The notes under the pieces: model-generated
The model's database searches: none
What the model was told of the DNA's origin: nothing
The model's input: the letters and a program-made list of their open reading frames with translations, nothing else
Shown here: piece after piece, positions 1 to 64,000 of the stretch
Layout of the letters: each line of letters starts with the position of its first letter
Position numbering within the stretch: the first letter of the stretch is position 1
Position numbers and translations under genes: made by a program
Sequence record: PZ452594.1
Reading direction: 5' to 3' (one strand)
DNA from: a phage
Length of the DNA stretch: 64,000 bases

Positions 1-1825
1 TAGTTCCGCATACTTTATTCAGATATTCATTAATTTTACGAGCAATCCACTGAATACCGACTTGGCCGAAAATTGTGATAGCAGTAGCATTTCGCAGATC
101 ATAATAACGGAAATGAATATTACCAAGAGCACCATAAAGACTATTAATGAGAATTTTACGGTTCAGCTGATTTGTGTTAGCAAGTGTAGCTGCTTTTTCA
201 CATTCTTCAATCAAACTATTGAGAACAGATTCAGTATAATTCGATAGTTCATTTAAGAAATCATCACTGAACTTAACATATCGTTCAACTTCAGGTTTAG
301 TTGAACAAGACCCTGCGCCTTTCATAATAATCTTTTTAATAGCTTCGGCATTCATTTCTTCAGCGAACATTTTCTTTTTCCAATCTTTACGCTGGAAAAA
401 TACTTTAGCGATTTCCTTTGGAATGATACCTTCTTGATGCTTATCATACATCCATCCATTCGGAGAACAAGAATATTCATCACTCGGTTTAGGAGCTGTT
501 CCTGCGATATATTCATGAATTGGATGAACTTTAAACTGACCACGAATAGTTTCAGGACTAATGTTAACCTGACGAATAATGCTCGGATACAGAGACGTCA
601 AGTCAAAACTCATAATATATCGACGAGCAATTGGTTTAGGTTCAAATACAAATGCACCCGGAAAACTCTGTTTAACGTGCGAACCTTGTTGAGGAATAAC
701 CTTATGTTCACCTTTCAATGAGTTAAAAATAATAGCATCCCAAGTTTTAATAGGACTCATTACACCGGAAAAAGGCATTTTAGCGTAATAAGACATACTT
801 AAAACTAGATCGATAAACCCGCGAATTTTATCAATTGCTTGAACTGATTCTACGTCAATGATGTTATAACTAATGTATCGTTGATGATTAGTCTCACGAA
901 GTTTATTAATAGGACCGTCGTATGGTAATTTACCTTTTTTGGTTTCATGTTGAGCAACTGATTCCAAAGAGAATGACGGCAAATTAGTAAAAGCGAATTT
1001 CTTGTACAAATCTAAATAATCAAGAATAGATACGCCATCAATAGAATAAATTTCTTTGCTGCCGTACATATTTTGAATTAGTTTAGATTTTACTCGACCG
1101 ATTGGAGAGAAACGTTTCATACTGCGTTCGCCCAGAATCATTTTAACACGATTCATGATATACGGAACGTCAAACCCCTCAATATTCCAACCAGTAAAAA
1201 TAGCAGGTCGTTTCTGTTCCCAGAGATTAATATATTCCATGAGCATATCACGCTCATTATCAAATGGCATATAAATTACTCGGTCAAGAATTTCTTGAGG
1301 AACTTCATCACCACCTTCACAGTCAAGCTTAGCAGCTAACTTTGCATCCCATTTTGATACTGAACCGTACATTGAATTCAAAAGGTCGAAAACATAAAAA
1401 CGATCGTCAATTGAATCGTAATGAGTGATAGCATCAATTTCATATTCAGCTTTCATTGGGTCAGGAAATTTATCACCAGTAACCTCAATGTCGCAGTTAG
1501 CTACACGAACAAATTTTCGGTCATAAACAATTTCTGAACCATATGTATCACTGATATAAGCGAGTTTAAAATCGTTCATACCGAGAGCTTCGAGACCAAT
1601 GTCTTCCATTCGCTTCATCCAATCTCGAGCATCTTTCATTGATGGAAATTTTTGAGGAGCGCAGTTTTTACCATAGATGTCTTTGTATTTTGACTCTTCC
1701 TTACAATGCCTAAACATAGTTGGAAGATATTCTACTTCACGAGTACGTTCCTTTCCGTTTTCATCAATATAACGTTCAACAATGTTATTTCCGACTGTTT
1801 CAATAGAGATATAAAATTCTTTCAT
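1..1825 (-). CDS. 43: DNA polymerase gp43, N-terminal ~608 codons; 3' end beyond window start
   Basis: rc from 1825 reads ATG AAA GAA TTT TAT ATC TCT ATT GAA (MKEFYISIE), the T4 gp43 N-terminus; open at window edge so absent from ORF track. Confidence 0.9.
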   Translation of the reverse strand, partial: MKEFYISIETVGNNIVERYIDENGKERTREVEYLPTMFRHCKEESKYKDIYGKNCAPQKFPSMKDARDWMKRMEDIGLEALGMNDFKLAYISDTYGSEIVYDRKFVRVANCDIEVTGDKFPDPMKAEYEIDAITHYDSIDDRFYVFDLLNSMYGSVSKWDAKLAAKLDCEGGDEVPQEILDRVIYMPFDNERDMLMEYINLWEQKRPAIFTGWNIEGFDVPYIMNRVKMILGERSMKRFSPIGRVKSKLIQNMYGSKEIYSIDGVSILDYLDLYKKFAFTNLPSFSLESVAQHETKKGKLPYDGPINKLRETNHQRYISYNIIDVESVQAIDKIRGFIDLVLSMSYYAKMPFSGVMSPIKTWDAIIFNSLKGEHKVIPQQGSHVKQSFPGAFVFEPKPIARRYIMSFDLTSLYPSIIRQVNISPETIRGQFKVHPIHEYIAGTAPKPSDEYSCSPNGWMYDKHQEGIIPKEIAKVFFQRKDWKKKMFAEEMNAEAIKKIIMKGAGSCSTKPEVERYVKFSDDFLNELSNYTESVLNSLIEECEKAATLANTNQLNRKILINSLYGALGNIHFRYYDLRNATAITIFGQVGIQWIARKINEYLNKVCGT

Positions 1826-1862
1826 AGATATTCCTTAGTTTATAGCCCGAGTTATTAGGCTC
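1826..1862 (-). promoter_or_regulatory. gene 43 translational operator-like hairpin (5-bp stem, 8-nt loop) plus SD
   Basis: mRNA sense GAGCCUAAUAACUCGGGCUAUAAACUAAGGAAUAUCUAUG directly 5' of gene 43 start; stem AGCCU/GGGCU, loop AAUAACUC. Confidence 0.55.
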
Positions 1863-1885
1863 TTGATATATTATACTCCAAATAA

Positions 1886-1899
1886 GGGGCCGAAGCCCC
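1886..1899 (-). terminator. GGGGCUUCGGCCCC UUCG-tetraloop hairpin (terminator or RNA-stability element)
   Basis: plus ggggccgaagcccc; lies between upstream ORF stop and gene 43. Confidence 0.45.
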
Positions 1900-1905
1900 T
1901 TTGCT

Positions 1906-2142
1906 TTAAATTTCTATTGTACGACGCGATATAACGGACTTGCCATCTTTATTTGCGGTTTTGATAATCGCATGAAATGCGCGTTGGTGTGGGTAAACTA
2001 ATCGTTGGAATTCTTTTTGGAATTCTATTTGTTTATCTTCCGGGAGGTCAAAAACCAGTTGGGTAGAAGACAGACCATATGTTTGTTTTAGATTTTCAAA
2101 TATTAGAAAAGCTTCGGTAAACTGAATCTCTGATTGTGTCAT
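1906..2142 (-). CDS. hypothetical protein (78 aa) between regA and gene 43
   Basis: ORF track 1906..2193; internal ATG (MTQSEIQ) chosen to avoid overlap with regA. Confidence 0.4.
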   Translation of the reverse strand: MTQSEIQFTEAFLIFENLKQTYGLSSTQLVFDLPEDKQIEFQKEFQRLVYPHQRAFHAIIKTANKDGKSVISRRTIEI

Positions 2143-2152
2143 ATAATTTGCC

Positions 2153-2521
2153 TTAATTACCAATCGTATATTTAGGAACGAGTTTCCATTCATGTTTTTG
2201 TTTAAAAGAAATAACTCGGAAGTTATTAGTTAAATCTTTCATAAAAGTTCTTTGACCAGGAACGATTTCAATCAGTCCCCAATCTTCTAACAACCATGCA
2301 ATCGAATCACGACGAACTTCATCTTCTTCTGTCATTTCAACTTGACGACCATCCATACGAAGCATTTCTTTAAAATGAACGATATAGTATAGTCCTTTTT
2401 TCTGAAGAATATGACAGGACTGATACAGAACTTTATCTTTATTATTAGCAATTCCCATACGAGTCAAAGTTTCTTTTACTTTCAGAAAATCTTCAGGTTT
2501 TTTAAGAGTAATTTCAATCAT
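2153..2521 (-). CDS. regA: RegA translational repressor (122 aa)
   Basis: MIEITLKKPEDFLKVKETLTRMGIANNKDKVLYQ... matches T4 RegA. Confidence 0.9.
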   Translation of the reverse strand: MIEITLKKPEDFLKVKETLTRMGIANNKDKVLYQSCHILQKKGLYYIVHFKEMLRMDGRQVEMTEEDEVRRDSIAWLLEDWGLIEIVPGQRTFMKDLTNNFRVISFKQKHEWKLVPKYTIGN

Positions 2522-2522
2522 T

Positions 2523-3086
2523 TTACCATTCCAATGCTAGTTTTTTGAGTTGTTTCTGTTCTTTTACGTTCTTAGTCACTTCTTTCAAAAAATCATCCGT
2601 GACTAAACCTTTTAGTTCTTTTAATACTAAAGGAAGTTTTCCATTTTTAGTAAGAATTGATTTATAGTTAATTGCATCATTTGTATTAACTTGATACCGC
2701 TTAGCAAGTAACTTAATAATCAATACTTCGGTGGAATCTTCAACCAGTTTTGCCCATTTACCATATCTTTTACCACGAGGAACAGCAGCCATCAGATAAT
2801 TAAAATGGGCTTCATCGCTTAATCCTGATCCAATTAAATTCATAGCATATACAGCTGGCATGCACTCTGGAAATTGTGATAATGCATTCTCAACCATGAA
2901 TTTTGAATAATCTTTTTGAACAATAGAGCATTTAGTTTTATTATTAATAGCTCCAATTATTTCAAAAAACTCATTTTCAGCTTTTTCTTTAAAAGAATCA
3001 GCAGCGGATTGGACAGCTGTCCAATCTTTTGAATACCAAGCAACTTGATGCTCGTTTAATTGAATATCATCTTGAAATAAGCTCAT
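2523..3086 (-). CDS. 62: clamp loader small subunit gp62 (187 aa)
   Basis: [22 protein letters not shown]...; size and position match T4 gp62. Confidence 0.9.
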
Positions 3087-3087
3087 A

Positions 3088-4047
3088 TCACTTCCACTGC
3101 ATTTCGCACGCTAATTGAATGAAAAGATAAGCTAGATGCAATTCAGTATTAGCTGCAATACCATGATACTGATTATTTTCGCCGACAATTTCGTACATAC
3201 GAATAATACTCTGTGGAGTTACACGTGAATAAATTTCTTCGGCAAGTTTACCAACAAACCAAGAATAATCTGCTGCATATTTTGGTGCTAAAGCTCTGAG
3301 TTGTTTAACATCTTTATTTTTGAGAGACTCAAGAACATCATCAATAGCACCACGATCGTTAGTAACCAGTGATAAAATACCAGCATCCAAAACACCTTTA
3401 GATGAATAACTATCGAGCTCGCCAATAGTTTTACGAAAATCAGGAAAATTCTTTTTAACCAAAGCTGCTACAACTTTCATATCAGCTATAGCAATTCCTT
3501 CATGCTTGCAGATTTCAGTCAATCGACGAATCATCTGCTTCATCATTTCAATTTTATCTTCATCGGTCGGTTGACCGAATGTAATAACTCGGCAGCGTGA
3601 CTGAAGCGGTTTAATAATACCATCAATATTGTTAGCAGTAATAATAATACTACAGTTTGAACTATAAGCTTCCATAAAGGAACGAAGATGTCGCTGAGAC
3701 TCTGCTAGCCCTGAACGGTCAAATTCATCAATAACGATTACTTTTTGACGACCATCAAATGAAGCTGCACTGGCAAAATTAGTCAAAGGACCGCGAACGA
3801 AATCAATTTTACAATCTGATCCATTCACAAACATCATATCAGCATTTACATCATGACACAATGCTTTTGCTACAGTTGTTTTACCTGTTCCTGGAGAAGG
3901 AGAATGAAGAATAATATGTGGAATCTTACCTTTACTTGTAATAGATTTAAAGGTTTCTTTATCAAAGGCGGGAAGAATACATTCATCGATAGTAGATGGA
4001 CGATATTTCTGTTCAAGAATGTGTTCTTTTTCATTTACGGTAATCAT
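3088..4047 (-). CDS. 44: clamp loader ATPase gp44 (319 aa)
   Basis: Walker A GTGKTT; track start at 4062 is TTG; ATG at 4045-4047 preceded by GAGGAA gives MITVNEKEH. Confidence 0.9.
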
Positions 4048-4082
4048 AATTTCCTCATTCAAGTTTTAGTGTAAATTATAAA

Positions 4083-4094
4083 GGGCCGAAGCCC
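4083..4094 (-). terminator. GGGCUUCGGCCC hairpin between genes 45 and 44
   Basis: plus gggccgaagccc. Confidence 0.4.
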
Positions 4095-4098
4095 TCTA

Positions 4099-4785
4099 TT
4101 AAAAATCGTGGGTAGAATCAGCTTCAAGAGCTACTACATAATTCGCGTGTTCACCTTCAAATTTAGCAGCACCTTGTTTACCTTTTGCCCAGAGCAGAAG
4201 TTTATAATTTCCTGGTTGCATTTTCATATTTGCCATATTGATAATGAAATTAAATGTATTTTCACCATCATAATCACCAAGAGTCAAAGAATATTTAACA
4301 CGGGTCAAAGCAGAATCTTCCACTTTATTAAAACCGTTAATTACGATTTTACCTTCTTTTACTGTGATAGCAATTGTATCAATCTGCAGACCGCGAGATA
4401 CACGCAACAGCTGCTGAAGGTCTTCAGCTTTAATTTCAGTAACAACAGATGCTACCGGGAATGGAATTGGTTTATTAGGAGCAACTACTGTACTCGGATC
4501 GGCTGCTGGCCAAAAAATTGTTGAACGAGCATCAGCAATTTTAATATTTCCATCTTCTGACTGGGAAATTTCTGCATCATCATTAACTAGGGACAGAATA
4601 CCGAGAAAACCGTTCAAATCGTAAATCGCTACATCAAAATCAATAGTGTCAGAAATATTTGCTTCTGCATAAGTTGTACCATTAACTGCGCGAGTCATAA
4701 TAAATTGACCGGATTTAAGCATAATACCAGAGTTAATAGTAGCGAAATTTTTAAGCAGAGCAGTAGTATCTTTAGACAGTTTCAT
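4099..4785 (-). CDS. 45: sliding clamp gp45 (228 aa)
   Basis: MKLSKDTTALLKNFATINSGIMLKSGQFIMTRAVNG... matches T4 gp45. Confidence 0.9.
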   Translation of the reverse strand: MKLSKDTTALLKNFATINSGIMLKSGQFIMTRAVNGTTYAEANISDTIDFDVAIYDLNGFLGILSLVNDDAEISQSEDGNIKIADARSTIFWPAADPSTVVAPNKPIPFPVASVVTEIKAEDLQQLLRVSRGLQIDTIAITVKEGKIVINGFNKVEDSALTRVKYSLTLGDYDGENTFNFIINMANMKMQPGNYKLLLWAKGKQGAAKFEGEHANYVVALEADSTHDF

Positions 4786-4840
4786 GTAATTTCCTTCAAT
4801 TCAAATGAGATTTAATTTTATAACTAATTTAATAAAGCAA

Positions 4841-5230
4841 TTAACGATTAAAATCAGCCGCAATTGTTTCCGCAACAATTTGAGCAGCAACAATTAGACG
4901 TTCATCTGCATTACCGCAATAATCATCTTCAAGGCGTTCACCGCATGAAGTCATAATAAATTTAGCACCGGCGTTTAGAGATTCTGTAGTATGTTTGCGC
5001 ATTAGTTCAATCCATTTATTACTTACTTCACGATCGATAGCTTCATAATACGCATGACGAGCAGGTGCAGATTTAATTTTATTCTGAATAACTTCCATTG
5101 CGTTATCAGAAAGAGACAAAACCCATGCTCGACGAATTTTATTTTGGTTTTGTGGATTTGATTCAGAACGCACGTGTTTTGGCTGAATATCTTTTACGTC
5201 AACAGTATAATTCACAGTAATTTTAGTCAT
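4841..5230 (-). CDS. rpbA: RNA polymerase binding protein RpbA (129 aa)
   Basis: [31 protein letters not shown]...; size and position as T4 rpbA. Confidence 0.8.
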
Positions 5231-5239
5231 AATACACCT

Positions 5240-5428
5240 TTAGTCATAATAATCAGTAACAGTCCAAGCTTCATTTCTATTGGACATTATTTTTGTATAT
5301 TCTGCTTTAAATGCATTCCTAAGCATAGATTCAGTAACTATATGCTCTTCATTAGAAAAATTATTTCTCAGAATATATCGTTTTATTTCAGGAATAGTTA
5401 ATAGATGCTGTCCAGTTGAATATTCCAT
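5240..5428 (-). CDS. hypothetical protein (62 aa)
   Basis: ORF track; ATG at 5426-5428. Confidence 0.45.
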   Translation of the reverse strand: MEYSTGQHLLTIPEIKRYILRNNFSNEEHIVTESMLRNAFKAEYTKIMSNRNEAWTVTDYYD

Positions 5429-5441
5429 GTTTTTCCTCCAT

Positions 5442-5477
5442 AGAGATTATACTCTAATAAATTAAAGCATAATCTCT
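5442..5477 (-). repeat. inverted repeat agagattat/ataatctct (9-bp stem, 18-nt loop)
   Basis: seen directly between 5428 and gene 46 stop. Confidence 0.4.
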
Positions 5478-5483
5478 TATAAA

Positions 5484-7166
5484 TTAAACCATTACAGTAA
5501 ATCGACCAACTTTCTTCATTTGAAGATGCTGACCATATTCTTGCGGGTCATGGTCTTTATGTGAAATTATAAAAACATTAGTGTTTTTCATTGAATTTAT
5601 AATATTAGCTACACCTTTAATACCTTCGGCATCAAATGACCCATCAAACACTTCATCGAGTATTAATGTACTAATACTAACACCAGATACAATAGAAGCA
5701 ATATCACGCCAAGTAAATAAAAGAGCAATATCAATTCGTGCCTTTTCACCTTCACTAAATGAAGCATAACTAAAATCTTCACGACCACGGGATTTAATTG
5801 TCTCATTAAATTCTTCATCTAATGTAAACACATAATCCGCTTCCATTATTTTAAGATAATGGTTAATCTGCTTATTAAATAATGGAATGTACTTTTTAAT
5901 AATAGCACCTTTAATACCAGAATCTTTGAGCATATCAGTCAAAATTCCTCGGTGGTATTTTTCCATTACTAAATTAGTTTTTGTCTTAACAATTTTATCA
6001 AGTTCTTCTTGAAGCAGTGCTATTTCATCGGCATGGTCAATAAACTCAGATGATGCTTTTTCTATAGCCGCTTTAACCTTTTTAGCTTTATCTACCGTCG
6101 TGATTAGAGATTGCTTTTTATTGCGAATATCATTTGCCAACGACTGTTGGGTTTTAATATTATCTCGGTATTCATCAACAAGAACTTTTAAATTATCACG
6201 ATGTGTTGAAAGCTGTTCAAATGAATGTGTGCATTCAGAAACTTTATCTTTAATTTTAGAAACAACTTTATCACCGGAACTTAATTGTGACAAACAGGTT
6301 GGGCATAATCCACCTTCGTGATACATATTAATGACTTTATTATACGAGTCAATTTTTGATTTAATTAAAACTGCTTCTTGACCGATTTTATTAAATGCAT
6401 CAGTCGGATCTTCGTCTAAAACAATATTAACTAATCTTTCATTAGCTTCTTCTATTTCCGATTTTAGCGTTCTAGCTTCTTTTGCCAAATCATCATACAT
6501 ATTCTGCAAACGAGTAAGATTGTCACCCGTTAATTTTTTCTGGCGTTCAACGTTATCATTATATATTTTAATTTGTTGGATAATACTATCTTTTTTAACA
6601 TCAAGCACTTGGTTTTGTGAATTTAATTCACGTATTAGTGCTTTATTAAGCTTATCCATTTCAGCTAATGTTCCTACCTCGAGCAGGTCTTCCACAAGCT
6701 TTCTTCGCGCAGGGGTCGACAAACCCATGAAAGGGGTATACCCTGCTGTACCAAGGACAACAATCTGCTTGAAACTGGCATATGACATTCCGATAAGCTG
6801 TTCAAATTCTGCTTGGAAATCTTTACTGCTGGCAGATTCATTAAGACGTGTACCGTTAACGGTGATTTCGAAAACGTTTGGTTTTTGTCCTCTTTTGATA
6901 TAGTACTTTTTCTCATCATATTCCATCCACAGTTCAACTAAAAGTTCTTTCTTATTTGTGCTGTTTATTAATTGACCTTTCTTTACATCACGAAATGGCT
7001 TACCAAAAAGCCCAAATGTGATGGCTTCTAACATAGTAGACTTACCACCGCCATTTCGTCCAGTAATAAGAGTTTTTTGAACCTTATCTAATTGAATGTC
7101 AACTCCATTTTGACCAACTGACATTATATTTTTATATTTTACTCTATTAAGTTTAAATGATTTCAT
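5484..7166 (-). CDS. 46: recombination endonuclease subunit gp46 (SbcC/Rad50-like, 560 aa)
   Basis: N-terminal Walker A GRNGGGKST, long coiled coil, C-terminal signature region. Confidence 0.9.
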   Translation of the reverse strand: MKSFKLNRVKYKNIMSVGQNGVDIQLDKVQKTLITGRNGGGKSTMLEAITFGLFGKPFRDVKKGQLINSTNKKELLVELWMEYDEKKYYIKRGQKPNVFEITVNGTRLNESASSKDFQAEFEQLIGMSYASFKQIVVLGTAGYTPFMGLSTPARRKLVEDLLEVGTLAEMDKLNKALIRELNSQNQVLDVKKDSIIQQIKIYNDNVERQKKLTGDNLTRLQNMYDDLAKEARTLKSEIEEANERLVNIVLDEDPTDAFNKIGQEAVLIKSKIDSYNKVINMYHEGGLCPTCLSQLSSGDKVVSKIKDKVSECTHSFEQLSTHRDNLKVLVDEYRDNIKTQQSLANDIRNKKQSLITTVDKAKKVKAAIEKASSEFIDHADEIALLQEELDKIVKTKTNLVMEKYHRGILTDMLKDSGIKGAIIKKYIPLFNKQINHYLKIMEADYVFTLDEEFNETIKSRGREDFSYASFSEGEKARIDIALLFTWRDIASIVSGVSISTLILDEVFDGSFDAEGIKGVANIINSMKNTNVFIISHKDHDPQEYGQHLQMKKVGRFTVMV

Positions 7167-7181
7167 TTTGTATCCAATTGT

Positions 7182-8036
7182 TCACAATGAAGAAAATTCT
7201 TTAACTAAAGCCTGTAATGAAGCCTCTATTGGATATCCATTCTTAACTAACATTTTCCTAAACATTACATGTTTAGGACGATTATATGATATCCACAATT
7301 CATACAATTTATCTTTATTATCCCAATGATAGCCTTTTCGTCGAGATGCTATATGAGCTTTTCTAATCTCCGGATTTTTCCAACTAGCAGCTACTGAATT
7401 TGATATAGCTATTTTATATTCAGGTTTTGATAAAGCAGCACGAACAGCCTTTTGGTGTTTAATTTTATTTTCTTCGTTATTAAACCATTCCCTTGAAGCC
7501 ATTGAAATTTTTTGTTTTGTTTTAAAATTATTTAATCTTTCTTTATTATCTTTCCTATTTTTTGCTACTGAAAAATATTTTAATGCCCTTTCTCTAGCAG
7601 CATTTCTATTTTGCGGATTTGAATAATACTGTTGAAGCCTTTTTGATATTGTGTCACTTACATCTTGTTTTATAAAACTATATTCAGCAGCTATTAAATC
7701 AACTTCGGCTAAAGATAAATTTTTATATGTTTTTCCTGACATCATTCTATTTAAAGCATTTAACATTTTTCCATTTTTACCTTTTGCTAATAAGAAGTGT
7801 GCTTTAAAATGATTAAAATGACTTAAATTAACTAAATTCCATGTAGATTTTAAATATTCAGGAAATATTGATTTAGGAAGCACGTGGTGTGCTTCCGTTT
7901 TACCTGGAGTTTTAACAGTTGAATTCACAGAAATAAAATTAATGTAAGACTTGGCGTCTTCTTCACTCAACGCTAATTTTTCAACTAATTCCTTTATTAA
8001 AAATTCATCATTAATGTCAAGTTTAAAATTCTTCAC
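7182..8036 (-). CDS. HNH homing endonuclease-like protein (284 aa) with C-terminal DNA-binding repeats
   Basis: HNH motif EAHHVLPKS...NLVNLSHFNHFKAH; repeated SxxW.NPE.R.AH units; GTG start at 8034-8036. Confidence 0.6.
   Translation of the reverse strand: MKNFKLDINDEFLIKELVEKLALSEEDAKSYINFISVNSTVKTPGKTEAHHVLPKSIFPEYLKSTWNLVNLSHFNHFKAHFLLAKGKNGKMLNALNRMMSGKTYKNLSLAEVDLIAAEYSFIKQDVSDTISKRLQQYYSNPQNRNAARERALKYFSVAKNRKDNKERLNNFKTKQKISMASREWFNNEENKIKHQKAVRAALSKPEYKIAISNSVAASWKNPEIRKAHIASRRKGYHWDNKDKLYELWISYNRPKHVMFRKMLVKNGYPIEASLQALVKEFSSL
8003..8020. repeat. 18-nt direct repeat copy 1 (attcatcattaatgtcaa)
   Basis: identical copy at 8206-8223; both lie at the 5' ends of adjacent ORFs. Confidence 0.8.
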
Positions 8037-8248
8037 AAAAGATTCCTTTTAATGTATCTTTTAGACCATTCTATCATATCATCATAATCTAAAAAGTATT
8101 CATCAAATTCAGCCATGCAAACAACACCTTGTGCTGTTTTTGATGTAATATAAATTATTCCAACATATCTAGAATCTTCTTCGGTATAATCAATGTTTGC
8201 TATGAATTCATCATTAATGTCAAATGTCGAAAACTTCACAGTATGCAT
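8033..8248 (-). CDS. hypothetical protein (71 aa)
   Basis: ATG at 8246-8248 (MHTVKFSTFDINDEF); N-terminus resembles that of the HNH ORF. Confidence 0.4.
   Translation of the reverse strand: MHTVKFSTFDINDEFIANIDYTEEDSRYVGIIYITSKTAQGVVCMAEFDEYFLDYDDMIEWSKRYIKRNLL
8206..8223. repeat. 18-nt direct repeat copy 2
   Basis: identical to 8003-8020. Confidence 0.8.
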
Positions 8249-8483
8249 CCTTAATACAAGATACAGCCATATCTCGTAATGATTTAGGTGTGTCATTATC
8301 TAAAATGTTGAAGTTAAAAGATACAGCCCAGTCAGTGCAGACCGTGACCTTTTTAATACAATTATCTTCAACCTCTAACGGTTCAAACCAATATTCAATA
8401 ATTTCTTTATGCCCAATATCATCTTTTACTTCGCATTCAAAATGCTGACTCATCATAACATTTTTAAATTCATCAAAAGTCAT
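8220..8483 (-). CDS. hypothetical protein (87 aa)
   Basis: ORF track. Confidence 0.45.
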   Translation of the reverse strand: MTFDEFKNVMMSQHFECEVKDDIGHKEIIEYWFEPLEVEDNCIKKVTVCTDWAVSFNFNILDNDTPKSLRDMAVSCIKDAYCEVFDI

Positions 8484-9499
8484 TGTGTTGCCTCTACATA
8501 TAACTGATTTGCATATTGAATAAGTGCTTCACGGTCAGAATCAGTGATGTCTGGAATTGCATTAATGTATTCTTCCATCAACGTCTGAAGCGATTGAACT
8601 TCAACTTCTTCACTGTCATCTGACTCGACAGAGTTATCAATCTTTGACACAACTCGTAACGAATGCACAACTTTTTCTAGTTCAGATTCGAACTTCGTCA
8701 GATTTTTGTCTACTTCAGTTACTATAACACGTACTGATAGATTTGTAAAATCTTTATAGTCAATTTTTCCTTTAAATGGATAATGAATTCTACGGTGCCA
8801 GGTAGTGTTGTTTGGAATAAATTCCATTCGTTCTGTTTCTGTATCAAACATCCAGAACCCGCGAGGGTCATTCTCGTCACCTGCTGTTAGTGTCCATGGT
8901 GTCCCAATATATCTGACGTTTGCAGCCTCAGAAATAGTATGGAAGTGACCAGACCACACTTCTTTATAAGTCTTAAGGAAATCAGGTTCAAGACCGTGAG
9001 ATTTCATTCCTTTATAAAAATAAAATCCATTCAGTTCCCAGTGACCAACACAAAAAGAAGCAGATGAAGTTTTGATGTGTTCAAGAATTTCACCAGTATT
9101 TTCTTCGCACATCCAAGGAATTAAATCAATCAAACATCCGTCAAAATCTACTGTAGTAGGCTTATCATATACTTTAACATTGGGATATTTAGCCAAAAGC
9201 TCAGTAGAGGCATTTGGAGTTAAAGTATTTTTAAAGTGCATATCATGGTTTCCTACAACAGTATGTAGGGTAATACCAGCATCATCAAGCATTTGAACTA
9301 TTTCACGAGCAAACTCCATAGTTTTATGCGTGATTGCTTTTCGCACATCAAAAATATCGCCGTATTGAATCCAGGTAGTAATTCCATTTTTCTTAGAATA
9401 TTCTATTGCTTGTTTAATTCCATCCAACTGAATAGATTGAACCCACTCATCATCGGCTTTAACGCCTAAATGCCAATCACCTAAATTTAAAATTTTCAT
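8480..9499 (-). CDS. 47: recombination endonuclease subunit gp47 (Mre11-like phosphoesterase, 339 aa)
   Basis: MKILNLGDWHLG...GNHD... calcineurin-like motifs. Confidence 0.9.
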   Translation of the reverse strand: MKILNLGDWHLGVKADDEWVQSIQLDGIKQAIEYSKKNGITTWIQYGDIFDVRKAITHKTMEFAREIVQMLDDAGITLHTVVGNHDMHFKNTLTPNASTELLAKYPNVKVYDKPTTVDFDGCLIDLIPWMCEENTGEILEHIKTSSASFCVGHWELNGFYFYKGMKSHGLEPDFLKTYKEVWSGHFHTISEAANVRYIGTPWTLTAGDENDPRGFWMFDTETERMEFIPNNTTWHRRIHYPFKGKIDYKDFTNLSVRVIVTEVDKNLTKFESELEKVVHSLRVVSKIDNSVESDDSEEVEVQSLQTLMEEYINAIPDITDSDREALIQYANQLYVEATQ

Positions 9500-9636
9500 A
9501 TATCAAGAACCGTCATTGAAATGCAAAATAAAATTATTGAAATAAATCCATCTGGAGTGCTAAAGAACCCAATCCAACATGCTCTAGTGAATAGATAAAA
9601 TGCAAGAAAAAGTATCACATATCCAAGAAATATCAT
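9496..9636 (-). CDS. small hydrophobic peptide (46 aa), stop overlaps gene 47 start (ATATGA)
   Basis: ATG at 9634-9636 after GGAG; MIFLGYVILFLAFYLF...; below ORF-track size cutoff. Confidence 0.3.
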   Translation of the reverse strand: MIFLGYVILFLAFYLFTRACWIGFFSTPDGFISIILFCISMTVLDI

Positions 9637-9662
9637 TATATCAAACTCCGTATAAAGCTAAA

Positions 9663-9674
9663 GGGCCGAAGCCC
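9663..9674 (-). terminator. GGGCUUCGGCCC hairpin just 3' of a-gt
   Basis: plus gggccgaagccc abutting a-gt stop. Confidence 0.45.
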
Positions 9675-9675
9675 T

Positions 9676-10878
9676 TTATTTTGTAATAATGTCAAACTGT
9701 TCTTTAAAGCAGAAGCTTGAATCTTGATGCTGATACAAAAATTCATACGCTTTTTCTCGCTCACGGTCATAAAGAGCTCGGTCAGATGACAGTTCTTTAA
9801 TACGCTCGAATGTTGATTCCATATCATTTTCATCAAACCAAATGATACCGCTATCATGCGAGGTCAAAGGAGTATTATCAACACGGAATTTTAAATTTTC
9901 GCCAGTAGATTTCCAAAATACCGGAATTGTTCCACATGCACCAAGCTCGAGATGAGTATATTCTAAAGAACGTTGTAGATATTTTTTATCCAACTTACTC
10001 AACTGATAACCAAATCCGGATTTACTCATGCGTTCAAGCATTTCGCTATTTACATAACGGTCAAGAATTTGCGTTGGCAAATTAGGAGCAATTTTAATTT
10101 GGTCTACTTGATGAAGACGATAATATTCATATGGAATTCCCTTTTCTTTAATAGGAATGAACGCTGGAGAACGTTCCAGACCTTCCATAATAGTACTTAG
10201 TCCTGCAGGTTTAAGATGTTTTTCGTGAAAATCAAACATCTGATAAAAACCTTTCCATGTAGTCGTACGACCAATCCAACGGTTAACATTCATGTTAATT
10301 TCAGAAACATCTTTCCAGTATGTTGATCGAACCTTCGCAATATCCATAGGAGGCTGAAAGTTGTATACGGTCGGTGCTTCTTCAATATCATCAAACAGAG
10401 AAACTGTTTCTGGATACCATTCTTTCATCAGAACTTTATTAAAATCGCCATTATCAGAATGACTAAAAATAACATCAGCTCGACGAACAGTTTCTTCTAA
10501 TCCCAAATTTCGGCGCAAAGAAAGAGAAGAATGGTCATGTTGATAAACTACAACACGAACCGAAGGTTTAATGTTATCAATAATTTTTTTATAGTTATTA
10601 ATAGTGTCTTCTTCAACCGAAGTAGCAGGAACTGAATTGATAATTAGAATATCACAATCATTTACCAGCTTAAGTGTTTTATCGTATTCTTTTGCCAATA
10701 AAACCGGAATTGAAAATGATTTATAATCATGCGCGCAATTACGAGTAAATGATTTATCTTTAGCATAAACCAAAGTTACTTCATGACCATTTTTAATAAA
10801 CCAATCACGTTGCTCAAGAGAAAATTTAGTTACACCGCAACCTTCAAGACCTCGAGCCATAAAAATACATACTTTCAT
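9676..10878 (-). CDS. a-gt: DNA alpha-glucosyltransferase (400 aa)
   Basis: MKVCIFMARGLEGCGVTKFSLEQRDWFIKNGHEVTLVYAKDK... close to T4 AGT. Confidence 0.85.
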   Translation of the reverse strand: MKVCIFMARGLEGCGVTKFSLEQRDWFIKNGHEVTLVYAKDKSFTRNCAHDYKSFSIPVLLAKEYDKTLKLVNDCDILIINSVPATSVEEDTINNYKKIIDNIKPSVRVVVYQHDHSSLSLRRNLGLEETVRRADVIFSHSDNGDFNKVLMKEWYPETVSLFDDIEEAPTVYNFQPPMDIAKVRSTYWKDVSEINMNVNRWIGRTTTWKGFYQMFDFHEKHLKPAGLSTIMEGLERSPAFIPIKEKGIPYEYYRLHQVDQIKIAPNLPTQILDRYVNSEMLERMSKSGFGYQLSKLDKKYLQRSLEYTHLELGACGTIPVFWKSTGENLKFRVDNTPLTSHDSGIIWFDENDMESTFERIKELSSDRALYDREREKAYEFLYQHQDSSFCFKEQFDIITK

Positions 10879-10899
10879 TTAATATCCTCTTTGTTTTGG

Positions 10900-10930
10900 T
10901 TTATTTTACCAAAAATTTATAAAGCAATAT
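10900..10930 (-). promoter_or_regulatory. middle (MotA-dependent) promoter candidate for a-gt
   Basis: sense-strand ATTGCTTTA MotA box, 11 nt, then TAAAAT. Confidence 0.45.
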
Positions 10931-10931
10931 A

Positions 10932-10945
10932 GGAGCCGAAGCTCC
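10932..10945 (-). terminator. GGAGCUUCGGCUCC hairpin
   Basis: plus ggagccgaagctcc. Confidence 0.4.
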
Positions 10946-11034
10946 TATCCGCATAATACGCCATACAGAGGCTCATTAGAACTTTTAAATTTTATGCGCT
11001 TATATTTTATAGTTCCTTCTGCTTTAGCTTTATC

Positions 11035-11058
11035 ATGAGACTCTTTAAAGAGTCTCAT
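11035..11058. repeat. perfect 24-bp palindrome atgagactcttt|aaagagtctcat
   Basis: seen directly; intergenic. Confidence 0.85.
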
Positions 11059-11121
11059 CATTTCCTCTTTAGAGGAACGAATTTTATTATAATCTATTTC
11101 AGAAGTCTGGGTGTTCATCTT

Positions 11122-11328
11122 TCATAACTGCCACCATTTTTTGACTTGATAAGAATCAACCCACACTTTCATATTAGGGTCTGCTCTTACAATAGGAGGA
11201 TTAACTTCTTTAATTGAACTATCATGGTATTCTTTTTCAGAAATTTTCACACAAAGATGACCATTCAAAGATTCAGTAAATCCTGCATTAATTTTAAGAC
11301 GCTTGAATTTTACGTGTGTAAGCATCAA
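11122..11328 (-). CDS. hypothetical protein (68 aa)
   Basis: ORF track. Confidence 0.4.
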   Translation of the reverse strand: MMLTHVKFKRLKINAGFTESLNGHLCVKISEKEYHDSSIKEVNPPIVRADPNMKVWVDSYQVKKWWQL

Positions 11329-11611
11329 TCATATCCTCAATTTGCGATCTAGTAGTCTTCCAAAGAATACTAATGAGTTCATCGTTATATGGCTGTTTTA
11401 GAATATCCCGACTTTTCTTGATAGCATATTCGTATTGAGCAAAATTATTATTTTCAGCTGCAATCTGAGCGTGCTTATAAAGACGATTCAGTTCGCGTTT
11501 GTTTTTAGACAATAACTTATTTGCTTTTCTTTCTGCTTCAAGACGGTTCTTTTCTTCAATAGAAGAAATAAGCTTTTCCACTTCATCATTAATTTCGGGT
11601 TTATCAGTCAT
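11294..11611 (-). CDS. hypothetical coiled-coil protein (105 aa)
   Basis: ORF track. Confidence 0.45.
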   Translation of the reverse strand: MTDKPEINDEVEKLISSIEEKNRLEAERKANKLLSKNKRELNRLYKHAQIAAENNNFAQYEYAIKKSRDILKQPYNDELISILWKTTRSQIEDMIDAYTRKIQAS

Positions 11612-11612
11612 A

Positions 11613-11831
11613 TTATTTCTCTAATATAAAATAAAAATCATCATCTGTTAAATGATACCGATAGTTTAATTCTACACCATTAGATTTAAAAGCGGTATCA
11701 TACGGATTTTCTGGATCAATATCAATGTCAAGAGCTAAAACTTCCCTGAGATACATTTTAAGTAAATAGGGAATAGCTTCAACTTCAGGTATTTCTTCCA
11801 AGAATCCGGAGAGGTTAATCGTTAGCCTCAT
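11613..11831 (-). CDS. hypothetical protein (72 aa)
   Basis: ORF track. Confidence 0.4.
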
Positions 11832-12372
11832 ATAAAAAATCCAAACTAGGAGAATCGTCTACAACACTTTTCTTTTCAGCCCCCGGTGTTCTATAGGTTG
11901 ATTCTTCGTAATGCGTCATTTTATCATAGATGTCTTGAATAAAAGTTTCATCTACTAACGCAACCATATCGTCGTCACGACTGTCATAGACATTGTGAAC
12001 GAAGTAACTGTATTTCTTTGCAACTTCCTTACGTTCTTTTTTAATACGTTGGACGAATGCATTAAAACAAGCTTGAGTTATATATGCATGCGGGTTTTTA
12101 TATTTCGTTTCATCAAAATTATGAAGCCCCTTAATAGAAGCTTCTATACCATCTGCAATCATTTCTTGTTTCCAAGATTGGGTGTATCCTGAAAAGTTGA
12201 AACGTTTAGATAAGCCTTCTGCAATAAGCATAATGGCTAATCCGATAGTATCATTCTGACGAACTACTTTATTTGGGTCTTTATTATTTGCTAATTCTGT
12301 TTTCCAATCAATAATAGCTTGTAAAAGCTCTTTATTGTTTACGTAATTATATTTAGGCTTAGTTTCTGACAT
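11815..12372 (-). CDS. 55: late-transcription sigma factor gp55 (185 aa)
   Basis: track start 12378 is GTG; ATG at 12370-12372 after AAGAGGTG gives [23 protein letters not shown]. Confidence 0.9.
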
Positions 12373-12450
12373 TTTCACCTCTTAGCTCAATTCATAGATC
12401 TATTATATCATAATATTTGAAGATCTATCTTAAAGCATAGAGGATATCAG

Positions 12451-12720
12451 TTATCTAAGTAAACAGTATGCTTGGAACACTTTCTCCATCATCTTTTTAA
12501 ATTCATGAATATCTATATAATGACTAGTTAAATCAGCATGATATAAAAAGTCTAAAAACTTTTCATGTGTGCTAACATATTCACTTTCATTTAATTCAGA
12601 AACATGACTTTCCCAATATCCAACACCAGTCTTATTTGGGAAAAATGAAATTTTCATGTATTGGTCAACATAGAAAATGCCATAATTTTCAATAGTAATA
12701 GAAATATTAATAAATTTCAT
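12451..12720 (-). CDS. hypothetical protein (89 aa)
   Basis: ORF track. Confidence 0.4.
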   Translation of the reverse strand: MKFINISITIENYGIFYVDQYMKISFFPNKTGVGYWESHVSELNESEYVSTHEKFLDFLYHADLTSHYIDIHEFKKMMEKVFQAYCLLR

Positions 12721-12932
12721 ACATTCATCAACTTAGCCGCTTCAAGAGCTGCATCTAGTGAATCAAATTGATCAACATATTCAATCAATTCGCCGTAATT
12801 GGCATATAACCACCATTGGCTAAATTCATACTCAAGGATGAATCCGTTTCCTTCAATTTGAGTTAAACCAATGCCATTTGTATTTACTTCATATCCAGCA
12901 AGACGCAAATCGTTAATAAGAGCTTCGTTCAT
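12717..12932 (-). CDS. hypothetical protein (71 aa)
   Basis: ORF track; 4-nt overlap with neighbour. Confidence 0.4.
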   Translation of the reverse strand: MNEALINDLRLAGYEVNTNGIGLTQIEGNGFILEYEFSQWWLYANYGELIEYVDQFDSLDAALEAAKLMNV

Positions 12933-12934
12933 AA

Positions 12935-13261
12935 TTATACCTTAGTAATTTTCAGGTCTGCAAATTTTTTCTTGCGTTGATTTTTCATGCGACGAATAGT
13001 TTTATCGGAAATTTCATGCTTTTGATAAGCTTTAGATTCTACACCAAAAGCTTTAACATCAAATTCTGACAAGATATATTGAACCAACAATTCACGGACA
13101 GTATTGCGTCCAATCTTCTGATCATTCTGTTTCATCGTCTGATGAAGCTCTTTTTCCCATTTATCCAAACTTTGAGGAGTTACAATATCGCCTTTTTCTA
13201 GCAAAGAAACTACTTTATCATATGCGTAAGAATTAATGACGTTTTTAATTTGAATAGTCAT
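12935..13261 (-). CDS. hypothetical protein (108 aa)
   Basis: ORF track. Confidence 0.45.
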   Translation of the reverse strand: MTIQIKNVINSYAYDKVVSLLEKGDIVTPQSLDKWEKELHQTMKQNDQKIGRNTVRELLVQYILSEFDVKAFGVESKAYQKHEISDKTIRRMKNQRKKKFADLKITKV

Positions 13262-13301
13262 ACATTATCCTCAATTACGTTAAAATTTTATTATCCAAAA
13301 A

Positions 13302-13313
13302 GGGCCGAAGCCC
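13302..13313 (-). terminator. GGGCUUCGGCCC hairpin followed by UUUUUGG
   Basis: plus gggccgaagccc; U-run in transcript. Confidence 0.55.
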
Positions 13314-13514
13314 TTAGCTAAACTTTTTGGCACCCTTCCAGCCTTCATACATCATTGCGGCTGATATTAATATTGCTCCTGAGCAACTTGAATATTTGTG
13401 ATTCCAAAACCAGTTTAGAAAAACTTCATCATCAATACCTTGAGCTATCATATTTTCAAAGAACTGACGACGAGCTTCGGCAATTCGCTGCGATAATTTA
13501 GATTCAGGATTCAT
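13314..13514 (-). CDS. hypothetical protein (66 aa)
   Basis: ORF track. Confidence 0.4.
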   Translation of the reverse strand: MNPESKLSQRIAEARRQFFENMIAQGIDDEVFLNWFWNHKYSSCSGAILISAAMMYEGWKGAKKFS

Positions 13515-13730
13515 TTAAATTTCCCAATTACCATTTTCATCAATAAATTTAATCCAATCATTTACTGACCACTTGGTCGTATCGCCTTTTGGAGCAACAT
13601 TTAAAGTGTATAATCCTTGCTTAAAAAGCATGCGTTTGATATTCATATTTTCCTCAGCTGTAACGATAGCACTCATTTGATTTACGTTTAGCAACTCGTT
13701 GAGAAGTATTATAATCAAAATCATCGTCAA
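13515..13730 (-). CDS. hypothetical protein (71 aa)
   Basis: ORF track. Confidence 0.4.
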   Translation of the reverse strand: MTMILIIILLNELLNVNQMSAIVTAEENMNIKRMLFKQGLYTLNVAPKGDTTKWSVNDWIKFIDENGNWEI

Positions 13731-13947
13731 TATAAACTGATTTTTTCAACTTTCTTACTTCACCGCGTAATTGGCGATTTAGCTCATCTTTAACTTCTGA
13801 ATCAATGCCTTTCATTCTACGCCATTTATCAGAGCGAAAAATGTTTTCAACCATATCTTTATGACTTACACCATCAGGAGCTTTACGCTTTCCGAAATAG
13901 TCATAATCACGTACTTTTAAATCTTTACGACGATACGTTTTACCCAT
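13654..13947 (-). CDS. hypothetical highly basic protein (97 aa)
   Basis: ATG at 13945-13947 after AAGGAAA (MGKTYRRKDLKVRD...). Confidence 0.4.
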   Translation of the reverse strand: MGKTYRRKDLKVRDYDYFGKRKAPDGVSHKDMVENIFRSDKWRRMKGIDSEVKDELNRQLRGEVRKLKKSVYIDDDFDYNTSQRVAKRKSNECYRYS

Positions 13948-14122
13948 GGAGTTTAATTTCCTTAGCAACTGAACTAAATACAGCACGATCACAAATCATG
14001 CGTTTATGTAACTTGAGTATAATATAGCAAACTTCAAAACTATTTACATGAGTAACACGAACAGCATTACCATTCACGAGATAATACTGTCCCTTTTTAA
14101 TTTCTTTATCAACCACAACCAT
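13940..14122 (-). CDS. hypothetical protein (60 aa)
   Basis: ORF track; early promoter and GAGGAA immediately upstream. Confidence 0.45.
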   Translation of the reverse strand: MVVVDKEIKKGQYYLVNGNAVRVTHVNSFEVCYIILKLHKRMICDRAVFSSVAKEIKLHG

Positions 14123-14150
14123 ATCAATTCCTCAAAGGTAATTCATATGT

Positions 14151-14186
14151 TAATAATATCATGGTTTGAACTTGTTGTAAACAACT
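14151..14186 (-). promoter_or_regulatory. T4-type early promoter (GTTTAC, 18 nt, TATTAT)
   Basis: sense strand GTTTACAACAAGTTCAAACCATGATATTAT, A/T-rich upstream. Confidence 0.5.
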
Positions 14187-14263
14187 TTGTGAAAAATATT
14201 TTAGGGAATGTTAAGAAAGGAACGATAGCTTAGAATGGTAATATACAGAATGTGAGAAAGAAA

Positions 14264-14277
14264 GGCCCAGAGGGCCC
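14264..14277 (-). terminator. GGCCC/GGGCC hairpin 3' of nrdH, U-rich tail
   Basis: plus ggcccagagggccc. Confidence 0.45.
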
Positions 14278-14280
14278 GTC

Positions 14281-14589
14281 TTAATCTTCTATGATATCTC
14301 TATCATATCCAAGTGAAATGAGAGTTTCTTTGAAGTGTTTAATGTTCTTTTGTCTAGAATCATTAATGAAAATGACCGGATAACGAATGTTAAGAGATGT
14401 GAATCCAGCGCGTTTAGCAAGAGATACAATCAGTGGACGATCATACTCAATCTTACCGTTATTTGTAAGAACTTTATAGAAAGTAAAAGGAGCATTGAGC
14501 TCCTTTAGAAGTTTTGTAACTGATTGACATCCAGGACAACGACCTACTTCATCTGGAATTCCATAGACTTCAATCTTATTTTGTTTCAC
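14281..14589 (-). CDS. nrdH: glutaredoxin-like NrdH (102 aa)
   Basis: CPGC redox motif (GRCPGCQS); position upstream of nrdG. Confidence 0.7.
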   Translation of the reverse strand: MKQNKIEVYGIPDEVGRCPGCQSVTKLLKELNAPFTFYKVLTNNGKIEYDRPLIVSLAKRAGFTSLNIRYPVIFINDSRQKNIKHFKETLISLGYDRDIIED

Positions 14590-14591
14590 AA

Positions 14592-14828
14592 CTATTCCTT
14601 ACTAAGAGCAGCATTCAGCTTGTTAGTAATTTTATCTAGACGCTCATTGAATTCGCTAGAAGATAGTCCTTTTTCTGGAGAAATCAAACTAATCACGAAA
14701 AATATAGCAATAAAAGGAATAAGGAAAATAGCTCCAACTGCCATAAACAAAAAGAATGTTACGGTTGTAAGAAAATCAGCTAAACCTTTACGAAATTTAT
14801 ACATATTTACCCTTAATTGATTAACCAA
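14592..14828 (-). CDS. small membrane protein (78 aa)
   Basis: one strong TM segment FLFMAVGAIFLIPFIAIFFVISLI. Confidence 0.45.
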   Translation of the reverse strand: MVNQLRVNMYKFRKGLADFLTTVTFFLFMAVGAIFLIPFIAIFFVISLISPEKGLSSSEFNERLDKITNKLNAALSKE

Positions 14829-14918
14829 GCATTGATAAGCACTAAACTATACTGCGAATAAAATTCTGGACCAAAATGAAAAATCATATCATTTATAGTA
14901 TCCATAATATAATTCAAT

Positions 14919-15389
14919 TTAATCATGTTTCCACACCCCATCGGTATTTGACCAAAGTCGCTGATTATCTGATCCTCGCCACAGCTTTTTAGTCGGAAGA
15001 TTTTTCTCATACTTCCCATCAATAATAACATCAACATATTTAAGCATTTCTAGTTGTTTAATATCTTCAAATTTATATCCTGTCCACAACCAAATGCTTT
15101 TATTGGGATAAAGATTTTTTACTGTTTGAACCACAGAGTGAATCACGTCTCTGTTATCAGGATAAAGAGGGTCACCTCCGGTTATAGTTAATCCTTCTAT
15201 ATAATCATTATTCAAACATTCAATCAATTGTTCTAGTGTTTCACCAGTAAATGGAATACCATTTCTAGCATTCCATGTTGATTTATTATAACACCCTTCG
15301 CATTTATGCAAACAACCTGTAACGAAAAGAACGACCCTGCAACCAGGGCCATTAACAAAATCGCAAGGATAAAATCTATCATAATTCAT
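14919..15389 (-). CDS. nrdG: anaerobic ribonucleotide reductase activase NrdG (radical SAM, 156 aa)
   Basis: CxxxCxxC cluster motif GCLHKCEGCYN. Confidence 0.85.
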   Translation of the reverse strand: MNYDRFYPCDFVNGPGCRVVLFVTGCLHKCEGCYNKSTWNARNGIPFTGETLEQLIECLNNDYIEGLTITGGDPLYPDNRDVIHSVVQTVKNLYPNKSIWLWTGYKFEDIKQLEMLKYVDVIIDGKYEKNLPTKKLWRGSDNQRLWSNTDGVWKHD

Positions 15390-17203
15390 TGGTGTTTAAC
15401 CCTATGCATGATTTCTTTATTTTTACCGAGATTAAATCCGCGTTCGTTTGGATTTCCCAAATAACCACATGTTCTTCTTATGGTGTTCATCTTTTTAGGA
15501 TCAGTTTCTCCACAAATAGAACAAACAAATCCGTTTTCAGTAGGAGTCATTTCATGGGTACTTCCACATGTAAAACATTTATCTACTGGCATATTAACAC
15601 CAAAATAATCTAAATGTTGTGCAGCATAATCCCATACGGCCTCAAGACCTTTTAAGTTATTTTTCATATCAGGAAGTTCAACATAAGAAATGTGACCACC
15701 TGTCGCAATGAAATGATATGACGCTTCACGAGAAATCTTTTCAAACGGAGTAATATTTTCTTCTACTGAAACATGGAAACTGTTAGTGTACCAGCCTTTA
15801 TCGGTAACATCTTTTACACTTCCATATTTTTCTGTATCAAGTTTACAGAAGCGATAACAAAGGTTTTCAGCAGGAGTCGAATATAAACTAAAAGCAAATC
15901 CAGTTCTTTCAGTCCACTGTTTAAGATGAGCATTCATTTTAGTTAAAATTTCTCGTCCAATATCACGACCGACAAGAATATTCAATTCGTGAATACCAAT
16001 GTATCCTAAAGACACTGAACTTCTACCGTTTTTAAATAACTCAATTATGTCGTCATCAGGTTTAAGACGAACCCCGAATGCACCTTCTTGGTAAAGAATA
16101 GGAGCAACAGTAGCTTTAACTCCTTTTAAGGAACTAATTCTACACATCAATGCTTCAAAACATAAATCCATTCGTTCATTAAATAGCTCAACAAATTTTT
16201 GTTCATTGAATTGTGTTCCAATATAAGAATCTAACGCGATGCGAGGAAGATTCAGTGTTACAACACCAAGATTATTACGTCCATCAAGAATTTCATTACC
16301 AGTCGAATCTTTCCATACGCTCAAGAAACTACGGCAACCCATTGGAGAAACAGGAACAGATGAACCAGTGATAGCTTTATTGTTCTTAGCTGAAATAATA
16401 TCAGGATACATCCTTTTGCTTGCACACTCTAGAGCAAGCTGCTTAATATCATAGTTCGGATCGTCTTTGTAAAGATTAACGCCTTCTTCGACGAACATAA
16501 CAAGCTTAGGAAAAATAGGAGTTATCCCATCACGACCGAGACCTTTAATACGATTTTTCAGAATTGCTTTCTGAATCATTCGTTCAGTCCAGTCAGTTCC
16601 CGTACCAAATGTAATTGTTACAAAAGGTGTTTGCCCGTTTGAACTAAAGAGAGTATTTACTTCATATTCATAAGCTTGGAATGCATCGTATACGTCTTTT
16701 TCTGTTTTAGATTGAGCATAATTCAACGCATCAGCGATTTGCCATTTTTCTGCATCCTCAATATGTTTTGCATAGGTGCGTTTAACATAAGGAGAAAGTA
16801 CTTTATCTACATTAGCAAAAGTCGTTCCGCCATATTGATGGGAAGCAACTTGCGCAGTAATTTGTGCCATAATTGCAGTAGCAACGCCAATTGATTTAGG
16901 AGTTTCAATCTGTGCATTACCAAGCTTAAATCCGTTCTCAAGCATTCCTTTTAAATCTACTAAACAGCAATTAGTAAATGGAAGAGCAGGGGAATAATCA
17001 ATATCATGGAAATGGATAATTCCGCTTTCATGCGCTTTCATAATAAAAGACGGGACCATATTTTTGGCAATGTGTTTAGACACAATACCAGCCATAAGGT
17101 CCCGTTGAGTTGGAAAAACACGAGAATCTTTATTAGCATTCTCGTTTAAAAGGTCTTTATTAGTTTTATGAATCAATCCTTCAATTTCTTTTTCAATTGT
17201 CAT
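15386..17203 (-). CDS. nrdD: anaerobic ribonucleoside-triphosphate reductase NrdD (605 aa), uninterrupted
   Basis: C-terminal glycyl-radical motif RRTCGYLG and Cys cluster; single continuous ORF (no intron). Confidence 0.9.
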   Translation of the reverse strand: MTIEKEIEGLIHKTNKDLLNENANKDSRVFPTQRDLMAGIVSKHIAKNMVPSFIMKAHESGIIHFHDIDYSPALPFTNCCLVDLKGMLENGFKLGNAQIETPKSIGVATAIMAQITAQVASHQYGGTTFANVDKVLSPYVKRTYAKHIEDAEKWQIADALNYAQSKTEKDVYDAFQAYEYEVNTLFSSNGQTPFVTITFGTGTDWTERMIQKAILKNRIKGLGRDGITPIFPKLVMFVEEGVNLYKDDPNYDIKQLALECASKRMYPDIISAKNNKAITGSSVPVSPMGCRSFLSVWKDSTGNEILDGRNNLGVVTLNLPRIALDSYIGTQFNEQKFVELFNERMDLCFEALMCRISSLKGVKATVAPILYQEGAFGVRLKPDDDIIELFKNGRSSVSLGYIGIHELNILVGRDIGREILTKMNAHLKQWTERTGFAFSLYSTPAENLCYRFCKLDTEKYGSVKDVTDKGWYTNSFHVSVEENITPFEKISREASYHFIATGGHISYVELPDMKNNLKGLEAVWDYAAQHLDYFGVNMPVDKCFTCGSTHEMTPTENGFVCSICGETDPKKMNTIRRTCGYLGNPNERGFNLGKNKEIMHRVKHQ

Positions 17204-17673
17204 TTTAAACTCTTTCTAAGCTGCTTCTTAAATGAAGCTATTAACTGTGTTTTAGTGTCAGATTCATTATATTCAAATCCTCTTTGAAGCATCTCAGCCA
17301 TCATTTCCTCTTTTCCTAAACGAGAAAATTCCTTTGATTTATCTCCAACGAAGTTAGGGTGAATATTATTTTGGGTGTAATCGGATTTTAAATAAGTAAG
17401 TAAATTTTCTAACCATTCAAGATAATCAACACCTTGTCCCTTTAAGCCAGAACGATTAAATTTATGCTTCATTTGACCTTCTGCGGCATTGCAGAGATTA
17501 CAAAGCAATCCACGTACCTTTCCTGCTTTTGGTCCATTTAATTCATGGTCATGATCAAGATGATTAGCTTGAACATCAGGATTTAGTTCTCGTTGGCAAA
17601 TTAAGCATTTACCATTTTGTGCATCATAAAATTTCTGTTTTTCTTCTTTATATAATTTGCCAGTCAATAACAT
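17200..17673 (-). CDS. 49: endonuclease VII gp49 (157 aa)
   Basis: MLLTGKLYKEEKQKFYDAQNGKCLICQRELNPDVQANHLDHDHELNG... matches T4 EndoVII. Confidence 0.9.
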   Translation of the reverse strand: MLLTGKLYKEEKQKFYDAQNGKCLICQRELNPDVQANHLDHDHELNGPKAGKVRGLLCNLCNAAEGQMKHKFNRSGLKGQGVDYLEWLENLLTYLKSDYTQNNIHPNFVGDKSKEFSRLGKEEMMAEMLQRGFEYNESDTKTQLIASFKKQLRKSLK

Positions 17674-17714
17674 AATAAACCCTTACCTTAAATAGATAAG
17701 GGTATTTATTATTT

Positions 17715-18200
17715 TCAAGTATTGTAAAACATTTGATTCAATCGCTTATATTGCCGAATCTTTTGGTCAGAAAAAGAAATTTGGGTTTCAAGCCATTCAA
17801 TATATTCTGCCGCAGCTTGCATCAAATTTCCTTCATAGCCATCGTTATTTTCTTGTGCAGCTAATTTAGCTAATGCGTATGAAATGCGTTCACCTTGAAA
17901 AGCGGCTTTAGGTTTATGAACAACTTGATTAGTTCGCTCTACAACTTCTTCAATTTCGCCATTTTCAATGGATTCAGTATTCCACAAGCACCAATACGTA
18001 ATTGGCTTATCGTAGATGTTAATAATCTTTCCATCAGAAAGTTCAATTTCAATAATTCCAGTGTCAGGCTCTATATCATCTTCACATTCTTTTGCAAGTT
18101 CACGAACTTTAAAGACAGTACCTGCACTAAGTTCCGGCCAGTAATTACACAGCCCTGTATCAGCACGATTAATTCTAAACCACTTATCTACTGTAATCAT
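17715..18200 (-). CDS. pin: Pin protease inhibitor (161 aa)
   Basis: track start 18218 is TTG; first ATG at 18198-18200 (MITVDKWFRINRADTG). Confidence 0.65.
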   Translation of the reverse strand: MITVDKWFRINRADTGLCNYWPELSAGTVFKVRELAKECEDDIEPDTGIIEIELSDGKIINIYDKPITYWCLWNTESIENGEIEEVVERTNQVVHKPKAAFQGERISYALAKLAAQENNDGYEGNLMQAAAEYIEWLETQISFSDQKIRQYKRLNQMFYNT

Positions 18201-18323
18201 GTCCCATCTCCATATCAATTAAGTCATTTATCGTTGGTTCATTATATACTGTTTCTTCATCAGTGTAAACCGGTTCTTCCGGCTCTGGCTCTACAGTTTC
18301 CCATCTAGCCGCCCACCAAGGTT

Positions 18324-18644
18324 TTATAGCGTAATCCATTCTCGTACTATCTGAGTTACTACACGTTCACGGGGCTCGACTAGTTCAACAGTCGGAACTG
18401 CATAATACCAGTCAGAATGATAAGAACCTGACCGAGATTCATTTACAGCCACATGTACATTATGTTTTGGACTAAAGTAAACACACTGACGATATTGACA
18501 TTTACCATCTTGCACCCAGTCTTCTATTTCGACAGGTTTAAGATAATCGGAAAAATCGAAATCATAGTTTTCCGAAAATGCATCATGGTCTTCAATGATT
18601 TCGCTCAGAACTGCATCAACATCTAATTTATTTTCAATAGTCAT
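18324..18644 (-). CDS. hypothetical protein (106 aa)
   Basis: ORF track. Confidence 0.45.
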   Translation of the reverse strand: MTIENKLDVDAVLSEIIEDHDAFSENYDFDFSDYLKPVEIEDWVQDGKCQYRQCVYFSPKHNVHVAVNESRSGSYHSDWYYAVPTVELVEPRERVVTQIVREWITL

Positions 18645-18654
18645 TTTTCACCAA

Positions 18655-18864
18655 TTAATTTCGCAATTTATTAAGTTCTTCATCATCAATCCAGGATTCT
18701 AGTCCTGATGGCAAATCAGATTCAATTTCCCAAAGAAGTTCTTCAATTTTATGAAGACGATCTAGTTCTTCAGCAGGAATAGTAACCATTGACGGAGCTC
18801 TTGCTACATTAATATCGTAAATCATATTTACCCCAGTTTGACCATACAATCGCCGTATTTCCAC
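18655..18864 (-). CDS. hypothetical protein (69 aa)
   Basis: ORF track; start uncertain. Confidence 0.4.
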   Translation of the reverse strand: MEIRRLYGQTGVNMIYDINVARAPSMVTIPAEELDRLHKIEELLWEIESDLPSGLESWIDDEELNKLRN

Positions 18865-19043
18865 TTAGAAATAGACTTTTCACCATTAGAATAATAAACT
18901 TCAAGTTTAGCACGATTATTTTTAATTTGAATAACCTTGGCTGTCATCAAAGTTCCATACCCATAATAAACTGCAACTTCATCACCTACATATACCGCGC
19001 TTCCGCGGTAATCATGAATATAGTCAGTTCCTTCGAGCATCAT
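18828..19043 (-). CDS. hypothetical protein (71 aa)
   Basis: ORF track. Confidence 0.4.
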   Translation of the reverse strand: MMLEGTDYIHDYRGSAVYVGDEVAVYYGYGTLMTAKVIQIKNNRAKLEVYYSNGEKSISKWKYGDCMVKLG

Positions 19044-19303
19044 TTAAAATATTCTCGCAGTTGGTCAAATCCACCAATATGACTTCCATCAGGAGCAAAT
19101 ACCTGGGGCATTGTCAAGCCGATTTGAGTATCACGACCTAGTTTAGTCAGAAGCTCAGCGATTTTCTCATCATCAAAAACACCTTTTTCCGGCATAATGT
19201 TGATAAATTCAAACGGCTGTTTCTTCACGGTCAAAAGACGTTTTGCATTATCGCAATACACGCATTTATGAATGTTGCTATCATAACCATATACTTTAAA
19301 CAT
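19040..19303 (-). CDS. nrdC: phage thioredoxin/glutaredoxin NrdC (87 aa)
   Basis: MFKVYGYDSNIHKCVYCDNAKRLL... CVYC redox motif. Confidence 0.85.
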   Translation of the reverse strand: MFKVYGYDSNIHKCVYCDNAKRLLTVKKQPFEFINIMPEKGVFDDEKIAELLTKLGRDTQIGLTMPQVFAPDGSHIGGFDQLREYFK

Positions 19304-19304
19304 A

Positions 19305-19547
19305 TTATTCCTTAATTCCTAGTACTTGTTTAAAAGTCTCGTCGTAATCAAGACTTTGGCCCGTTTGTTCTTTATGTTTGTATATAATATCACTTACTTC
19401 TGATAGCATATTTTTATATGAACGAGTTAAAGCAGATTTAAGCACGCTGTATCTATCAGGAAATTTACCATGTTCATTATAATAAGCTATTGCTAATTCA
19501 CGGACTGCCTTTTCAGCAGCCTCCATATATTCTTTACGCTTGGTCAT
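19305..19547 (-). CDS. hypothetical protein (80 aa)
   Basis: ORF track. Confidence 0.45.
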
Positions 19548-19549
19548 TT

Positions 19550-19939
19550 TTAATCCAAAATATTATTAGGCATTGGTTGAACACTCACAAGTTCTTTAAA
19601 GAACTCAGTAGAGTCAGGCAATTTAACCATTTCCGGAGCATGCTTACTGAATTTATGTTTACATTGACGGCATTTATATTCAAGCTCTGGTTTACGCCAG
19701 TTAATCAACTGAACTTGTTCAGTACCGCATTCAGGGCAATTAGGAACGTTTTTAGAAGCTCTTTCACGTCGTTCAACCATAGCCATAATAGCATCCCATG
19801 CTGGAGGTTTAAAATCTAAATCGTCGCAGCCGTGAATCTTTCCACGCATTTCCATATCATCTTCCTCACCAGCCATAATAATTTTAATTAAACTGGAATT
19901 ACTTGAAGCTGCAATGTCTTCTAATAAACGCTTTTTCAT
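19550..19939 (-). CDS. hypothetical zinc-ribbon protein (129 aa)
   Basis: CPECG...CRQCKH four-Cys motif. Confidence 0.45.
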
Positions 19940-20865
19940 TTCAATACCTCAATAGCATTACGTAAACCATTTGCTTTTGCATTAAGAGCTTTTAACAATT
20001 TGGTGTGTTCTGCAATTTGGGCTTCAACTTCAATCAAACGGGCATTGAGATATTCACGTTCTTCACTCAGATTATCAACCTTTTCTACTTTAGGCTCTTT
20101 TACAACTGTCTTATATGTATTAGGGTTCTTCAGTTTAATTAGAATGCGTGAACTGTATAACATTGAACCATTATCTTCGGTTTCGTCATACATTTCCACT
20201 ACGTCCATAATTTTTAACATCATGCGGAGTTTATAAGACAACGAACGAATAGTTTTGTTGTGCTTATTAATTTCTTTAGCTGTCATGGTGCCAAGATTAC
20301 GTGAGTAATAATAAGGAACCTGGATATTAATTAATACTGATGAACCACCTGGCTTGTGTGTTACTTCATCAGCAATAACCCAGTCCTTAACATGAACTGT
20401 ATTTGTACGGTCATCGCCCGCGGTAAATAGTTTGCGAGCATGCTTAAAAAGCATATTCACTTGGTCATTGAATTGACAAGCAAATTTATCAGCAAATTTA
20501 GTTTCAGGAATGGTAGAAAACCAATCAGCCAAATGAGTCTTTTTAACATCATTAACAATAGTAAATTCAACCAAATCGGTTATAGATGTCTCAGATTTAA
20601 TGAAGCTCGGCTTCATAAAGTTTTTAATGTTCTCATGAGCTACAGTAGAAGATAACATACGAGAACGTTTAAACCATTCAAGCAAATTGCCTAACGAATG
20701 AGAATAAGCGTTTTGAGTATCTTTACAGATATGATTTTCCTGACCAACATATTGAAGGAAATCACGAAGAATATTATTGATTACTGCTCTGTGTCCTATC
20801 TGATAATTACGATGTTTAGTAATAAGACTGTCAAAATAATCAATATAATGTTTACGAGTTTTCAT
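19936..20865 (-). CDS. hypothetical protein (309 aa), C-terminal coiled coil; paralogue family member 1
   Basis: ORF track; C-terminal heptad region ...[31 protein letters not shown]. Confidence 0.5.
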   Translation of the reverse strand: MKTRKHYIDYFDSLITKHRNYQIGHRAVINNILRDFLQYVGQENHICKDTQNAYSHSLGNLLEWFKRSRMLSSTVAHENIKNFMKPSFIKSETSITDLVEFTIVNDVKKTHLADWFSTIPETKFADKFACQFNDQVNMLFKHARKLFTAGDDRTNTVHVKDWVIADEVTHKPGGSSVLINIQVPYYYSRNLGTMTAKEINKHNKTIRSLSYKLRMMLKIMDVVEMYDETEDNGSMLYSSRILIKLKNPNTYKTVVKEPKVEKVDNLSEEREYLNARLIEVEAQIAEHTKLLKALNAKANGLRNAIEVLK

Positions 20866-20917
20866 GTTCTTCTCACTTGGTTAATGGTTTATACTCCGAG
20901 CCATCCTTGGCTTTAAA

Positions 20918-21946
20918 TTACTTAATTAACTGTAAAGCTTGTTCAAGACGATCAAGACGATTAACGGATTCTTCCCAAATCTTTTTAGCCTGCTCATATT
21001 CTTTCTGCGCTTTATTAGAAATTTCTAGAACTTCTTTATAAGCTTTTTCTAATGCAATAACTTCTGGACGAATTTCTACCGGTTCAGGTGAATCATCAAG
21101 ACATTCCATTAGTTCCTCAAGGGTAGTTTCTTCTTTAGGAGTATTCACAATTTCATCACATTTTTGTTGGTAAATTTCTTTACTAGTAGGTGAATAAGTA
21201 CATTTCACTTCACGAAGACTAACTACAATTTTATATCCTTCCCAACCGCATATATTCTTAAAAGGATATGTATGAATATTTTCTACTGTTTCCATACAGC
21301 CCAAAACCGCCTCTAATTGATAAGTTATAGTGCTAGCAATTGAGAAAAATTTATTAATATTCTTTTGGTTAGCGTTTGGTGTAAAAAATCCATAATTCAC
21401 AAAAATAGCTACTTTATTTTCATCAAGCTCATATTCTTTTACGATAATCATATCAGAAGCCAAAGGATGAATTTGACGATAATCGCCATAACATAATTTA
21501 GAAGCTGATTTTAGAATTTGTCCTTTGAAAAGTCTGAAATTACTAATCCAACGACGAGTAAAAATATTCTCAGGGTCTTCTTTATTAAGATGATAAGAAT
21601 TAACATCACCGAACCAATTATATCCTACTACATCTTTAGTTCGTTTAATTTCTTTCCCAAATTTACTAAGAATATCTCTGTTGACTAAGTATGAAAGAAG
21701 ACGAGACCCTTTAAAGGTTTTCTTAATGTCATCTTTATCTGTACGACTAGAAATTTCACGAACTTCATGAATAAATTTGCCGGAAGAAACAATACTTGCA
21801 TCAGTATTATTGAGCCATTGATTGATAATAGAAATCACACTATTCTGACTAGACATAGGTTTAACTTTATCATCAATAACGCTGTTGAACGATTTAATAT
21901 ATTCGTTGCGAGTCATATTAATCTCCTCAGTAGAAAGTAAGAACAT
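20918..21946 (-). CDS. hypothetical protein (342 aa), C-terminal coiled coil; family member 2
   Basis: ORF track; C-terminus ...AQKEYEQAKKIWEESVNRLDRLEQALQLIK. Confidence 0.5.
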   Translation of the reverse strand: MFLLSTEEINMTRNEYIKSFNSVIDDKVKPMSSQNSVISIINQWLNNTDASIVSSGKFIHEVREISSRTDKDDIKKTFKGSRLLSYLVNRDILSKFGKEIKRTKDVVGYNWFGDVNSYHLNKEDPENIFTRRWISNFRLFKGQILKSASKLCYGDYRQIHPLASDMIIVKEYELDENKVAIFVNYGFFTPNANQKNINKFFSIASTITYQLEAVLGCMETVENIHTYPFKNICGWEGYKIVVSLREVKCTYSPTSKEIYQQKCDEIVNTPKEETTLEELMECLDDSPEPVEIRPEVIALEKAYKEVLEISNKAQKEYEQAKKIWEESVNRLDRLEQALQLIK

Positions 21947-21973
21947 TATACCACATCCTTGTGGCGAAGTAAA

Positions 21974-22978
21974 CTAGTTTAGTGCATTTAGTGCGTTGTT
22001 CAATTTAGAACGTTGCTTCGTGAGATTTTTTACTTTTTCTTGGGCTTTTTCTAGCATCTTTTCAGCTTCTAACACTTCATTAGTTGCTTTAACGAGTTCA
22101 TCATCTACTGCCTTGATAGACTTCTCAATCGCATCCGCGTGCCATTTTTCAACAGGTTTAAGACTCGGATTTTCAACAGGAAGAAAATTCACTTTATTGA
22201 ATTTCCATGCATCATTATTACCTGAACTATACATCCAAAATTTAGGATCGTTTGATGAGTAATTAGTTTGGGGTTCAGGTTTTTTCTCTTGTGTAACTTC
22301 GTCCTTTCTCAAAAAATCATATTTAAATGAAACGATCATATCAAGTTCATATGTTGTCGTATCTAATTTAAATCGTTCGAAATGCTGCGAAATCTTAGAT
22401 TGAACAGCAGCAACAACATCCATATACTTAAATGCTTCTGTCAGCTGTGATTTAAGACATTCACAAATTGAAAGAGAATTTTTTGTATTAGGTTTAAAGC
22501 TAATTCGTGCAGTTCTATTATTTTCTTTAGATGGTCTTACTTCCATCTGAAGAGTATAACCATCAAATTTCAGATTCTTTAAGTTAATATCAGAACCTTT
22601 TAATCGACTAGCCGTCGACAAAATTTGCTTTAATTGTTTACGGAATAGAGCAATAAATCTCCATTCAATACGATAATGATTTGGATTGAAAAATCCAGAT
22701 GATAAATCGACCTTACTCTGACCAACACCTTGAACAAATAGAGGATTTTTATAATCAATAGTTTTACAGAAATCGGTGAGCTGCTCACGAGCAGTCATTT
22801 GTGTAATATACCCCGCTTTACTAAAATGACGTAACCATTCACTGCTATTCATATATTTAAAGTGAATATCACGATTAACTTTATCAGGGTCTAAATTATT
22901 TTGGCACAAAAATGTCATAACATCGCGAGTATAGCTGGCATTACGAACCATATCTTCAATTTGAGAACGAGTTTTCAT
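21974..22978 (-). CDS. hypothetical protein (334 aa), C-terminal coiled coil; family member 3
   Basis: ORF track; C-terminus ...EAEKMLEKAQEKVKNLTKQRSKLNNALNALN. Confidence 0.5.
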   Translation of the reverse strand: MKTRSQIEDMVRNASYTRDVMTFLCQNNLDPDKVNRDIHFKYMNSSEWLRHFSKAGYITQMTAREQLTDFCKTIDYKNPLFVQGVGQSKVDLSSGFFNPNHYRIEWRFIALFRKQLKQILSTASRLKGSDINLKNLKFDGYTLQMEVRPSKENNRTARISFKPNTKNSLSICECLKSQLTEAFKYMDVVAAVQSKISQHFERFKLDTTTYELDMIVSFKYDFLRKDEVTQEKKPEPQTNYSSNDPKFWMYSSGNNDAWKFNKVNFLPVENPSLKPVEKWHADAIEKSIKAVDDELVKATNEVLEAEKMLEKAQEKVKNLTKQRSKLNNALNALN

Positions 22979-22986
22979 GGTGTTCC

Positions 22987-23895
22987 TTAAGATTTAAGTA
23001 AATCAACAATTTTAATTAATTTTTCACGTTCAGATTTAGCTTTACTACTCAGTCCAGATAGTCTGAAAATTTCATCGTCATATTGTTGAATAGAAATATT
23101 CAGCTCTTCAATTTGCTTATTAAAATAATCAATTTGTTCAGAATGTTTTTCGTTACTACGAACTGGTACAGGTTTTGTAGGAAATTTAGTTAAACTGGAT
23201 TCATCCGGGCGATAAATTAAAATGCAATTTGAACCAATCGGGCATTTAGCACCAGATGAATATTCTAACGTTCCAGCTTCTTTTAAAACTTCAAAAGCTA
23301 AACAGAGATGATGCCCCATATTAACATAATCTGTAGAGCGAGCTCTGATATAATAATCATCGCCGCGAATACTAAATTTAAAGCATTTAAGGTCTTCTGT
23401 ATTATTGGTCTTAAAAATCATTTGTTTATCTAGACCTTTAGCTAATCGAGCGCCTAATGCTAATAATCGTCGTTGATTTTCCCACAAATCCGCAATCATT
23501 TGATCGAATGACAATTTCGGCATTAGTCTACCATAAAGGTCATATCCTTTATTATAATTGCGAAGAATTTCACTCGCGTTAATACGAGACAACGCTCCAA
23601 TTTTATTAAGGGCTTTCATGATGCGATTAGATAAACCCATTCCAGACCCGTTTGTTCGCTGTAAATGTTTTTCTAATCCAAATCCAATATCAACTTTAAA
23701 CTTATCTAAAATTTCTGCATGAACATCTCTGTCAATAACATTCAAATCCAAAGTTGGGTTAAATCTATGAAAAAATTTATCTGGCTCTCCACGACGAAGT
23801 ACAGTCCATTCATTCAATTTTTTATTAACTAAAGATTTAATTACTGCATTGACATTATTAATTACTACTGACATATTTTCCTCACTCAATTTCAA
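22987..23895 (-). CDS. hypothetical protein (302 aa), C-terminal coiled coil; family member 4
   Basis: ORF track; C-terminus ...SKAKSEREKLIKIVDLLKS. Confidence 0.5.
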   Translation of the reverse strand: MKLSEENMSVVINNVNAVIKSLVNKKLNEWTVLRRGEPDKFFHRFNPTLDLNVIDRDVHAEILDKFKVDIGFGLEKHLQRTNGSGMGLSNRIMKALNKIGALSRINASEILRNYNKGYDLYGRLMPKLSFDQMIADLWENQRRLLALGARLAKGLDKQMIFKTNNTEDLKCFKFSIRGDDYYIRARSTDYVNMGHHLCLAFEVLKEAGTLEYSSGAKCPIGSNCILIYRPDESSLTKFPTKPVPVRSNEKHSEQIDYFNKQIEELNISIQQYDDEIFRLSGLSSKAKSEREKLIKIVDLLKS

Positions 23896-24289
23896 TTTTA
23901 CTAAATACGCAGAATATGATGGAAAAGACTATATAAGCACCGCATACAGATTGAACTAATACCATTCCAAAGAACCAAACAATATTATCAAACAATGTCT
24001 GTTTTACGTCGAAAGGACGTAAACTTACAGTAATATTATCGCCTTTTTCTATTGATGAATACATCTCTGGGGAAATATATTCGCTAAATCTATAACCGTC
24101 TTTGAGTTCATATACGGCAATAAACGATAAACTAGACCCCTTTCCTTGAGTTCCTGTAAGGGTATTAACTACAGTAACATCATAATCTTTATAATGCATA
24201 TAATCATTAATTGCGTAATAACCATATGCAATTACTATACATAAACAACATATCAATAAATTCAATCTTTTAATTATCAACTGTTTCAT
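23882..24289 (-). CDS. membrane protein (135 aa), N- and C-terminal TM helices
   Basis: hydrophobic segments LLICCLCIVIAYGYY and FFGMVLVQSVCGAYIVFSIIFCVF. Confidence 0.45.
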   Translation of the reverse strand: MKQLIIKRLNLLICCLCIVIAYGYYAINDYMHYKDYDVTVVNTLTGTQGKGSSLSFIAVYELKDGYRFSEYISPEMYSSIEKGDNITVSLRPFDVKQTLFDNIVWFFGMVLVQSVCGAYIVFSIIFCVFSKIEIE

Positions 24290-24344
24290 AATAATCTCAA
24301 TTAAAAGGGCTTAGAACCATTATACCATCCTTGGTATAAAGCGG

Positions 24345-24872
24345 TTATGCGAGTACCGTCTTTAACCGTTCTTCAAACTTCCGAAGAGTATTCTGGCGTT
24401 CAGCTCTTTGCTTTTTGTAAGTTTCAATACGCTCTGAAATGAGAGTGTATCGTTCATTTACTGATTCTTTCATAAAATCAGGAATTTCACGAGAAGCTTT
24501 AATCTCGTCAAATTTATCAATAACAGCTTGCTCTTCAGCAATTAAGTTATCATACATCAAAATATCTTTCTTGATGAACTCAATATCTTCTTGAGTTACA
24601 CGAGATAATTTAGATGCTTTATCCTTTTTGTACTGTTCGTTAGTATCACGAGACCAGTGTAATGTACGATTTTTATTCGTATTCTTATAAATTTCTACAA
24701 TACCAATCTCATCAATAATAACGATCCAATTCCAACGGGATTTGTAAATTTGTCCTCCATCAACAGTGATTTCACCTCCGATTGAGATGTCATTAAAGAA
24801 CTTGCTTTGTGCTTCAGATTTAAATTTACCATCATTGTAGTTTACCAAGTTGAAAATATCTTTAGCATTCAT
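24345..24872 (-). CDS. hypothetical protein (175 aa)
   Basis: ATG at 24870-24872 (MNAKDIFNLV) just downstream of early promoter; the longer track ORF would run through the promoter. Confidence 0.45.
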   Translation of the reverse strand: MNAKDIFNLVNYNDGKFKSEAQSKFFNDISIGGEITVDGGQIYKSRWNWIVIIDEIGIVEIYKNTNKNRTLHWSRDTNEQYKKDKASKLSRVTQEDIEFIKKDILMYDNLIAEEQAVIDKFDEIKASREIPDFMKESVNERYTLISERIETYKKQRAERQNTLRKFEERLKTVLA

Positions 24873-24897
24873 TTTTGTTCCTCCGTAGTTGATAGTT

Positions 24898-24932
24898 GTA
24901 TAGTACCACAGAGGAACAGTCTTGTAAACCAC
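24898..24932 (-). promoter_or_regulatory. early promoter (GTTTAC, 18 nt, TACTAT) carrying conserved 20-mer ttgatagttgtatagtacca
   Basis: sense GTTTACAAGACTGTTCCTCTGTGGTACTAT; the 20-mer at 24889-24908 is identical at 26590-26609 and 42101-42120. Confidence 0.5.
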
Positions 24933-25246
24933 TAAAAGAAACTTCTTTCACAATTTTTTCCACTGAACCAAGCGCTCACTGCTTTCTTAGTCTCAGGAGC
25001 AGTGTTATCCATAAACCATTCAAAGGCAGCCTTTTTATGATTCTGGAGGGCTTCTCGGGCTTTAATCTGCTCACGGTCTATTAACACTAACATATGAGCC
25101 TTTCTTGTCACCAAGGGCTTCTTATGATTCTTGGAGTATTCCCAGTCATTTGTCCAACGCATTGTCGTTGCGAACTGATGAACCGCGTCTTTAATTTTAG
25201 TTTCGTAAATTTCACGAGCCTTTGAGTATAACATCACTACCTCCAT
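24932..25246 (-). CDS. hypothetical protein (104 aa)
   Basis: ORF track. Confidence 0.45.
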   Translation of the reverse strand: MEVVMLYSKAREIYETKIKDAVHQFATTMRWTNDWEYSKNHKKPLVTRKAHMLVLIDREQIKAREALQNHKKAAFEWFMDNTAPETKKAVSAWFSGKNCERSFF

Positions 25247-25335
25247 TTACCAGTTTAATTCTAATCATCTTTTTGATGGCAGTCCATATAATCTATTTCT
25301 GAACTGCCTTTTTGTCATAGAAGTCCTCTTATGAA

Positions 25336-26304
25336 TTATTTCAGAAGAGTAACCTCAGCGATTTCTTCCCAACCGTTTTTGTCGGTCATAATAAAGTCAG
25401 CAAGATAAAGAGCAGTACGCAGTGAAACATTACGTAAACGATTAACATTGACTTTCATCCATGATAATGCTTTATAAGTTTCTTCATCAGAAAGACCGCG
25501 CTTTTGCATCATGTCAGTTGAAAGAATAACATCTTCAACCCTGACCATAATTTCTTCATTAGTGTGAACACCCAAATCCAAATAAACTGAGCGGGACACT
25601 AATGCTTGTAAATGTGGAGCAAGTTTAGTACCACGGTCTAATTCGCGGTCAATGTCAACGTTTGTGATAAAAACAATCGTTCCTTTAAATTCAAACTCAC
25701 GCTCAATGCCTTTTTCTTCTAAGTAAGAAGATGCGGTGCTCCAGCAGACTTTACGGGTCTCTCCAGTGTCCAGAGCAGCTTTCAGAAGATTAAGAATGTC
25801 CATATCAGAGAAAACATCCACATCATCAATCAAAAGGACAGAATTCTCTTCACGATTATTCCAAAGCTGCTCATAAAGACCAATACCAGAGATTTTACCA
25901 TTAATGCTTTTATATTCAATGTATCCAATATCATTTGCTTTATTTAAAGCTTTATCTAAAGAATACGTTTTACCAATACCTGCTGCACCAGAGATAATTA
26001 ATGAACGAATGTTTCCGTTAATAATACCATTCGTCATCATTCCCATAACATTAAATCTTTTATTAATGCGGGTTTTCATATCTTCATACGATTCTTTAAC
26101 TTCTTCAACTTTTACACCATCATATGAAATGTCTGATTTGTAAACCCAAACACCGCGACGTTTACCGTCAATTTCAACAAAAACTTTACCATCTCCTTGT
26201 GCATCTACCGGAGCATTATCTGGGAACCATTCGCCTAAGAGCTCAAAAGTTCCAGAAATTTCTTTACCGAAGTAGATACCCTTATTGATAGTTACAGTTT
26301 TCAT
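25336..26304 (-). CDS. P-loop ATPase (AAA-type, 322 aa)
   Basis: Walker A GAAGIGKT, Walker B VLLIDDVD. Confidence 0.55.
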   Translation of the reverse strand: MKTVTINKGIYFGKEISGTFELLGEWFPDNAPVDAQGDGKVFVEIDGKRRGVWVYKSDISYDGVKVEEVKESYEDMKTRINKRFNVMGMMTNGIINGNIRSLIISGAAGIGKTYSLDKALNKANDIGYIEYKSINGKISGIGLYEQLWNNREENSVLLIDDVDVFSDMDILNLLKAALDTGETRKVCWSTASSYLEEKGIEREFEFKGTIVFITNVDIDRELDRGTKLAPHLQALVSRSVYLDLGVHTNEEIMVRVEDVILSTDMMQKRGLSDEETYKALSWMKVNVNRLRNVSLRTALYLADFIMTDKNGWEEIAEVTLLK

Positions 26305-26361
26305 TTTATTCTCCTTTGATTTGATAGGACTACTATAACATAGTCCTATCAGTTTGTATAC

Positions 26362-26562
26362 TTATTTTGACATTTCTTCGATGTCACGACGATACCCGTC
26401 ACGAACTTCACGAAGAGCTTCAAGGCCACACATAGGCTCGATACCAGTAATGTGAACTTGATTAATCTGATACTCTACATCTTCTAACTGAGCGAAAACA
26501 TAACGACGTTCAGCTGCACAACCAGATTTAGCTTTACCGAAACGTTTATTCAAAGTAGTCAT
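26362..26562 (-). CDS. hypothetical protein (66 aa)
   Basis: ORF track; early promoter directly upstream. Confidence 0.45.
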   Translation of the reverse strand: MTTLNKRFGKAKSGCAAERRYVFAQLEDVEYQINQVHITGIEPMCGLEALREVRDGYRRDIEEMSK

Positions 26563-26597
26563 TTTGTATCTCCAATTTACTCATTTGTTTTGATAGT

Positions 26598-26635
26598 TGT
26601 ATAGTACCATAAAGCTTTATGCTTGTAAACAGTTT
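26598..26635 (-). promoter_or_regulatory. early promoter (GTTTAC, 18 nt, TACTAT) with conserved 20-mer
   Basis: sense GTTTACAAGCATAAAGCTTTATGGTACTAT with A/T-rich UP region. Confidence 0.5.
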
Positions 26636-26661
26636 TGTGAAAAAATTTTTGAAATAAAAAA

Positions 26662-26679
26662 GGGAGCCCGAAGGCTCCC
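26662..26679 (-). terminator. intrinsic terminator GGGAGCCUUCGGGCUCCC + U6
   Basis: plus gggagcccgaaggctccc preceded by a/t run; directly 3' of the 337-aa ORF. Confidence 0.6.
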
Positions 26680-26681
26680 TA

Positions 26682-27695
26682 TCATTTATAATAACTTCGG
26701 TGGTTTTCAAGATAGACCTTCTCAAGGAAGTCATCCCAGAAACTCATGTCTACTTTTTGCTGCATACCGTTCTTAGAAGCTTCAGTAGATGCTGCTTCTA
26801 CTTGATCAACCACATCTTCCAAAAACTCTTGAACTGTTTTAAATGGATGTTTACCCAACTTCACGTCGAGAATAAATGGAGCATCTTGGAGTGGATAAAT
26901 CAAGTCGCCAGTTTTGTAAATTTCCAATAGTTGAAGTCCACCACGACAAGCATGACTTAGTGCTTTCCAATCAATACCTTCATTAGCTTCGGCTTTACGA
27001 GCACGTTCACCATATTCAGCATCTAATTTGTTCAGTGACTGCTTAAGCTCAATAAGAGAAAGTGTTGTCTGATATTTACGACCCAACACAGTGTAGAACG
27101 TTTGCGGGCCTGTTTTCTCGTGATTATGGAACACCCATTCACAGAATTCGTTTTCTGGAAGACGATGCTTAATATCTTCAACTTTAGTGCGACGCTGCTT
27201 AATAGAACCATCTTCTTGGTAATCAATCCACTGCTCAGGAATTTGATTAACTACTTTCAATACATCACGTAATGCAGCCAAACGAGAACCCTTGACACCG
27301 TATTTAGAAGCTTGCTTGCGAACATATCCTAAATAGGATTTCATGTTAGTCGTATAAAAACGAGAACGGTTGTCTTGAATAAACTTCCACACGTCAGGCA
27401 AATCAGATTTAACCACTAGTTCAGGTGGAGTGTGAAGCATATCCAATGCTACAGTTTCACCATCTGCTGCTAATTTAAAGAAATATTTAAGACTGTATAG
27501 TTCATGGTCAATATCATCTTTAGTGTTTTTAGATGATGTGTTGTTGGTATTTTTACTCATATGCTCTTTAACATTTCCGATAAGAATATCGCGAGCAGGA
27601 GGAACAAAGATTTCTTTAAAATCTACATCAGATTCTGGGGTAGAAGTTCCATAAAGATGACTACCAAAATAGCTTTTCATTACTGTTTTCATCAT
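26682..27695 (-). CDS. Pol-beta-superfamily nucleotidyltransferase-like protein (337 aa)
   Basis: N-terminal signature FGSHLYGTSTPESDVDF (GS, ~10 residues, DxD). Confidence 0.55.
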   Translation of the reverse strand: MMKTVMKSYFGSHLYGTSTPESDVDFKEIFVPPARDILIGNVKEHMSKNTNNTSSKNTKDDIDHELYSLKYFFKLAADGETVALDMLHTPPELVVKSDLPDVWKFIQDNRSRFYTTNMKSYLGYVRKQASKYGVKGSRLAALRDVLKVVNQIPEQWIDYQEDGSIKQRRTKVEDIKHRLPENEFCEWVFHNHEKTGPQTFYTVLGRKYQTTLSLIELKQSLNKLDAEYGERARKAEANEGIDWKALSHACRGGLQLLEIYKTGDLIYPLQDAPFILDVKLGKHPFKTVQEFLEDVVDQVEAASTEASKNGMQQKVDMSFWDDFLEKVYLENHRSYYK

Positions 27696-28153
27696 TCAGC
27701 CTTATATTCAATAACAGGACATACTTTAGCTTTACGCGCTTTTAAAAATTCAACGATAACCGATTTCTTGGGTTGAATAGGAGGTAAACCTTTATACGCC
27801 CTATCAATATTTTCTACGTGTAAAGCATAATCCTTTTTCCATTTATAATCTTTATATTTTTCACGCAAATGTGCAGGAATAACAAATGAACCGATAATAA
27901 GTAAAACAACCAAAATCGCAAGTATAAATGCTGATGGAAGCAAAGTCCATAAACTACCAAAAATAATCCAACGCTGTAGGCTTTCTGCACAAATAATTGT
28001 TAGCCCTACGAGTATAGCACATCCAAAAATAGAAACGAAAAATGTAGGAATGGCAATAGACCAAAAATATGCGCATAGTGTCTTAGGTCGTTGCCATTCA
28101 TCGTTAAACAATTTGAATAATTTATAGTGCCAAGAGTTTTCATTAATAATCAT
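27692..28153 (-). CDS. polytopic membrane protein (153 aa)
   Basis: several hydrophobic helices (AYFWSIAIPTFFVSIFGCAILVGLTII; LLPSAFILAILVVLLIIGSFVI). Confidence 0.45.
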   Translation of the reverse strand: MIINENSWHYKLFKLFNDEWQRPKTLCAYFWSIAIPTFFVSIFGCAILVGLTIICAESLQRWIIFGSLWTLLPSAFILAILVVLLIIGSFVIPAHLREKYKDYKWKKDYALHVENIDRAYKGLPPIQPKKSVIVEFLKARKAKVCPVIEYKAE

Positions 28154-28155
28154 AA

Positions 28156-28677
28156 TTATACTTTCATTGAAGGTGTAACAGTTGTTAAATACTTAATCAT
28201 AGCTTCAGCTTCTGATTTTGATAATGAAATTTCTCCACTGTTTTGACGAATAGAAATAAAATCCGGATGACGGTCACCACCAGCTTTTAAAACACACATA
28301 TAAGTATCAACTTCGCCTTCAATATTTGAAATGATTGAAGCAGTTCCACATGAATGCGGTTTTTGATAAATCAACACAGCTTTTCTTCCGCCATTTGACT
28401 GTTCATAGGCTTTTAATACATCAAACAAATCAGTTCTTTTATCAATAGCTAAAATGTTATTTTCATCTTCAATGTTAAATCCTTCGGATACTTCATAAAG
28501 TGTTACCCATAAATCACCAATGTCAATAACAGCATTTACTTTTCCACGGCTTTCAAGAGTATGACAAATTTTCTTGATTTCGTCATAACTCATTTTAATA
28601 ATATCATCTCCTTGACTAAGAAAGATGTCATTTTTAAATTCAACACGAATTAAACCGCTTTCACTTGAAATAAACAT
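28156..28677 (-). CDS. hypothetical acidic protein (173 aa); tandem paralogue A
   Basis: C-terminus KSEAEAMIKYLTTVTPSMKV resembles neighbour. Confidence 0.45.
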   Translation of the reverse strand: MFISSESGLIRVEFKNDIFLSQGDDIIKMSYDEIKKICHTLESRGKVNAVIDIGDLWVTLYEVSEGFNIEDENNILAIDKRTDLFDVLKAYEQSNGGRKAVLIYQKPHSCGTASIISNIEGEVDTYMCVLKAGGDRHPDFISIRQNSGEISLSKSEAEAMIKYLTTVTPSMKV

Positions 28678-28683
28678 ATTTCC

Positions 28684-29238
28684 TCACTTTGAAATCATAG
28701 TTGGAATAACAGAATCAAGATAAGTCTTTAGTGCAATAGCTTCGTCTTTGGTAAATGTGACAATATGTGCTCGAGAATCATCAATTTGGCGAACAAGTAC
28801 GACATCGCCATCTTCATAAGAAGTCTTGACATCCAAAGTCGTAGTATAATTTGCAGCTACTGGATTAATAATGCTAGCACCGCGATCTTTAGCCCATTGA
28901 AGTTTAGCCTTTTCGGGTGTTTCGACTGTTTCAGATTCCAAGAATTCTTTCACCTTGGCAACGAATGTTGCCCAATTGTTGATAGAAAGACACATAAATT
29001 CAGTTTCAATATTACCGCCGTAAAGGCCACGATAAAAACGAACTTGGAGGTCGCCTGTAATATTAGTTACACCGGTAACTCCTGAGGGAGCATAAGATAA
29101 AATCGCAGCCAGTTCCATAGGAAGAATAGTAATACTATCGTCTTCCTGCGTCAGAACGTATACATTATCACGTTTTTCGATAACCAGGTCACCGAACAAA
29201 TCAGTTGTTTCAATTACAGCTTTCATATTATTTACCAA
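28684..29238 (-). CDS. hypothetical acidic protein (184 aa); tandem paralogue B
   Basis: C-terminus KDEAIALKTYLDSVIPTMISK. Confidence 0.45.
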   Translation of the reverse strand: MVNNMKAVIETTDLFGDLVIEKRDNVYVLTQEDDSITILPMELAAILSYAPSGVTGVTNITGDLQVRFYRGLYGGNIETEFMCLSINNWATFVAKVKEFLESETVETPEKAKLQWAKDRGASIINPVAANYTTTLDVKTSYEDGDVVLVRQIDDSRAHIVTFTKDEAIALKTYLDSVIPTMISK

Positions 29239-29413
29239 TTAAAGTTTCAATATAAGAATCAAGATTTACTTTAGCTTCTTCCATAAGAGTTTTGTATTTA
29301 ATCTTGTTAGCATGTCCGGAGAAAGCTGATTCATCAATAATTGTTGATGTATGAACAGCTCTACTATACGTCTCAATTAATTCTCTTAATTTAAAAGCCT
29401 GCTCACTCGTCAT
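29228..29413 (-). CDS. small helical protein (61 aa); small-paralogue family
   Basis: MTSEQAFKLRELIETYSRAV... shared N-terminal pattern M-x-x-(R/E)EQ-x-x-K-(I/L). Confidence 0.4.
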   Translation of the reverse strand: MTSEQAFKLRELIETYSRAVHTSTIIDESAFSGHANKIKYKTLMEEAKVNLDSYIETLIGK

Positions 29414-29543
29414 TACATACTCCTTTGAATAATATCAATAATGTTATTCACCAAATTATAAGTAAACATTGGGTAATTATATTGAATCATCACATACACA
29501 ACAAACAAAACTTTCATTCTCTTCTCCTTGGCAGTTGACAAGA

Positions 29544-29579
29544 TTACTATACCATAACCTTGCCAACTTGTAAACCATT
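29544..29579 (-). promoter_or_regulatory. early promoter (GTTTAC, 18 nt, TATAGT)
   Basis: sense GTTTACAAGTTGGCAAGGTTATGGTATAGT. Confidence 0.5.
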
Positions 29580-29751
29580 AAATGACGTTTTCAATAAAAT
29601 TCTGAAGCTTTGTGTGAGCATCAACCATGATTTTCAATTCTTCTTTGGCGAAAGCTATACCTCTTTCCCGAGAAGAACACTCATAGTCAGAAACTGCATT
29701 AGCATATTCTTCAATTAGCTTCATTAAAAACATCTGCTTTTCAGTTTTCAT
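29578..29751 (-). CDS. small helical protein (56 aa); small-paralogue family
   Basis: hand-translated: MKTEKQMFLMKLIEEYANAVSDYECSSRERGIAFAKEELKIMVDAHTKLQNFIENVI; below track size cutoff. Confidence 0.35.
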   Translation of the reverse strand: MKTEKQMFLMKLIEEYANAVSDYECSSRERGIAFAKEELKIMVDAHTKLQNFIENVI

Positions 29752-29935
29752 TATTCCACCTAATCATTTCAAGATATTGAACTAACTTAGCTTTGGATTT
29801 ATCCAAATCCTTTTTAGCTGCTTCTATACCGTCGTATGAATATCCTTCACAATGCTCAACTGCTAATTGGTATGAATCTATTTCAATATCACGTGCTAAT
29901 TTAATGATTTTTTCAAACTGTTCACGTGTTAGCAT
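29741..29935 (-). CDS. small helical protein (64 aa); small-paralogue family
   Basis: MLTREQFEKIIKLARDIEID... Confidence 0.4.
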   Translation of the reverse strand: MLTREQFEKIIKLARDIEIDSYQLAVEHCEGYSYDGIEAAKKDLDKSKAKLVQYLEMIRWNNEN

Positions 29936-29937
29936 AC

Positions 29938-30177
29938 TTAAACTCTCGTATTATGATCGATAATTTCATCAAGAAACATATCTAACGCTTCTAAAGCATT
30001 ATCAACTTTAGCTTCAAGTTCATCAATGCCTTTATTTGCAATGCCTGACGAAAACCAAGCAAAGTCACTAAGTTCCTCGTCTGCTTTACGAATTAAAGCT
30101 ACCAATTCTTTAATCTTATCCGCTTGTTCGATACTAATCATTATTCCACCACATATGAAAGAGAGAATATTGCACAC
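29938..30177 (-). CDS. small helical protein (79 aa); small-paralogue family
   Basis: ...[24 protein letters not shown]... Confidence 0.4.
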
Positions 30178-30329
30178 GCCATGTGAGTTGCAACTTCATC
30201 ACACATATTATAACGTTTCTTAAGAAGTTCTACAAGTTCTTCACTAGTAACTTCATCCATGTCGACGAAAAAATCACCATTAATGATGACGTAGATATTT
30301 CCTTCTTGATTGAGTGCTTCAATTTTCAT
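30141..30329 (-). CDS. hypothetical protein (62 aa)
   Basis: ATG at 30327-30329 after AAAGAGGAGAA ([21 protein letters not shown]); the longer track ORF would overlap the promoter. Confidence 0.45.
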
Positions 30330-30355
30330 GATGTTCTCCTCTTTATCCGATAGTT

Positions 30356-30392
30356 GTATAGTATCACAGCTCAAACGGAAAGTAAACCGGTA
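30356..30392 (-). promoter_or_regulatory. early promoter (GTTTAC, 18 nt, TACTAT)
   Basis: sense GTTTACTTTCCGTTTGAGCTGTGATACTATACAACTATC. Confidence 0.5.
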
Positions 30393-30402
30393 AAATGAAA
30401 AA

Positions 30403-30420
30403 AGTCTCCCGAAGGAGACT
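30403..30420 (-). terminator. intrinsic terminator AGUCUCC-UUCG-GGAGACU + U6
   Basis: plus agtctcccgaaggagact preceded by a-run; directly 3' of the ORF ending at 30425. Confidence 0.6.
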
Positions 30421-30424
30421 AATG

Positions 30425-30811
30425 TTATTCGAGGGAAAGAAGATACTTACTCTGGTAAAACATTCCAGTAATATCATCTATCGTGCTTTGGATGGCTGGA
30501 GGCATTTCTTTATAAATGCTGTTAGATTGGTCTAGTATGCGATCAATCATTTTAATTGTGTCGGTAGGAAGTTTACTGGCATCTGGAATTGAAGGTGTGT
30601 ATTTTCTACCAGAATACCCCAAATATTGCTCACCAAATTTATCAATCAAATCTGGCAACTCGGAGAAAATAAAATCGTATGCTTTATGTCTAGCATAACT
30701 TTTAGTTTCAAAATGTGCAGAATGAAAATAAGCTTGTGCAGCCATTAATAAACCTAAGTATTCATCTGCCTTTGAAGGTTTTCCACTTTGTGAAAAGTCG
30801 CTGAATTTCAT
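30425..30811 (-). CDS. hypothetical protein (128 aa) immediately downstream of rI
   Basis: ORF track. Confidence 0.5.
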
Positions 30812-31101
30812 TCAGTCTCCAATTTAATGTTCATAATTCTAGCGTATGATTGTGCCATCTCCGCGCCTCGTTCTATACATTCAAAATCAGAAGAGCACGG
30901 GTCATTTTTATAGGTCGTTCTCATAAAACTATAGAATTGTTCAGACGATTCTACGCTTTTATTTTCAAAAAGCATATAAACGTGCCTAATACCAGATTCC
31001 ATAAATTTATCAAAATGAGAATCGACATTCGCTTCAATTGATGGAGATAAAACAAATGACAATCCTAGCATGGCAAAAAGTGCCGTTGCTTTTAAGGCCA
31101 T
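30808..31101 (-). CDS. rI: lysis-inhibition regulator RI (97 aa, signal-anchor N-terminus)
   Basis: MALKATALFAMLGLSFVLSPSIEANVDSHFDKF... matches T4 RI. Confidence 0.85.
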   Translation of the reverse strand: MALKATALFAMLGLSFVLSPSIEANVDSHFDKFMESGIRHVYMLFENKSVESSEQFYSFMRTTYKNDPCSSDFECIERGAEMAQSYARIMNIKLETE

Positions 31102-31113
31102 AAAGGCCTCCTA

Positions 31114-31326
31114 TCATTTTTGTCCTGTATTTACTTTATGCCGGTGCACGGCCTTAACTTTATCAAAGTATTTTTCAAAATTTCGCAATCTAGTATAGTC
31201 TGCCGGAGATTGGTTGAGCGATACTTCTCGACGCAAAGCTGAAATGATATTTCCAACTTCCCTACGAATTTCATCTAATTGAAGAACAGTAAGATTGCGA
31301 AGTTGCTTTTCAGTTAATTGTAGCAT
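31114..31326 (-). CDS. hypothetical protein (70 aa)
   Basis: ORF track. Confidence 0.45.
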
Positions 31327-31368
31327 ATATACCCCTTTAGTTAGATAAACCTATTTATAACTTTTGCA

Positions 31369-31950
31369 CTAACCAAGCTTTTTAGTTAATTCATTCCAAT
31401 GTTTTCTACACAAAGAAACATAAATTTCATCACCAATACAGATTTGATTACCTTCTTTAACTGGTGTTCCATCTTCCATTAATCGAGCTGTCATAATCGC
31501 TTTTTTACCGCAATGACAAACTGCTTTTAGTTCAATAAGTTTATCTGCAATCGCTAAAAGTTCTTTAGAACCTTCAAACAATTTTCCAGCGAAATCAGTC
31601 CTTAATCCATAAGCCATAACAGGAACATTATATGTATCAACAATTCGGCTCAATTGATGCACTTGTTCAGTTTTTAAAAACTGGGCTTCATCTACAAATA
31701 CGCAATGAATATCTTTTTGTGCTTCAGCCCATTTATAGAACTCGAAAATATCCATATCATCTGTGATAATATTCGCTTCCTGTTTAATTCCAATGCGAGA
31801 AACGACTTCACAGACAGAGTCGCGAGTATCAATAGCAGGCTTAAGAACTAATACACTCATTCCACGTTCTTTATAATTATGTGCAGCAGTCAAAAGAGAA
31901 GCAGATTTTCCAGCATTCATTGCTGCATAAGTAAAAATTAAACTCGCCAT
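31369..31950 (-). CDS. tk: thymidine kinase (193 aa)
   Basis: P-loop NAGKSASLL; Cys pairs CHCGKK...CRKH typical of TK1-type zinc site. Confidence 0.9.
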   Translation of the reverse strand: MASLIFTYAAMNAGKSASLLTAAHNYKERGMSVLVLKPAIDTRDSVCEVVSRIGIKQEANIITDDMDIFEFYKWAEAQKDIHCVFVDEAQFLKTEQVHQLSRIVDTYNVPVMAYGLRTDFAGKLFEGSKELLAIADKLIELKAVCHCGKKAIMTARLMEDGTPVKEGNQICIGDEIYVSLCRKHWNELTKKLG

Positions 31951-31951
31951 T

Positions 31952-32140
31952 TTAGTCCTTAGTTAAATTTTCTAAATATGTTTCTAAATCATTTTCAGCT
32001 TTATCGATAGATTTTACTAATTCGTAATATGTTTCGGCATCTCCATAATCAGAAGATAATTCAAAAGACAAATCCTTTTCTAAACTAATAATTTCACCAA
32101 CTAAAAATAATATTTCGTTCTTTTGTTCGCGAGTAATCAT
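31952..32140 (-). CDS. small helical protein (62 aa); small-paralogue family
   Basis: MITREQKNEILFLVGEIISLEKDL... Confidence 0.4.
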   Translation of the reverse strand: MITREQKNEILFLVGEIISLEKDLSFELSSDYGDAETYYELVKSIDKAENDLETYLENLTKD

Positions 32141-32322
32141 AAAGAATTTATATAATCAATGAGTTCTTGTTCTTTATTATCGAATTCTTTAGAAAGTTCT
32201 TCGTATTCATTTGCATTAAAAGGACCGCATTCATCACAAACTTTTTCCAATTCACTGTTTTTATCCATAACTTCGTGGATAAGAGAAAAGAGTTTGTCTT
32301 TTTGTTCTTTGCTTAAACTCAT
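32137..32322 (-). CDS. small helical protein (61 aa); small-paralogue family
   Basis: MSLSKEQKDKLFSLIHEVMDKNSELEKVCDECG... Confidence 0.4.
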   Translation of the reverse strand: MSLSKEQKDKLFSLIHEVMDKNSELEKVCDECGPFNANEYEELSKEFDNKEQELIDYINSL

Positions 32323-32492
32323 ATATTAATTTCCAAAAGTTTTAAAATAATTCGCTTTTGCTTAAATATTTCCACAGTTAAATGATCAGTATCTTTTTGA
32401 CCAATTCCAATGGCAAAACCTTTATTAACAGCGAGTTCAATTAAATTATCAAGTTCACGTAACACTTCATATTGTAACTCAGAACTATTCAT
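32319..32492 (-). CDS. small protein (57 aa), ATGA-coupled to both neighbours
   Basis: hand-translated MNSSELQYEVLRELDNLIELAVNKGFAIGIGQKDTDHLTVEIFKQKRIILKLLEINI. Confidence 0.35.
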   Translation of the reverse strand: MNSSELQYEVLRELDNLIELAVNKGFAIGIGQKDTDHLTVEIFKQKRIILKLLEINI

Positions 32493-32701
32493 TTCGGTTT
32501 ACCTTCTTTAACGAAATCTGGATAAGGATAAAATCCCGAATAAAATCCTTCACCTTTATGATTGATGCATCCTTTATTAGAACAATAGCACCAATAATCG
32601 AAATCACAAGCCATTTCATCGTTGCATAAAGCAAAAACAACCGGCCATTTACACTTTTCACAGTGGGCATTTTTAAGAATACTAGTTTGGCTCATAACCA
32701 T
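32489..32701 (-). CDS. Cys-rich small protein (70 aa), probable metal-binding
   Basis: HCEKCKW...CNDEMACDFDYWCYCSNKGCINHKGEG; preferred over the overlapping alternative frame 32485..32670. Confidence 0.4.
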   Translation of the reverse strand: MVMSQTSILKNAHCEKCKWPVVFALCNDEMACDFDYWCYCSNKGCINHKGEGFYSGFYPYPDFVKEGKPK

Positions 32702-32919
32702 GTCACCTTTAAGCAGTATTCTTCTACATGCTGTTTACGACCTTTCTTATCAATAAAGGTATATTCAACGAATGTTCCAATGTAGTCTTTATCTACATCA
32801 TGTGGACTATTAATTGGACATTTAGTACGGCAAATGCGTTCCCATTGACGAATAATTACTGCCTTATTCTTTGGGTCATACGGATGTGGATAATGTATAT
32901 TCATAATAACGGTTCCCAA
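32692..32919 (-). CDS. hypothetical protein (75 aa)
   Basis: ORF track. Confidence 0.4.
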   Translation of the reverse strand: MGTVIMNIHYPHPYDPKNKAVIIRQWERICRTKCPINSPHDVDKDYIGTFVEYTFIDKKGRKQHVEEYCLKVTWL

Positions 32920-33368
32920 TCAACAATCACAATTTCTAATTTAGAGGAATATGTATCTAAAATCCCCTCAATAATATCCCAGTTCCCTTTACCTATGCCT
33001 GCACCAATCCTAGGCATATAGATTGTAGGTTTAATCAGTTTATTTTCACCAAACTCATTTAATTCTAACATACAATTCATTAAAGCGGAATACTCAAAAT
33101 TTGGCCCTGGTTGAAATTGAGTATAAAGGTTGAAGCAATACGCTTTATGAGTCCTAAAGTATTTTTCATAGACTGAGTAAGAACCGAGTTTAGTTACATC
33201 ACCCCATTCAGTCTGTAATTTATCAGCTTCCAAAATTTTAGGGAAAGCTTTGGTTAATTGACCTGCGACTCCAGCTTTCATCGCGTGAAAACAATTACAT
33301 CCATGCGCAATATTTTTACCTTCAGCGAAAAGGGCGACAATATCGCCCTTGATATATTTTACAATCAT
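32901..33368 (-). CDS. macro-domain-like protein (155 aa)
   Basis: N-terminal GDIV...NIAHGCNCFHAMKAGVAGQL and C-terminal MPRIGAGIGKG resemble macro-domain Gly-rich motifs; ATG after GAGGA. Confidence 0.45.
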   Translation of the reverse strand: MIVKYIKGDIVALFAEGKNIAHGCNCFHAMKAGVAGQLTKAFPKILEADKLQTEWGDVTKLGSYSVYEKYFRTHKAYCFNLYTQFQPGPNFEYSALMNCMLELNEFGENKLIKPTIYMPRIGAGIGKGNWDIIEGILDTYSSKLEIVIVDWEPLL

Positions 33369-33712
33369 CTAGTACTCAATCCTCGATTATAAGAATCTAC
33401 CAAACGGTCAACCATTGAATGACAAGCGGCTTTATCTTTCTCCTCCGCAACTGAACATTCTAAGGTATTCCACTTTTTAGCATATCGTTTTAATAATGTA
33501 TCGTTTTTGTATCTACTTGATTTATCTCTTTCTCCGTCTTTATATGCATATATTAATTTCTGTGCAAATTCAGCTTGACATGCTTTATTTTTCCCACAAT
33601 AATCTGCCGCAGTGCGGTTTACATATTCTCTAATTTCAGTATATGATGTATCTGCTGATGCAGAAGCAGAAAATGAAATTAATCCTATACATAAAACCAA
33701 AATTTTAGTCAT
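33365..33712 (-). CDS. secreted/periplasmic small protein (115 aa), 4 Cys
   Basis: signal peptide MTKILVLCIGLISFSASASA then polar mature region. Confidence 0.5.
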   Translation of the reverse strand: MTKILVLCIGLISFSASASADTSYTEIREYVNRTAADYCGKNKACQAEFAQKLIYAYKDGERDKSSRYKNDTLLKRYAKKWNTLECSVAEEKDKAACHSMVDRLVDSYNRGLSTR

Positions 33713-34250
33713 TTACTATTTCCAAAAGTTTATTATTTTTAAGGTAATTAGCCTTTTCTAGGACTTCAGAAGCATATTTAGAACCAGCTTTAACATTCCA
33801 TCCCGAATTATAAGAGGATATTGCTTTTCTTATATCGCCCTTATGTATATTTAACCAATAAGAAAGTTCAATGTACGCCCAGGAAGCTGAATTGGATCGT
33901 TTATTCAACATTCTTTTTATTTCAGCATCGGTCATATTATAACCAAGTTCCTTAACTCTTGCTCGCATAGTAGGCAAATAATTTTGGAACATTCCGTAGG
34001 CGTGATGCTTTGGTTTAGATTTTAAATTAACTCCGCCAGAGCTTTCTTGCCATAAAATAGCAGCCATTATATGACCTAATCCGCTCTTGTGGATATTTTT
34101 GTGTGTTTTATATTTTCCATCCTTAGAAAATTGTTCCCCGAATTGATACGCGTAACGCATGTTATCGAGTTGGACATTACTGAAAGTATGCTCGGAGCTA
34201 TGTGCCATCATTGAAATGGCCAATAGACCAGCGAGTAGTGCTTTTCTCAT
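33705..34250 (-). CDS. secreted lytic-transglycosylase-like protein (181 aa)
   Basis: signal peptide MRKALLAGLLAISMMAHS; SLT-type motif AAILWQESSGG...AYGMFQ. Confidence 0.5.
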   Translation of the reverse strand: MRKALLAGLLAISMMAHSSEHTFSNVQLDNMRYAYQFGEQFSKDGKYKTHKNIHKSGLGHIMAAILWQESSGGVNLKSKPKHHAYGMFQNYLPTMRARVKELGYNMTDAEIKRMLNKRSNSASWAYIELSYWLNIHKGDIRKAISSYNSGWNVKAGSKYASEVLEKANYLKNNKLLEIVND

Positions 34251-34257
34251 GCTTACC

Positions 34258-34719
34258 TCATTGAGTTTTAATTACTGCTTTAGAAGCCTTTCCTGGTAAA
34301 CGACGACTGTTGATAATTGCCATCCTACATTGAAGTGACGGGTTTTTGAACTTCTCATTAGGTTTACAAACCGTAAATCCAAGCCAAAGATTTCCATCTG
34401 TAATTTCCAAACGCCCAGGACGATATTCAACCCCATCAATAAAATCCTCGTCAATGTCAGGACGCGGAGGCATACTCAGGAATTCATTAACTTCTAAAAC
34501 ATGGTCTTTTATTTTATGGAATAATTCAAAAACGTATGTCTCATCAATCTCCCGTTGAATTGCGCGATCAAGAAGATGCTGAGAATATTTTAGATGAAAC
34601 GATGAGACTCCTGCTGCTTTTGATGCCTCACGAATCTCATTGTTAATTTGACGAAACTCCGACTCAAAGTGACGACGAAGCTTATTTCGACGGATAAAAA
34701 CTTCTGTATTGATAGTCAT
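34258..34719 (-). CDS. regB: RegB sequence-specific endoribonuclease (153 aa)
   Basis: MTINTEVFIRRNKLRRHFESEFRQINNEIREASKAAG...; size matches T4 RegB. Confidence 0.8.
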   Translation of the reverse strand: MTINTEVFIRRNKLRRHFESEFRQINNEIREASKAAGVSSFHLKYSQHLLDRAIQREIDETYVFELFHKIKDHVLEVNEFLSMPPRPDIDEDFIDGVEYRPGRLEITDGNLWLGFTVCKPNEKFKNPSLQCRMAIINSRRLPGKASKAVIKTQ

Positions 34720-34744
34720 GTTATTCTCCTCTTAACTGATAGAA

Positions 34745-34780
34745 AAATTATACCACAGTCAAGAGGAAAAGTAAACAATT
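34745..34780 (-). promoter_or_regulatory. early promoter for regB (GTTTAC, 18 nt, TATAAT)
   Basis: sense GTTTACTTTTCCTCTTGACTGTGGTATAAT. Confidence 0.55.
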
Positions 34781-35057
34781 ATTCTTTAAATCTGATTAAT
34801 TTATTCATAGACTTTGAAACTTCTGCACGAACCTCATGTAAGTTTTTAAGCTGTTCAAGACGCTGTTCATAGTAAGCAATTTCATCTTCTTCGAGACAGT
34901 CCTGTGAATCTTCTTTAAGATAACGTGCATAGTCCTGGAAAGCTTTACGGACTACTTCCTGGAAGTCATCAAGACTTTGAATTTTCTTAGGAGCGGCAGA
35001 TACACGACGAGGGGCAGTATAATACTCATAACCAAACCCTGCACTTAATTGAGCCAT
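34779..35057 (-). CDS. hypothetical protein (92 aa)
   Basis: ATG at 35055-35057 ([13 protein letters not shown]...). Confidence 0.4.
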
Positions 35058-35359
35058 TAGTATTTTTCCTCTGGTTGGAACACAGCACGGCAAGCCCACA
35101 TACTTGCTTCTTTGAGTTTCGTTTTAGCAATAGTTAACTGATCGAGGCTTTCGGCGTAATTCTTCGCGAGTTCATCATCTTCACAGCTATCAAATGCTTC
35201 CCAAAATTCATCGTATAAAGCATCAAAGATAAGTCCTAAACGAACTTCAGCGTCTTTGATAGCATTCACTTTACCGATTTTCTCTTCAGTATGCGGCTTA
35301 TAACCTTTAATGTCTTCAATCATATTTGACTTCCTCACCAGTACATAAATCATATTCAA
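35057..35359 (-). CDS. hypothetical acidic protein (100 aa)
   Basis: ORF track; start uncertain. Confidence 0.4.
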
Positions 35360-35537
35360 CTAAACGAATAGGTTCATGAATGCCATATCCCTGAACAGAA
35401 ATTTCTGTCGTAGGATAAATTCCATCAATATCACCCATATTCCACGCTTCGTTAAATTGCTGTTCGCCTGAATTACTAAACCACTCGGCGAAAGCATTTA
35501 GCACATCTTTAGAACCTTCAATAATTATCTTTGCCAT
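35316..35537 (-). CDS. hypothetical protein (73 aa)
   Basis: ORF track. Confidence 0.4.
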   Translation of the reverse strand: MAKIIIEGSKDVLNAFAEWFSNSGEQQFNEAWNMGDIDGIYPTTEISVQGYGIHEPIRLVEYDLCTGEEVKYD

Positions 35538-35899
35538 TATAAGCTCTCAGTAAAGGTACGAGCAATAACGTCGCGCTGCTGTTCCGGAGTCAGAGAGTTA
35601 AAGCGAACTGCATAACCGGATACACGGATGGTCAGCTGTGGATATTTTTCCGGATGCTTAACTGCATCTTCCAGAGTTTCACGACGCAGAACGTTAACGT
35701 TCAGGTGTTGACCACCTTCAATTTTAACTGTAGGCTGTGGCTCAATTTCAATTTCACGAGCATGCAAACCGTAGAAAATTTCTGGGTCTACAAAAGAGTC
35801 CTCTTTAAAGGTTTTAGAGACAATAATTCGTGCTTGAATACCATCTTCAAAATAAATAGTACCTTTATGTGTGCCTTCAAGAATTTGATATGCTTTCAT
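35537..35899 (-). CDS. autonomous glycyl-radical cofactor (GrcA/YfiD-like, 120 aa)
   Basis: C-terminal glycyl-radical motif [13 protein letters not shown]; the 3' third of the gene is visibly more GC-rich than the rest. Confidence 0.75.
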
Positions 35900-35906
35900 A
35901 TAAACC

Positions 35907-36287
35907 TCAATTAGAAAATAAATTTATCCAAGATTGTTCTTTAATTAAAAATGGCTCAGAATCATATGCCATTAAACTTTGGGTGATTAGTCCTTTAAAA
36001 GGTCCATCAATAAATTCCATGGTAAAATATGGAATTTTATTCATTAACTGTGCGTTAGGAGCAGTGCACAAAACTCTGCATCCTTTGAATACGCCTTTTT
36101 GTAATTTGTATTGCTTGGGATAAAATTCGCTTAAAATGTTGTTATTTGCCAAAATTTCAAAATGATTCACCAATTTATTTTTAATAGTTTTTGGCGAAAA
36201 ATAAAGATATTCGAAAAGCTGTGTGTCTGTCATCATTGCATTCCGATTACGAAAAACTGCGGACGAGTAATACCACCAATGCAACAT
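35907..36287 (-). CDS. hypothetical protein (up to 126 aa)
   Basis: ORF track; start uncertain. Confidence 0.4.
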
Positions 36288-36829
36288 TTACTATTACAGC
36301 AGTAGTGTACAGTGTCAATATGGACGCTATAAATCTTATCCATATCAGGAGATTTGACAGGCTCATCAATTATATACAAAATTCGCGAAAGCGATAAACC
36401 TCTGAACTTACTTCCTTTATTACCAATAAAACTGCGCACAGAATCAGTAAATAAACGAAAACGTATATCATCATTAGAATAACGCAAAAATTCCTTTTTA
36501 ATGTTATTTGCAGAAATTTTAGCGTAAGCTGAAGTATTAGAAAGAACAATAACTGTTCCGCCATCATACAGCCAATTAGCAGCAAAGTTAGTCACAGCAA
36601 TTGATTTACCGGATTGACGTCCACCATCTATACGAAGTGTGCAGTACTGTTTAAGTAATTCTTCAAATGGCGGGATATATTCGTTTTTACAAATTTCTTC
36701 TACTCTAGCATCAGAATGGTGTGTAAAAGCATTCATCAGGGATAGATACGGGCCAGTTAAAAATGTTCTCATATTTTCTCTCTTAATTTTTGGGCCATTC
36801 CATGGCACATGAGTTGTCCATTCCTGCAT
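36233..36829 (-). CDS. P-loop NTPase-like protein (up to 198 aa)
   Basis: Walker A GGRQSGKS, Walker B-like ILYIIDEP; start uncertain. Confidence 0.45.
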   Translation of the reverse strand: MQEWTTHVPWNGPKIKRENMRTFLTGPYLSLMNAFTHHSDARVEEICKNEYIPPFEELLKQYCTLRIDGGRQSGKSIAVTNFAANWLYDGGTVIVLSNTSAYAKISANNIKKEFLRYSNDDIRFRLFTDSVRSFIGNKGSKFRGLSLSRILYIIDEPVKSPDMDKIYSVHIDTVHYCCNSKCCIGGITRPQFFVIGMQ

Positions 36830-36913
36830 TACCCATTACCGCGCTTTGGCTCGACCTTATTACAGGTTGGCGGGAATCCCTCACAGAATCATGAGGTCCA
36901 GGTTGTTCCCATA

Positions 36914-37387
36914 TTATTTGAACGATTTAACGTACTGAATAGAACCTTTACTATTTACGAAAGCGATTTTACCATTTTTATTATACATGGTAGCAGTACG
37001 CTGATAGCCATAAGTTTGTTTACCAGATTGATAACCAACTAATGCGAAATTATCTTCGCCCATTTTATTCTGTTTAGCGCGAATGCGTTCATGACCATGT
37101 GCCATAAGAACCTTAGCATCACCAGTTGCAATGGATCTACGAGTTTTTTCATCTTCAACTGTATTAACAAAGTCGTCAAATGAATCAAATTTAGCATGAG
37201 ATTTATTATACAGTTTTCCATCTACTGCATAATTATATCCCTGTACATCCATCTCAACTTCTGTACCATCATCCAATACAGCAGTGATTTTTTGACCTTT
37301 TTTAAATTTCAAAAGATCAGTAAAAGATTCAGCAATAATTTGAGAATTAATAGCTGCTTCAGTGATAAATTCTTGATATGTTTTCAT
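36914..37387 (-). CDS. internal-protein-like protein with N-terminal capsid-targeting sequence (157 aa)
   Basis: begins MKTYQEFITEA (T4 IP-type CTS ending in the prohead-protease E|A motif); ATG at 37385-37387 after AAAGGAAAC. Confidence 0.6.
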   Translation of the reverse strand: MKTYQEFITEAAINSQIIAESFTDLLKFKKGQKITAVLDDGTEVEMDVQGYNYAVDGKLYNKSHAKFDSFDDFVNTVEDEKTRRSIATGDAKVLMAHGHERIRAKQNKMGEDNFALVGYQSGKQTYGYQRTATMYNKNGKIAFVNSKGSIQYVKSFK

Positions 37388-37396
37388 ATGTTTCCT

Positions 37397-37813
37397 TTAA
37401 ATGTAAATATTTTTACCGTAATACTTATACCAATGTGGTTTCATTAAAATTTTTTCATCAAGTCGTTGTTGACTCAATTTAATAGCTGATTTGCATGGAT
37501 TATAATCATTTTTCCATTCTACTGGAATATCGCTGATGTCAGGAACTTCAGTATCTTTTATACTGAACCCGCGTTTTAAGCATTCCGTTATAATGTCCGA
37601 TTGACGCTTTCGCAAAAATTCTAACTTATCGTAAAAGAAAGTAACATGACCAGAACCTAAAATAAATTTAGAAGATATTTTAAAATCTTTAACGCGCTTA
37701 CCGTTTGCCACATGCTTACGAACTATACCAAAAACACGCGGCAATTCACGGTATTCTGCGATTAAATGTTGATCAGCAAGTTCAGATACTAAAGTCAAAT
37801 TAATACGAGTCAT
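37397..37813 (-). CDS. denV: endonuclease V, pyrimidine-dimer DNA glycosylase (138 aa)
   Basis: [38 protein letters not shown]... matches T4 DenV with divergence. Confidence 0.85.
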
Positions 37814-37836
37814 TTTATCCCTCCAAGTAACTGTGA

Positions 37837-37872
37837 ATATACTATCACAATTCTAGGAAAAAGTAAACAACT
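37837..37872 (-). promoter_or_regulatory. early promoter for denV (GTTTAC, 18 nt, TAGTAT)
   Basis: sense GTTTACTTTTTCCTAGAATTGTGATAGTAT. Confidence 0.5.
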
Positions 37873-38841
<969 letters not shown>

Positions 38842-38860
<19 letters not shown>

Positions 38861-39330
38861 TCAGTGATAAAGTTATTTAAATTTTGAGCGTATTTCTTTT
38901 CATCAAAAATCTTTTGCTGTCTGCGTAAACGCCATGGCATTTCAATGAATATGCACCATATTCCTGATAATATTGCTGCTGTAAAAATATTAACAAGTAT
39001 GGTTAAAAGAATCCAATCTCCTATTCTGTCCATTGGATTTTTTATAAAAAAGTAAAATACGAATGATGTCACAGGAAGACTAATAATATACCACAGAATC
39101 ATAATTTTATCTGTGAACCAATCAGCGTTCGTTAACTTAGCACGACCATTATGAATACACACGAATTTATCATCTGTTATAATAGATGGCTTAGCTGCTT
39201 GATATCCCATTCTAAACTCCCTAATCAACAAATTTTTCATATCTTCGGAACAACCATTCCAGTCAACTCTATCAACTGAAATGCCATCATCCCCATCATC
39301 TAAATCATACCAGCGAGTTTTTAAAATCAT
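38842..39330 (-). CDS. membrane protein (162 aa); junction-motif family member
   Basis: 2 TM helices; C-terminus NNFITECRKLK. Confidence 0.45.
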
Positions 39331-39689
39331 TTAATTTTCCTACAATCACTCACAAACTCTTCCATTGATTCTTTTTCAATATAAGACATGTAGCTATTAT
39401 ATTCCTTTAATTGTATTTTGTAATCCTTTTTTCTTTGCCAATTTATTTTAAAATTATCATAATGAAAATATAACACTGTACCAAAGAATGAAAATAATGA
39501 AATAATTTTAGTATAGTGAAGTTCACTCCAAACTTCTATTATATTTACTGTGCCGTCAATGTTTAAAATAAGACAGTCAATTAACAATCCAAAAAGACTA
39601 CCCGCAAGAGCTGCAGCCAACGCTACAGCAAAAATTAAAAATGACTCAGGAAGAGAATATTTGACTTTATTTAGTTTTGGCTTTTGCAT
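39327..39689 (-). CDS. membrane protein (120 aa); junction-motif family member
   Basis: TM helices; C-terminus EEFVSDCRKIK. Confidence 0.45.
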   Translation of the reverse strand: MQKPKLNKVKYSLPESFLIFAVALAAALAGSLFGLLIDCLILNIDGTVNIIEVWSELHYTKIISLFSFFGTVLYFHYDNFKINWQRKKDYKIQLKEYNSYMSYIEKESMEEFVSDCRKIK

Positions 39690-40063
39690 CGTGATTCCTT
39701 AACAAATTTCATAATTTCATCAAATTCATGCGCAGCAAGTTTAAGCTGATGTTCCTTTTTAATCTTTTTACACTGAGCTTTCCAATCACGTACACGTTTA
39801 CGATAGTGTCTTCCTTGATACCAATATCCTATCCAATTTATAGGTACTAATAAAAGCGGAACTACCAATGGAAGAATTAGTGTTGCTCCAAATATTGCAC
39901 CAGATTCAATATCAGTCATAACGTCTATAACTATTCCAGCAATCAACAGAATCACAAATGATACGGCTACCACAGGACCTATTAACACATCAGTAGAAAT
40001 TATCTGACGCTTTAATTCATACTTTAAGGGTTTACTTGGAAGATACATTGATGGCTTTGACAT
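39671..40063 (-). CDS. membrane protein (130 aa); junction-motif family member
   Basis: TM helices; C-terminus MKFVKESRCKSQN. Confidence 0.45.
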   Translation of the reverse strand: MSKPSMYLPSKPLKYELKRQIISTDVLIGPVVAVSFVILLIAGIVIDVMTDIESGAIFGATLILPLVVPLLLVPINWIGYWYQGRHYRKRVRDWKAQCKKIKKEHQLKLAAHEFDEIMKFVKESRCKSQN

Positions 40064-40637
40064 ATTCTCTGCATTCCTTCACAAATTTTTCTAATAATAA
40101 ATCGCTTTCAAAATTGGGATTTTCTACGAATTTATCAAAAAGATCATCGACAATAGTTAAGATATTCTTTTTACTAAGAATACGTTTATTTTCATGCTTC
40201 GTTTCAGAATCAACTATAAGAGTAAAGAAATATTTCTTGCCCTGAAATTTTACAGTAGTATCAATATAGAATAAATTTGACTTTTGTAAATTACGTTTAA
40301 ACCATGCATCACTTAAACTATAAACGCCAAGATAATCATAATCGTCGTTTAAATAACAGACCGTCCATTCAGGAGAAACAAAATCAGTAAATTCAACATC
40401 AAAATCACATGTTAATGAATGAATTGATTCAATACTGTTAATAAGTATTCCAGGACGTATTAAAGACTTTTTACCTTTATAAAATCCAGAAAGACTTTCA
40501 TCAGTTTCATATGAAGAACCCCAATAATAATTACGTCCTTCTGCCATACGTTTAAGAGCATTTAATAATTGGTCTGGAACATCAACCTGTCTTTGGAACT
40601 CTTCAAACATTGAATTGAAATCACTTTGCATTTTCAT
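40032..40637 (-). CDS. hypothetical protein (201 aa); junction-motif family member
   Basis: C-terminus EKFVKECREYVKAIN overlaps next gene start. Confidence 0.45.
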   Translation of the reverse strand: MKMQSDFNSMFEEFQRQVDVPDQLLNALKRMAEGRNYYWGSSYETDESLSGFYKGKKSLIRPGILINSIESIHSLTCDFDVEFTDFVSPEWTVCYLNDDYDYLGVYSLSDAWFKRNLQKSNLFYIDTTVKFQGKKYFFTLIVDSETKHENKRILSKKNILTIVDDLFDKFVENPNFESDLLLEKFVKECREYVKAINVSSK

Positions 40638-40658
40638 TCCTACTTACTCCAAGTAATA

Positions 40659-40672
40659 GGGGCCGAAGCCCC
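40659..40672 (-). terminator. GGGGCUUCGGCCCC hairpin
   Basis: plus ggggccgaagcccc between ORFs. Confidence 0.45.
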
Positions 40673-40678
40673 TTATCA

Positions 40679-41272
40679 TTATTTCAGAGAATTAATGTAT
40701 TCCTGAACATCGGCAGAGGTAGTTTCAACCCCAGAAATATTGCCATTAAAGGTTTCAACTCGAGCAAGAGTATCTTCAATATCAACCTTAGTCAGTGCTG
40801 CAATTTCAACTACATCATCAGCAGTACTAATTCCGAGGGCATTCGCGGCGCGAGTTTCACGGATATATTCCAATTTAACTGCAAGTTCTTGGCGAGCATC
40901 ATCTAACTCAACTACTTTCTTGGCGATTTCAATTCGCATTTCAGCATAACCATCAGCTTTAGTAGTCAACTGCTCAGCTGTTCGACGATATAGTAAACCG
41001 AGTTTAGCATGCATTGTTACATCTTGACCTTCAGAAAGAAGCTTGCGAATTTCACGCTCTTTTGATTCGGCCTGCTTATTCTTTTCGACAATAAGTTCAC
41101 GAATACGCTTTTCTTCATTAATAGATTTAACAGAAGCAGTTTTTAGATCTTTAATCTTATCAAGTAGTTTTGCTGCTGCAGCAGTATACTGCTCTTCAAC
41201 AGATAGATTTTTAGCCATAGCAGAACCAAGTTTAGTGCGAATAAACTCAACAATTTTCTTCAGCATGTTCAT
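40679..41272 (-). CDS. coiled-coil protein (197 aa)
   Basis: ORF track; long heptad-rich helical sequence. Confidence 0.45.
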
Positions 41273-41349
41273 AGCATTTCCTTTAGTTAATTAAGGGTTT
41301 TATAATCCGTGGGAGTATTATACTCTACTCCCGAGAGTTTGTAAACATG

Positions 41350-41748
41350 TTATTTCATTTTTGCGAGGCAGATTTCATTGGCTTCCCATTGAGCTTGCTT
41401 AATAATAGCTTTGGATACAGGAACCTTTTGACCATAAGTTTTTGACGTTGAGAGAACAATATATTTGTTTGCCTCATTATGCCAACCCCATGATTCTTCG
41501 CCATGAGTACCTTTAACTACAGCTGACACCTCAACAGAACATCCATCATCACCAATCTTGGTGTCTACAATCCATTCATTTCTCTCGACAGCTTCATTTT
41601 CCGATCTCATTTTTTCTTCATACACGGCGACCCAATCAGTTTTTGTCAAGCTTAAACTAAGAGCTTTCTCTAATTCTTTAACAGATTTTTGTTGTTCGGG
41701 TGTTAATGAATTATATAACTCTCGCATTTCTTTATCTTCAATATTCAT
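41350..41748 (-). CDS. hypothetical protein (132 aa)
   Basis: ORF track. Confidence 0.45.
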   Translation of the reverse strand: MNIEDKEMRELYNSLTPEQQKSVKELEKALSLSLTKTDWVAVYEEKMRSENEAVERNEWIVDTKIGDDGCSVEVSAVVKGTHGEESWGWHNEANKYIVLSTSKTYGQKVPVSKAIIKQAQWEANEICLAKMK

Positions 41749-41804
41749 TATGTTCTCCTCAAAGTTATAGGCTCATAATATCTCAATCATGAGCCTGTGT
41801 AAAC

Positions 41805-42068
41805 TTATTTCATATTATTGAAATATTCTTCAGCAATTTCATCATTATCATGATAAACTTTAGAAGACAGTTTAACATAACTTTCAGCAGTGAACATGTT
41901 AATCACAACCTTTACAGTATACCACTGACCGTCTTCATTACCCATTACTGCATAAGTTTCAAACATCGGATGGTCAGGACCGATAACTTTAATATCATTC
42001 ACTGTACGACCGAAATCTTCTGAAACGCATTTCATAAAGAAGTTAAACAGTTCGCCGTAATTATCCAT
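41805..42068 (-). CDS. hypothetical acidic protein (87 aa)
   Basis: track start 42080 is TTG; ATG at 42066-42068 after GGAGAA. Confidence 0.45.
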   Translation of the reverse strand: MDNYGELFNFFMKCVSEDFGRTVNDIKVIGPDHPMFETYAVMGNEDGQWYTVKVVINMFTAESYVKLSSKVYHDNDEIAEEYFNNMK

Positions 42069-42109
42069 TTCGTTCTCCAAGTTGTTTTCTGTATCAGTAG
42101 TTGATAGTT

Positions 42110-42146
42110 GTATAGTACCATGGAAGAACAGGGATGTAAACAGTTT
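42110..42146 (-). promoter_or_regulatory. early promoter (GTTTAC, 18 nt, TACTAT) with conserved 20-mer
   Basis: sense GTTTACATCCCTGTTCTTCCATGGTACTAT. Confidence 0.5.
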
Positions 42147-42270
42147 TGTGAAAAATTTTTAAAAAGTTTTAGGGAATTCTAGGGCCAGGAGGGGCAATTA
42201 AAAGGTAGGATAATATATTATAAAGGGTATAAACTAAATGATGCCTAGAGAGGCCCGGAAAGGCCTAGAT

Positions 42271-42300
42271 ACCAAAAAGCTCCAACCGAAAGGTTGGAGC
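42271..42300 (-). terminator. intrinsic terminator GCUCCAACC-UUUC-GGUUGGAGC + U5
   Basis: plus accaaaaa-gctccaaccgaaaggttggagc, directly 3' of the ORF ending at 42309. Confidence 0.65.
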
Positions 42301-42308
42301 TAAGAATG

Positions 42309-42770
42309 TTATTTGATTTGTTTAGCAGACCAAATGCGGTCTTTGATGATTTTTTGGAGGTCTTCAACATACTCTAGGTCATGAGCATGTGGATTATCTT
42401 TGAAACTATGAGCTCGCGCAAGTTTCTGGCCTTCGGTCTTAATTATCAAAAGTTCTTTAAGAATTGCTTCATACCTAGAGATAATTCCTTTAGCAATATT
42501 TTTTTCTTGTGCTGCTTTAGGGTCAGCCTTAGGAGCAGGTTTACCAGAAGGTTTTTCGAAAGCCGCACCAGTAGCAACCAGGCTTTTCCAGGCGGTGGTA
42601 ACATAGTTACCCACAAAGCCTTCAGCTCTCATATCGTCATAGAACTTGTACCGAGATTCGTCAGAAGCATCTTTATAAGAATATTTACCAGCTTTAATAG
42701 CAGCAGTTGCTACAGCGCGAACATCTGAAGCGGATGCTTCGGTCATTAAAAATTGAGCATAAGTTTTCAT
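42309..42770 (-). CDS. protein with CTS-like N-terminus (153 aa)
   Basis: begins MKTYAQFLMTEA; ATG at 42768-42770 after AGGAAA; has its own terminator. Confidence 0.5.
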   Translation of the reverse strand: MKTYAQFLMTEASASDVRAVATAAIKAGKYSYKDASDESRYKFYDDMRAEGFVGNYVTTAWKSLVATGAAFEKPSGKPAPKADPKAAQEKNIAKGIISRYEAILKELLIIKTEGQKLARAHSFKDNPHAHDLEYVEDLQKIIKDRIWSAKQIK

Positions 42771-42805
42771 TGTTATTTCCTGTGTTAATTAACTCATCTA
42801 TTTAT

Positions 42806-42837
42806 ACCAAAAAAGCCCCAACCTTTCGGTCGGGGCT
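42806..42837 (-). terminator. intrinsic terminator at the distal end of the tRNA/stable-RNA cluster
   Basis: plus agccccaacctttcggtcggggct preceded by a-run. Confidence 0.6.
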
Positions 42838-42840
42838 AAG

Positions 42841-43153
42841 CCTTGCGGCAACCTTGTCGGGGTTCCACCTGCTAAGGCAAGTGTTTGTACGAAACGCCGG
42901 GATTCGAACCCGGTTATTAAGCAGTTGACGCTACTCAATATTTTTAAAAGGCCATATCTCGACCATATCCGAACGTTCCGTCAAAAACGCTACTCGGCTT
43001 ACGGCAAAGATATTTCCTCGAATCGATAATTCGGTGCGCCGTTTCTGCTGTGATATAAGAGGGCATTAACAAAACATAAAGATTTATTAATGCCAGTCCT
43101 TAAACAGGGAACATCAGTCCGACGACTTACCGGTAGCGACCCGGTTTCTTGTT
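42841..43153 (-). ncRNA. stable small RNA(s) of the tRNA cluster (T4 rnaC/rnaD-like), tRNA-like T-arm
   Basis: no ORF; sense contains CCGGGTTCGAATCCCGG; lies between tRNA-Arg and the cluster terminator. Confidence 0.35.
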
Positions 43154-43228
43154 TGGTATCCCGCCCTGGGATCGAACCAGGACCGCAAACTTAGAAGGAT
43201 CGTATGCTATCCATTACACCAGCGGGAC
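43154..43228 (-). tRNA. tRNA-Arg (anticodon UCU), CCA encoded
   Basis: hand-folded GTCCCGC...CTTCTAA...GGTTCGATCC...GCGGGATACCA. Confidence 0.75.
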
Positions 43229-43233
43229 ATAAT

Positions 43234-43899
43234 TTAAAATTTCATTTTTCGACCTTTAAACCATCCTTCTGGAATTGGGTCAGTTTTCTTAATACGTTTA
43301 GAAACTTTTTCATCTAATGAATGAATCCACATCATACCAAATTGGGAATTCTTTTCACCTTTCTGGTGATTATTTTTAGCGTGAATTTCTTTCATTTTAT
43401 TAATAGTTTCAAGAGTATGATGCTTATTTAAAAATCTGCTATTATTTAAAAATTTTTCCTTGTATTCAGGAGTTGACCATAAACGTTTAAATACATTTGA
43501 ACCATTTTGACGATATTTTTCTTGAAGTAAAATATCATTTTTAAAACGTGACTTAAACGATTTAGCTCCTTTTAAACTAGCGTCTTTCTTCTGATTTAGC
43601 ATCTCAGGAATATTTATATGATCCCATCCGCCTTCACCGCCAAGTTTTAAATTATACACATCTGGTCTATTTAAAAACTCTTCTGTGACAATATTTTTCT
43701 CGGCTTCAAGCATAGATTCTTTATCATCAAAATATTCTAATATTTCTTTAGAAAAATTTTCTATACCATACCTGTCTTGGGCTCTTTTTAATAATTTACC
43801 AGAACCCATATATCCATCATCTAAATTTTCGGTAGAATGCACACCAATATAAATTTTATTATTAATTTTATTTGTTATTTTATAAAGATAAAAATGCAT
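43234..43899 (-). CDS. segB: GIY-YIG homing endonuclease (SegB-like, 221 aa) inside the tRNA cluster
   Basis: GIY-YIG motif FYLYKITNKINNKIYIGVHS; ATG at 43897-43899; the longer track ORF would overlap tRNA-Tyr. Confidence 0.65.
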   Translation of the reverse strand: MHFYLYKITNKINNKIYIGVHSTENLDDGYMGSGKLLKRAQDRYGIENFSKEILEYFDDKESMLEAEKNIVTEEFLNRPDVYNLKLGGEGGWDHINIPEMLNQKKDASLKGAKSFKSRFKNDILLQEKYRQNGSNVFKRLWSTPEYKEKFLNNSRFLNKHHTLETINKMKEIHAKNNHQKGEKNSQFGMMWIHSLDEKVSKRIKKTDPIPEGWFKGRKMKF

Positions 43900-43945
43900 A
43901 TCAGTCCTTAATAAAGAACTGAGCGTCTCACGACGAGTCATAAAT

Positions 43946-44032
43946 TGGTGGGGAGTGATGGAGTCGAACCACCCGAGTCGCAATGACAATGAATTTACAG
44001 TCCACACCGCTACCTCTACGGGATAACTCCCC
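43946..44032 (-). tRNA. tRNA-Tyr (anticodon GUA), long variable arm, CCA encoded
   Basis: hand-folded: acceptor GGGGAGT/ACTCCCC, anticodon loop CTGTAAA, T-loop TTCGACT. Confidence 0.6.
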
Positions 44033-44041
44033 TAATTAATT

Positions 44042-44118
44042 TGGTGACCCAGACCAGATTTGAACTGGTAACCTTTCCCTTATGAGGGGACTGCTGCTAA
44101 CCATTGAGCTACAGGGCC
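44042..44118 (-). tRNA. tRNA with CAU anticodon (Ile by T4 analogy, or Met), CCA encoded
   Basis: anticodon loop CTCATAA; T-arm ACCAG-TTCAAAT-CTGGT. Confidence 0.6.
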
Positions 44119-44119
44119 T

Positions 44120-44195
44120 TGGTGCTGATTGACGGAATCGAACCGCCGACCTTCTCATTACAAGTGAGTTGCTCTACCTACTGAGCTAAATCAGC
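44120..44195 (-). tRNA. tRNA-Thr (UGU), CCA encoded
   Basis: anticodon loop CTTGTAA; acceptor GCTGATT/AATCAGC. Confidence 0.75.
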
Positions 44196-44197
44196 AA

Positions 44198-44284
44198 CGG
44201 AGGCGATAGGATTCGAACCTATGAATCGCCGGAGCGACTGCCGGTTTTCAAGACCGGTGCATTAAACCACTCTGCCACGCCTCC
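44198..44284 (-). tRNA. tRNA-Ser (UGA), long variable arm, CCA not encoded
   Basis: anticodon arm CCGGT-CTTGAAA-ACCGG; acceptor GGAGGCG/CGCCTCC. Confidence 0.75.
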
Positions 44285-44286
44285 AG

Positions 44287-44360
44287 TCTCCATACAAGGA
44301 TTTGAACCTTGGACCTCCTGATCCCAAATCAGGCGCTCTACCAAACTGAGCTACACGGAG
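44287..44360 (-). tRNA. tRNA-Pro (UGG), CCA not encoded
   Basis: anticodon arm CCTGA-TTTGGGA-TCAGG; T-arm CAAGG-TTCAAAT-CCTTG. Confidence 0.7.
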
Positions 44361-44370
44361 TAAATTAAAT

Positions 44371-44444
<74 letters not shown>

Positions 44445-44449
44445 AAATT

Positions 44450-44536
44450 TGGTGCGAGAAGTGGGACTCGAACCCACAAGGAAATCATTCCGCAGCATTT
44501 TAAGTGCTGTGCCTTTACCAATTTGACCATTCTCGC
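44450..44536 (-). tRNA. tRNA-Leu (UAA), long variable arm, CCA encoded
   Basis: anticodon arm CAGCA-CTTAAAA-TGCTG; acceptor GCGAGAA/TTCTCGC. Confidence 0.75.
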
Positions 44537-44537
44537 G

Positions 44538-44610
44538 CTGGGAATAAAGGACTCGAACCTTTGCATCCTGGAATCAAAATCCAGTGCCTTACCAACTTGG
44601 CTAATTCCCA
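44538..44610 (-). tRNA. tRNA-Gln (UUG), CCA not encoded
   Basis: anticodon arm CTGGA-TTTTGAT-TCCAG; T-arm AAAGG-TTCGAGT-CCTTT. Confidence 0.75.
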
Positions 44611-44707
44611 ATTATTAACAAAGGCTCTCAAACAAGAACCCTTGATGATAGAGGGTATTAATCAGTGCGGTATGAGTTAATAATAACAAATAATTCTTAA
44701 AGCATAT

Positions 44708-45001
44708 TTACCATTTATGATGATACATACTTACGATGCATTCAAGACCCAAAGAATTCTTGAAAATATCATATTCAAGAGGACCTTTTTCTGTTTCGAT
44801 AAAGAAATCAAAATTTACTGTATTAAATTTACGGTCTTCCTTTACTAATTTAACTTGAGAAGATGAACGGTCAATGTAAACCTTTTCAACTTCAAAACAT
44901 GTTAAAATGCCATAATCATCGATCAAGGCTTTAGCTGCTTCTTGATCATATTTATATCCATTTTCAATGGATGATACTTTTGCATAAAGAATCATTATCA
45001 C
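44708..45001 (-). CDS. hypothetical protein (97 aa)
   Basis: ORF track. Confidence 0.45.
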   Translation of the reverse strand: MIMILYAKVSSIENGYKYDQEAAKALIDDYGILTCFEVEKVYIDRSSSQVKLVKEDRKFNTVNFDFFIETEKGPLEYDIFKNSLGLECIVSMYHHKW

Positions 45002-45378
45002 ACTCCGTAGTCTATCTTGACCAATCTACCTTTGTAGTAGCCAAAGTTCTTTGGAAAGGCATCATACTCAAAGAAATCACGGTCAAGCGTTCTACATTCA
45101 TCACCATCAACATCATTATAGAGCTTTTGCAAATCAGATTTAAAAAGCTCCTTATCCTCAACTGGCTCTGCTTTGTGCATCACAACCATGAGACCAAATC
45201 TGTTTGAGTATGCTATTGGGCATAGGTGCTTGTTATCATACCCCTTCCACTGACCTTCTGTAAGATTGCTGAGCATACCCTGCACGAAGTGTTTCCATGT
45301 CTTGGGGATAGGGAACTTAATAGCATACTTACGTGTTAGTAGTACCCATCTGGTTCCACCCGATTTAATTAATTTCAT
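44998..45378 (-). CDS. hypothetical protein (126 aa)
   Basis: ORF track. Confidence 0.45.
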   Translation of the reverse strand: MKLIKSGGTRWVLLTRKYAIKFPIPKTWKHFVQGMLSNLTEGQWKGYDNKHLCPIAYSNRFGLMVVMHKAEPVEDKELFKSDLQKLYNDVDGDECRTLDRDFFEYDAFPKNFGYYKGRLVKIDYGV

Positions 45379-45452
45379 AGTCTCAGCTACCTCAATATTA
45401 ATTTAAGCAATATCATTCCTATAAGGTAATACTTTAGCATAAAGAATCATTG

Positions 45453-45863
45453 TCAGCCTCTATCAACGATAGCATGAGTATGGGCATTTACGATTTGCCA
45501 CCAGTCGAAACGATTGGAACCATAATCTGGTTTATTTTCATTTTCTTTAATGATATCACGCAACTTATCTTCTGTTTCAGCATACGCAATTAAATCATCA
45601 TATCCACCGCAAGGATAATAATTATCACCTGCGAATAAAAGAAAATTTACCTTAGATGGATTTACGTAATAATGGTCTTTAGGATATTTAGTTCCTCTCC
45701 AATCAGTTACTTCAACATAACGGTAAGAAAATCCATTTTTACTTTCAATCCAACTCCACGCTTCAAAAGGAGTATTAAAAACTTTATCAGGTATTAAATT
45801 ACCTTCAAAATGAGAAGGATTTGCATAATCCCCGGCATAAACATAATATTCGTTAATACTCAT
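45453..45863 (-). CDS. hypothetical protein (136 aa)
   Basis: ORF track. Confidence 0.45.
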   Translation of the reverse strand: MSINEYYVYAGDYANPSHFEGNLIPDKVFNTPFEAWSWIESKNGFSYRYVEVTDWRGTKYPKDHYYVNPSKVNFLLFAGDNYYPCGGYDDLIAYAETEDKLRDIIKENENKPDYGSNRFDWWQIVNAHTHAIVDRG

Positions 45864-46049
45864 TTATTCACCTTTAGAAATTTTATCCATAACGATAGCG
45901 ATTAAACCAATTAAAAATGCTACTACAAGCGAAAACACATTTTCTGCTGTAGTTAATAATCCGCATATAAATCCAACAAACATTGAAAAACTAAAAGCGG
46001 AAGCAGAAATTGCAATAGCAACATTTCGAATTAATTCACAACGTTTCAT
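45864..46049 (-). CDS. small membrane protein (61 aa)
   Basis: hydrophobic throughout; early promoter upstream. Confidence 0.45.
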   Translation of the reverse strand: MKRCELIRNVAIAISASAFSFSMFVGFICGLLTTAENVFSLVVAFLIGLIAIVMDKISKGE

Positions 46050-46066
46050 TTTATTCTCCTCGGTAG

Positions 46067-46090
46067 TTGATAGGGTAATAGTATCACTAC
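46067..46090. repeat. 24-nt promoter-core repeat, copy 1
   Basis: identical to 46367-46390, exactly 300 nt away. Confidence 0.85.
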
Positions 46091-46112
46091 CCTATCTAAA
46101 AGTAAACTTATT
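46076..46112 (-). promoter_or_regulatory. early promoter (GTTTAC, 18 nt, TACTAT) with 24-mer ttgatagggtaatagtatcactac
   Basis: sense GTTTACTTTTAGATAGGGTAGTGATACTAT; 24-mer at 46067-46090. Confidence 0.5.
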
Positions 46113-46341
46113 TTTTACGAAAAATTGATTTATATTTATCAGCCCATTTCTCAATGACTTTTGCCGGGCCATAGATAACAAAGTAATCGCCAAACTCTTC
46201 ACCACCGAGTTGACCGAAATCATCTAATGCATCACGAAGAACTCCATGAGGCATTTCACCCATTTTATCTTTCTTGCCAGTGTAAATAAACTCAACTTTT
46301 ACATCAGCAGTTTCAGCAATAAATTCTTGATACGTTTTCAT
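46108..46341 (-). CDS. internal-protein-like protein with N-terminal CTS (77 aa); ipI-locus variant
   Basis: ATG at 46339-46341 after GGAGAA gives MKTYQEFIAETADVKVEF...; track start 46359 is GTG. Confidence 0.6.
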   Translation of the reverse strand: MKTYQEFIAETADVKVEFIYTGKKDKMGEMPHGVLRDALDDFGQLGGEEFGDYFVIYGPAKVIEKWADKYKSIFRKK

Positions 46342-46366
46342 TTTGTTCTCCAATTTCACATTTGTT

Positions 46367-46390
46367 TTGATAGGGTAATAGTATCACTAC
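46367..46390. repeat. 24-nt promoter-core repeat, copy 2
   Basis: identical to 46067-46090. Confidence 0.85.
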
Positions 46391-46411
46391 TAAAACCCCA
46401 TGTAAACAACT
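46376..46411 (-). promoter_or_regulatory. early promoter (GTTTAC, 18 nt, TACTAT) for the ipI-like gene
   Basis: sense GTTTACATGGGGTTTTAGTAGTGATACTAT. Confidence 0.5.
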
Positions 46412-46419
46412 TTGTGAAA

Positions 46420-47116
<697 letters not shown>

Positions 47117-47117
<1 letters not shown>

Positions 47118-47842
47118 TATAGTACCTTTAGTGTATTTTTAATTTTAGAAAAAAGTTCTTCAAGAGAACCATCGTTTGTAATTACTAAATCGCCATCACG
47201 AATTGGCAATCCAGCTTCTGTAATATGTGTATCATTGGATTTTTGACCAGGACGAACTACATGAATTACTGTAGCACCCATCGCCCTAGCCGCATCCATT
47301 TCATGATCTTGACGAGTATCAGGAACGATATAATAATCATAACCTGAGTTAAATTTATCAAGATAATCTAAAGCAAATAATTTTACCCAGTACATGCGGT
47401 CGAAGTTATTAACAATCAAATCCGTACCTAGGGCTTGCATCAGACGACGGACTGACCATTGATCTTCAATATTATTTATAACGTCAATAATCTTGTTAAA
47501 TGCTACGGAATTAACTGATTCTTGTCCTTCGTCATCAAAAACAAACACACCCTTAATTGGGCTTTTACCGTTAAGATAGCAAAATGCTTGTTCCATAATC
47601 GTGATTACTTCTGATTTAGTCAGATTTAAATTAGTCTCACGATCATAGTCAATTCCTTCAAACTCTTTACGAGTTAAGCAAGGATAGTCAGTGTTTTCTG
47701 CAAATACGCCCCATGCATAAGCCAATGCATCCTTAATAGGACCAGCAAGTTGGTATTTAACTGCAGAATAATTGCTCATGATAAAATCAGCAGTAGTATC
47801 TTTTCCACTACGCTTTACACCGCTTAAAAAGATTAGTTTCAT
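47117..47842 (-). CDS. 1: deoxynucleoside monophosphate kinase gp1 (241 aa)
   Basis: ATG at 47840-47842 after GAGGAG gives MKLIFLSGVKRSGKDT (P-loop). Confidence 0.9.
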
Positions 47843-47891
47843 GTGTTTCTCCTCAAATTTAATTAAGATTATAACACACAAAACTGAAGCA

Positions 47892-48422
47892 TTAAACTTC
47901 TGCTATAATTTTTCCATCTTTTTCTACTTGAAAATATGTGTAAGGAATCGTTGCAGTACATACTAAAGCCGGGTCTGAATCTTCTGTGTAGCTAAATTCT
48001 ACTTCAGATAGGTCAGAAACCCAAGGCTTATAAAAATTTATTGACATCACGATTTCAGTTTTGCTATTATCTAAGATGTAAAGCGTAATGTACTCAGGAC
48101 CTGTTTTTTGGGCAGTATTTTCACCTGTAAGATAGTTGCTAGTTCCTAGCATCCATTCATACATTCCTATCCACGACTTAAGTTCTTCATCAACTATAAA
48201 TCTCACAATGAGTGGATCATACTCAAATGTAACACCTGGACGTTGTGCTCGGCCCAGTCCAAACGGCCCAGTCACGGTATCAGTAACAGGTATTCTAATT
48301 CCTGGAATAGGAACTGACTGAGCATTTAAAGTAAAAGCAGATGTAGTATTACTATGTGGTATTGATACTACAAAGTTAGTTGTATTTGCTTGGTTAAAAA
48401 TTTGTTGCAGAGCTTGCGACAT
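47892..48422 (-). CDS. 3: tail completion / sheath stabiliser gp3 (176 aa)
   Basis: ATG at 48420-48422 after GAGGAA gives MSQALQQIFNQANTTNF. Confidence 0.8.
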   Translation of the reverse strand: MSQALQQIFNQANTTNFVVSIPHSNTTSAFTLNAQSVPIPGIRIPVTDTVTGPFGLGRAQRPGVTFEYDPLIVRFIVDEELKSWIGMYEWMLGTSNYLTGENTAQKTGPEYITLYILDNSKTEIVMSINFYKPWVSDLSEVEFSYTEDSDPALVCTATIPYTYFQVEKDGKIIAEV

Positions 48423-48528
48423 ATATTCCTCATAATGCTTTATAGTTGTTGGTGGTATAATGGGTCTAAGTCCCTTCCATTCAATTCCAATTAGAACAAA
48501 CAACAGAAAAGAATGGAAGATAATAGAA

Positions 48529-49353
48529 TTAGATATTTGACCAGACTTTGTTTGCAGAGAAACGTTTTCCTTTTGAAACGAACTGCTGAAGTGGCATCAA
48601 CACAACGTTCGCCCAGTCTTTCGGGGCGATTTCAACAAGGCTACCCATAATATTACCGGGTATATATGCCTTGATCATTTGGTCTGCACCCCTAAATCCT
48701 TTCACTTGACTCCAATCAATTTTTAATTTCGTTTTATTAGTAATAGTAGGTGTATTTGAATATTGCTTTAAAAGCTCTTCTAGAAATTGCTGACGAGCTT
48801 TAGGTGGAATATAGTGCAAGTTTAATCCGTACATTAAATTATGCTTACCTAAACCAAGGTAAATTATCAAAGGAAATTTATCCCAGTAAGGAAGAGTTTC
48901 CTTGTGTTTAGCATCATAAGCAAAAGCATATATTCGTCCCGGCTGCGGGCGAACAACTTTATGTCCTTTTACTTGCTTAATAGTTTCAGCAAACCATTTT
49001 CTGGTTTTATTATTAATTGCTGCACCTTCATTACGAATTTTATCACGCAATGTTTGTCTGAATGAATTTATCATAAGCAGTTGTCTTTCTTGCTTATTGA
49101 GTTTATTCATTGGTTTTGATTCAAGCTTTTGAATCTTTTCAGCCGTTTTAATTCCCGAAGCATATTTTGACATTGCCGAAGTAAACGTAGAGTATTTGAT
49201 TCCTCTTTCTTCAGCAAATTGTTTTCCTGTCATTCCTTTTGCTTTGGCCTTTTTATATTCAAGACCTATTTGAATCCATTTCTTTTCGTTTAATGATTGC
49301 TTAACCTTTGGAACTTGGGGAGTGCTTTCATTAATTATTTGAAAAATAGCCAT
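48529..49353 (-). CDS. 2: DNA end-protector gp2 (274 aa)
   Basis: size and position match T4 gp2. Confidence 0.8.
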
Positions 49354-49805
49354 TATGCCCCCTTAAAGCCAAGAGCTCGTAATCCATCTTCTGTTAGAAT
49401 TCTAAATTTTATTCCACGCTTTTCAGCTAAAGCTTGCGCTGCTTTCCATTTGTCGGTATTAACGGAATATGTATAAATTTCATTCATAAATCTTTTCTTC
49501 GCTGCAGTTGTTAGATGTGCTGGTTTAACTGGTGGTTGTGTTTCTTTTTTAGGTTTTATTTCAATAAAAAATTCTTGTCCAGAAGAATCTTTCATCCAAA
49601 TATCCATGAAGTATCTACGTTTTTTCCCTTCTGCATTACAAAAATAAGGAATTACTGCTGTTTCACTACCCCATGCAATAATTTCTGGATTTTTATCTAA
49701 CCATTCAAAAAAGAATTTTTCCCAATTTGATCTATACGTAATTTTTTTAGGGTCACCTCTATACTTTGATATATTTTTAGGAACCCATTTTCCAGAATAT
49801 GCCAT
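49353..49805 (-). CDS. 4: head completion protein gp4 (150 aa)
   Basis: size and position match T4 gp4; 1-nt overlap with gene 2. Confidence 0.8.
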
Positions 49806-49816
49806 TGGATTCTCCT

Positions 49817-49824
49817 TATAAATA
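49817..49824 (+). promoter_or_regulatory. late promoter TATAAATA for gene 53
   Basis: exact TATAAATA about 29 nt upstream of ATG 49853. Confidence 0.6.
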
Positions 49825-49831
49825 GATAATA

Positions 49832-49839
49832 TATTTATA
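49832..49839 (-). promoter_or_regulatory. late promoter TATAAATA (minus) for genes 4-2-3
   Basis: plus tatttata, divergent from the gene 53 promoter. Confidence 0.55.
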
Positions 49840-49852
49840 AACAGGAGGGCCC

Positions 49853-50443
49853 ATGCTCTTTACATTTTTTGATCCGATTGAATATGCGGCCAAAACGGTG
49901 AATAAAAACGCGCCGACTATTCCTATGACAGATATTTTTAGAAACTATAAAGACTATTTTAAACGCGCTCTTGCGGGATACCGCTTACGTACTTATTATA
50001 TTAAAGGTTCACCACGCCCGGAAGAATTAGCAAATACTATATATGGAAATCCACAGTTGTATTGGGTTTTATTGATGTGTAATGATAATTATGACCCGTA
50101 TTATGGATGGATTACTTCGCAAGAAGCTGCTTATCAAGCATCTATACAAAAATACAAAAACGTAGGTGGAGACCAAATAGTATATCATGTAAATGAGAAC
50201 GGTGAAAAATTTTATAATTTAATATCATACGATGATAATCCATATGTTTGGTATGACAAAGGTGATAAAGCTAGAAAATATCCTCAATATGAAGGAGCAC
50301 TTGCTGCGGTCGATACGTATGAAGCTGCTGTTCTTGAAAATGAAAAACTTCGTCAAATAAAAATAATAGCAAAATCAGACATTAATTCATTTATGAACGA
50401 CCTTATACGTATAATGGAGAAATCTTATGGAAATGATAAGTAA
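49853..50443 (+). CDS. 53: baseplate wedge protein gp53 (196 aa)
   Basis: size and position match T4 gp53. Confidence 0.85.
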   Translation: MLFTFFDPIEYAAKTVNKNAPTIPMTDIFRNYKDYFKRALAGYRLRTYYIKGSPRPEELANTIYGNPQLYWVLLMCNDNYDPYYGWITSQEAAYQASIQKYKNVGGDQIVYHVNENGEKFYNLISYDDNPYVWYDKGDKARKYPQYEGALAAVDTYEAAVLENEKLRQIKIIAKSDINSFMNDLIRIMEKSYGNDK

Positions 50444-52154
50444 TAACCTTAATTGGTTTGTTGGTGTTGTTGAAGATAGAATGGACCCATTAAAATTAGG
50501 TCGTGTTCGTGTTCGTGTTGTTGGTCTGCATCCACCTCAAAGAGCACAAGGTGATGTAATGGGTATTCCAACTGAAAAATTACCATGGATGTCAGTTATT
50601 CAACCTATAACTTCTGCAGCAATGTCAGGAATTGGAGGTTCTGTTACTGGACCAGTAGAAGGAACTAGAGTTTATGGTCATTTTTTAGACAAATGGAAAA
50701 CTAACGGAATTGTCCTTGGCACGTATGGTGGAATAGTTCGCGAAAAACCGAATAGACTTGAAGGATTTTCTGATCCAACTGGACAATATCCTAGACGTTT
50801 AGGAAATGATACTAACGTACTAAACCAAGGCGGTGATGTAGGATATGATTCCTCTTCTAATGTTATTCAAGATAGTAACTTAGACACTGCAATAAATCCT
50901 GATGATAGACCACTATCAGAGATTCCAACTGATGATAATCCAAACATGTCAATGGCTGAAATGCTTCGCCGTGATGAAGGATTAAGACTAAAAGTTTATT
51001 GGGATACCGAAGGATATCCGACAATTGGTATTGGTCATCTTATCATGAAGCAGCCAGTTCGTGATATGGCTCAAATTAATAAAGTTTTATCAAAACAAGT
51101 TGGTCGTGAAATTACAGGAAATCCAGGTTCTATTACAATGGAAGAAGCGACGACTTTATTTGAGCGTGATTTGGCTGATATGCAACGTGATATTAAATCA
51201 CATTCTAAAGTAGGACCAGTCTGGCAAGCTGTCAACCGTTCTCGCCAAATGGCATTAGAAAATATGGCATTTCAGATGGGTGTTGGCGGTGTAGCTAAAT
51301 TTAACACAATGTTAACTGCTATGTTAGCAGGAGATTGGGAAAAAGCATATAAAGCCGGTCGTGATTCATTGTGGTATCAACAAACAAAAGGCCGTGCATC
51401 CCGTGTTACCATGATTATTCTTACGGGGAATTTGGAATCATATGGTGTTGAAGTGAAAACTCCAGCTAGGTCTTTATCGGCAATGGCTGCGACTGTAGCT
51501 AAATCTTCTGACCCTGCTGACCCTCCTATTCCGAATGATTCAAGAATTTTATTTAAAGAACCTGTTTCTTCATATAAAGGCGAATATCCTTATGTGCATA
51601 CAATGGAAACTGAAAGTGGACATATTCAGGAATTTGATGATACCCCTGGGCAAGAACGATATAGATTAGTTCATCCAACTGGAACTTATGAAGAAGTATC
51701 ACCGTCAGGGAGAAGAACAAGAAAAACTGTTGATAATTTGTATGATATAACCAACGCTGATGGTAATTTTTTGGTAGCCGGTGATAAAAAGACTAACGTC
51801 GGTGGATCAGAAATTTATTACAACATGGATAATCGTCTTCACCAAATAGATGGAAGCAATACAATATTTGTACGTGGCGATGAAACTAAGACGGTTGAAG
51901 GTAATGGAACTATCCTAGTCAAAGGTAATGTTACTATTGTAGTTGAAGGCAATGCTGACATTACAGTTAAAGGAGATGCTACCACTTTAGTTGAAGGTAA
52001 TCAAACTAATACAGTAAATGGAAATCTTTCTTGGAAAGTTGCTGGGACAGTTGATTGGGACGTTGGTGGTGATTGGACAGAAAAAATGGCATCTATGAGT
52101 TCTATTTCATCTGGTCAATACACAATTGACGGATCGAGGATTGACATTGGCTAA
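50427..52154 (+). CDS. 5: baseplate hub / cell-puncturing protein gp5 with lysozyme domain and C-terminal beta-helix (575 aa)
   Basis: internal lysozyme domain MLRRDEGLRLKVYWDTEGYPTIGIGHLI (paralogue of e); C-terminal VxGxxxxx octapeptide repeats. Confidence 0.9.
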   Translation: MEMISNNLNWFVGVVEDRMDPLKLGRVRVRVVGLHPPQRAQGDVMGIPTEKLPWMSVIQPITSAAMSGIGGSVTGPVEGTRVYGHFLDKWKTNGIVLGTYGGIVREKPNRLEGFSDPTGQYPRRLGNDTNVLNQGGDVGYDSSSNVIQDSNLDTAINPDDRPLSEIPTDDNPNMSMAEMLRRDEGLRLKVYWDTEGYPTIGIGHLIMKQPVRDMAQINKVLSKQVGREITGNPGSITMEEATTLFERDLADMQRDIKSHSKVGPVWQAVNRSRQMALENMAFQMGVGGVAKFNTMLTAMLAGDWEKAYKAGRDSLWYQQTKGRASRVTMIILTGNLESYGVEVKTPARSLSAMAATVAKSSDPADPPIPNDSRILFKEPVSSYKGEYPYVHTMETESGHIQEFDDTPGQERYRLVHPTGTYEEVSPSGRRTRKTVDNLYDITNADGNFLVAGDKKTNVGGSEIYYNMDNRLHQIDGSNTIFVRGDETKTVEGNGTILVKGNVTIVVEGNADITVKGDATTLVEGNQTNTVNGNLSWKVAGTVDWDVGGDWTEKMASMSSISSGQYTIDGSRIDIG

Positions 52155-52683
52155 TATACTTCCAATGAGCGCTGATTTAGGAGAATCCATGGAAGGTTCT
52201 TCTATCGACGTCACCTTTACCGCTCAATTAGAAACAGGTGAAACGTTAGTATCTATAAATATAACTAGTTACGAAGAAACTCCTGGGGTTTTAGTAGAAG
52301 AAAATCGCTTATATGGAACATATGAATCTGTGTTTGGATTTGGAAATGACGCGTTGAAATATCGTTTAGGTGATGAATTTAAAACTGCTGCTTCATGGGA
52401 AGAACTTCCTACTGATTCTGACACTCAGTTGTATTTGTGGAAAGCTCCTCAGAATCTCCAGAAGACATTCACTTACGAAGTAACATTAATATATGACTAC
52501 CAAGAACAAAGTGAATCTGGAGGTTCTGGCAGTAATTCTAGGTCATCTTCTGATACTACCGAACCAACGGATCCTCCTGCTCCAATAAGAAAAACTCTCG
52601 TTAAAAATTATACTAAAACTATAGTTGGAAATTGGAGTCGTTGGGCTAATAAACTGAGAAGCTACGTGTATGAGAGGCCATAA
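52126..52683 (+). CDS. hypothetical protein downstream of gene 5 (185 aa)
   Basis: ORF track; co-oriented with late genes. Confidence 0.5.
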
Positions 52684-52977
52684 ATGTCAGGATTAAGTTA
52701 TGATAAGTGTGTTACTGCTGGCCATGAAGCGTGGCCTCCAACAGTTGTGAATGCTACACAAAGTAAAGTATTCACTGGAGGAATTGCTGTTCTCGTAGCA
52801 GGCGATCCAATTACAGAACATACAGAAATTAAAAAGCCATATGAAACACATGGCGGAGTGACACAACCCAGAACTTCTAAGGTATATGTCACTGGAAAGA
52901 AAGCTGTTCAAATGGCTGATCCAATATCATGCGGTGATACTGTGGCTCAGGCATCATCTAAAGTATTCATTAAATAG
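52684..52977 (+). CDS. 5.4: PAAR-repeat spike-tip protein gp5.4 (97 aa)
   Basis: [22 protein letters not shown]...; size matches T4 gp5.4. Confidence 0.8.
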
Positions 52978-52985
52978 GATTTAAA

Positions 52986-54968
52986 ATGGCAAATACCCCT
53001 GTAAATTATCAATTAACAAGAACAGCAAATGCTATTCCCGAGATATTCGTCGGGGGTACGTTTGCTGAAATAAAACAAAACCTCATTGAATGGCTTAATG
53101 GCCAAAATGAATTTTTGGATTATGATTTTGAAGGCTCAAGATTAAACGTTCTGTGTGACCTTTTGGCTTATAATACATTATACATTCAGCAGTTTGGTAA
53201 TGCTGCTGTGTATGAAAGCTTTATGCGTACTGCTAACTTACGAAGTTCAGTTGTTCAAGCTGCACAAGATAACGGATATTTACCTACTTCAAAATCCGCT
53301 GCACAGACCGAAATTATGTTAACATGCACCGACGCATTGAATAGGAATTACATTACTATTCCTCGCGGAACTCGCTTTTTAGCATATGCAAAAGATACTT
53401 CTGTTAATCCATATAACTTCGTTTCTACCGAAGACGTTATTGCTATTCGTGATAAAAATAACCAATATTTTCCACGTTTAAAATTGGCCCAGGGACGTAT
53501 AGTAAGAACTGAAATCATTTATGATAAATTAACACCTATTATCATTTATGATAAAAATATTGATAGAAACCAGGTTAAATTATATGTTGATGGAGCGGAA
53601 TGGATTAACTGGACGAGAAAGTCAATGGTTCATGCTGGTTCAACATCAACGATTTACTATATGCGTGAAACTATTGATGGAAACACTGAATTCTATTTTG
53701 GCGAAGGTGAAATTTCTGTTAATGCTTCTGAAGGAGCTTTGACCGCTAATTATATCGGAGGTCTTAAACCTACCCAGAACTCTACGATTGTTATTGAGTA
53801 CATCAGTACTAACGGTGCAGATGCGAATGGTGCAGTCGGATTTTCATATGCAGATACATTAACAAATATAACTGTCATCAATATTAATGAAAATCCAAAC
53901 GACGACCCAGATTTTGTCGGAGCAGATGGCGGCGGTGATCCAGAAGATATTGAGCGTATTCGCGAATTGGGTACTATTAAACGCGAAACCCAGCAGCGCT
54001 GCGTAACTGCGACTGATTATGATACATTCGTTTCAGAGAGATTTGGTTCTATTATTCAAGCTGTTCAGACTTTCACTGATTCTACTAAACCTGGTTATGC
54101 ATTTATTGCTGCTAAACCTAAATCAGGATTGTATTTAACTACTGTGCAGCGTGAAGATATTAAAAATTATCTCAAAGATTATAATTTAGCACCTATTACA
54201 CCATCAATTATTTCTCCTAATTATCTTTTCATTAAGACTAATTTAAAAGTCACATATGCTTTAAATAAGCTGCAAGAATCTGAACAGTGGCTTGAAGGTC
54301 AAATAATTGATAAAATTGACCGCTATTATACTGAAGATGTAGAAATTTTTAACTCATCTTTCGCTAAGTCTAAGATGTTAACTTATGTAGATGATGCAGA
54401 TCATTCTATCATTGGTTCATCAGCGACTATTCAAATGGTTCGTGAAGTACAAAACTTCTATAAAACGCCTGAAGCTGGTATTAAATACAATAATCAAATA
54501 AAAGACCGTTCTATGGAATCTAATACGTTTTCATTTAATTCTGGACGAAAAGTTGTAAATCCTGATACTGGTTTAGAAGAAGATGTATTATACGATGTTC
54601 GTATAGTATCAACAGACCGAGATTCTAAAGGAATTGGTAAAGTTATTATCGGTCCATTTGCTTCTGGCGATGTTACAGAAAATGAAAATATTCAGCCATA
54701 CGCAGGAAATGATTTTAACAAATTAGCAAACTCCGCAGGACGTGACAAATACTATGTTATCGGTGAAATAAACTATCCAGCTGACACAATTTACTGGAAT
54801 ATCGCTAAAATTAATTTAACATCTGAAAAATTTGAAGTTCAGACTATTGAATTATATTCTGACCCAACAGATGATGTTATCTTTACTCGCGATGGTTCAC
54901 TGATTGTATTTGAAAATGACTTACGTCCACAATACTTAACTATCGATTTGGAGCCTATATCACAATGA
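52986..54968 (+). CDS. 6: baseplate wedge protein gp6 (660 aa)
   Basis: size and order match T4. Confidence 0.9.
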   Translation: MANTPVNYQLTRTANAIPEIFVGGTFAEIKQNLIEWLNGQNEFLDYDFEGSRLNVLCDLLAYNTLYIQQFGNAAVYESFMRTANLRSSVVQAAQDNGYLPTSKSAAQTEIMLTCTDALNRNYITIPRGTRFLAYAKDTSVNPYNFVSTEDVIAIRDKNNQYFPRLKLAQGRIVRTEIIYDKLTPIIIYDKNIDRNQVKLYVDGAEWINWTRKSMVHAGSTSTIYYMRETIDGNTEFYFGEGEISVNASEGALTANYIGGLKPTQNSTIVIEYISTNGADANGAVGFSYADTLTNITVININENPNDDPDFVGADGGGDPEDIERIRELGTIKRETQQRCVTATDYDTFVSERFGSIIQAVQTFTDSTKPGYAFIAAKPKSGLYLTTVQREDIKNYLKDYNLAPITPSIISPNYLFIKTNLKVTYALNKLQESEQWLEGQIIDKIDRYYTEDVEIFNSSFAKSKMLTYVDDADHSIIGSSATIQMVREVQNFYKTPEAGIKYNNQIKDRSMESNTFSFNSGRKVVNPDTGLEEDVLYDVRIVSTDRDSKGIGKVIIGPFASGDVTENENIQPYAGNDFNKLANSAGRDKYYVIGEINYPADTIYWNIAKINLTSEKFEVQTIELYSDPTDDVIFTRDGSLIVFENDLRPQYLTIDLEPISQ

Positions 54969-57900
54969 CAGTAAAAGCACCTTCAGTCACTAGTCTCAGA
55001 ATTTCCAAGTTATCCGCAAATCAGGTGCAAGTACGCTGGGATGACGTTGGTGCTAATTTCTACTATTTTGTAGAAATCGCTGAGACAAAAACAGACTCGG
55101 GGGAAAATCTCCCGAGTGATCAATATCGTTGGATTAATTTAGGGTATACAGCAAATAATAGTTTCTTTTTTGATGATGCTGATCCACTGACATCATATGT
55201 TATTAGAGTAGCTACGGCGGCTCAAGATTTTGAGCAGTCTGACTGGATTTATACCGAAGAGTTTGAAACTTTTGCTACGAATGCTTACACATTTCAAAAT
55301 ATGATTGAAATGCAATTAGCTAATAAATTCATTCAGGAAAAGTTCACTCTTAATAATTCTGATTATGTTAATTTTAATAATGACACCATAATGGCTGCAT
55401 TGATGAATGAATCATTTCAATTCAGCCCATCGTATGTTGATGTTTCATCAATAAGTAATTTTATTATTGGTGAAAATGAGTATCATGAAATACAAGGTTC
55501 TATTCAACAAGTATGCAAGGATATTAACCGAGTTTATTTGATGGAATCAGAAGGGATTCTATATCTTTTTGAGCGTTATCAACCTGTAGTTAAAGTATCC
55601 AATGATAAAGGACAAACTTGGAAAGCTGTAAAGCTCTTCAATGACCGCGTAGGATATCCTTTATCTAAGACTGTATATTACCAATCTGCAAACACAACAT
55701 ACGTTCTAGGATACGACAAGATTTTCTATGGCCGTAAATCGACTGACGTTAGATGGTCAGCAGATGATGTCAGATTCAGTTCACAGGATATAACATTTGC
55801 TAAATTAGGAGACCAACTTCATTTAGGATTCGATGTTGAAATCTTCGCTACTTATGCTACTTTACCAGCGAATGTATACCGTATAGCTGAGGCTATTACT
55901 TGCACGGATGATTATATCTATGTTGTTGCCAGAGATAAAGTTAGATACATAAAAACGAGTAATGCACCTATAGATTCTGATCCATTATCTCCAACATATT
56001 CGGAAAGACTTTTTGAACCTGACACAATGACTATAACCGGAAATCCTAAAGCAGTATGCTATAAAATGGATTCTGTTGGTGATAAAGTTTTTGCTCTTAT
56101 TATTGGTGAAGTTGAAACATTAAATGCTAATCCTAGAACATCAAAAATAATTGATTCCGCTGATAAAGGAATATATGTTTTAAATCATGACGAAAAAACA
56201 TGGAAAAGAGTTTTCGGTAATACCGAAGAAGAAAGAAGACGTATTCAACCCGGATATGCGAATATGTCAACTGATGGTAAATTAGTTTCTCTGTCTTCGA
56301 GTAATTTTAAATTTTTAAGTGATAACGTTGTTAATGACCCTGAAACTGCAGCAAAATATCAGTTAATTGGTGCTGTCAAATATGAATTTCCTCGTGAATG
56401 GTTAGCTGATAAGCATTATCATATGATGGCATTTATAGCGGATGAAAAATCTGATTGGGAGACTTTTACTCCTCAACCAATGAAATACTACGCAGAACCA
56501 TTCTTTAACTGGTCTAAAAAATCTAACACGCGTTGTTGGATAAACAACTCCGATAGAGCTGTAGTAGTTTATGCTGATTTAAAATACACTAAAGTTATAG
56601 AAAATATTCCGGAAACATCACCAGATAGATTAGTTCATGAATACTGGGATGATGGCGATTGTACTATAGTAATGCCAAATGTTAAATTCACTGGATTTAA
56701 AAAATATGCATCTGGGATGCTTTTCTACAAAGCCTCTGGCGAAATAATTTCTTATTATGATTTTAACTATCGTGTGAGAGATACAGTAGAAATTATTTGG
56801 AAGCCAACTGAAGTATTTTTAAAAGCATTTTTACAAAACCAAGAGCATGAGACTCCTTGGTCACCAGAAGAAGAGCGTGGATTAGCTGACCCTGATTTAA
56901 GACCATTGATTGGTACAATGATGCCTGATTCTTATTTGTTACAGGATTCGAATTTTGAAGCATTTTGCGAAGCATATATTCAGTATCTTTCCGATGGATA
57001 TGGAACTCAATACAATAATTTACGGAATCTTATTCGTAATCAGTATCCACGAGAAGAGCATGCATGGGAATATTTGTGGTCAGAGATATATAAAAGAAAC
57101 ATCTATTTAAATGCTGACAAACGTGATGCTGTTGCGAGATTCTTTGAATCACGTAGCTATGATTTTTATTCTACTAAAGGAATTGAAGCATCATACAAAT
57201 TTCTTTTTAAAGTTCTTTATAATGAAGAAGTTGAAATTGAAATTGAATCTGGGGCTGGTACTGAATATGATATAATCGTTCAATCTGATTCTTTGACTGA
57301 AGACTTAGTAGGACAAACGATTTATACGGCAACAGGAAGATGTAATGTTACTTATATAGAAAGAAGCTATTCTAATGGTAAATTGCAATGGACCGTAACT
57401 ATTCATAATCTTTTAGGACGATTAATTGCTGGTCAAGAAGTTAAAGCAGAAAGACTCCCTAGTTTTGAAGGAGAAATTATTCGTGGGGTTAAAGGAAAGG
57501 ATTTGCTTCAAAATAATATAGACTATATTAATAGAAGTCGATCATATTATGTAATGAAAATTAAATCCAATTTACCTTCTTCTCGTTGGAAATCTGACGT
57601 TATTCGTTTTGTTCACCCAGTAGGATTTGGATTTATAGCAATTACCCTTTTAACAATGTTTATTAATGTTGGTTTAACTCTTAAACACACAGAGACTATA
57701 ATTAATAAATACAAAAACTATAAATGGGATTCTGGATTGCCTACTGAATATGCTGATAGAGTAGCTAAATTGACTCCAACTGGTGAAATTGAGCATGATT
57801 CAGTAACAGGCGAAGCAATTTATGAGCCTGGCCCAATGGCTGGCGTAAAATATCCTCTTCCTGATGACTATAATGCTGAAAATAATAATTCAATATTTCA

Positions 57901-58063
57901 AGGTCAATTGCCGTCTGAACGACGTAAATTAATGAGTCCTTTATTTGATGCATCTGGAACAACATTTGCACAATTTAGAGATTTAGTTAATAAACGTCTA
58001 AAAGACAATATAGGAAATCCAAGAGACCCTGAAAATCCAACACAGGTTAAAATAGATGAATGA
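54965..58063 (+). CDS. 7: baseplate wedge protein gp7 (1032 aa)
   Basis: size and order match T4. Confidence 0.9.
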   Translation: MTVKAPSVTSLRISKLSANQVQVRWDDVGANFYYFVEIAETKTDSGENLPSDQYRWINLGYTANNSFFFDDADPLTSYVIRVATAAQDFEQSDWIYTEEFETFATNAYTFQNMIEMQLANKFIQEKFTLNNSDYVNFNNDTIMAALMNESFQFSPSYVDVSSISNFIIGENEYHEIQGSIQQVCKDINRVYLMESEGILYLFERYQPVVKVSNDKGQTWKAVKLFNDRVGYPLSKTVYYQSANTTYVLGYDKIFYGRKSTDVRWSADDVRFSSQDITFAKLGDQLHLGFDVEIFATYATLPANVYRIAEAITCTDDYIYVVARDKVRYIKTSNAPIDSDPLSPTYSERLFEPDTMTITGNPKAVCYKMDSVGDKVFALIIGEVETLNANPRTSKIIDSADKGIYVLNHDEKTWKRVFGNTEEERRRIQPGYANMSTDGKLVSLSSSNFKFLSDNVVNDPETAAKYQLIGAVKYEFPREWLADKHYHMMAFIADEKSDWETFTPQPMKYYAEPFFNWSKKSNTRCWINNSDRAVVVYADLKYTKVIENIPETSPDRLVHEYWDDGDCTIVMPNVKFTGFKKYASGMLFYKASGEIISYYDFNYRVRDTVEIIWKPTEVFLKAFLQNQEHETPWSPEEERGLADPDLRPLIGTMMPDSYLLQDSNFEAFCEAYIQYLSDGYGTQYNNLRNLIRNQYPREEHAWEYLWSEIYKRNIYLNADKRDAVARFFESRSYDFYSTKGIEASYKFLFKVLYNEEVEIEIESGAGTEYDIIVQSDSLTEDLVGQTIYTATGRCNVTYIERSYSNGKLQWTVTIHNLLGRLIAGQEVKAERLPSFEGEIIRGVKGKDLLQNNIDYINRSRSYYVMKIKSNLPSSRWKSDVIRFVHPVGFGFIAITLLTMFINVGLTLKHTETIINKYKNYKWDSGLPTEYADRVAKLTPTGEIEHDSVTGEAIYEPGPMAGVKYPLPDDYNAENNNSIFQGQLPSERRKLMSPLFDASGTTFAQFRDLVNKRLKDNIGNPRDPENPTQVKIDE

Positions 58064-59060
58064 TTCAAGTGTTATCTATCGTGCGATAGTTACTTCAAAA
58101 TTTAGAACAGAAAAAATGTTGAATTTTTATAATTCAATTGGAAGTGGTCCGGATAAAAACACTATCTTTATCACATTTGGAAGATCAGAACCGTGGTCAT
58201 CAAATGAAAATGAGGTGGGCTTTGCCCCACCTTATCCAACCGATTCTGTATTAGGCGTAACTGACATGTGGACGCATATGATGGGAACAGTAAAAGTTCT
58301 TCCATCAATGCTTGATGCTGTTATTCCTCGCAGAGATTGGGGAGATACTAGATATCCGGATCCATACACATTTAGAATTAATGATATTGTAGTGTGTAAC
58401 TCAGCTCCTTACAACGCTACTGAATCAGGCGCAGGCTGGTTAGTATATCGTTGTTTAGATGTTCCTGATACCGGAATGTGTTCAATCGCATCTTTAACTG
58501 ATAAGGATGAATGCCTTAAGTTAGGTGGAAAATGGACTCCTTCTGCTAGGTCAATGACTCCTCCTGAAGGTCGAGGAGATGCTGAAGGAACAATTGAACC
58601 TGGGGACGGATATGTTTGGGAATATCTATTTGAGATTCCGCCTGATGTATCTATAAATAGATGCACGAATGAATATATCGTGGTTCCTTGGCCTGAGGAA
58701 TTAAAAGAAAATCCGACTAGATGGGGATATGAAGATAATCTCACTTGGCAACAAGATGATTTTGGATTAATTTACCGTGTTAAGGCAAATACTATCCGTT
58801 TTAAAGCATATTTAGATTCAGTTTATTTTCCTGAAGCTGCATTGCCGGGAAATAAAGGATTTAGACAAATATCAATAATCACGAATCCTCTTGAAGCTAA
58901 AGCTCATCCAAATGACCCAAACGTTAAAGCTGAAAAGGATTATTATGATCCGGAAGATTTAATGAGGCATTCGGGCGAAATGATTTATATGGAAAATAGG
59001 CCACCTATTATTATGGCAATGGATCAGACAGAAGAAATCAATATTCTGTTTACATTTTAA
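58056..59060 (+). CDS. 8: baseplate wedge protein gp8 (334 aa)
   Basis: size and order match T4. Confidence 0.9.
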   Translation: MNDSSVIYRAIVTSKFRTEKMLNFYNSIGSGPDKNTIFITFGRSEPWSSNENEVGFAPPYPTDSVLGVTDMWTHMMGTVKVLPSMLDAVIPRRDWGDTRYPDPYTFRINDIVVCNSAPYNATESGAGWLVYRCLDVPDTGMCSIASLTDKDECLKLGGKWTPSARSMTPPEGRGDAEGTIEPGDGYVWEYLFEIPPDVSINRCTNEYIVVPWPEELKENPTRWGYEDNLTWQQDDFGLIYRVKANTIRFKAYLDSVYFPEAALPGNKGFRQISIITNPLEAKAHPNDPNVKAEKDYYDPEDLMRHSGEMIYMENRPPIIMAMDQTEEINILFTF

Positions 59061-59065
59061 ATTAA

Positions 59066-59088
59066 GGGAGCCCATGGGCTCCCTTTTT
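59066..59088 (+). terminator. intrinsic terminator after gene 8 (GGGAGCCCAUGGGCUCCC + U5)
   Basis: perfect 7-bp-plus stem and T-run on plus strand. Confidence 0.65.
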
Positions 59089-59091
59089 CTT

Positions 59092-59099
59092 TATAAATA
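59092..59099 (+). promoter_or_regulatory. late promoter TATAAATA for gene 9
   Basis: exact TATAAATA about 25 nt upstream of ATG 59124. Confidence 0.6.
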
Positions 59100-59123
59100 C
59101 TATAAACTCATAAGGAAACCGCT

Positions 59124-59990
59124 ATGTTCATTCAAGAACCAAAGAAATTGATTGATACCGGCGAAATTGGTAACGCTTCTACTGGTGATATCTTATTCGA
59201 CGGTGGTAATAAAATTAATAGTGATTTTAACGCAATTTATAATGCGTTTGGCGATCAGCGTAAAATGGCAGTAGCAAATGGCACTGGAGCAGATGGTCAA
59301 ATTATCCATGCTACTGGATATTATCAAAAACACTCTATTACAGAGTACGCAACTCCTGTAAAAGTTGGTACTAGGCATGATATTGATACCTCTACTGTAG
59401 GTGTTAAAGTTATCATTGAAAGAGGCGAACTCGGCGACTGCGTTGAATTTATTAACTCAAATGGATCAATATCAGTTACTAATCCTTTAACAATTCAAGC
59501 TATTGATTCAATTAAAGGTGTTTCAGGTAATTTAGTAGTAACTAGCCCATATAGTAAAGTAACTTTACGCTGTATTTCATCTGATAATTCTACATCGGTT
59601 TGGAATTATTCTATTGAAAGTATGTTTGGGCAAAAGGAATCACCAGCTGAAGGTACATGGAATATTTCTACGTCCGGATCAGTTGACATTCCATTATTTC
59701 ATCGCACTGAATACAATATGGCTAAATTGCTAGTTACGTGCCAATCGGTAGATGGAAGAAAAATTAAAACAGCAGAAATAAATATTCTTGTGGATACTGT
59801 TAATTCAGAGGTCATTTCTTCTGAATATGCTGTCATGCGAGTTGGGAATGAAACCGAAGAAGACGAAATCGCTAATATTGCATTTAGTATTAAAGAAAAC
59901 TATGTAACGGCGACTATAAGTTCTTCAACTGTCGGTATGAGAGCAGCAGTTAAAGTTATCGCTACGCAGAAAATCGGGGTGGCTCAATAA
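59124..59990 (+). CDS. 9: baseplate protein gp9, long-tail-fibre socket (288 aa)
   Basis: size and order match T4. Confidence 0.9.
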   Translation: MFIQEPKKLIDTGEIGNASTGDILFDGGNKINSDFNAIYNAFGDQRKMAVANGTGADGQIIHATGYYQKHSITEYATPVKVGTRHDIDTSTVGVKVIIERGELGDCVEFINSNGSISVTNPLTIQAIDSIKGVSGNLVVTSPYSKVTLRCISSDNSTSVWNYSIESMFGQKESPAEGTWNISTSGSVDIPLFHRTEYNMAKLLVTCQSVDGRKIKTAEINILVDTVNSEVISSEYAVMRVGNETEEDEIANIAFSIKENYVTATISSSTVGMRAAVKVIATQKIGVAQ

Positions 59991-61798
59991 TGAAACAAAA
60001 TATTAATATCGGTAATGTTGTAGATGATGGTACCGGTGACTACCTGCGTAAAGGTGGTATAAAAATAAATGAAAACTTTGATGAGCTTTATTATGAACTC
60101 GGTGATGGAGACGTTCCATATTCAGCCGGTGCCTGGAAAACTTATGATGCTTCATCTGGGCAAACACTAAAAGCTGAATGGGGAAAATCATACGCTATTA
60201 ATACCTCTTCTGGAAGAGTGACTATAAATCTTCCAAAAGGAACAGTTAATGATTACAACAAGGTAATTAGAGCTAGAGACGTATTTGCTACATGGAACGT
60301 CAACCCAGTTACTTTAGTAGCTGCTTCCGGCGATACGATTAAAGGGTCTGCAGTACCAGTTGAAATTAATGTTCAATTCAGCGATTTAGAACTAGTGTAT
60401 TGTGCCCCAGGACGTTGGGAATATGTCAAAAATAAACAAATTGACAAAATTACCAGTTCAGACATTAGTAATGTAGCTCGTAAAGAATTTTTAGTCGAAG
60501 TCCAAGGACAAACAGACTTTTTAGATGTTTTCCGTGGAACCAGTTATAATGTAAATAACATCAGAGTAAAACATCGTGGTAACGAATTGTATTATGGCGA
60601 TGTGTTTAGCGAAAACAGTGATTTTGGCTCTCCGGGCGAAAATGAAGGAGAACTAGTTCCTCTTGATGGATTTAATATTCGATTAAGACAGCCTTGTAAT
60701 ATTGGTGACACTGTTCAAATTGAAACATTTATGGATGGTGTATCGCAGTGGAGAAGTTCATATACAAGACGTCAAATTAGATTGTTAGATTCAAAATTAA
60801 CGTCAAAAACTTCTTTAGAAGGAAGCATTTACGTTACTGATTTATCAACAATGAAATCAATTCCATTTTCTGCTTTTGGATTAATTCCAGGAGAACCTAT
60901 TAATCCTAACTCTCTTGAGGTTCGTTTTAATGGAATTTTGCAGGAATTAGCTGGCACAGTTGGAATGCCATTATTTCATTGTGTTGGTGCCGATTCAGAC
61001 GATGAAGTAGAATGCTCTGTTTTAGGTGGAACTTGGGAACAATCTCATACCGATTATTCAGTTGAAACTGATGAAAACGGCATACCGGAAATTTTACATT
61101 TCGATAGAGTATTTGAGCATGGTGACATTATCAATATCACCTGGTTTAATAATGATTTGGGTACATTATTAACGAAAGATGAGATTATTGATGAAACTGA
61201 TAATCTCTATGTATCGCAAGGACCAGGGGTAGATATTTCCGGTGATGTAAATTTAACAGACTTCGATAAAATTGGTTGGCCAAATGTAGAAGCAGTTCAA
61301 TCTTATCAACGCGAATTTAATGCTGTTTCAAATATCTTTGATACGATTTATCCTATTGGAACTATATATGAAAACGCTGTTAATCCAAACAACCCTGTTA
61401 CATATATGGGATTTGGCTCATGGAAATTATTTGGGCAAGGAAAAGTTTTAGTTGGATGGAATGAAGATATTTCGGATCCGAATTTTGCTCTAAATAACAA
61501 CGATTTAGATTCTGGCGGAAATCCTTCGCATACTGCAGGTGGAACAGGTGGTTCTACTTCTGTTACATTGGAAAATGCTAATCTTCCTGCAACTGAAACA
61601 GATGAAGAAGTTCTAATAGTTGATGAAAATGGATCAGTCATTGTTGGTGGGTGTCAATACGATCCAGATGAATCCGGTCCAATTTACACTAAATACCGTG
61701 AAGCTAAAGCATCTACTAACTCTACTCACACTCCGCCAACATCAATAACTAACATTCAACCGTATATTACAGTTTATCGTTGGATAAGGATTGCATAA
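59990..61798 (+). CDS. 10: baseplate wedge protein gp10 (602 aa)
   Basis: size and order match T4. Confidence 0.9.
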
Positions 61799-62457
61799 TG
61801 AGTTTACTTAATAATAAAGCGGGAGTTATTTCCCGCTTAGCCGATTTTCTTGGTTTTAGACCTAAAGCTGGTAATATAGATGTAATGAATCGTCAATCAG
61901 TTGGGTCAGTGACAATTTCTCAATTAGCGAAAGGTTTTTATGAACCAAACGTAGAATCAGCTATTAATGATGTTCATAATTTTTCTATAAAAGACATTGG
62001 TACAATTATTACTAATAAAACTGGTGTTTCTCCTGAGGGTGTTTCTCAAACTGATTATTGGGCATTTTCTGGAACTGTAACAGACGATTCTCTTCCTCCG
62101 GGTTCTCCTGTTACGGTATTAGTATTTGGTCTTCCAGTTTCAGCAACTACTGGAATGACGGCAATTGAGTTTGTTGCAAAAGTTCGTGTTGCCCTTCAAG
62201 AAGCTATTGCGTCATTTACTGCTATCAACTCATATAAAGACCATCCGACAGATGGTAGTAAATTAGAAGTTACTTATTTAGATAATCAAAAACATGTATT
62301 AAGCACATATTCTACATATGGAATAACTATTTCACAGGAAATTATTTCTGAGTCTAAACCTGGCTACGGTACATGGAATTTATTAGGCGCACAAACTGTA
62401 ACTTTAGATAATCAGCAGACTCCTACAGTACTTTATCATTTTGAGAGAACAGCATGA
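61798..62457 (+). CDS. 11: baseplate protein gp11 (219 aa)
   Basis: ATG at 61798 ([20 protein letters not shown]) overlaps gene 10 stop by 1 nt. Confidence 0.85.
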
Positions 62458-64000
62458 GTAATAATACATATCAACACGTTTCTAATGAATCTCGTTATGT
62501 AAAATTTGATCCAACTGGTACAAATTTTCCGGAAGAGATTACTGATGTTCAGGCTGCTATAGCAGCCATTTCTCCTGCTGGCGTAAATGGAGTTCCTGAT
62601 GCATCGTCAACAACAAAGGGAATTTTATTTCTTGCCACTGAACAGGAAGTTATAGATGGAACTAATAATACCAAAGCAGTTACACCGGCAACGTTGGCAA
62701 CAAGATTATCATATCCAAATGCTACCGAAGAAGTTTATGGACTTACACGTTATTCAACAGACGATGAAGCTGTAGCTGGTGTTAATAATGAATCATCTAT
62801 AACTCCGGCTAAATTTACTACAGCAATTAATCACATTTTTGATACACGAATTTCTTCTGAAAGTTCACTTGGCGTTATTAAGTTATCATCTCTACCGCAA
62901 GCATTAGCTGGTGCAGATGATACTACTGCAATGACTCCATTAAAAACGCAGCAGTTAGCTATTAAATTAATTGCGCAAATTGCTCCTTCTGAAACCACAG
63001 CTACCGAATCGGACCAAGGTGTTGTTCAATTAGCAACAGTAGCGCAGGTTCGTCAGGGAACTTTAAGAGAAGGCTATGCAATTTCTCCTTATACGTTTAT
63101 GAATTCATCTGCTACTGAAGAATATAAAGGCGTAATTAAATTAGGAACACAGTCAGAAGTTAACTCGAATAATGCTTCTGTTGCTGTTACTGGTGCAACT
63201 CTTAATGGTCGTGGTTCTACAACGTCAATGAGAGGCGTAGTTAAATTAACTACAACTGCCGGCTCACAGAGTGGAGGTGATGCTTCATCAGCACTAGCTT
63301 GGAATGCTGACGTTATCCATCAAAGAGGCGGTCAAACTATTAATGGAACACTCCGCATTAATAACACGCTTACAATAGCTTCAGGTGGAGCAAATATTAC
63401 CGGAACAGTTAACATGACCGGTGGTTATATTCAAGGTAAGCGTGTCGTAACACAAAATGAAATTGATAGAACTATTCCTGTCGGAGCTATTATGATGTGG
63501 GCCGCTGATAGTCTTCCTAGTGATGCTTGGCGTTTTTGCCACGGTGGAACTGTTTCAGCATCAGATTGTCCATTATATGCTTCTAGAATTGGAACAAGAT
63601 ACGGCGGAAGTTCATCAAATCCTGGATTACCTGATATGCGTGGTCTTTTTGTTCGCGGCTCTGGTCGTGGCTCTCACTTAACAAATCCAAATGTTAATGG
63701 TAATGACCAGTTTGGTAAGCCTAGATTAGGTGTAGGTTGTACTGGTGGATATGTTGGTGAAGTACAGAAACAACAGATGTCTTATCATAAACATGCTGGC
63801 GGATTTGGTGAGCATGATGATTCTGGAGCATTCGGTAATACCCGTAGATCAAATTTTGTTGGTACACGTAAAGGACTTGACTGGGATAACCGTTCATACT
63901 TCACCAATGACGGATATGAAATTGACCCGGCATCACAACGAAATTCCAAATATACATTAAATCGTCCTGAATTAATTGGAAATGAAACACGTCCATGGAA
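62454..64000 (+). CDS. 12: short tail fibre gp12, N-terminal ~515 codons; 3' end beyond window
   Basis: ATG at 62454 gives [21 protein letters not shown]; open to window end so absent from ORF track. Confidence 0.9.

Follow-up and report, generated by a model that had tools for sequence, protein, structure and literature searches.

A putative Mob-type homing endonuclease gene within the 5′ end of gene 46 of T4-like phages, with a captured and replaced host start

The genome of the T4-like phage PZ452594.1 carries a 284-residue open reading frame (ORF) that is best explained as a Mob-type homing endonuclease gene (HEG) lodged within the 5′ end of the essential recombination gene 46, where it would have captured that gene's start, supplied a replacement for it, spread by homing and left a 19-nt direct repeat behind as a scar. 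To this explanation as a whole we give a probability of about three in four. The stretch of DNA analysed, called the window below, comprises 64,000 nucleotides of this Tequatrovirus genome, and its positions 6900-8700 are 99.3% identical to phages RB51 and RB68. HEGs are a known kind of gene and this ORF is already labelled 'homing endonuclease' in RefSeq; the new feature is the capture of the host's start together with the donation of a replacement start. A 2010 survey lists, in a table without positions, a single 'other HNH' gene for each of T2, T6 and RB51 (PMC2993671), and this count probably includes the present gene. A review of the mobile elements of T4 mentions no HEG at genes 46/47, and a search of the full-text literature, with most subscription journals outside its scope, returned no description of the element, its architecture or its cleavage. 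An in-frame capture of a start, repaid with a donated one and seen again across three genera, makes up, together with the linked sequence patch, an undescribed variant of this kind of element.

The features of the locus are collected in Table 1, in which the start of 46.1 is taken as the GTG at 8239, following the RefSeq annotation of T4. T4 has no counterpart of the 284-aa ORF, and comparison with it exposes an empty site; an earlier note on this DNA, made from the letters alone, likewise knew of no homing endonuclease at this position in T4. The same note placed the gene between genes 46 and 47. It does adjoin gene 46 on the upstream side, but an alignment of the window, T4 and RB68 puts the insertion, a block of 870 bp relative to T4, inside gene 46 after codon 6. 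In T4 the stop of 46.1 overlaps the start of gene 46 (...CTTTTGTGAAGAATTTTAAACTT/AATAGAGTAAAATAT..., a slash marking the junction here and below), and the junction reads GTGAAGAATTTTAAACTT/AATAGAG. In the window the same 18 nt, GTGAAGAATTTTAAACTT, are followed by GACATTAATGATGAATT..., that is, by GACATTAATGATGAATTT... and the remainder of the HEG; after the HEG stop come ACAATTGGATACAAA and then ATGAAATCATTTAAACTT/AATAGAGTAAAATAT..., so that the later junction reads ATGAAATCATTTAAACTT/AATAGAG. The block can be placed only to within 9 nt, since an exact 9-bp direct repeat, TTTAAACTT (8019-8027 and 7149-7157), flanks it. The two 18-bp flanks of the block agree at 13/18 positions, and in HEG-less records of the T4 type the match to the right junction does not begin before TTTAAACTT.

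This arrangement has direct consequences for how both genes would be read. Since 870 equals 3 x 290, the HEG and gene 46 lie in one reading frame, with a TGA and five codons between them. The GTG of gene 46 itself serves as the start of the HEG, which therefore begins VKNFKL, at a point where the TGA stop of 46.1 overlaps the HEG start (GTGA). The earlier note had taken this N-terminus for a variant of that of 46.1; VKNFKL is instead the start of gene 46 itself, and the first six codons of gene 46 are present twice (8019-8036 and 7149-7166), a duplication that had been missed. An AAGGA Shine-Dalgarno sequence precedes the captured GTG. This GTG, at 8036, is the only in-frame HEG start upstream of the conserved N-terminal helix, and we take it as the start because the next in-frame TTG/GTG codons, at codons 23 and 37, would delete helices conserved in the family. 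Judged from this arrangement, the HEG appears to have no start of its own and to be translated from the original, translationally coupled start site of gene 46. The replacement start provided to gene 46 matches the captured original at 13/18 positions, and gp46 stays at 560 aa, with N3S as its only change relative to T4.

RNA structure was not significant at the HEG start, at the new gene 46 start or at the T4 junction (z -0.4 to +0.5). A promoter or terminator belonging to the HEG was considered and set aside: the late-promoter sequence TATAAATA does not occur within the 870-bp block, and the sigma-70-like and terminator-like matches were no better than in shuffles. We also discarded the idea that the spacer and the 3′ end of the HEG are a remnant of the 3′ end of 46.1, as local alignments across five genera gave p 0.18-0.9 against shuffles.

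Table 1. Positions in the window of the genes at the gene 46-47 locus and of the sequence elements discussed in the text.
Feature	Position	Strand	Basis or remark
Gene 47	8480-9499	minus	
46.2	8220-8483	minus	
46.1, intact, DUF5487 protein	8033-8239	minus	Pfam DUF5487 2.3e-49; T4 annotation
HEG ORF, 284 aa, GTG start, TGA stop at 7182-7184	7182-8036	minus	ORF list
Gene 46 (Rad50/SbcC-like), 560 aa as in T4, N3S	5484-7166	minus	ORF list; T4 comparison
870-bp (290-codon) block absent from T4	7149-8018	minus	Three-way alignment; junction table
Captured original gene 46 5′ end, GTG AAG AAT TTT AAA CTT (VKNFKL), now HEG codons 1-6	8019-8036	minus	Identical to T4 gene 46 start and upstream context
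15-nt spacer ACAATTGGATACAAA, from HEG stop to new gene 46 ATG, in frame with both ORFs	7167-7181	minus	In HEG+ records only
Replacement gene 46 5′ end, ATG AAA TCA TTT AAA CTT (ATGAAATCATTTAAACTT, MKSFKL)	7149-7166	minus	Alignment
HEG copy of the 19-mer (TTGACATTAATGATGAATT on the coding strand), HEG codons 7-12, DINDEF	8002-8020	minus	Absent at that place in T4
Resident copy of the 19-mer, 46.1 codons 6-12	8205-8223	minus	Present in HEG-less T4
HNH catalytic core, H50-H51 ... N67 ... H76 ... H80	7797-7889	minus	30-homologue alignment
Three degenerate NUMOD3-like helical units, about aa 129-235	7332-7652	minus	Unit comparison; homologue alignments
A6 run, one base lost in RB51, RB68 and Ac3, giving a HEG frameshift	7508-7513	minus	
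A4 run, separate 2-nt loss in T2, giving a HEG frameshift	7425-7428	minus	
HEG-linked variant patch, gene 46 codons 6-22	7101-7151	minus	Candidate recognition or immunity region
RB14-type empty allele, GTGAAGAATTTTAAACTAAACCGAGTTAGG...			

The 284-aa protein shares 30% identity with T4 MobD over residues 47-281 (tblastn, E 2e-11), many of its other tblastn matches are annotated as Mob-like or HNH endonucleases, and it matches PHROG 655, 'homing endonuclease', over residues 1-282 (7.8e-45). An exhaustive HMMER search returned 967 relatives and a word-indexed protein search 6 matches; among the 967, residues 1-12 are covered by fragments of the same gene only. In an alignment of 30 diverse homologues H50, H51, P54, N67, H76 and H80 are invariant. 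An AlphaFold2 model of the protein (mean pLDDT 93) contains a strand at 47-51, a strand at 68-72 and a helix at 73-84, onto which the conserved HNH residues map, and then a long helical region; this predicted strand-strand-helix order corresponds to the His-Me finger arrangement. The signature of such nucleases is a general-base His closing strand 1, an Asn, and one or more metal-binding His in the helix that follows. The HEG itself matches no Pfam or NCBIfam HNH profile at E<=0.1 and no PDB sequence, and some of the 30 homologues do have HNH profile matches (PF01844 in 4/30, HNH_4 in 2/30 and HNH_5 in 2/30); its HNH homology is therefore transitive only. We thus file the ORF as a putative Mob-type HNH endonuclease on its motif and on transitive homology, with weak structural confirmation. 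In fact, the reading as an HNH-type homing endonuclease gene had already been offered in the earlier note, and the MobD similarity, the PHROG 655 match, the invariant residues and the Pfam matches of the homologues all support it.

The repeated C-terminal units described there fared less evenly. Three units do exist (ISKRLQQYYSNPQNR, ISMASREWFNNEENK and ISNSVAASWKNPEIR), but they are only weakly alike (pairwise p 0.05-0.4), and the HEG itself has no NUMOD3 (PF07460) match in a Pfam search. The aligned region matches NUMOD3 in 8/30 homologues, with a best value of 1.9e-20, and 4/30 match the NUMOD-like domain of I-HmuI (PF22083). These helical units are presumed, from such similarities, to form the DNA-binding region. 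An intron- or intein-borne HEG was considered for this locus and rejected: no Rfam group I intron or other RNA family match was found at E<=1 in 6800-8800, a Pfam search found no Hint or intein domain in the HEG, and a stop and a new start separate the two ORFs.

Directly at the left insertion junction, the HEG continues with a sequence that is also found in 46.1. An 18-mer had been reported as exact at 8003-8020 and 8206-8223, which we confirm; it extends by one base to the 19-mer AATTCATCATTAATGTCAA, at 8002-8020 and 8205-8223. Within the 64-kb window this 19-mer has these two matches only, even when 2 mismatches are allowed, where shuffles expect 0.02, and the expectation from Markov-shuffled windows is 0.11 such 19-mer pairs over the whole length and 0 with the two members less than 500 nt apart. 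The repeat is beyond chance. In-register similarity around it covers 45 nt at 78% (7993-8037 versus 8196-8240). Counted from their GTG starts, the HEG and 46.1 are identical at codons 1-2 (GTG AAG) and 7-11 and differ at codons 3-6, while at codon 12 the third base alone differs, synonymously. Homology between the two past codon 12 was also sought, with no signal in the DNA (p 0.92) and a borderline one in the protein (p ~0.03), and is not relied on here.

The direction of this duplication can be read from T4, which lacks the HEG and carries the 19-mer once, in 46.1. The DINDEF of 46.1 moreover aligns ungapped with the NLDDEF and NLGNGW of 46.1 homologues in other genera. Since DINDEF is thus at home in the 46.1 family and T4 has its single copy there, the original belongs to 46.1 and the HEG has a copy derived from it. 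The earlier note read the repeat as the footprint of an insertion or recombination event that duplicated the 5′ end of a resident ORF, and held that the 18-mer's presence in genomes lacking the HEG would count against this. It does occur in HEG-less genomes, once, which marks 46.1 as the source copy and leaves the footprint reading standing. That reading is borne out for DINDEF, which comes from 46.1 and lies at the junction, but not for the first six codons, which come from gene 46.

The 19-mer might instead be a functional cis-element, either a coupled-start translational operator or part of the endonuclease recognition site, held constant by selection or gene conversion. Its two copies are indeed equally far from a coupled GTG start, and their exact identity is retained in most HEG+ records. 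However, the HEG copy of T2 is altered by a substitution at window position 8016, a difference in RB68 lies beside the 46.1 copy, RNA structure is not significant and the 64-kb window holds no further copy. In addition, the HEG and 46.1 of Mosigvirus share a different 22-mer, so that what recurs is the local 46.1 start rather than a motif. We regard a cis-element as very improbable and keep to the reading of the 19-mer as a scar.

The block is carried by 71-72 of 518 related Tequatrovirus records, including T2, T6, RB51, RB68, PP01 and EC121, and the T6 copy of the HEG is intact. Comparison of the 46-47 interval across relatives, which the earlier note had proposed as a check, yielded an empty site in T4 and an uninterrupted one in 446/518 records. 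These empty sites are of two types: about 74 records have the T4 type, identical to HEG carriers downstream of the junction, and about 372 have the RB14 type. One junction structure, with identical junctions, is common to all the HEG+ Tequatrovirus records inspected; active homing would account for this uniformity, and a single old insertion spread by ordinary recombination would do so equally well. Frameshifted copies are present too. The lesions in RB51/RB68 and in T2 lie in different homopolymer runs (Table 1) and are independent, the kind of decay expected of a HEG. The HEG of the window is intact and identical to cluster P0001 (85 member sequences), and the intact 284-aa form is the common one. 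IMG/VR and metagenomes yielded no further relatives, or distant HNH genes that do not adjoin gene 46.

Outside Tequatrovirus the same position has been occupied by related genes. A cut-off of E<=1e-30 delimits a HEG clade of 86 records (71 Tequatrovirus, 10 Mosigvirus and 5 Gelderlandvirus), and in every locus inspected the HEG lies directly upstream of gene 46. The Mosigvirus and Gelderlandvirus homologues, at the same spot, are 44-55% identical to the HEG of the window. For example, the HEG of Mosigvirus phiEC1 begins with ATGACGAAGACTGATTATGAAA (MTKTDYE), which is the first 22 nt of 46.1 in HEG-less SSE1; the HEG is fused to the first 7 codons of 46.1 and replaces the remainder of that gene. 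A full 46.1 with these 22 nt at its start is found in 142 HEG-less Mosigvirus records, and 10 records keep just the 22 nt, joined to the HEG. Similarly, the HEG is present in 5 and absent in 11 of 16 closely matching Gelderlandvirus records, and its start there coincides with the spot at which the gene 47 stop is overlapped by the start of 46.1 (in S16) or by that of gene 46 (in STML-198). The HEG family therefore appears, from these junctions, to have taken over a resident coupled start repeatedly.

The gene 46 starts that follow these HEGs resemble those of other genera. In the window gene 46 starts with ATGAAATCA, as in HEG-less Mosigvirus, and its first five codons are the same in SSE1. 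The gene 46 start of phiEC1, GTGAAAACA, is as in Gelderlandvirus STML-198, and gene 46 of the Gelderlandvirus carrier UoN_LG358_1 has 24 nt, TTTAAACTTAATAGAGTAAAATAT, in common with the T4 type. Such resemblances across genera suggest inter-genus transfer with short flanks; short tracts flanking the insertion in gene 46 would thus apparently travel with the element between the three genera.

In all three genera a dense patch of substitutions, confined to the first ~65 nt (codons 1-22) of gene 46, separates phages with the HEG from those without it. In successive 30-nt intervals beginning at the start of gene 46, mismatches number 11, 4, 4 and then 0-1 for the window versus RB14; 2, 9, 3, 2 and then 0-1 for phiEC1 versus SSE1; and 8, 15, 1, 1 and then 0-2 for UoN versus STML-198. 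Counted from the junction, the RB14 type differs from carriers at 13 positions in the first 60 nt and at 0-2 per 60 nt further on. At the protein level carriers have Y(K/S)NIMSVGQ, with K/S12 and Q19, and non-carriers, likewise the HEG-less phages of a fourth genus, have YQNIMSVGG, with Q12 and G19. The 5′ allele of gene 46 in T4, YKNIMSVGQN, is otherwise found only in HEG carriers.

This patch bears on whether the ORF is a mobile element at all. It could be an immobile relic or a domesticated gene, derived from one ancient insertion and passed on vertically and by ordinary recombination, in which case the gene 46 patch would be ordinary mosaicism. Both the identical junctions of all HEG+ Tequatrovirus records and the frameshifted copies in T2 and RB51/RB68 agree with such a history. 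Set against it are the prevalence of the intact 284-aa form (the 85 sequences of cluster P0001), the conservation of the catalytic residues, and the presence at the same site in three genera of related HEGs, each accompanied by a patch in the first ~65 nt of gene 46 with near-identical flanks. Neutral mosaicism is unlikely because so confined a patch recurs in three genera, and we consider a relic or domesticated gene improbable.

If the element is mobile, as we prefer, its enzyme would cut HEG-less gene 46 alleles near codons 7-22, and double-strand-break repair would copy the block into the cut gene. The patch at codons 7-22 would then most likely make carriers uncleavable. RB14-type genomes would serve as targets; T4-type genomes would lack the HEG and yet be immune, a state that deletion between the 9-bp repeats may have produced. 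Carriers of free-standing HEGs are usually shielded by changes in the target sequence, and for this reason we favour the conserved YQNIMSVGG allele as target; the alternative is the opposite assignment, in which the T4-type allele would be cut across the insertion point. This homing model predicts a cut within gene 46 codons 7-22 and localised marker exclusion around gene 46, and the HEG would explain the local hypervariable patch at the N-terminus of the Rad50-like gp46.

How the DINDEF codons reached the HEG is a separate question. The likeliest history begins with an element joined to 46.1 after codon 12, much as the Mosigvirus homologue is still fused to the start of its 46.1. The 5′ ends of 46.1 and 46 are identical at 12/18 positions and both read TGTGAAG...TT; crossing over between them in register would have moved the element downstream and restored 46.1. 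This two-step history is drawn by analogy with Mosigvirus only, since neither a fusion nor a 203-bp deletion form was found in Tequatrovirus. In 60/60 HEG+ records listed the two pieces lie 203 bp apart, with no 46.1::HEG fusion, and the 203-bp deletion variant that the earlier note had predicted from recombination between the repeats did not turn up among the 60 HEG+ records listed, of 71. A 29-mer spanning the junction was unmatched in the metagenome and IMG/VR collections.

In a one-step history, by comparison, illegitimate (microhomology-mediated) repair of a break in gene 46 would have brought in the block, the 17-19 nt DINDEF patch would be templated filler copied from 46.1, 203 bp upstream, and a 46.1::HEG fusion would never have existed in Tequatrovirus. 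A patch that is short, exact, placed at the junction and derived from nearby sequence is in keeping with such filler, as are the lack of DNA similarity between the HEG and 46.1 past codon 12 and of any fusion or deletion variant among the 60 HEG+ records listed, of 71. Yet, with codons numbered from the two starts, the copy keeps exactly the register of 46.1, and in Mosigvirus the homologue is joined to the first 7 codons of the 46.1 found there. Because the Mosigvirus HEG really is fused to 46.1, a fusion ancestor is the more economical assumption, and we hold the one-step history to be doubtful.

A broader picture can be sketched, which we put forward tentatively and think rather unlikely to hold in full. 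A clade of Mob endonucleases may have become specialised for the first codons of gene 46 and may cross between genera of the Tevenvirinae by capturing resident coupled starts (those of 46, of 46.1 and of the site at the gene 47 stop) while importing the gene 46 start of the donor. The T4 allele YKNIMSVGQN would then be a footprint of the element, T4-type phages having lost the HEG by deletion between the TTTAAACTT repeats and kept their immunity, and the RB14-type allele, the one in the majority, would be what the enzyme naturally targets.

Several known systems share parts of this arrangement. SegF and SegG of T4 reportedly show intronless homing with co-conversion of flanking markers (Belle et al. 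2002; Liu et al. 2003). They resemble the present HEG in being free-standing and in that carriers are marked by clustered substitutions beside the insertion, the expected signature of cleavage-site immunity and co-conversion. Unlike it, they are GIY-YIG enzymes encoded between genes, with cleavage and marker exclusion proven experimentally. SegF/SegG intronless homing in T4 is also cited in PMC2993671 and PMC2988022.

Within the Mob family, MobE is a characterised free-standing HNH homing endonuclease (PMC2790892). T4 MobE and MobD, the latter being the relative detected above, are like the present protein in having an N-terminal HNH core followed by helical repeats, which in the present protein are presumed to bind DNA, and like its gene in being free-standing, adjoining conserved DNA-metabolism genes and having a patchy distribution among close relatives. 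At nrdA/mobE the HEG start overlaps the upstream stop (UAAUGA), and such overlaps have been noted for T4 HEGs (PMC2988022, section 13); a start codon overlapping the stop of the upstream gene is thus a shared feature. MobE, however, lies between nrdA and nrdB and has its own AUG, whereas the present HEG lies inside gene 46, uses the start and six codons of that gene and supplies a replacement. Mob-type HEGs within essential genes whose function is kept by compensation are known as well: in Aeromonas phage Aeh1 a mobE-like HEG splits nrdA (PMC3045599), and T4 mobA lies between genes 60 and 39. In Aeh1 nrdA and T4 60-39, unlike here, the host gene is split into two polypeptides that need reassembly; gp46 is one full-length protein because just six codons are displaced, and these are duplicated. 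Free-standing HEGs are usually described between genes, and this one lives inside an essential gene with no need of intron, intein or protein splitting, by taking the coupled start site of its host and giving back the displaced codons in duplicate, headed by a new start.

The HEG has no direct sequence or structure match to I-HmuI. The two would be alike in combining an HNH nuclease with NUMOD-type helices (PF22083 in I-HmuI); I-HmuI differs in being intron-encoded and in nicking one strand. Intron- or intein-borne homing endonucleases are read in frame with their host gene. They share with the present HEG an in-frame insertion, a multiple of three in length, at a fixed site, and translation of the HEG from the start of the host gene. 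Here, in contrast, a stop and a second start are provided, so that the solution lies at translation initiation and not at splicing.

The HEG insertion within the 5′ end of gene 46 is exactly 290 codons long (relative to position 7166), and a single TGA separates the HEG frame from gp46; therefore, read-through of this codon would yield a HEG-gp46 fusion protein. By chance alone, one insertion length in three would be in frame, and there is no sign that read-through into gp46 takes place. Within the HEG, the palindrome GGAAGCACGTGGTGTGCTTCC, which has a 9-bp stem, coincides exactly with the codons for the catalytic EAHHVLP motif and was scored as terminator-like on the plus strand in our scan.

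The Ac3 record (OK040907.1) is RB51-like except for a stretch that begins at the start of the HEG and continues into gene 46. This stretch has about 72% nucleotide identity to the window and RB68, with a GC content of 44% as compared to 27%, yet nearly all of the differences are synonymous and their direction is towards codons preferred by E. coli. The Ac3 HEG protein does not differ from those of the window and RB68 until the RB51-type frameshift. Its start codon is recorded as GTT in place of GTG. Judged from its sequence, the stretch looks like synthetic codon-optimised DNA or an assembly contaminant rather than natural divergence.

A second annotated homing endonuclease gene adjoins the 3′ end of gene 46 in RB68, on the opposite strand, whereas the window, like T4, carries 45.2 and rpbA at the same place. 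The gene 47-46 interval occurs in three states inside Gelderlandvirus: in STML-198 (L021) gene 46 begins in direct overlap with the stop codon of gene 47, a homologue of the small gene 46.1 is present in S16 (L020), and the HEG is present in UoN_LG358_1 (L003). Comparison of records L002, L009, L012 and L007 with the window revealed a second mosaic patch, this one inside gene 47: some genomes differ from the window there by 9-11 mismatches in each 60 nt block, and the patch does not correlate with HEG presence.

The window also contains other dispersed direct repeats whose copies match exactly over 19-24 nt; GTAGTTGATAGTTGTATAGTACCA and TTGATAGGGTAATAGTATCACTAC are two of them. These repeats may represent shared promoter or regulatory sequences. 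The GC-rich hairpin AAAGGGCCGAAGCCCTT was found repeatedly, and these copies, of which the one at 9659-9678 has a terminator-like score, are probably shared intrinsic terminators.

Coordinates of the features discussed (window positions unless stated otherwise)
Feature	Coordinates
HEG insertion	7167-8036
TGA between HEG frame and gp46	7182-7184
Palindrome GGAAGCACGTGGTGTGCTTCC	7876-7896
45.2	5240-5428
rpbA	4841-5230
RB68 second homing endonuclease gene (L001)	locus 1-82; record 31961-32674
Ac3 recoded-looking stretch (L016)	locus 1542 to at least 2687
Gene 47 patch	about 1.1-1.4 kb upstream of the HEG junction
Direct repeat	24885/42097
Direct repeat	26590/42101
Direct repeat	26624/42135
Direct repeat	46067/46367
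Direct repeat	14176/46401
Hairpin AAAGGGCCGAAGCCCTT	4079, 9659, 13299 (also 1885/40658)

Follow-up and report, generated by a model that had tools for sequence, protein, structure and literature searches.

A recurrent 20-nt core of predicted early promoters in a T4-like phage and its occasional link to gene-cassette variation

The repeated 20-mer and its genomic setting

The stretch of DNA analysed here (the window; 64,000 nucleotides, record PZ452594.1) belongs to a Tequatrovirus: sequence comparison gave 95-98% identity to Tequatrovirus genomes, and the window is colinear with T4 at about 95% identity. GC skew and open reading frames place all genes around the repeated element on the minus strand, and the functional reading of the element is therefore TGGTACTATACAACTATCAA, the reverse complement of the plus-strand 20-mer TTGATAGTTGTATAGTACCA. 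The latter was found exactly at 24889-24908 (copy 1), 26590-26609 (copy 2) and 42101-42120 (copy 4), just as an initial annotation of this DNA had listed it. The near-identical form which that annotation placed at about 30346-30365 is also present, one position further on (copy 3, 30347-30366, CCGATAGTTGTATAGTATCA, three mismatches). Chance would provide 0.01 matches to the 20-mer, and four were reached in none of 100 shuffles. The identity extends further between some of the copies, with 24 exact nt common to copies 1 and 4, and with a second exact 20-mer, GTAAACAGTTTTGTGAAAAA, which spans the -35 box and the UP element, common to copies 2 and 4. A repeat search of the whole window returned early promoters of the GTTTAC-N18-TAnnnT kind described below as its four largest direct-repeat families.

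The same 20-mer occurs in three exact copies in T4, at the orthologous places before nrdC.8, nrdC.10 and e.8, and there are five to six exact copies per complete T4-like genome. Across genomes, at least 10 different genes stand first behind an exact copy, and in L026 an nrdC.8-type promoter, from the -35 box through the Shine-Dalgarno sequence, heads an unrelated gene.

Anatomy of the predicted early promoters

The early promoters of T4 have been characterized as 'uber UP/-35/TGn/-10' promoters with additional consensus regions (PMC2988021), with GTTTAC at -36 to -31 (PMC1524935) and an early -10 motif TGTG(A/G)TA(C/T)(A/T)AT (bioRxiv 10.1101/2024.04.04.588121). In TGGTACTATACAACTATCAA a TGn comes first, then TACTAT as the -10 box, ACAACT as the discriminator and finally A as the start, and the 20-mer covers -15 to +5. 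The extended -10 element with its TAnnnT hexamer reads TGGTACTAT where the copy is exact and TGATACTAT in copy 3, and it fits the published early motif. GTTTAC precedes all four copies, 18 nt upstream of the -10 hexamer and 15 nt upstream of the 20-mer; the original description of an early-promoter core with GTTTAC 18 nt upstream thus holds on the minus strand when the distance is counted to the hexamer. A Shine-Dalgarno sequence and an early-gene ATG were found 20-50 nt downstream of each copy in the correct orientation, within the 20-60 nt looked for.

The early promoter of the nrdC.8 homologue (24889-24929, minus strand, as are all features below) comprises GTTTAC at 24929-24924, the exact 20-mer at 24908-24889 and a predicted start A at 24893, with the leader ctacGGAGGaacaaaa reaching to the ATG at 24872. 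No terminator-like hairpin was found upstream of this copy, since the promoter overlaps the 3' end of its upstream neighbour, an nrdC.9-like ORF. Copy 2 is part of a composite of terminator and early promoter (26590-26680), in which the hairpin AGGGAGCCTTCGGGCTCCCT with its T run (26680-26661) is followed by an A/T-rich UP region, GTTTAC (26630-26625) and the exact 20-mer (26609-26590; predicted start 26594). This promoter heads a variable cassette at 26362-26589, made up of the leader aacaaatgagtaaattGGAGatacaaa and a 66-aa ORF, ORF66 (26562-26362; phrog_6200, of unknown function). Between the cassette and nrdC.10 lies a degenerate early-promoter-like element (26314-26361; GTATAC-N18-TATAGT, PWM score 18.1) with an inverted repeat around its -10 box, followed by agtcctATCAAatcaaaGGAGAATAAAATG. 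Copy 3, before the mobD.5 homologue, combines a hairpin and T run (30420-30403) with GTTTAC (30387-30382), the three-mismatch 20-mer (30366-30347), a predicted start at 30351 and an ATG at 30329, the whole spanning 30347-30420. Copy 4 belongs to the early promoter of the e.8 homologue (42101-42165), with the UP region ttaaaaatttttcacaaaact, GTTTAC at 42141-42136, the exact 20-mer at 42120-42101, a predicted start at 42105 and a leader to the ATG at 42068. The T4 equivalents of the four predicted starts lie at approximately 53907, 55348, 58744 and 70660.

An A/T-rich UP element, looked for at about -40 to -60, is clear at copies 2 and 4 (aaaaatttttcacaaaact) and weaker at copy 1, where its position falls inside coding sequence, and at copy 3, where it is occupied by the T run of the terminator. 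Two copies had been described as directly following terminator hairpins, which is correct for copy 2 and the near-copy; the hairpin nearest to copy 4 (42278-42301) is located 137 nt upstream of its -35 box, and copy 1 has none.

The arrangement GTTTAC-N18-TAnnnT occurs at 13 minus-strand sites in the window, each upstream of an ORF, and the 20-mer departs from their consensus at only two positions, both weakly conserved. The discriminators of other early promoters read TACCCT, AATCTT, TTTTCT and so on, and ACAACT is accordingly not a family-wide feature. Among the other sites are the early promoters of regB (34736-34776, GTTTAC-N18-TATAAT) and before denV (37828-37868, GTTTAC-N18-TAGTAT), and two at 46067-46407 (GTTTAC at 46407 and 46107), which belong to the TACTAT-taccctATCAA type and whose -10 box is surrounded by an inverted repeat.

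From this we infer that the 20-mers are the cores of strong early promoters of the classical T4 'UP/-35/TGn/-10' class, with activity in this phage and the start sites predicted from the consensus, from identity with T4 and from one published primer-extension result, a stop at the T4 mobD.5 promoter (PMC1702504). The submitters of the phage Lutter record marked promoters and terminators at each of the four orthologous sites, and a dRNA-seq data set exists for T4 (GSE255091). The early sigma-70 promoters of T4 (Liebig & Rueger 1989; Wilkens & Rueger 1996; Miller et al. 2003; Hinton 2010 review, PMC2988021) have the same GTTTAC at -36 to -31, GT-rich TGn, TAnnnT box, canonical spacing and A/T-rich UP region, and the same placement before early genes on the early strand. 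Nothing essential differs, except that copy 2 faces the 66-aa ORF here and nrdC.10 in T4.

Gene-content variation at and around the promoters

The initial annotation regarded the 20-mers as likely points of recombination for modular gene shuffling, and mapping the indel breakpoints of relatives against them lends support to this at copy 2 only. The nrdC.11-nrdC.10 slot in which copy 2 lies shows at least four gene arrangements among 676 records, which part at the 3' edge of the 20-mer, and base 26590 is the exact point where alignment picks up again in 7 of 10 relatives. A second breakpoint at 26314, in nine of the ten, coincides with the distal boundary of the ORF66 cassette, at the degenerate promoter-like element. 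T4 is without the cassette and its copy 2 promoter drives nrdC.10 directly. The promoter-bounded cassette is found 95% identical in a Mosigvirus, there between unrelated genes, and in Mosigvirus APCEc01 the degenerate element travels with ORF66. The arrangement in the window equals that of FJ1/L021 minus the segment between the occurrences of CTATCAAAACAAA, a sequence common to two promoters. In phage PD112 nrdC.10 is headed by a promoter and leader of the same type as those at 46067-46407.

For the other three copies no break at the 20-mer was seen in about 500 relatives. Copy 1 is contiguous in 499 records, with no break at the 20-mer among those listed, and copy 3 in 500 of 502; the exception examined, in phage Shinka, is a microhomology deletion whose partner is not another copy of the 20-mer. 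At copy 4 the sequence runs unbroken through the 20-mer in 514 of 537 records, and variation begins at the upstream terminator, with alignments of variant e.8 units starting at query positions 54-61 or showing an insertion of about 680 bp. Relatives break at 42271-42304, and as the alignments place it, the real breakpoint or insertion site of the e.8 unit is the terminator hairpin at 42278-42301 and not the 20-mer. Where the sites are present the core itself hardly changes: it is invariant in 10 of 10 relatives at the nrdC.8 promoter, in 9 of 10 at the nrdC.10 slot (every relative with a matched site) and in 9 of 10 at the e.8 promoter, and the differences among these same relatives fall in the spacer, at -37 and in the UP region. 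The suggestion that the 20-mers mark the units most likely to vary is supported in part, with only one of four copies at a true hotspot.

Other early promoters also adjoin variable genes. Some of them yield clean recombination junctions, as in T6, which has lost 3.08 kb between two -35 boxes; the endpoints of the segment are the -35 region of the regB promoter and the promoter before denV, and the crossover lies inside ttGTTTACtttt, common to both promoters. In T4 the same promoter that here precedes denV drives ipIII instead, and a breakpoint falls within its leader, at 37817-37826. The ip/denV slot (36.8-37.9 kb) contains alternative genes swapped between conserved regulatory sequences, and in the e.7 slot (41306-41804) relatives have different genes, or none, in place of the gene at 41350-41748 between the same two promoters (GTTTAC at 41804 and 41346). 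For early promoters as a class, breakpoints were enriched at promoter junctions when counted per junction (odds ratio 4.25, p=0.026), a significance that was lost after normalisation for intergenic length (p=0.12). None of the relatives compared showed a product of recombination between one 20-mer copy and another, and two deletions in the laboratory T4 mutant OL964745 do not use the 20-mers.

The idea of shuffling at such sites is known from the PeSL (promoter-early stem-loop) model, which had been used before for T4 and PST (Comeau 2014, PMC4122927), and judged by these alignments it appears to hold only in part here. In the PeSL papers (Arbiol et al. 2010, PMC2839356; Comeau et al. 2014, PMC4122927), the element consists of a terminator hairpin, an early promoter (TTTACW-N17-TAYWAT in PST/T4), a Shine-Dalgarno sequence and an ATG, and such elements are concentrated in hyperplastic regions, next to indels that distinguish closely related phages. 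Both copy 2 and the near-copy match this description exactly, and the slot of copy 2 is multi-allelic; the recurrence of the exact 20-mer before unrelated ORFs is a further likeness, and the natural junctions in T6 and in the window versus L021 are consistent with the mini-circle excision or deletions between tandem elements that would be expected of PeSL. In contrast, copy 1 lacks a stem-loop and overlaps coding sequence in part, the stem-loop of copy 4 is remote, and copies 1, 3 and 4 are unbroken in about 500 genomes. The ip/denV and e.7 slots show the same swapping of genes between conserved regulatory sequences as the polymorphic internal-protein (IP) locus of T-even phages (Repoila et al. 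1994, as cited in PMC4122927), although that work concerned IP genes and the 20-mer copies are found at other loci.

Proposed selection, descent and recombination of the shared core

The reading that we consider highly probable is that the four cores, at -15 to +5 of sigma-70-dependent immediate-early promoters of the nrdC.8, 66-aa ORF and then nrdC.10, mobD.5 and e.8 homologues, are paralogues maintained by selection that occasionally provide short homology for the recombination of cassettes. Host RNA polymerase would transcribe from them during the first minutes after the cell is infected. Each core would sit in a longer cassette, which would begin, optionally, with a terminator hairpin, continue through an A/T-rich UP element, GTTTAC (-36 to -31) and a spacer of 18 nt to the core, and close with a short leader. 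The leader would end in a GGAG-type Shine-Dalgarno sequence that would double as a RegB/S1 cleavage site (GGAGAAUAAAA, PMC1702504). Purifying selection for promoter strength would be the main keeper of the core, and because the same 20-40 nt recur at the heads of many early transcription units, these may occasionally serve as short homology through which promoter-bounded cassettes are added, removed or swapped. What was observed directly is how the cassettes are built, how far they are conserved and how the junctions read in sequence, and the presumed parts of this account are promoter activity in this phage, the start sites and the recombination pathway; the role in recombination is probably occasional, with support at copy 2 and none at copies 1, 3 and 4.

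The stability of those three copies, the closeness of the 20-mer to the family consensus and the loss of significance after length normalisation would all agree with promoters that owe their identity solely to selection towards an optimal sequence, nearby breakpoints being gene indels that end in intergenic DNA. We nevertheless find this unlikely: the six bases ACAACT are not consensus in the family, so that their four-fold identity indicates common descent, crossovers lie inside shared promoter sequence in T6 and in the window versus L021, and the same core and leader modules precede at least 10 unrelated genes. A very improbable reading is that the ACAACTATCAA discriminator/start module and the shared leader modules define a distinct early promoter-leader sub-family that is copied to new loci, or read differently, by a dedicated mechanism. 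This might be a phage factor acting at -6 to +5 or at the RNA 5' end, or a site-specific or replication-coupled, transposition-like process, as opposed to ordinary short-homology recombination and selection for promoter strength.

Recent duplication or gene conversion, with identity owed to concerted evolution and not to selection, is more improbable still. The long matches between copies 1 and 4 (with partly similar spacers) and between copies 2 and 4, together with hybrid spacers in IMG/VR variants such as aagactgttcttcca, would be expected of it; yet the stretch separating the -35 box from the core is not the same from copy to copy (aagactgttcctctg, aagcataaagcttta, atccctgttcttcca), orthologous copies are exact in T4, this phage and 10 relatives while adjacent non-coding positions vary, and RB69 retains 94% identity across the e.8 promoter region. 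A binding site for a factor, possibly phage-encoded, such as an early-promoter modulator or shut-off factor, or a site-specific recombination system, is the least credible reading: conservation does extend past the sigma-70 elements to -6 to +5 and into leader modules like CTACTGATAC, the stimulation that Alt exerts on some T4 early promoters lacks an explanation (PMC2988021) and Arbiol 2010, as cited in Comeau 2014 (PMC4122927), did not decide between homologous and site-specific recombination, but no recombinase or other candidate factor was linked to the 20-mer sites, and the breakpoints fall in the -35 box (T6), at +1 to +12 (copy 2) or in the leader (37868 promoter), a scatter expected of short-homology events and not of a fixed site.

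Selection on paralogous cores with occasional short-homology recombination is, overall, known biology that is re-observed and refined here. In lambdoid phages short conserved intergenic boundary sequences reportedly serve as exchange points, and their morons are reportedly autonomous promoter-gene-terminator units inserted between conserved genes (Juhala et al. 2000; Clark et al. 2001). These differ in phage group and in sequence, and the T4-type cassettes are lytic early units and not expressed from a prophage.

The principle has been published for T4 early promoters and in the PeSL model; what is added is a calibration, in that sharing a promoter core, even an identical one, is not enough to predict that a locus will vary, with one real hotspot among four copies and a modest enrichment for the class. 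The accessory early genes of T-even phages may thus be viewed as self-contained units of terminator, promoter, leader and ORF that would be gained, lost or moved between genera at conserved regulatory sequences, which is of relevance to the turnover of anti-defence genes.

Early-promoter cores on the minus strand

A search of the window placed the 20-mer TTGATAGTTGTATAGTACCA exactly at 24889-24908, 26590-26609 and 42101-42120 (copies 1, 2 and 4), as given in the initial annotation; the reported near-copy (copy 3) also exists, with three mismatches, although its coordinates are 30347-30366, one base off the initial estimate of about 30346-30365. Chance would account for 0.01 matches, and four copies were reached in 0 of 100 shuffles. 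Megablast assigned the window to Tequatrovirus, with 97–98% identity to e.g. MLF4 and RB27 and colinearity with T4, whose nrdC.5 through tRNA cluster is matched by this region. T4 carries the exact 20-mer at three orthologous sites, before nrdC.8, nrdC.10 and e.8, and versions with three mismatches before mobD.5 and denV. Base composition (G+C about 35%) and GC skew, negative to about 50 kb, together with the ORF map place the genes of this region on the minus strand, on which the 20-mer reads TGGTACTATACAACTATCAA. A plus-strand element was ruled out because adjacent genes, Shine-Dalgarno sequences and terminators all lie on the minus strand.

GTTTAC is found 15 nt upstream of the 20-mer, giving GTTTAC-N18-TACTAT with TG at -15/-14, and the 18 nt initially noted hold relative to the minus-strand -10 box TACTAT. 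With GTTTAC placed at -36 to -31, as in T4 early promoters (PMC1524935), the 20-mer covers -15 to +5 and the predicted start is an A at 24893, 26594, 30351 and 42105, the discriminator and start region being ACAACTATCAA. Downstream of each core is a leader of 16–32 nt that leads into a Shine-Dalgarno sequence of GGAG type and an early gene's ATG. This Shine-Dalgarno region (GGAGAAUAAAA and its relatives) doubles as the target that the T4 RegB/S1 endoribonuclease recognises (PMC1702504). Minus-strand terminator hairpins with a T run stand before copy 2 (at 26661-26680) and before the near-copy (at 30403-30420). A third such hairpin (42278-42301, minus) lies 137 nt upstream of the copy 4 -35 box, and none was found upstream of copy 1, whose promoter overlaps the end of the preceding ORF.

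Several further repeats accompany these promoters. Copies 2 and 4 have in common a second exact 20-mer, GTAAACAGTTTTGTGAAAAA on the plus strand and TTTTTCACAAAACTGTTTAC on the minus strand, at 26625-26644 and 42136-42155, which spans the -35 box and the proximal UP element and has related versions at 14182 and 46407. A perfect palindrome of 12 nt, ATAAAGCTTTAT, lies in the copy 2 spacer between -35 box and core (26609-26624, minus). Within the 20-mer there is a direct repeat, ACTAT-aca-ACTAT, whose second unit gives AACTAT, similar to a -10 box and placed around the start. In many early promoters an inverted repeat brackets the -10 box, e.g. tagggtagtgaTACTATtaccctatcaa and gggagtagagTATAATactccc (46067-46107, 46367-46407, 41306-41346, 41764-41804, 37828-37868 and 26321-26352); read-through RNA from upstream would carry the corresponding hairpin and the promoter's own transcript would lack it.

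GTTTAC-N18-TAnnnT occurs upstream of ORFs at 13 minus-strand sites in the window, besides one degenerate site (GTATAC) at 26361. The repeat search that had been proposed, carried out on the window, returned these early promoters as its four largest direct-repeat families. Over the 20-mer positions the family consensus shows a mismatch at only two weakly conserved positions; a weight matrix built on only 13 sites is overfitted and served only for listing candidates. The 20-mer promoters are classical T4 early promoters, and the initial reading of the repeats as early-promoter cores was correct once placed on the minus strand. The class is textbook T4 biology and already known, having been reviewed as ‘uber’ UP/-35/TGn/-10 promoters with extra regions of consensus (Hinton, PMC2988021), and T4 dRNA-seq gives the early -10 motif TGTG(A/G)TA(C/T)(A/T)AT (bioRxiv 10.1101/2024.04.04.588121). 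Direct experimental support for function is limited to T4, in which PMC1702504 assigns a primer-extension stop to the promoter of mobD.5 and reports that RegB cleaves at the Shine-Dalgarno sequence of nrdC.8. At each of the four orthologous positions, the record of phage Lutter carries promoter and terminator predictions by its submitters. An Rfam search gave no family at or near the repeats, its matches being tRNAs only (43157-44610).

Breakpoints at the copy 2 slot and other junctions

Breakpoints were mapped by chaining BLAST alignments of ten relatives (T4, T6, Jbel, AndreasVesalius, KMB40, IME339, PD112, ECML-134, Lutter and phage 132) to the window. Copy 2 is a true hotspot: alignments end at 26314 in nine of the ten relatives; in seven they pick up again precisely at 26590, the 20-mer's first base, and in two at 26559. 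At least four arrangements of the nrdC.11-nrdC.10 slot were found in 676 phage records. The copy 2 promoter (P1) leads directly to nrdC.10 in the T4 type; in the window type it precedes ORF66, a 66-aa ORF at 26562-26362, and nrdC.10 follows P3, a degenerate early-promoter-like element at 26314-26361. In the PD112 type, P1 leads to ORFa and a DUF4031 gene and P2' to nrdC.10, while the FJ1/L021 type (nine records) has P1 before ORFa and DUF4031, a further promoter P2 before ORF66, and P3 before nrdC.10. In the L021 type, P1 and P2 share the 13-nt CTATCAAAACAAA, and a crossover there would yield exactly the window sequence. The segment that starts at the P2 -35 box, includes ORF66 and reaches the leader following P3 has 95% nucleotide identity in Mosigvirus APCEc01 (L036 1490-1830; window 26314-26589), and the ORF66 protein (phrog_6200) is 98.5% identical, while the flanking genes in APCEc01 are unrelated to nrdC.10 and nrdC.11 and lack homologues at the window slot. 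Such near-identity in another genus between unrelated flanks suggests horizontal transfer of a promoter-bounded ORF66 cassette.

Copies 1, 3 and 4 are not hotspots. Copy 1 is unbroken in 499 records, its collinearity extending even to Mosigvirus; copy 3 is unbroken in 500 of 502 and copy 4 in 514 of 537, where variation starts at the upstream terminator (42271-42304), the site of an insertion of about 680 bp in some phages. The exception examined at copy 3, Shinka (MZ502379), has a 4.7-kb deletion from mobD.5 through part of nrdC.10, with one endpoint inside the mobD.5 core (directly after TGGTACTA, window 30356; L037 1984-1995) and the other in a 12-nt chance match inside nrdC.10 (window 25634). 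No other event was seen to end inside a 20-mer, and here the partner is not another copy; no product of 20-mer-to-20-mer recombination was found in IMG/VR contexts or in about 500 phage records per site. The proposal that the 20-mers are points of modular shuffling is supported for copy 2 but not for the other three copies, and an identical core is not enough on its own to mark one of the units most likely to vary.

Other early promoters do bound rearrangements. T6 lacks 3.08 kb (window 34778-37859) comprising vs.3-vs.8, an ip gene and denV, and its junction (L030 ~17905-18010) joins promoters 37868 and 34776 (37828-37868 and 34736-34776) in a perfect hybrid, with the crossover within ttGTTTACtttt, a clean promoter-to-promoter deletion or insertion. 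The e.7 gene (41350-41748), between promoters 41804 and 41346, is replaced or missing in relatives, with different genes of 336–531 bp in most and an empty slot in ECML-134. Promoter 37868 precedes denV in the window and ipIII in T4. The laboratory T4 mutant clone T4_7t1 (OL964745, L031 11038 and 16207) is missing two segments of about 2 kb, nrdC.11 to mobD.1 and vs.3 to vs.8, the second loss including the regB promoter -35 box; neither junction uses a 20-mer or notable homology.

Variation was also seen elsewhere. Between nrdC.9 and nrdC.10 (window 25329-25355), 722 bp encoding a seg-like homing endonuclease are inserted in T6 and phage 132, with no early promoter associated. The cluster of eight tRNAs (43157-44610) and its surroundings (42300-44700) are highly variable among relatives, which differ in tRNA sets and in segB-like or HNH endonuclease genes inserted or absent.

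Breakpoints fell at 9 of 13 promoter-bearing and 18 of 52 promoterless gene junctions (odds ratio 4.25, one-sided Fisher p = 0.026). Promoter-bearing junctions are longer, and length-normalised density was 0.94 against 0.60 per 100 bp (p = 0.12), so no strong statistical association is claimed and support for shuffling comes from the junction sequences rather than from statistics. The suggested mapping of breakpoints against the 20-mers gave an association at copy 2 but not at the other three, and for the early-promoter class one that weakened on normalisation.

Identity of the cores

The 20-mer is unchanged at the nrdC.8 promoter in all ten relatives, at the e.8 promoter in nine and at the nrdC.10 slot in nine, the remaining one being without a match there. 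Since the spacer, the base preceding GTTTAC and the UP region do vary, this invariance points to purifying selection on the 20-mer. Convergence is contradicted by the discriminator ACAACT, which is absent from other early promoters (TACCCT, AATCTT, TTTTCT etc.) and whose restriction to the four copies marks them as paralogues. Recent wholesale duplication or conversion is argued against by spacers that differ between copies. The main explanation for core identity is selection acting on a regulatory cassette with paralogous copies.

Complete T4-like genomes in IMG/VR hold five to six exact copies of the 20-mer each, with at least ten different first genes following it overall, and leader modules, e.g. 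ctgatacggatttGGAGAATAAAATG and those beginning ctactgatacag, are recombined in varied combinations. One sequence (L026) has the nrdC.8-type promoter, from -35 box to Shine-Dalgarno sequence, ahead of an unrelated gene. Two copies in one T4-like genome, IMGVR_UViG_2974787500_000001 (L016 ~3301, L028 ~2836), are without the UP element and -35 box, which have been lost, and carry a terminator hairpin fused 3–11 nt upstream of TGGTAC; as promoters they may be either inactivated or of a TGn/-10-only kind.

Relation to the published shuffling model

That terminator-promoter composites mediate modular shuffling was proposed earlier for RB49 and phi1 (PMC2839356), and the promoter-early stem-loop (PeSL) idea was then applied explicitly to T4 and PST, for which the consensus is given as TTTACW-N17-TAYWAT (PMC4122927). 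By structure, copy 2 and the near-copy qualify as PeSLs; copy 1, lacking a stem-loop, does not. The shuffling model also resembles that of Repoila et al. 1994 on the IP locus. The shuffling reading rediscovers the published model, and of the four sites it holds at one; the refinement gained is that a shared promoter core does not on its own predict a variable locus.

Follow-up and report, generated by a model that had tools for sequence, protein, structure and literature searches.

A genome that keeps the T4 gene order around nrdC.11 carries two adjacent genes for acidic proteins where T4 has a single one, mobD.1, which raises the question of how the pair arose and what its products might do. 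The sequence comes from a Tequatrovirus (T4-like phage) genome, record PZ452594.1, and was analysed as a stretch of 64,000 nt, referred to below as the window. The 1.9 kb around the pair are 97.5-98.4% identical to the 25 best-matching phage genomes (Tequatrovirus, e.g. e11/2, QOTSP and JK1) and match 519 phage records in all; near the pair the T4 order of tk, rI.1, rI, rI.-1, mobD.5 to mobD.2, the pair, nrdC.11 and nrdC.10 is kept, all on the minus strand. The two genes, here called A and B, are ordinary, catalogued and uncharacterised accessory genes of the T4 family, with near-identical or identical genes in hundreds of sequenced T4-like phages and a place already in Pfam and PHROG families. 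What is new, as far as our searches show, is the reading of their products as three-module PC4/PUR-like proteins, the argument from their acidity, the conserved grouping of these genes in a triad with RlaP and a membrane protein, and the history of the locus, including a stub of gene A in T4.

The coordinates that an earlier note on this DNA gave for gene A are exact. For gene B it gave 28684..29238, which is indeed the maximal ORF on the minus strand, opening at a TTG; the start is most likely the ATG at 29226, with the TTG at 29238 probably unused, since this ATG lies only 1 nt past the stop of the upstream 61-aa DUF7438 gene, is the annotated start in relatives (a 543-nt CDS) and fits the N-termini of homologues. 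The B protein is 100% identical to database proteins. Both products are acidic, as had been claimed, with a pI of 4.91 and a net charge of -8 for A and a pI of 4.56 and a net charge of -10 for B. The features of the locus are collected in Table 1.

Table 1. Features of the A/B locus and of related loci; coordinates are those of the window unless another sequence is named
Feature	Sequence	Coordinates	Strand	Basis or remark
Terminator-like hairpin 3' of rI.-1	Window	30420..30403	-	Terminator scan
Promoter-like site, sigma-70/T4-early type	Window	29546..29574	-	TTTACA, 17 nt, TG-TATAGT; 10/12 consensus matches
mobD.2, 34 aa, promoter-proximal first gene of the inferred unit	Window	29413..29517	-	e11/2 annotation transferred by coordinate offset; sequence
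DUF7438 gene, 61 aa, directly upstream of B	Window	29228..29413	-	Pfam DUF7438, E 2.6e-15; sequence
Gene B, 180-aa acidic counterpart of T4 mobD.1/Y05I	Window	28684..29226	-	'mobD.1a' in ime09
B N-domain	Window	~28918..29226	-	Gene B
B C-domain	Window	~28687..28917	-	Gene B
T4-conserved DNA segment, 89% identity	Window	28659..28818	.	blastn vs T4; pairwise DNA alignment; both flanks unalignable
Gene A, 173-aa acidic MobD.1-family paralogue	Window	28156..28677	-	'mobD.1' in phage ime09, 'hypothetical protein' elsewhere
A N-domain (repeats I and II)	Window	~28387..28677	-	Gene A
A C-domain (repeat III)	Window	~28159..28386	-	Gene A
Predicted membrane protein, 153 aa	Window	27692..28153	-	Two long hydrophobic stretches in translation; PHROG 944 'membrane protein'
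nrdC.11, RlaP-family (PF10127) Pol-beta nucleotidyltransferase, last gene of the inferred unit	Window	26682..27695	-	Pfam RlaP E 1.7e-11; 95% DNA identity to T4 nrdC.11
Intrinsic-terminator-like hairpin and T-run 3' of nrdC.11	Window	26661..26680	-	Terminator scan; terminator annotated at same place in e11/2
nrdC.10	Window	25336..26304	-	Weak, below-threshold matches to AAA/STAND-type NTPase domains
DUF7438 genes	Window	29228..29413, 29578..29751, 29741..29935, 29938..30147, 31952..32140, 32137..32322	-	Pfam DUF7438
T4 stub of A (19 nt)	T4 NC_000866	13259..13283, aligned to window 28659..28683		SD, ATG, first five codons and one base of A; mobD cassette next
DUF7189 gene	JS98	2739..2936		Directly upstream of single-copy y05I-like gene
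DUF7189 gene	T4-like sequence L007	5773..5988		Directly upstream of single-copy y05I-like gene
DUF7189 gene, 54-aa form	T4-like sequence L006	1543..1707		Directly upstream of single-copy y05I-like gene
Hybrid gene P0011	L022	3001-3540		Metagenomic Tequatrovirus contigs L022/L023/L024

The view that A and B stem from a gene duplication followed by divergence is borne out by comparison of the two proteins. BLASTP aligns them at 29% identity over 173 columns, essentially their full length, with an E value of 2e-8, so that the similarity is significant from end to end, and in a phmmer search among the 355 window ORFs of at least 50 codons they match only each other (E about 1.5e-5). They have the same two-domain Pfam architecture: PF24449 (T4_y05I_N) is matched over profile positions 2-98/99 by A at E 3e-33 (114.7 bits) and by B at E 1e-31 (110 bits), against a gathering cut-off of 24.9, and PF24448 (T4_y05I_C) over the full profile at E 2e-22 (79.7 bits) and E 4e-17 (62.7 bits) respectively, against a cut-off of 27. 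Both also match PHROG 1502, and both occupy the syntenic position of the y05I family, upstream of nrdC.11 and downstream of mobD.2; a scan of the two against NCBIfam gave no matches. The genes are also adjacent, co-oriented and translationally coupled, and the comparisons establish them as true, diverged paralogues. There is no third copy among the 355 ORFs of the window, either by phmmer or with HMMs for repeat I, the C-domain (both described below) and DUF7189.

The C-termini of the two proteins do end alike, as the earlier note observed, albeit not in a manner peculiar to the pair: the motif K-x-E-A-x-x-(L/M)-x-x-Y-L-x-x-V-x-P-x-M is the hallmark of the whole family and its best conserved element, stand-alone proteins of 67-87 aa included. 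This family has few members: among 1.84 billion representative proteins, a profile search matched 29. Some of these are full-length, others are fragments or C-terminal domains that stand alone (67-87 aa), and one match is spurious, a repetitive, unrelated surface protein of 1572 aa with nine stretches resembling the C-domain; every family match with a traced source is from a T4-like phage or a T4-like contig. One could still suppose that A and B share this motif and little else, that their likeness is fortuitous, or that one of the two is no genuine gene or merely a pseudogene copy in decay, and the low identity of the pair and the fragmented copies seen in some phages would fit. We give this almost no credence and consider it already refuted by the significance of the full-length alignment, the end-to-end matches of both ORFs to both Pfam domains, the presence of both as intact ORFs under purifying selection in most relatives, and the detection of the T4 MobD.1 protein by mass spectrometry.

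T4 has a single copy, mobD.1 (181 aa), and between it and the next gene, nrdC.11, lies mobD, which encodes an HNH homing endonuclease. B is the positional counterpart of MobD.1, with 47% identity overall and identity throughout the last 19 residues, although their N-domains are only 40% identical and belong to different allele classes; A, at 26% identity to MobD.1, is the second, more divergent copy. T4 MobD.1 shares with the pair the two-domain architecture, the location between mobD.2 and nrdC.11, the orientation and presumably early expression. T4 mobD.1 corresponds to UniProt P39240 (Y05I_BPT4), for which a multi-omics study of T4 reports early RNA, early protein and mass-spectrometric intensities (PMC9697503 supplement), and the Pfam family is thus named after the T4 counterpart of B. 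Assignment of Y05I to nrdC.8 (175 aa) was considered and rejected, Y05I being MobD.1. A full-text literature search found mobD.1 only in a table of a homing-endonuclease review, and one for y05I returned nothing relevant.

A consensus scan places the best promoter-like site of the region, as a consensus match only, between the terminator-like hairpin of rI.-1 and mobD.2. It is likely that mobD.2, the 61-aa DUF7438 gene, B, A, the 153-aa membrane protein gene and nrdC.11 form a single unit from this site, ending at the hairpin 3' of nrdC.11. The genes are tightly coupled, given that the TGA stop of B overlaps GAGGAAA, the Shine-Dalgarno sequence of A, and that the ATG of the membrane protein gene is 2 nt past the stop of A. 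Between nrdC.11 and nrdC.10 there is a 201-nt ORF (26362..26562) in addition to the hairpin. The DUF7438 gene upstream of B is one of six paralogues of about 60 aa that lie within 3.1 kb on the minus strand, flanking tk and the mobD.x cluster, a tandem paralogue family much larger than the A/B pair; we see no support for the label 'helicase loader' that PHROG and RefSeq attach to one of them.

Comparison of the window with T4 by blastn reveals sharp mosaic boundaries that bear on the origin of the present arrangement. The DNA of nrdC.11 is 95% identical to that of T4 and the sequence from 29402 onward 96%, while neither the membrane protein gene, most of A, the 5' two-thirds of B nor the 61-aa gene has a T4 match; 28819..29401 finds no counterpart in T4 DNA, and T4 lacks the 61-aa gene at the corresponding position. 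Between these blocks lies the conserved segment 28659..28818, which extends from the 3' part of B across the intergenic Shine-Dalgarno sequence into the first 19 nt of A, and which marks a recombination boundary. Directly after the mobD.1 stop, T4 reads GAGGAAAT ATG TTT ATT TCA AGT G, in which the ribosome-binding site of A and its opening codons survive. In place of the A and membrane protein genes of the window, T4 thus has mobD and a 19-nt stub of A, and retention of this stub shows that the T4 arrangement is the derived one; it looks like a scar left when mobD replaced A together with the membrane protein gene.

The distribution of the two genes among relatives, which the earlier note had proposed to examine, shows a constant A and a variable B. 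A is present in 434 records at 91-99% identity and is under purifying selection (dN/dS 0.10-0.19). B matches 733 records and exists as at least three deeply divergent alleles. Identity is 90% or higher in 74 of the records and 60-80% in 152; the 507 records below 60% comprise T4-type alleles and other genera. Within the T4-type allele class dN/dS is 0.03-0.38; between classes identity falls to 44-51% and dN/dS is 0.4-0.5, albeit with saturated dS. In phage T6 an A close to that of the window (98%) occurs together with a B of the T4 kind (51%), which indicates that the alleles reassort. Other genera have single y05I-like copies, and in T2-type phages both copies are fragmented.

A neighbour-joining tree places the A clade (100% bootstrap) outside a group in which the B clade of Tequatrovirus (96%) is joined by the single-copy genes found in other genera; the key node that unites these two has 58% bootstrap. 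Taken at face value, this topology argues that the duplication is not recent and suggests that either the paralogy is old or A has evolved fast; the pair may derive from an old duplication with later loss, or from acquisition by recombination. One hybrid gene, the sole y05I-like gene at its locus, joins a T4-type MobD.1 (B-type) N-domain to an A-type C-terminus, probably through unequal crossover between the tandem paralogues, and its existence as a single gene indicates that the C-modules are interchangeable. The locus is a small, clear example of how T-even accessory regions evolve: it combines a pair of paralogues, exchange of alleles up to the edge of a conserved C-terminal segment, fusion of the pair into one hybrid gene, and a homing endonuclease gene that took the place of A and left a 19-nt scar.

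While the earlier note left the function of the pair as unknown, the question can be narrowed by the structure prediction that it called for. AlphaFold2 models of both proteins show a PC4/PUR/Whirly-like fold, and by predicted fold they belong to the PC4-like/PUR/Whirly structural superfamily. The model of A has a pLDDT of 73 (80-93 in the N-domain) and that of B 83.5 (85-94 in the N-domain), and the C-domains are only moderately confident, at about 50-70 in A and 64-87 in B. In both models the N-domain consists of two successive beta-beta-beta-beta-alpha units and the C-domain of a beta-hairpin, three strands and a helix. In the PC4-like fold, 'type I' domains are built from two repeats in one chain and 'type II' domains from two chains, proteins with a single beta-beta-beta-beta-alpha unit completing the fold by dimerisation; Pur-alpha is the sole combination of the two types known to the review of this fold (PMC7549692).

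The sequences of the modules agree with a threefold repeat. In hhalign comparisons based on the broader alignment (A3), repeat I and the C-domain are related with a probability of 92.5% and an E value of 5e-7, a signal that is significant with that alignment only and not with the narrow one (A2); the shared core is a hydrophobic strand, a Q-x-D-D turn, a strand and a helix. The profile of DUF7189, whose genes encode proteins of about 54-71 aa, is related in the same way to both, at 86% for repeat I and 88% for the C-domain, Pfam scans give the same faint cross-matches, and the DUF7189 HMM has three points of contact with A that share one register. These relationships make the C-domain look like a third, unpaired repeat. 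Repeat II is not significantly similar in sequence to either of these modules, and has diverged past the reach of sequence detection. Stand-alone C-domain genes (67-87 aa) occur at the equivalent locus of other T4-like phages, as would fit a module that completes its fold by pairing. No DUF7189 gene is present in the window, although in JS98, L006 and L007 one lies directly upstream of a single-copy y05I-like gene (Table 1), and DUF7189 proteins may act as free-standing modules that supply a partner to the unpaired repeat at the C-terminus.

The likeness to known proteins of this class is one of fold. Neither A nor B matches PurA (PF04845) in Pfam scans at E values up to 1, the family profile finds no Pur-alpha at E up to 10 among all PDB sequences, and searches of PDB sequences with A and B (phmmer) or with the family profile yield nothing meaningful, the matches being weak (e.g. 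splicing factor 38A, E 0.1); a fold search of BFVD returned family members only, without functional annotation. Compared with Pur-alpha (Drosophila 3k44; repeat III, 5fgo/8chw), to which there is no detectable sequence similarity, the phage proteins are strongly acidic, lack the conserved basic and aromatic residues that bind nucleic acid and have an extra N-terminal beta-hairpin in the C-module. Further structural matches are Whirly p24/StWhy2, the trypanosome proteins MRP1/MRP2, SsgB and two cyanobacterial proteins of unknown function. The Whirly, MRP1-MRP2 and PC4-like proteins (1l3a, 3n1h, 2gia, 4bhm, 6ycs, 5a4n, and the PC4 homologue of phage T5) have no sequence relationship to A and B; they bind single-stranded DNA or RNA on the face of the sheet, and their oligomeric states differ, Whirly being a tetramer and MRP a heterotetramer. 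These nucleic-acid-binding proteins are, as far as is known, basic. SsgA/SsgB (3cm1), actinomycete cell-division proteins without a known phage link, are likewise unrelated in sequence and differ in being single-domain and trimeric, and A and B have no known link to cell division. SsgB is nonetheless among the closest structural neighbours of A and B, and it recruits FtsZ with a PC4-like fold.

The fold suggests binding of single-stranded nucleic acid, as most of the structural neighbours do, but the character of the N-domains leads us to favour a protein ligand. Their net charge is -9 in both A and B, -6 in T4, and -12 in both JS98 and L006, with whole proteins reaching -24; the invariant or nearly invariant positions are G, E, Q, D, D, E, I, Y, G, N, I, E, K and S, and the family alignment shows no conserved basic residue on the N-domain strands. 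This argument is one from net charge and conservation, and the Pfam name 'putative transcription factor' points in the other direction. On our preferred reading, to which as a whole we give a little less than an even chance, A and B would be made early in infection from one transcription unit starting at the promoter-like site, each product consisting of three mutually homologous modules with the beta-beta-beta-beta-alpha order of the PC4/PUR/Whirly fold. Within the chain, modules I and II would pack to form a complete PC4-like 'type I' domain, whereas the C-terminal module, with its conserved K-x-E-A..Y-L..V-I-P-x-M helix, would be a half-domain in need of a second copy, so that homodimers or A:B heterodimers are predicted, as in Pur-alpha through repeat III. 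The fold would be used as it is in SsgB, for binding not naked nucleic acid but another protein, possibly a basic one from host or phage that itself binds nucleic acid, with the C-module as the constant part and the N-domain of B as a rapidly exchanged specificity module; the allelic diversity of B could, however, stem from recombination, the region being plastic, instead of from selection for new specificities. We further infer that A and B would be dispensable accessory factors, because the nrdC.11-mobD.3 fragment of T4 is lost in viable genome-reduced mutants (PMC9825161), the T2-type copies are fragmented, and A has apparently been replaced by mobD in T4. The predicted fold provides a structural handle on one of many unexplained T4 early genes, MobD.1 being predicted as an acidic three-repeat PC4/PUR-like protein.

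The neighbourhood of the pair suggests a concrete hypothesis of a different kind, namely that A and B are ssRNA- (or ssDNA-) binding cofactors of NrdC.11, holding damaged tRNA or other RNA ends or guiding the enzyme, with the membrane protein as a third component against host anticodon nucleases. RlaP extends the 3' ends of damaged RNA by one or two nucleotides (NMPs), an activity required to restore heavily damaged tRNA, and T4 NrdC.11 has been named as an RlaP (PMC12776372); RlaP has been predicted to act with phage RNA ligases (PMC7824862). The genes share one inferred unit that runs to a terminator-like hairpin, proteins with the PC4/PUR/Whirly fold classically bind ssDNA and ssRNA, and the order of a y05I-like gene (or stand-alone C-domain), a membrane protein, in some cases an extra gene, and RlaP is kept in Tequatrovirus, in Dhakavirus (JS98) and in remoter T4-like sequences (MT446392, MZ348424, OQ927978 and several metagenomic T4-like contigs), membrane-protein homologues following the y05I-like genes directly in JS98, L006 and L007. 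All of these examples are T4-like phages, however, in which gene order is conserved in any case, and the synteny may simply be inherited; moreover T4 has kept nrdC.11 without A and the membrane protein, bacterial RlaP is active alone in vitro, and the N-domain is strongly acidic, with a sheet devoid of conserved basic or aromatic residues except for one Tyr/Phe. We regard such a cofactor role as rather unlikely.

The membrane protein, for which there is no Pfam family, has conserved ends, with an N-terminal MIINxNSWH and a C-terminal ...KARKxKxCPxI kept from Tequatrovirus to distant T4-like contigs, and its homologues are always found just downstream of a y05I-like gene. The annotation of the T6 homologue as 'prohead core protein' is a misannotation.

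The Pfam designation 'y05I-like putative transcription factor' invites the further proposal that A and B are sequence-specific transcription factors acting at phage or host promoters in the early-to-middle switch, in keeping with early expression and with the roles of Pur-alpha, Whirly p24 and PC4 as transcription regulators or cofactors. The designation seems, however, to be based on fold resemblance only; the proteins are acidic, Pfam and NCBIfam scans disclosed no helix-turn-helix or other DNA-reading motif, and the genes are dispensable and often pseudogenised. That B alleles should be only 44-51% identical between genomes that are otherwise 90-98% identical would also be odd for a reader of conserved promoters, and we think a role of this kind highly improbable.

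A more elaborate reading can be framed, in which A and B heterodimerise by way of their PUR-like half-domains at the C-terminus, giving an acidic, Pur-alpha-like assembly of 'type I + type II', the conserved A and the membrane protein anchor a module acting with NrdC.11, and the hypervariable N-domain of B is an exchangeable specificity cassette directed against variable host immunity factors; it would then recognize or decoy anticodon nucleases or other RNA-targeting defences, or serve as a specificity factor in RNA repair. This is distinctly speculative and in our estimation improbable, although if true it would amount to a modular counter-defence system and to the first Pur-alpha-type architecture described outside the eukaryotes.

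Public annotations of this region call for some caution. The name 'molybdopterin-guanine dinucleotide biosynthesis protein MobD' on MobD.1- and mobD.4-type genes arises from confusion of gene names, 'integrase and recombinase' on the T6 B gene is an error of name or transfer, and the label 'thioredoxin' on nrdC.x genes is likewise an annotation error; systematic errors are present in NC_024125, NC_025419, NC_027979, AP018814 and other records. Finally, the distant T4-like phage OQ927978.1 has a segmental duplication (4652..5237 and 6873..7508) in which two pairs of Phage_tudor and stand-alone y05I_C genes lie upstream of RlaP, and the locus seems to be prone to duplication in several lineages.

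What the first reader, a model, noticed from the sequence alone, without database searches (positions are those of the whole stretch)
29228..32492. Family of at least six ~60-aa helical paralogues flanking rI and tk
ORFs 29228..29413, 29578..29751, 29741..29935, 29938..30177, 31952..32140 and 32137..32322 share size, an acidic helical character and an N-terminal pattern M-x-x-(R/E)-E-Q-x-x-K-(I/L)-x-x-L, and are translationally coupled in tandem. Repeatedly duplicated tiny early proteins like these are typical of host-takeover or anti-defence inhibitor families.
Basis: seen in the sequence. Interest (0 to 1): 0.45.

Follow-up and report, generated by a model that had tools for sequence, protein, structure and literature searches.

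The report
Six small helical-hairpin paralogues (DUF7438)
A T4-like phage carries six diverged copies of a tiny two-helix early protein around its rI and tk genes; the family is real and already catalogued as Pfam DUF7438, but nobody knows what it does.

Summary
The window is a Tequatrovirus, 98.5% identical to RB18. The six minus-strand ORFs are RB18ORF101, mobD.2a, mobD.3, mobD.4, tk.1 and tk.2. All six score 50-69 bits against Pfam PF24219 (DUF7438; cut-off 25). Each also beats 2000 shuffles of itself against an HMM built from the other five. AlphaFold2 models two members as a 60-residue antiparallel helical hairpin (pLDDT 92 and 90).

Corrections:
- mobD.4 starts at 30141, not 30177.
- Only three members are strongly acidic.
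- ORF 32319-32492, inside the stated range, is not a member.

The family is small: 44 clusters at 50% identity among 1.84 billion proteins, all in phage-like contexts. Copy number runs from 0 to 6 across T4-like phages. The subtypes are old positional orthologues under purifying selection.

In T4, published data show early transcription and detected protein. Single knock-outs cause no fitness loss, including on five defence systems.

Sequence and fold searches give no functional lead; the fold is generic and Rop-like. The anti-defence or host-takeover reading is plausible from context (the neighbour tk.4 is the anti-DarTG2 factor AdfM) but untested. Verdict: a real, already catalogued family of unknown function; moderate-to-low interest.

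The parts
32137..32322 (-). tk.2, a 61-aa DUF7438 member with net charge -9. Its start overlaps the upstream ORF109c stop by 4 nt, and its stop overlaps the tk.1 start by 4 nt.
   Evidence: Pfam PF24219 at 68.8 bits. phrog_653. Leave-one-out HMM 18.0 bits against a shuffle maximum of 10.2. AF2 pLDDT 92 with helices 5-30 and 37-60. dN/dS 0.07-0.23.
31952..32140 (-). tk.1, a 62-aa DUF7438 member with net charge -10. It ends 1 nt before the tk start codon.
   Evidence: Pfam PF24219 at 56.2 bits. phrog_653. Leave-one-out HMM 25.5 bits against 12.8. Junction sequence read.
29938..30141 (-). mobD.4, a 67-aa DUF7438 member with net charge -9. The true start is the ATG at 30141, which overlaps the mobD.5 stop by 1 nt.
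   Evidence: Pfam PF24219 at 57.0 bits. phrog_653. Leave-one-out HMM 24.0 bits against 12.6. Start supported by the RB18 annotation and homologue N-termini. dN/dS 0.2-0.3, with indels in the inter-helix loop (60-aa against 67-aa forms).
29741..29935 (-). mobD.3, a 64-aa DUF7438 member with net charge -3.
   Evidence: Pfam PF24219 at 64.1 bits. phrog_653. Leave-one-out HMM 16.9 bits against 11.6. dN/dS 0-0.14.
29578..29751 (-). mobD.2a, a 57-aa DUF7438 member with net charge -2. It overlaps mobD.3 by 11 nt.
   Evidence: Pfam PF24219 at 50.2 bits. phrog_2758. Leave-one-out HMM 15.6 bits against 13.5. Intact here, but split by a 1-nt deletion in the T4 reference NC_000866.
29228..29413 (-). RB18ORF101 homologue, a 61-aa DUF7438 member with net charge -1. 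It is absent from T4. The 'helicase loader' label it carries has no support.
   Evidence: Pfam PF24219 at 56.9 bits. phrog_4859. Leave-one-out HMM 15.9 bits against 11.3. AF2 pLDDT 89.7 with helices 3-25 and 31-59. No orthologue in T4 or in 4 of 5 close IMG/VR contigs.
30403..30420 (-). Intrinsic-terminator-like stem-loop (AGTCTCCTTCGGGAGACT followed by a T-run) after rI.-1. It closes the upstream unit ahead of the mobD.5-mobD.2a cluster.
   Evidence: Terminator scan and sequence.
30358..30387 (-). Putative T4-type early promoter for the mobD.5-mobD.4-mobD.3-mobD.2a unit (GTTTAC, 18-nt spacer, TACTAT). This is inferred.
   Evidence: Sequence read directly; it fell below the consensus scan's threshold. 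Primer-extension stops were assigned to a mobD.5 promoter in T4 (PMC1702504).
29546..29574 (-). Early-promoter-like site (TTTACA, 17-nt spacer, TATAGT, with an upstream TG) ahead of mobD.2 and ORF101.
   Evidence: Best match in the promoter scan, 10 of 12 positions.
30141..30329 (-). mobD.5 (62 aa), interleaved with the family but not a member.
   Evidence: No PF24219 hit. phrog_3024. hhalign probability 0.25% against the family alignment.
32319..32492 (-). RB32ORF109c homologue (57 aa), inside the finding's range but not a detectable member.
   Evidence: No PF24219 hit. phrog_3452. hhalign probability 1.9%.

Best explanation
What it is (shown). Six anciently diverged paralogues of one small phage protein family, Pfam DUF7438. 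They sit in the nrdC-tk hyperplastic region of a T4-like phage. Each protein is a single antiparallel helical hairpin of 57-67 residues. The conserved positions are the a/d core residues of both helices plus an N-terminal T/S-x-E-Q element. The loop and the exposed faces vary freely. The genes are packed start-to-stop in early transcription units. In T4 they are transcribed early, made as proteins, and individually dispensable.

How it most likely works (inferred). Each hairpin is a stable non-enzymatic scaffold, probably pairing into a Rop-like four-helix bundle. Its variable surface binds a host, or possibly phage, protein early in infection. The different paralogues have different targets. 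This makes them accessory host-modulating or counter-defence factors that pay off only in particular hosts or conditions. For the three strongly acidic members, mimicry of nucleic acid or binding to basic DNA/RNA-binding proteins is the most likely mode.
For: Family membership and homology:
- Pfam PF24219 at 50-69 bits for all six; leave-one-out HMMs beat 2000 shuffles in every case.

Fold:
- AF2 gives two helices at pLDDT 92 (tk.2) and 89.7 (ORF101).
- Conserved columns are heptad-spaced hydrophobic or alanine positions (tk.2 numbering 11, 14, 15, 18, 21, 25 and 40, 43, 47, 50, 54, 57, 58, 61), plus T/S4, E6 and Q7. Everything else is high-entropy.

Real, selected proteins:
- dN/dS is 0-0.45 wherever substitution counts allow an estimate.
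- Subtype-specific positional orthologues exist in phages whose Tk is 82% and about 70% identical to the window's (Mosigvirus for the 82% group) and in Gelderlandvirus.
- MobD.3, MobD.4, Tk.1 and Tk.2 are detected by proteomics, with early RNA (PMC9697503).

Accessory character:
- Copy number is 0-6 within 6-10 kb of tk across T4-like phages.
- Alleles are swapped, and tk.2::tk.1 hybrid genes occur.
- T4 genes are non-essential by transposon insertion and show no fitness effect by CRISPRi-ART.
- The nrdC.11-mobD.3 segment can be deleted (PMC9825161).

Context:
- The neighbouring gene tk.4 is AdfM, an anti-DarTG2 factor.
- Distant members always sit in same-strand arrays of small unknown ORFs on phage-like contigs.
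- Net charge is -9 to -10 for three members.
Against: - No binding partner, oligomeric state or phenotype is known.
- Single T4 mutants were not depleted on hosts carrying RexAB, RnlAB, CBASS, DarTG1 or DarTG2, or in minimal medium. Redundancy among paralogues could hide an effect.
- Three members are near neutral, so nucleic-acid mimicry cannot be a family-wide mechanism.
- Only one clear hydrophobic stripe per helix is conserved. Dimerisation is an inference from what is generally known of 60-residue hairpins such as Rop. It was not tested.
- Proximity to an anti-defence gene in a gene-dense phage is weak evidence.
Confidence: 0.45

Rival explanations
1. The six ORFs are not homologous. Their resemblance reflects only a shared low-complexity, helix-forming, AT-rich composition. 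This is the refutation the first reader proposed.
For: Pairwise identities are low, 14-32%. tblastn with mobD.4 finds only its own orthologue in each genome. There is no DNA-level repeat.
Against: All six exceed the Pfam DUF7438 gathering score by 25-44 bits over the full model. No shuffle out of 2000 reaches the real leave-one-out score for any of the six. Conserved columns are position-specific: E6, Q7, L14, L54, Y/F57. Neighbouring small helical ORFs of similar composition (rI.1, ORF109c) do not match.
Confidence: 0.02
2. They are small accessory subunits or regulators of the phage's own nucleotide-metabolism machinery, for example modulators of thymidine kinase or of the dNTP-synthesis complex. 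The ancestral copies would be co-translated with tk.
For: Across genera the most conserved location is immediately upstream of tk. tk.1 ends 1 nt before the tk start codon. Tk.1, Tk.2 and Tk share the same expression class, early RNA and middle protein.
Against: Many T4-like phages with a conserved tk have no copy near it: Marfa, the Krischvirus FL38, Aes012, and 15 of 40 IMG/VR loci. Some Tequatroviruses with 99-100% identical Tk lack tk.1 and carry a tk.2 allele only about 55% identical. Four of the six copies lie in a separate unit beyond rI. Synteny in T4-like early regions is largely historical.
Confidence: 0.1
3. They are Rop-like RNA-binding four-helix bundles that tune the stability or translation of phage or host RNAs.
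Against: Rop is also absent from the PDB profile search at E <= 10. The fold match is shared with about 1800 unrelated chains. No conserved basic surface positions exist beyond K10.
Confidence: 0.07
4. They are largely functionless passengers. In this view they are ORFan cassettes kept by modular shuffling and by the need to preserve translational coupling and operon spacing, with little selection on the proteins themselves.
For: Loss of any single gene has no measurable fitness effect. Copy number varies from 0 to 6. mobD.2a carries a frameshift in the T4 reference genome. The region has a promoter/stem-loop architecture like that described for modular shuffling in T4-type phages.
Against: dN/dS is well below 1 for mobD.3, mobD.4, tk.2 and mobD.2a. 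Subtype-specific orthologues are retained across genera at about 30-60% identity with the fold-defining residues intact. The proteins accumulate in infected cells.
Confidence: 0.2

Closest known systems
Pfam PF24219 (DUF7438); PHROGs phrog_653, phrog_2758 and phrog_4859
   Same: All six ORFs are full-length members above the curated cut-off. The T4 genes tk.1, tk.2, mobD.3 and mobD.4 are the classical representatives.
   Different: Nothing differs in kind. This phage has six intact copies, against four intact plus one frameshifted in the T4 reference. PHROGs splits the family into three groups and labels one 'helicase loader', which no evidence supports.
Rop/Rom of ColE1 plasmids (63-aa helical hairpin that dimerises into a four-helix bundle and binds RNA)
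   Different: No detectable sequence relationship. RNA binding and dimerisation were not tested. The fold match is non-specific.
Small early accessory or counter-defence proteins of T-even phages (Dmd; Acb1 = 57B; AdfN = 30.3; AdfM = tk.4)
   Same: Early expression, dispensability on laboratory hosts, and location in variable regions. AdfM lies four genes upstream of tk.2 in this window.
   Different: Those proteins have defined targets or enzymatic folds. DUF7438 proteins have no homology to them. They were not hits in the RexAB, RnlAB, CBASS, DarTG1 or DarTG2 challenges.
Anti-CRISPR protein, PDB 23aa chain A (best sequence-profile hit among solved structures)
   Same: Whole-sequence E-value 0.0046 at 20.8 bits against the family profile.
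   Different: The score is the sum of two weak, out-of-order stretches (13.6 and 8.2 bits, independent E-values 0.79 and 39) in a 108-aa helical protein. This is treated as a chance compositional match.

Membership tests
Pfam PF24219 (DUF7438) | Whole-protein HMM score at or above the gathering cut-off of 25 bits | tested here: met
   Scores are 56.9, 50.2, 64.1, 57.0, 56.2 and 68.8 bits for ORF101, mobD.2a, mobD.3, mobD.4, tk.1 and tk.2.
Pfam PF24219 (DUF7438) | Full-length, single-domain match (a 57-position model covering essentially the whole 57-67-aa protein) | tested here: met
   The six matches begin at model position 1 and end at position 56 or 57 of 57. Database homologues are nearly all 55-67 aa.
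Pfam PF24219 (DUF7438) | Membership independent of the curated model (which probably contains the T4 sequences) | tested here: met
   Leave-one-out HMMs built only from the other five window ORFs score 15.6-25.5 bits, against at most 13.5 for 2000 shuffles.
Rop/Rom (RNA one modulator) | Sequence homology to Rop | tested here: not met
   HMM score 0.1 bits and hhalign probability 0.3%, using a Rop sequence from memory. Rop is absent from the PDB profile search at E <= 10.
Rop/Rom (RNA one modulator) | Antiparallel helical hairpin of about 60 residues | tested here: met
Rop/Rom (RNA one modulator) | Homodimeric four-helix bundle that binds RNA kissing complexes | not testable with these tools
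   The structure tool predicts single chains only, and no biochemical data exist.
Replicative helicase loader (the label of phrog_4859 and of RB18 gp101) | Homology to a known loader family (T4 gp59, DnaC, lambda P) | tested here: not met
   Pfam gives only DUF7438 for ORF101. NCBIfam gives nothing. The PDB profile search returns no loader.
Molybdopterin-guanine dinucleotide biosynthesis protein 'MobD' (the RefSeq label of mobD.4) | Homology to Mo-cofactor biosynthesis proteins | tested here: not met
   Pfam and NCBIfam return no such hit. The name appears to come from the T4 locus name mobD.4, a gene next to the mobD homing endonuclease.
Small acid-soluble spore protein Tlp (TIGR03090) | Score at or above the curated cut-off of 72.9 bits | tested here: not met
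   mobD.4 scores 17.4 bits, and it is the only member with any hit.
Known anti-defence proteins (anti-CRISPR and other characterised inhibitors) | Significant sequence or fold similarity to a characterised inhibitor | tested here: not met
Known anti-defence proteins (anti-CRISPR and other characterised inhibitors) | Loss of the gene sensitises the phage to a defence system | not testable with these tools
   Published T4 transposon data show no depletion of these genes on RexAB, RnlAB, CBASS, DarTG1 or DarTG2 hosts. Multi-gene deletions and other defence systems have not been tested.

The most novel reading that the evidence does not exclude
DUF7438 is a diversified binder scaffold. Each paralogue would use its variable helical surface, anchored by the conserved T-x-E-Q/aromatic patch at the open end of the hairpin, to neutralise a different host defence or host factor. 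The tk/mobD arrays of T-even phages would then be a compact multi-target counter-defence cassette whose phenotypes are hidden by redundancy and by the use of laboratory hosts.
Probability: 0.25. Interest if true: 0.6.

Novelty: already known. Interest (0 to 1): 0.3.

Why it matters
T4 is the best-studied lytic phage, yet about half of its genes have no function. These six include four classical ORFans: tk.1, tk.2, mobD.3 and mobD.4. Treating them as one expressed, selected, copy-number-variable family changes how to test them. Single knock-outs may be uninformative, so the sensible experiment is to delete the whole family and challenge diverse hosts. If a target were found, the 60-residue hairpin would be a very small, easily engineered inhibitor scaffold. 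As it stands, the finding adds no new kind of system. It confirms a catalogued DUF and corrects some annotations.

Tried and rejected
1. Extra members in the window. Weak HMM hits at 45867-46091 and 46878-47138 (E 0.19 and 0.82) disappeared with the broader family HMM.

2. ORF109c, rI.1 and mobD.5 as remote members. Local profile building followed by hhalign gave probabilities below 2%.

4. Sequence profile against the PDB. The 'Anti-CRISPR' hit at E = 0.0046 was rejected after inspecting its alignment.

5. NCBIfam gave nothing usable.

6. Literature. No paper mentions DUF7438. Gene-name searches mostly returned unrelated papers. The accessory-gene screens of Silas et al. do not mention these genes in their main text.

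7. Recent duplication. No DNA-level direct repeats link the copies.

8. The search for related loci with the family alignment failed because no stretch was conserved enough. The Tk protein was used as an anchor instead.

Full report
**Identity of the region**

The window is a T4-like phage. A 4.8-kb query around the finding is 98.5% identical to phage RB18 and matches 662 phage records. By comparison with the RB18 and T4 annotations, the six minus-strand ORFs are:

| Window coordinates | Gene |
|---|---|
| 29228-29413 | RB18ORF101 (absent from T4) |
| 29578-29751 | mobD.2a |
| 29741-29935 | mobD.3 |
| 29938-30141 | mobD.4 |
| 31952-32140 | tk.1 |
| 32137-32322 | tk.2 |

Four of them lie downstream of rI.-1/rI in the direction of transcription. 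The other two lie immediately upstream of tk.

**Is the similarity real?**

Yes. All six match Pfam PF24219 (DUF7438) over the whole 57-position model, at 50-69 bits against a cut-off of 25. PHROGs places them in three groups: phrog_653, phrog_2758 and phrog_4859.

The Pfam model probably contains the T4 sequences, so I ran an independent test. An HMM was built from five window ORFs and scored against the sixth and against 2000 shuffles of it. Real scores were 15.6-25.5 bits. No shuffle exceeded 13.5 bits, and none reached the real score in any of the six cases.

Pairwise identity is only 14-32%, and there is no residual DNA similarity. The copies are therefore ancient, not recent duplicates.

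The interleaved small ORFs mobD.5, mobD.2, rI.1 and ORF109c (32319-32492) are not members. For mobD.5, rI.1 and ORF109c, hhalign probability against the family is below 2%. A six-frame HMM scan finds no seventh copy in the 64-kb window. All Tequatrovirus hits in the 5.8-billion-protein search fall into the same six subtypes.

**Corrections to the finding**

- mobD.4 begins at the ATG at 30141, which has a GGTGG Shine-Dalgarno-like sequence and the family N-terminus MISIEQ. The GTG at 30177 is an over-extension.
- The motif is better written M-[IL]-[TS]-x-E-Q-x-x-K-[IL]-x-x-L-[IV], with register shifts in three copies.
- Net charge is -9 to -10 for tk.1, tk.2 and mobD.4, but only -1 to -3 for the other three.

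**Anatomy of the locus**

The genes are packed tightly. Junctions are 4-nt ATGA overlaps (ORF109c/tk.2, tk.2/tk.1), 1-nt TAATG overlaps (mobD.5/mobD.4, mobD.2/ORF101), an 11-nt overlap (mobD.3/mobD.2a), or gaps of 1-2 nt (tk.1/tk, mobD.4/mobD.3). This packing is compatible with translational coupling, which remains an inference.

A terminator-like stem-loop at 30420-30403 follows rI.-1. After it comes a putative early promoter for mobD.5. It is read from the sequence, and a mobD.5 promoter is documented in T4 by PMC1702504. The best promoter-like site in the region (TTTACA, 17 nt, TATAGT, with TG) lies at 29574-29546, ahead of mobD.2 and ORF101.

**Structure**

AlphaFold2, given a 24-sequence family alignment, models both tested members as two long antiparallel helices:

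| Member | pLDDT | Helices |
|---|---|---|
| tk.2 | 92.1 | 5-30 and 37-60 |
| ORF101 | 89.7 | 3-25 and 31-59 |

In a 43-sequence alignment, the conserved columns are heptad-spaced core positions. In tk.2 numbering these are I/L3, I/L11, L14, I/V15, 18, A21 and L25 in helix 1, and Y40, 43, 47, A50, L54, Y/F57, L/I58 and L/I61 in helix 2. The N-terminal T/S4, E6 and Q7 are also conserved. The remaining positions have high entropy.

I read T/S-x-E-Q as a helix N-cap that packs next to the aromatic residue at position 57 at the open end of the hairpin. Whether it is also a functional site is unknown.

Fold searches are uninformative:
- No Foldseek hit against the PDB has E < 0.5.
- BFVD returns only uncharacterised small proteins of T4-like phages.

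A PDB sequence-profile hit to an 'Anti-CRISPR protein' (E = 0.0046) is built from two weak, out-of-order stretches and is not credible. Rop shows no sequence similarity.

**Distribution and evolution**

The family is small. Only 44 clusters at 50% identity reach E <= 1e-3 among 1.84 billion representatives, and nearly all are 55-67 aa. Distant members lie in same-strand arrays of small unknown ORFs on phage-like contigs.

I scanned tk-anchored loci with a family HMM. The counts below are copies within 6-10 kb of tk:

| Phage group | Copies |
|---|---|
| This window | 6 |
| T4 reference | 4 intact, plus mobD.2a split by a 1-nt deletion |
| Other Tequatrovirus-like contigs | 4-5 |
| Tk 82% identical (Mosigvirus PhAPEC2 and three IMG/VR contigs) | 2-3 |
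| Gelderlandvirus | 2 |
| Citrobacter phage Ursula | 2 |
| Phages with Tk about 70% identical | 0-3 |
| Marfa, the Krischvirus FL38, Aes012 | 0 |
| Loci with Tk 63% identical or less | 0 |

Two sites recur: just upstream of tk, and about 2 kb downstream, after rI.-1. Each window paralogue has its own positional orthologues in other genera, so the split predates those genera.

Nei-Gojobori dN/dS against T4 and five IMG/VR contigs is as follows:

| Gene | dN/dS |
|---|---|
| mobD.3 | 0-0.14 |
| mobD.4 | 0.2-0.3 |
| tk.2 | 0.07-0.23 |
| mobD.2a | 0.07-0.45 |
| tk (for comparison) | 0.00-0.02 |

This is purifying selection, but more relaxed than on the enzyme.

The region is mosaic. Some phages with 99-100% identical Tk carry a tk.2 allele only about 55% identical and lack tk.1. 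Two of the three also carry a tk.4 allele only 56% identical. tk.2::tk.1 hybrid genes also exist (P0021, P0090).

**Published functional data for the T4 orthologues**

- MobD.3 and MobD.4 have early RNA and early protein. Tk.1 and Tk.2 have early RNA and middle protein (PMC9697503 supplements).
- mobD.2a, mobD.3, mobD.4, tk.1 and tk.2 are 'Non-essential' in HIDEN-SEQ and 'Not Fit' in CRISPRi-ART.
- A deletion spanning nrdC.11-mobD.3 is viable (PMC9825161).
- When the T4 transposon library was challenged with RexAB, RnlAB, CBASS, DarTG1, DarTG2 or minimal medium, only the expected single genes were hits. One of them is tk.4 (AdfM, anti-DarTG2), which in this window lies four genes upstream of tk.2.

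**Interpretation**

What is shown is a real, expressed and selected family of early helical-hairpin proteins. It is dispensable and variable in copy number.

What is inferred is the mechanism. With no catalytic features, conserved positions almost all structural (core residues plus the N-terminal T/S-x-E-Q element, read here as a helix cap) and variable surfaces, the proteins most likely act as small binders of host or phage proteins. They are probably dimeric four-helix bundles, with different paralogues binding different targets, and they would matter only in particular hosts. I put this at about 0.45.

The rivals are:
- Functionless passengers of modular shuffling (0.2). Selection, cross-genus retention and protein detection argue against this.
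- Adaptors of Tk or dNTP metabolism (0.1). Absence from many tk-bearing phages argues against this.
- Rop-like RNA binders (0.07). The resemblance is fold-level only.
- Non-homology (0.02). This is refuted.

**Novelty and score**

The family is already curated as DUF7438, and its T4 members have been annotated for decades, so this is already known as a family of unknown function. The useful outputs here are the confirmation, the copy-number and orthology picture, the corrected mobD.4 start, and the flagged misannotations ('helicase loader', 'molybdopterin-guanine dinucleotide biosynthesis protein MobD'). Interest is 0.3.

Noticed in passing
L002 (T4 NC_000866.4) 4997-5178, compared with window 29578-29751: The T4 reference genome has a 1-nt deletion (TTTCGCC becomes TTTT-CC) that splits mobD.2a into a 38-aa annotated stub and an unannotated C-terminal piece. 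The gene is intact in this window and in RB18, and is listed as 174 nt in the T4 annotation used by the HIDEN-SEQ study. The reference may therefore carry a strain-specific mutation or a sequencing error.
   Followed up: partly
Proteins P0021 (Escherichia phage UFV-AREG1, 64 aa) and P0090 (50 aa): These are hybrid genes that join the N-terminal helix of tk.2 to the C-terminal helix of tk.1. This indicates recombination between the adjacent paralogues, which collapses two genes into one.
   Followed up: no
L011, L013 and L015 (IMG/VR contigs), compared with window 31952-33368: These three contigs have Tk proteins 99-100% identical to the window's. They carry a tk.2 allele only about 55% identical and have no tk.1. 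L013 and L015 also carry a tk.4 (AdfM macrodomain) allele only 56% identical. This looks like a swapped mosaic block upstream of tk.
   Followed up: partly
window 29938-30141 and 29228-29413; RefSeq records such as NC_000866 and NC_054906: Public annotations call mobD.4 'molybdopterin-guanine dinucleotide biosynthesis protein MobD', apparently a confusion with the locus name. They call the ORF101 homologue 'helicase loader', following phrog_4859. No profile search supports either name.
   Followed up: yes
window 29749-29760 and 30139-30150 (minus strand): The exact 12-mer GGTGGAATAATG (Shine-Dalgarno-like sequence, upstream stop, then start codon) occurs only twice in the 64-kb window. Both copies sit at the start of a family member, mobD.2a and mobD.4. 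The chance expectation, allowing one mismatch, is 0.39 matches. It may be a relic of a duplicated junction or a convergent coupling signal.
   Followed up: partly
window 27692-28677 (minus strand): T4 has the mobD homing-endonuclease gene between nrdC.11 and mobD.1. This phage, like RB18, instead has two unrelated ORFs of 153 and 173 aa (RB32ORF096c and RB32ORF097c homologues). The 153-aa product looks like a membrane protein.
   Followed up: no
window 32319-32701 (minus strand): Two small ORFs absent from T4 lie between tk.3 and tk.2. One is a 57-aa helical protein (phrog_3452). The other is a 70-aa cysteine-rich protein (…HCEKCKWP…CYCSNKGCINH…) that resembles a zinc ribbon. Both overlap their neighbours by 4 nt.
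   Followed up: partly
window 29938-30141 (mobD.4), inter-helix loop: The mobD.4 loop is an indel hotspot among close relatives, for example [19 protein letters not shown] here against ERINFALSGIEE in T4 (67 aa against 60 aa). The C-terminal helix is almost invariant, even in the more distant phage VR7. This gene also has the highest dN/dS in the family (0.2-0.3).
   Followed up: partly
window 32901-33368 (minus strand): tk.4, annotated 'phosphatase' with an A1pp/macro domain, is the orthologue of T4 AdfM. A 2025 preprint (bioRxiv 10.1101/2025.11.20.689424) reports AdfM as the anti-DarTG2 factor.
   Followed up: partly
window, about 48000-52000: GC skew changes sign near position 50000, from about -0.1 to about +0.1. 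This is consistent with a switch in the predominant direction of transcription.
   Followed up: no
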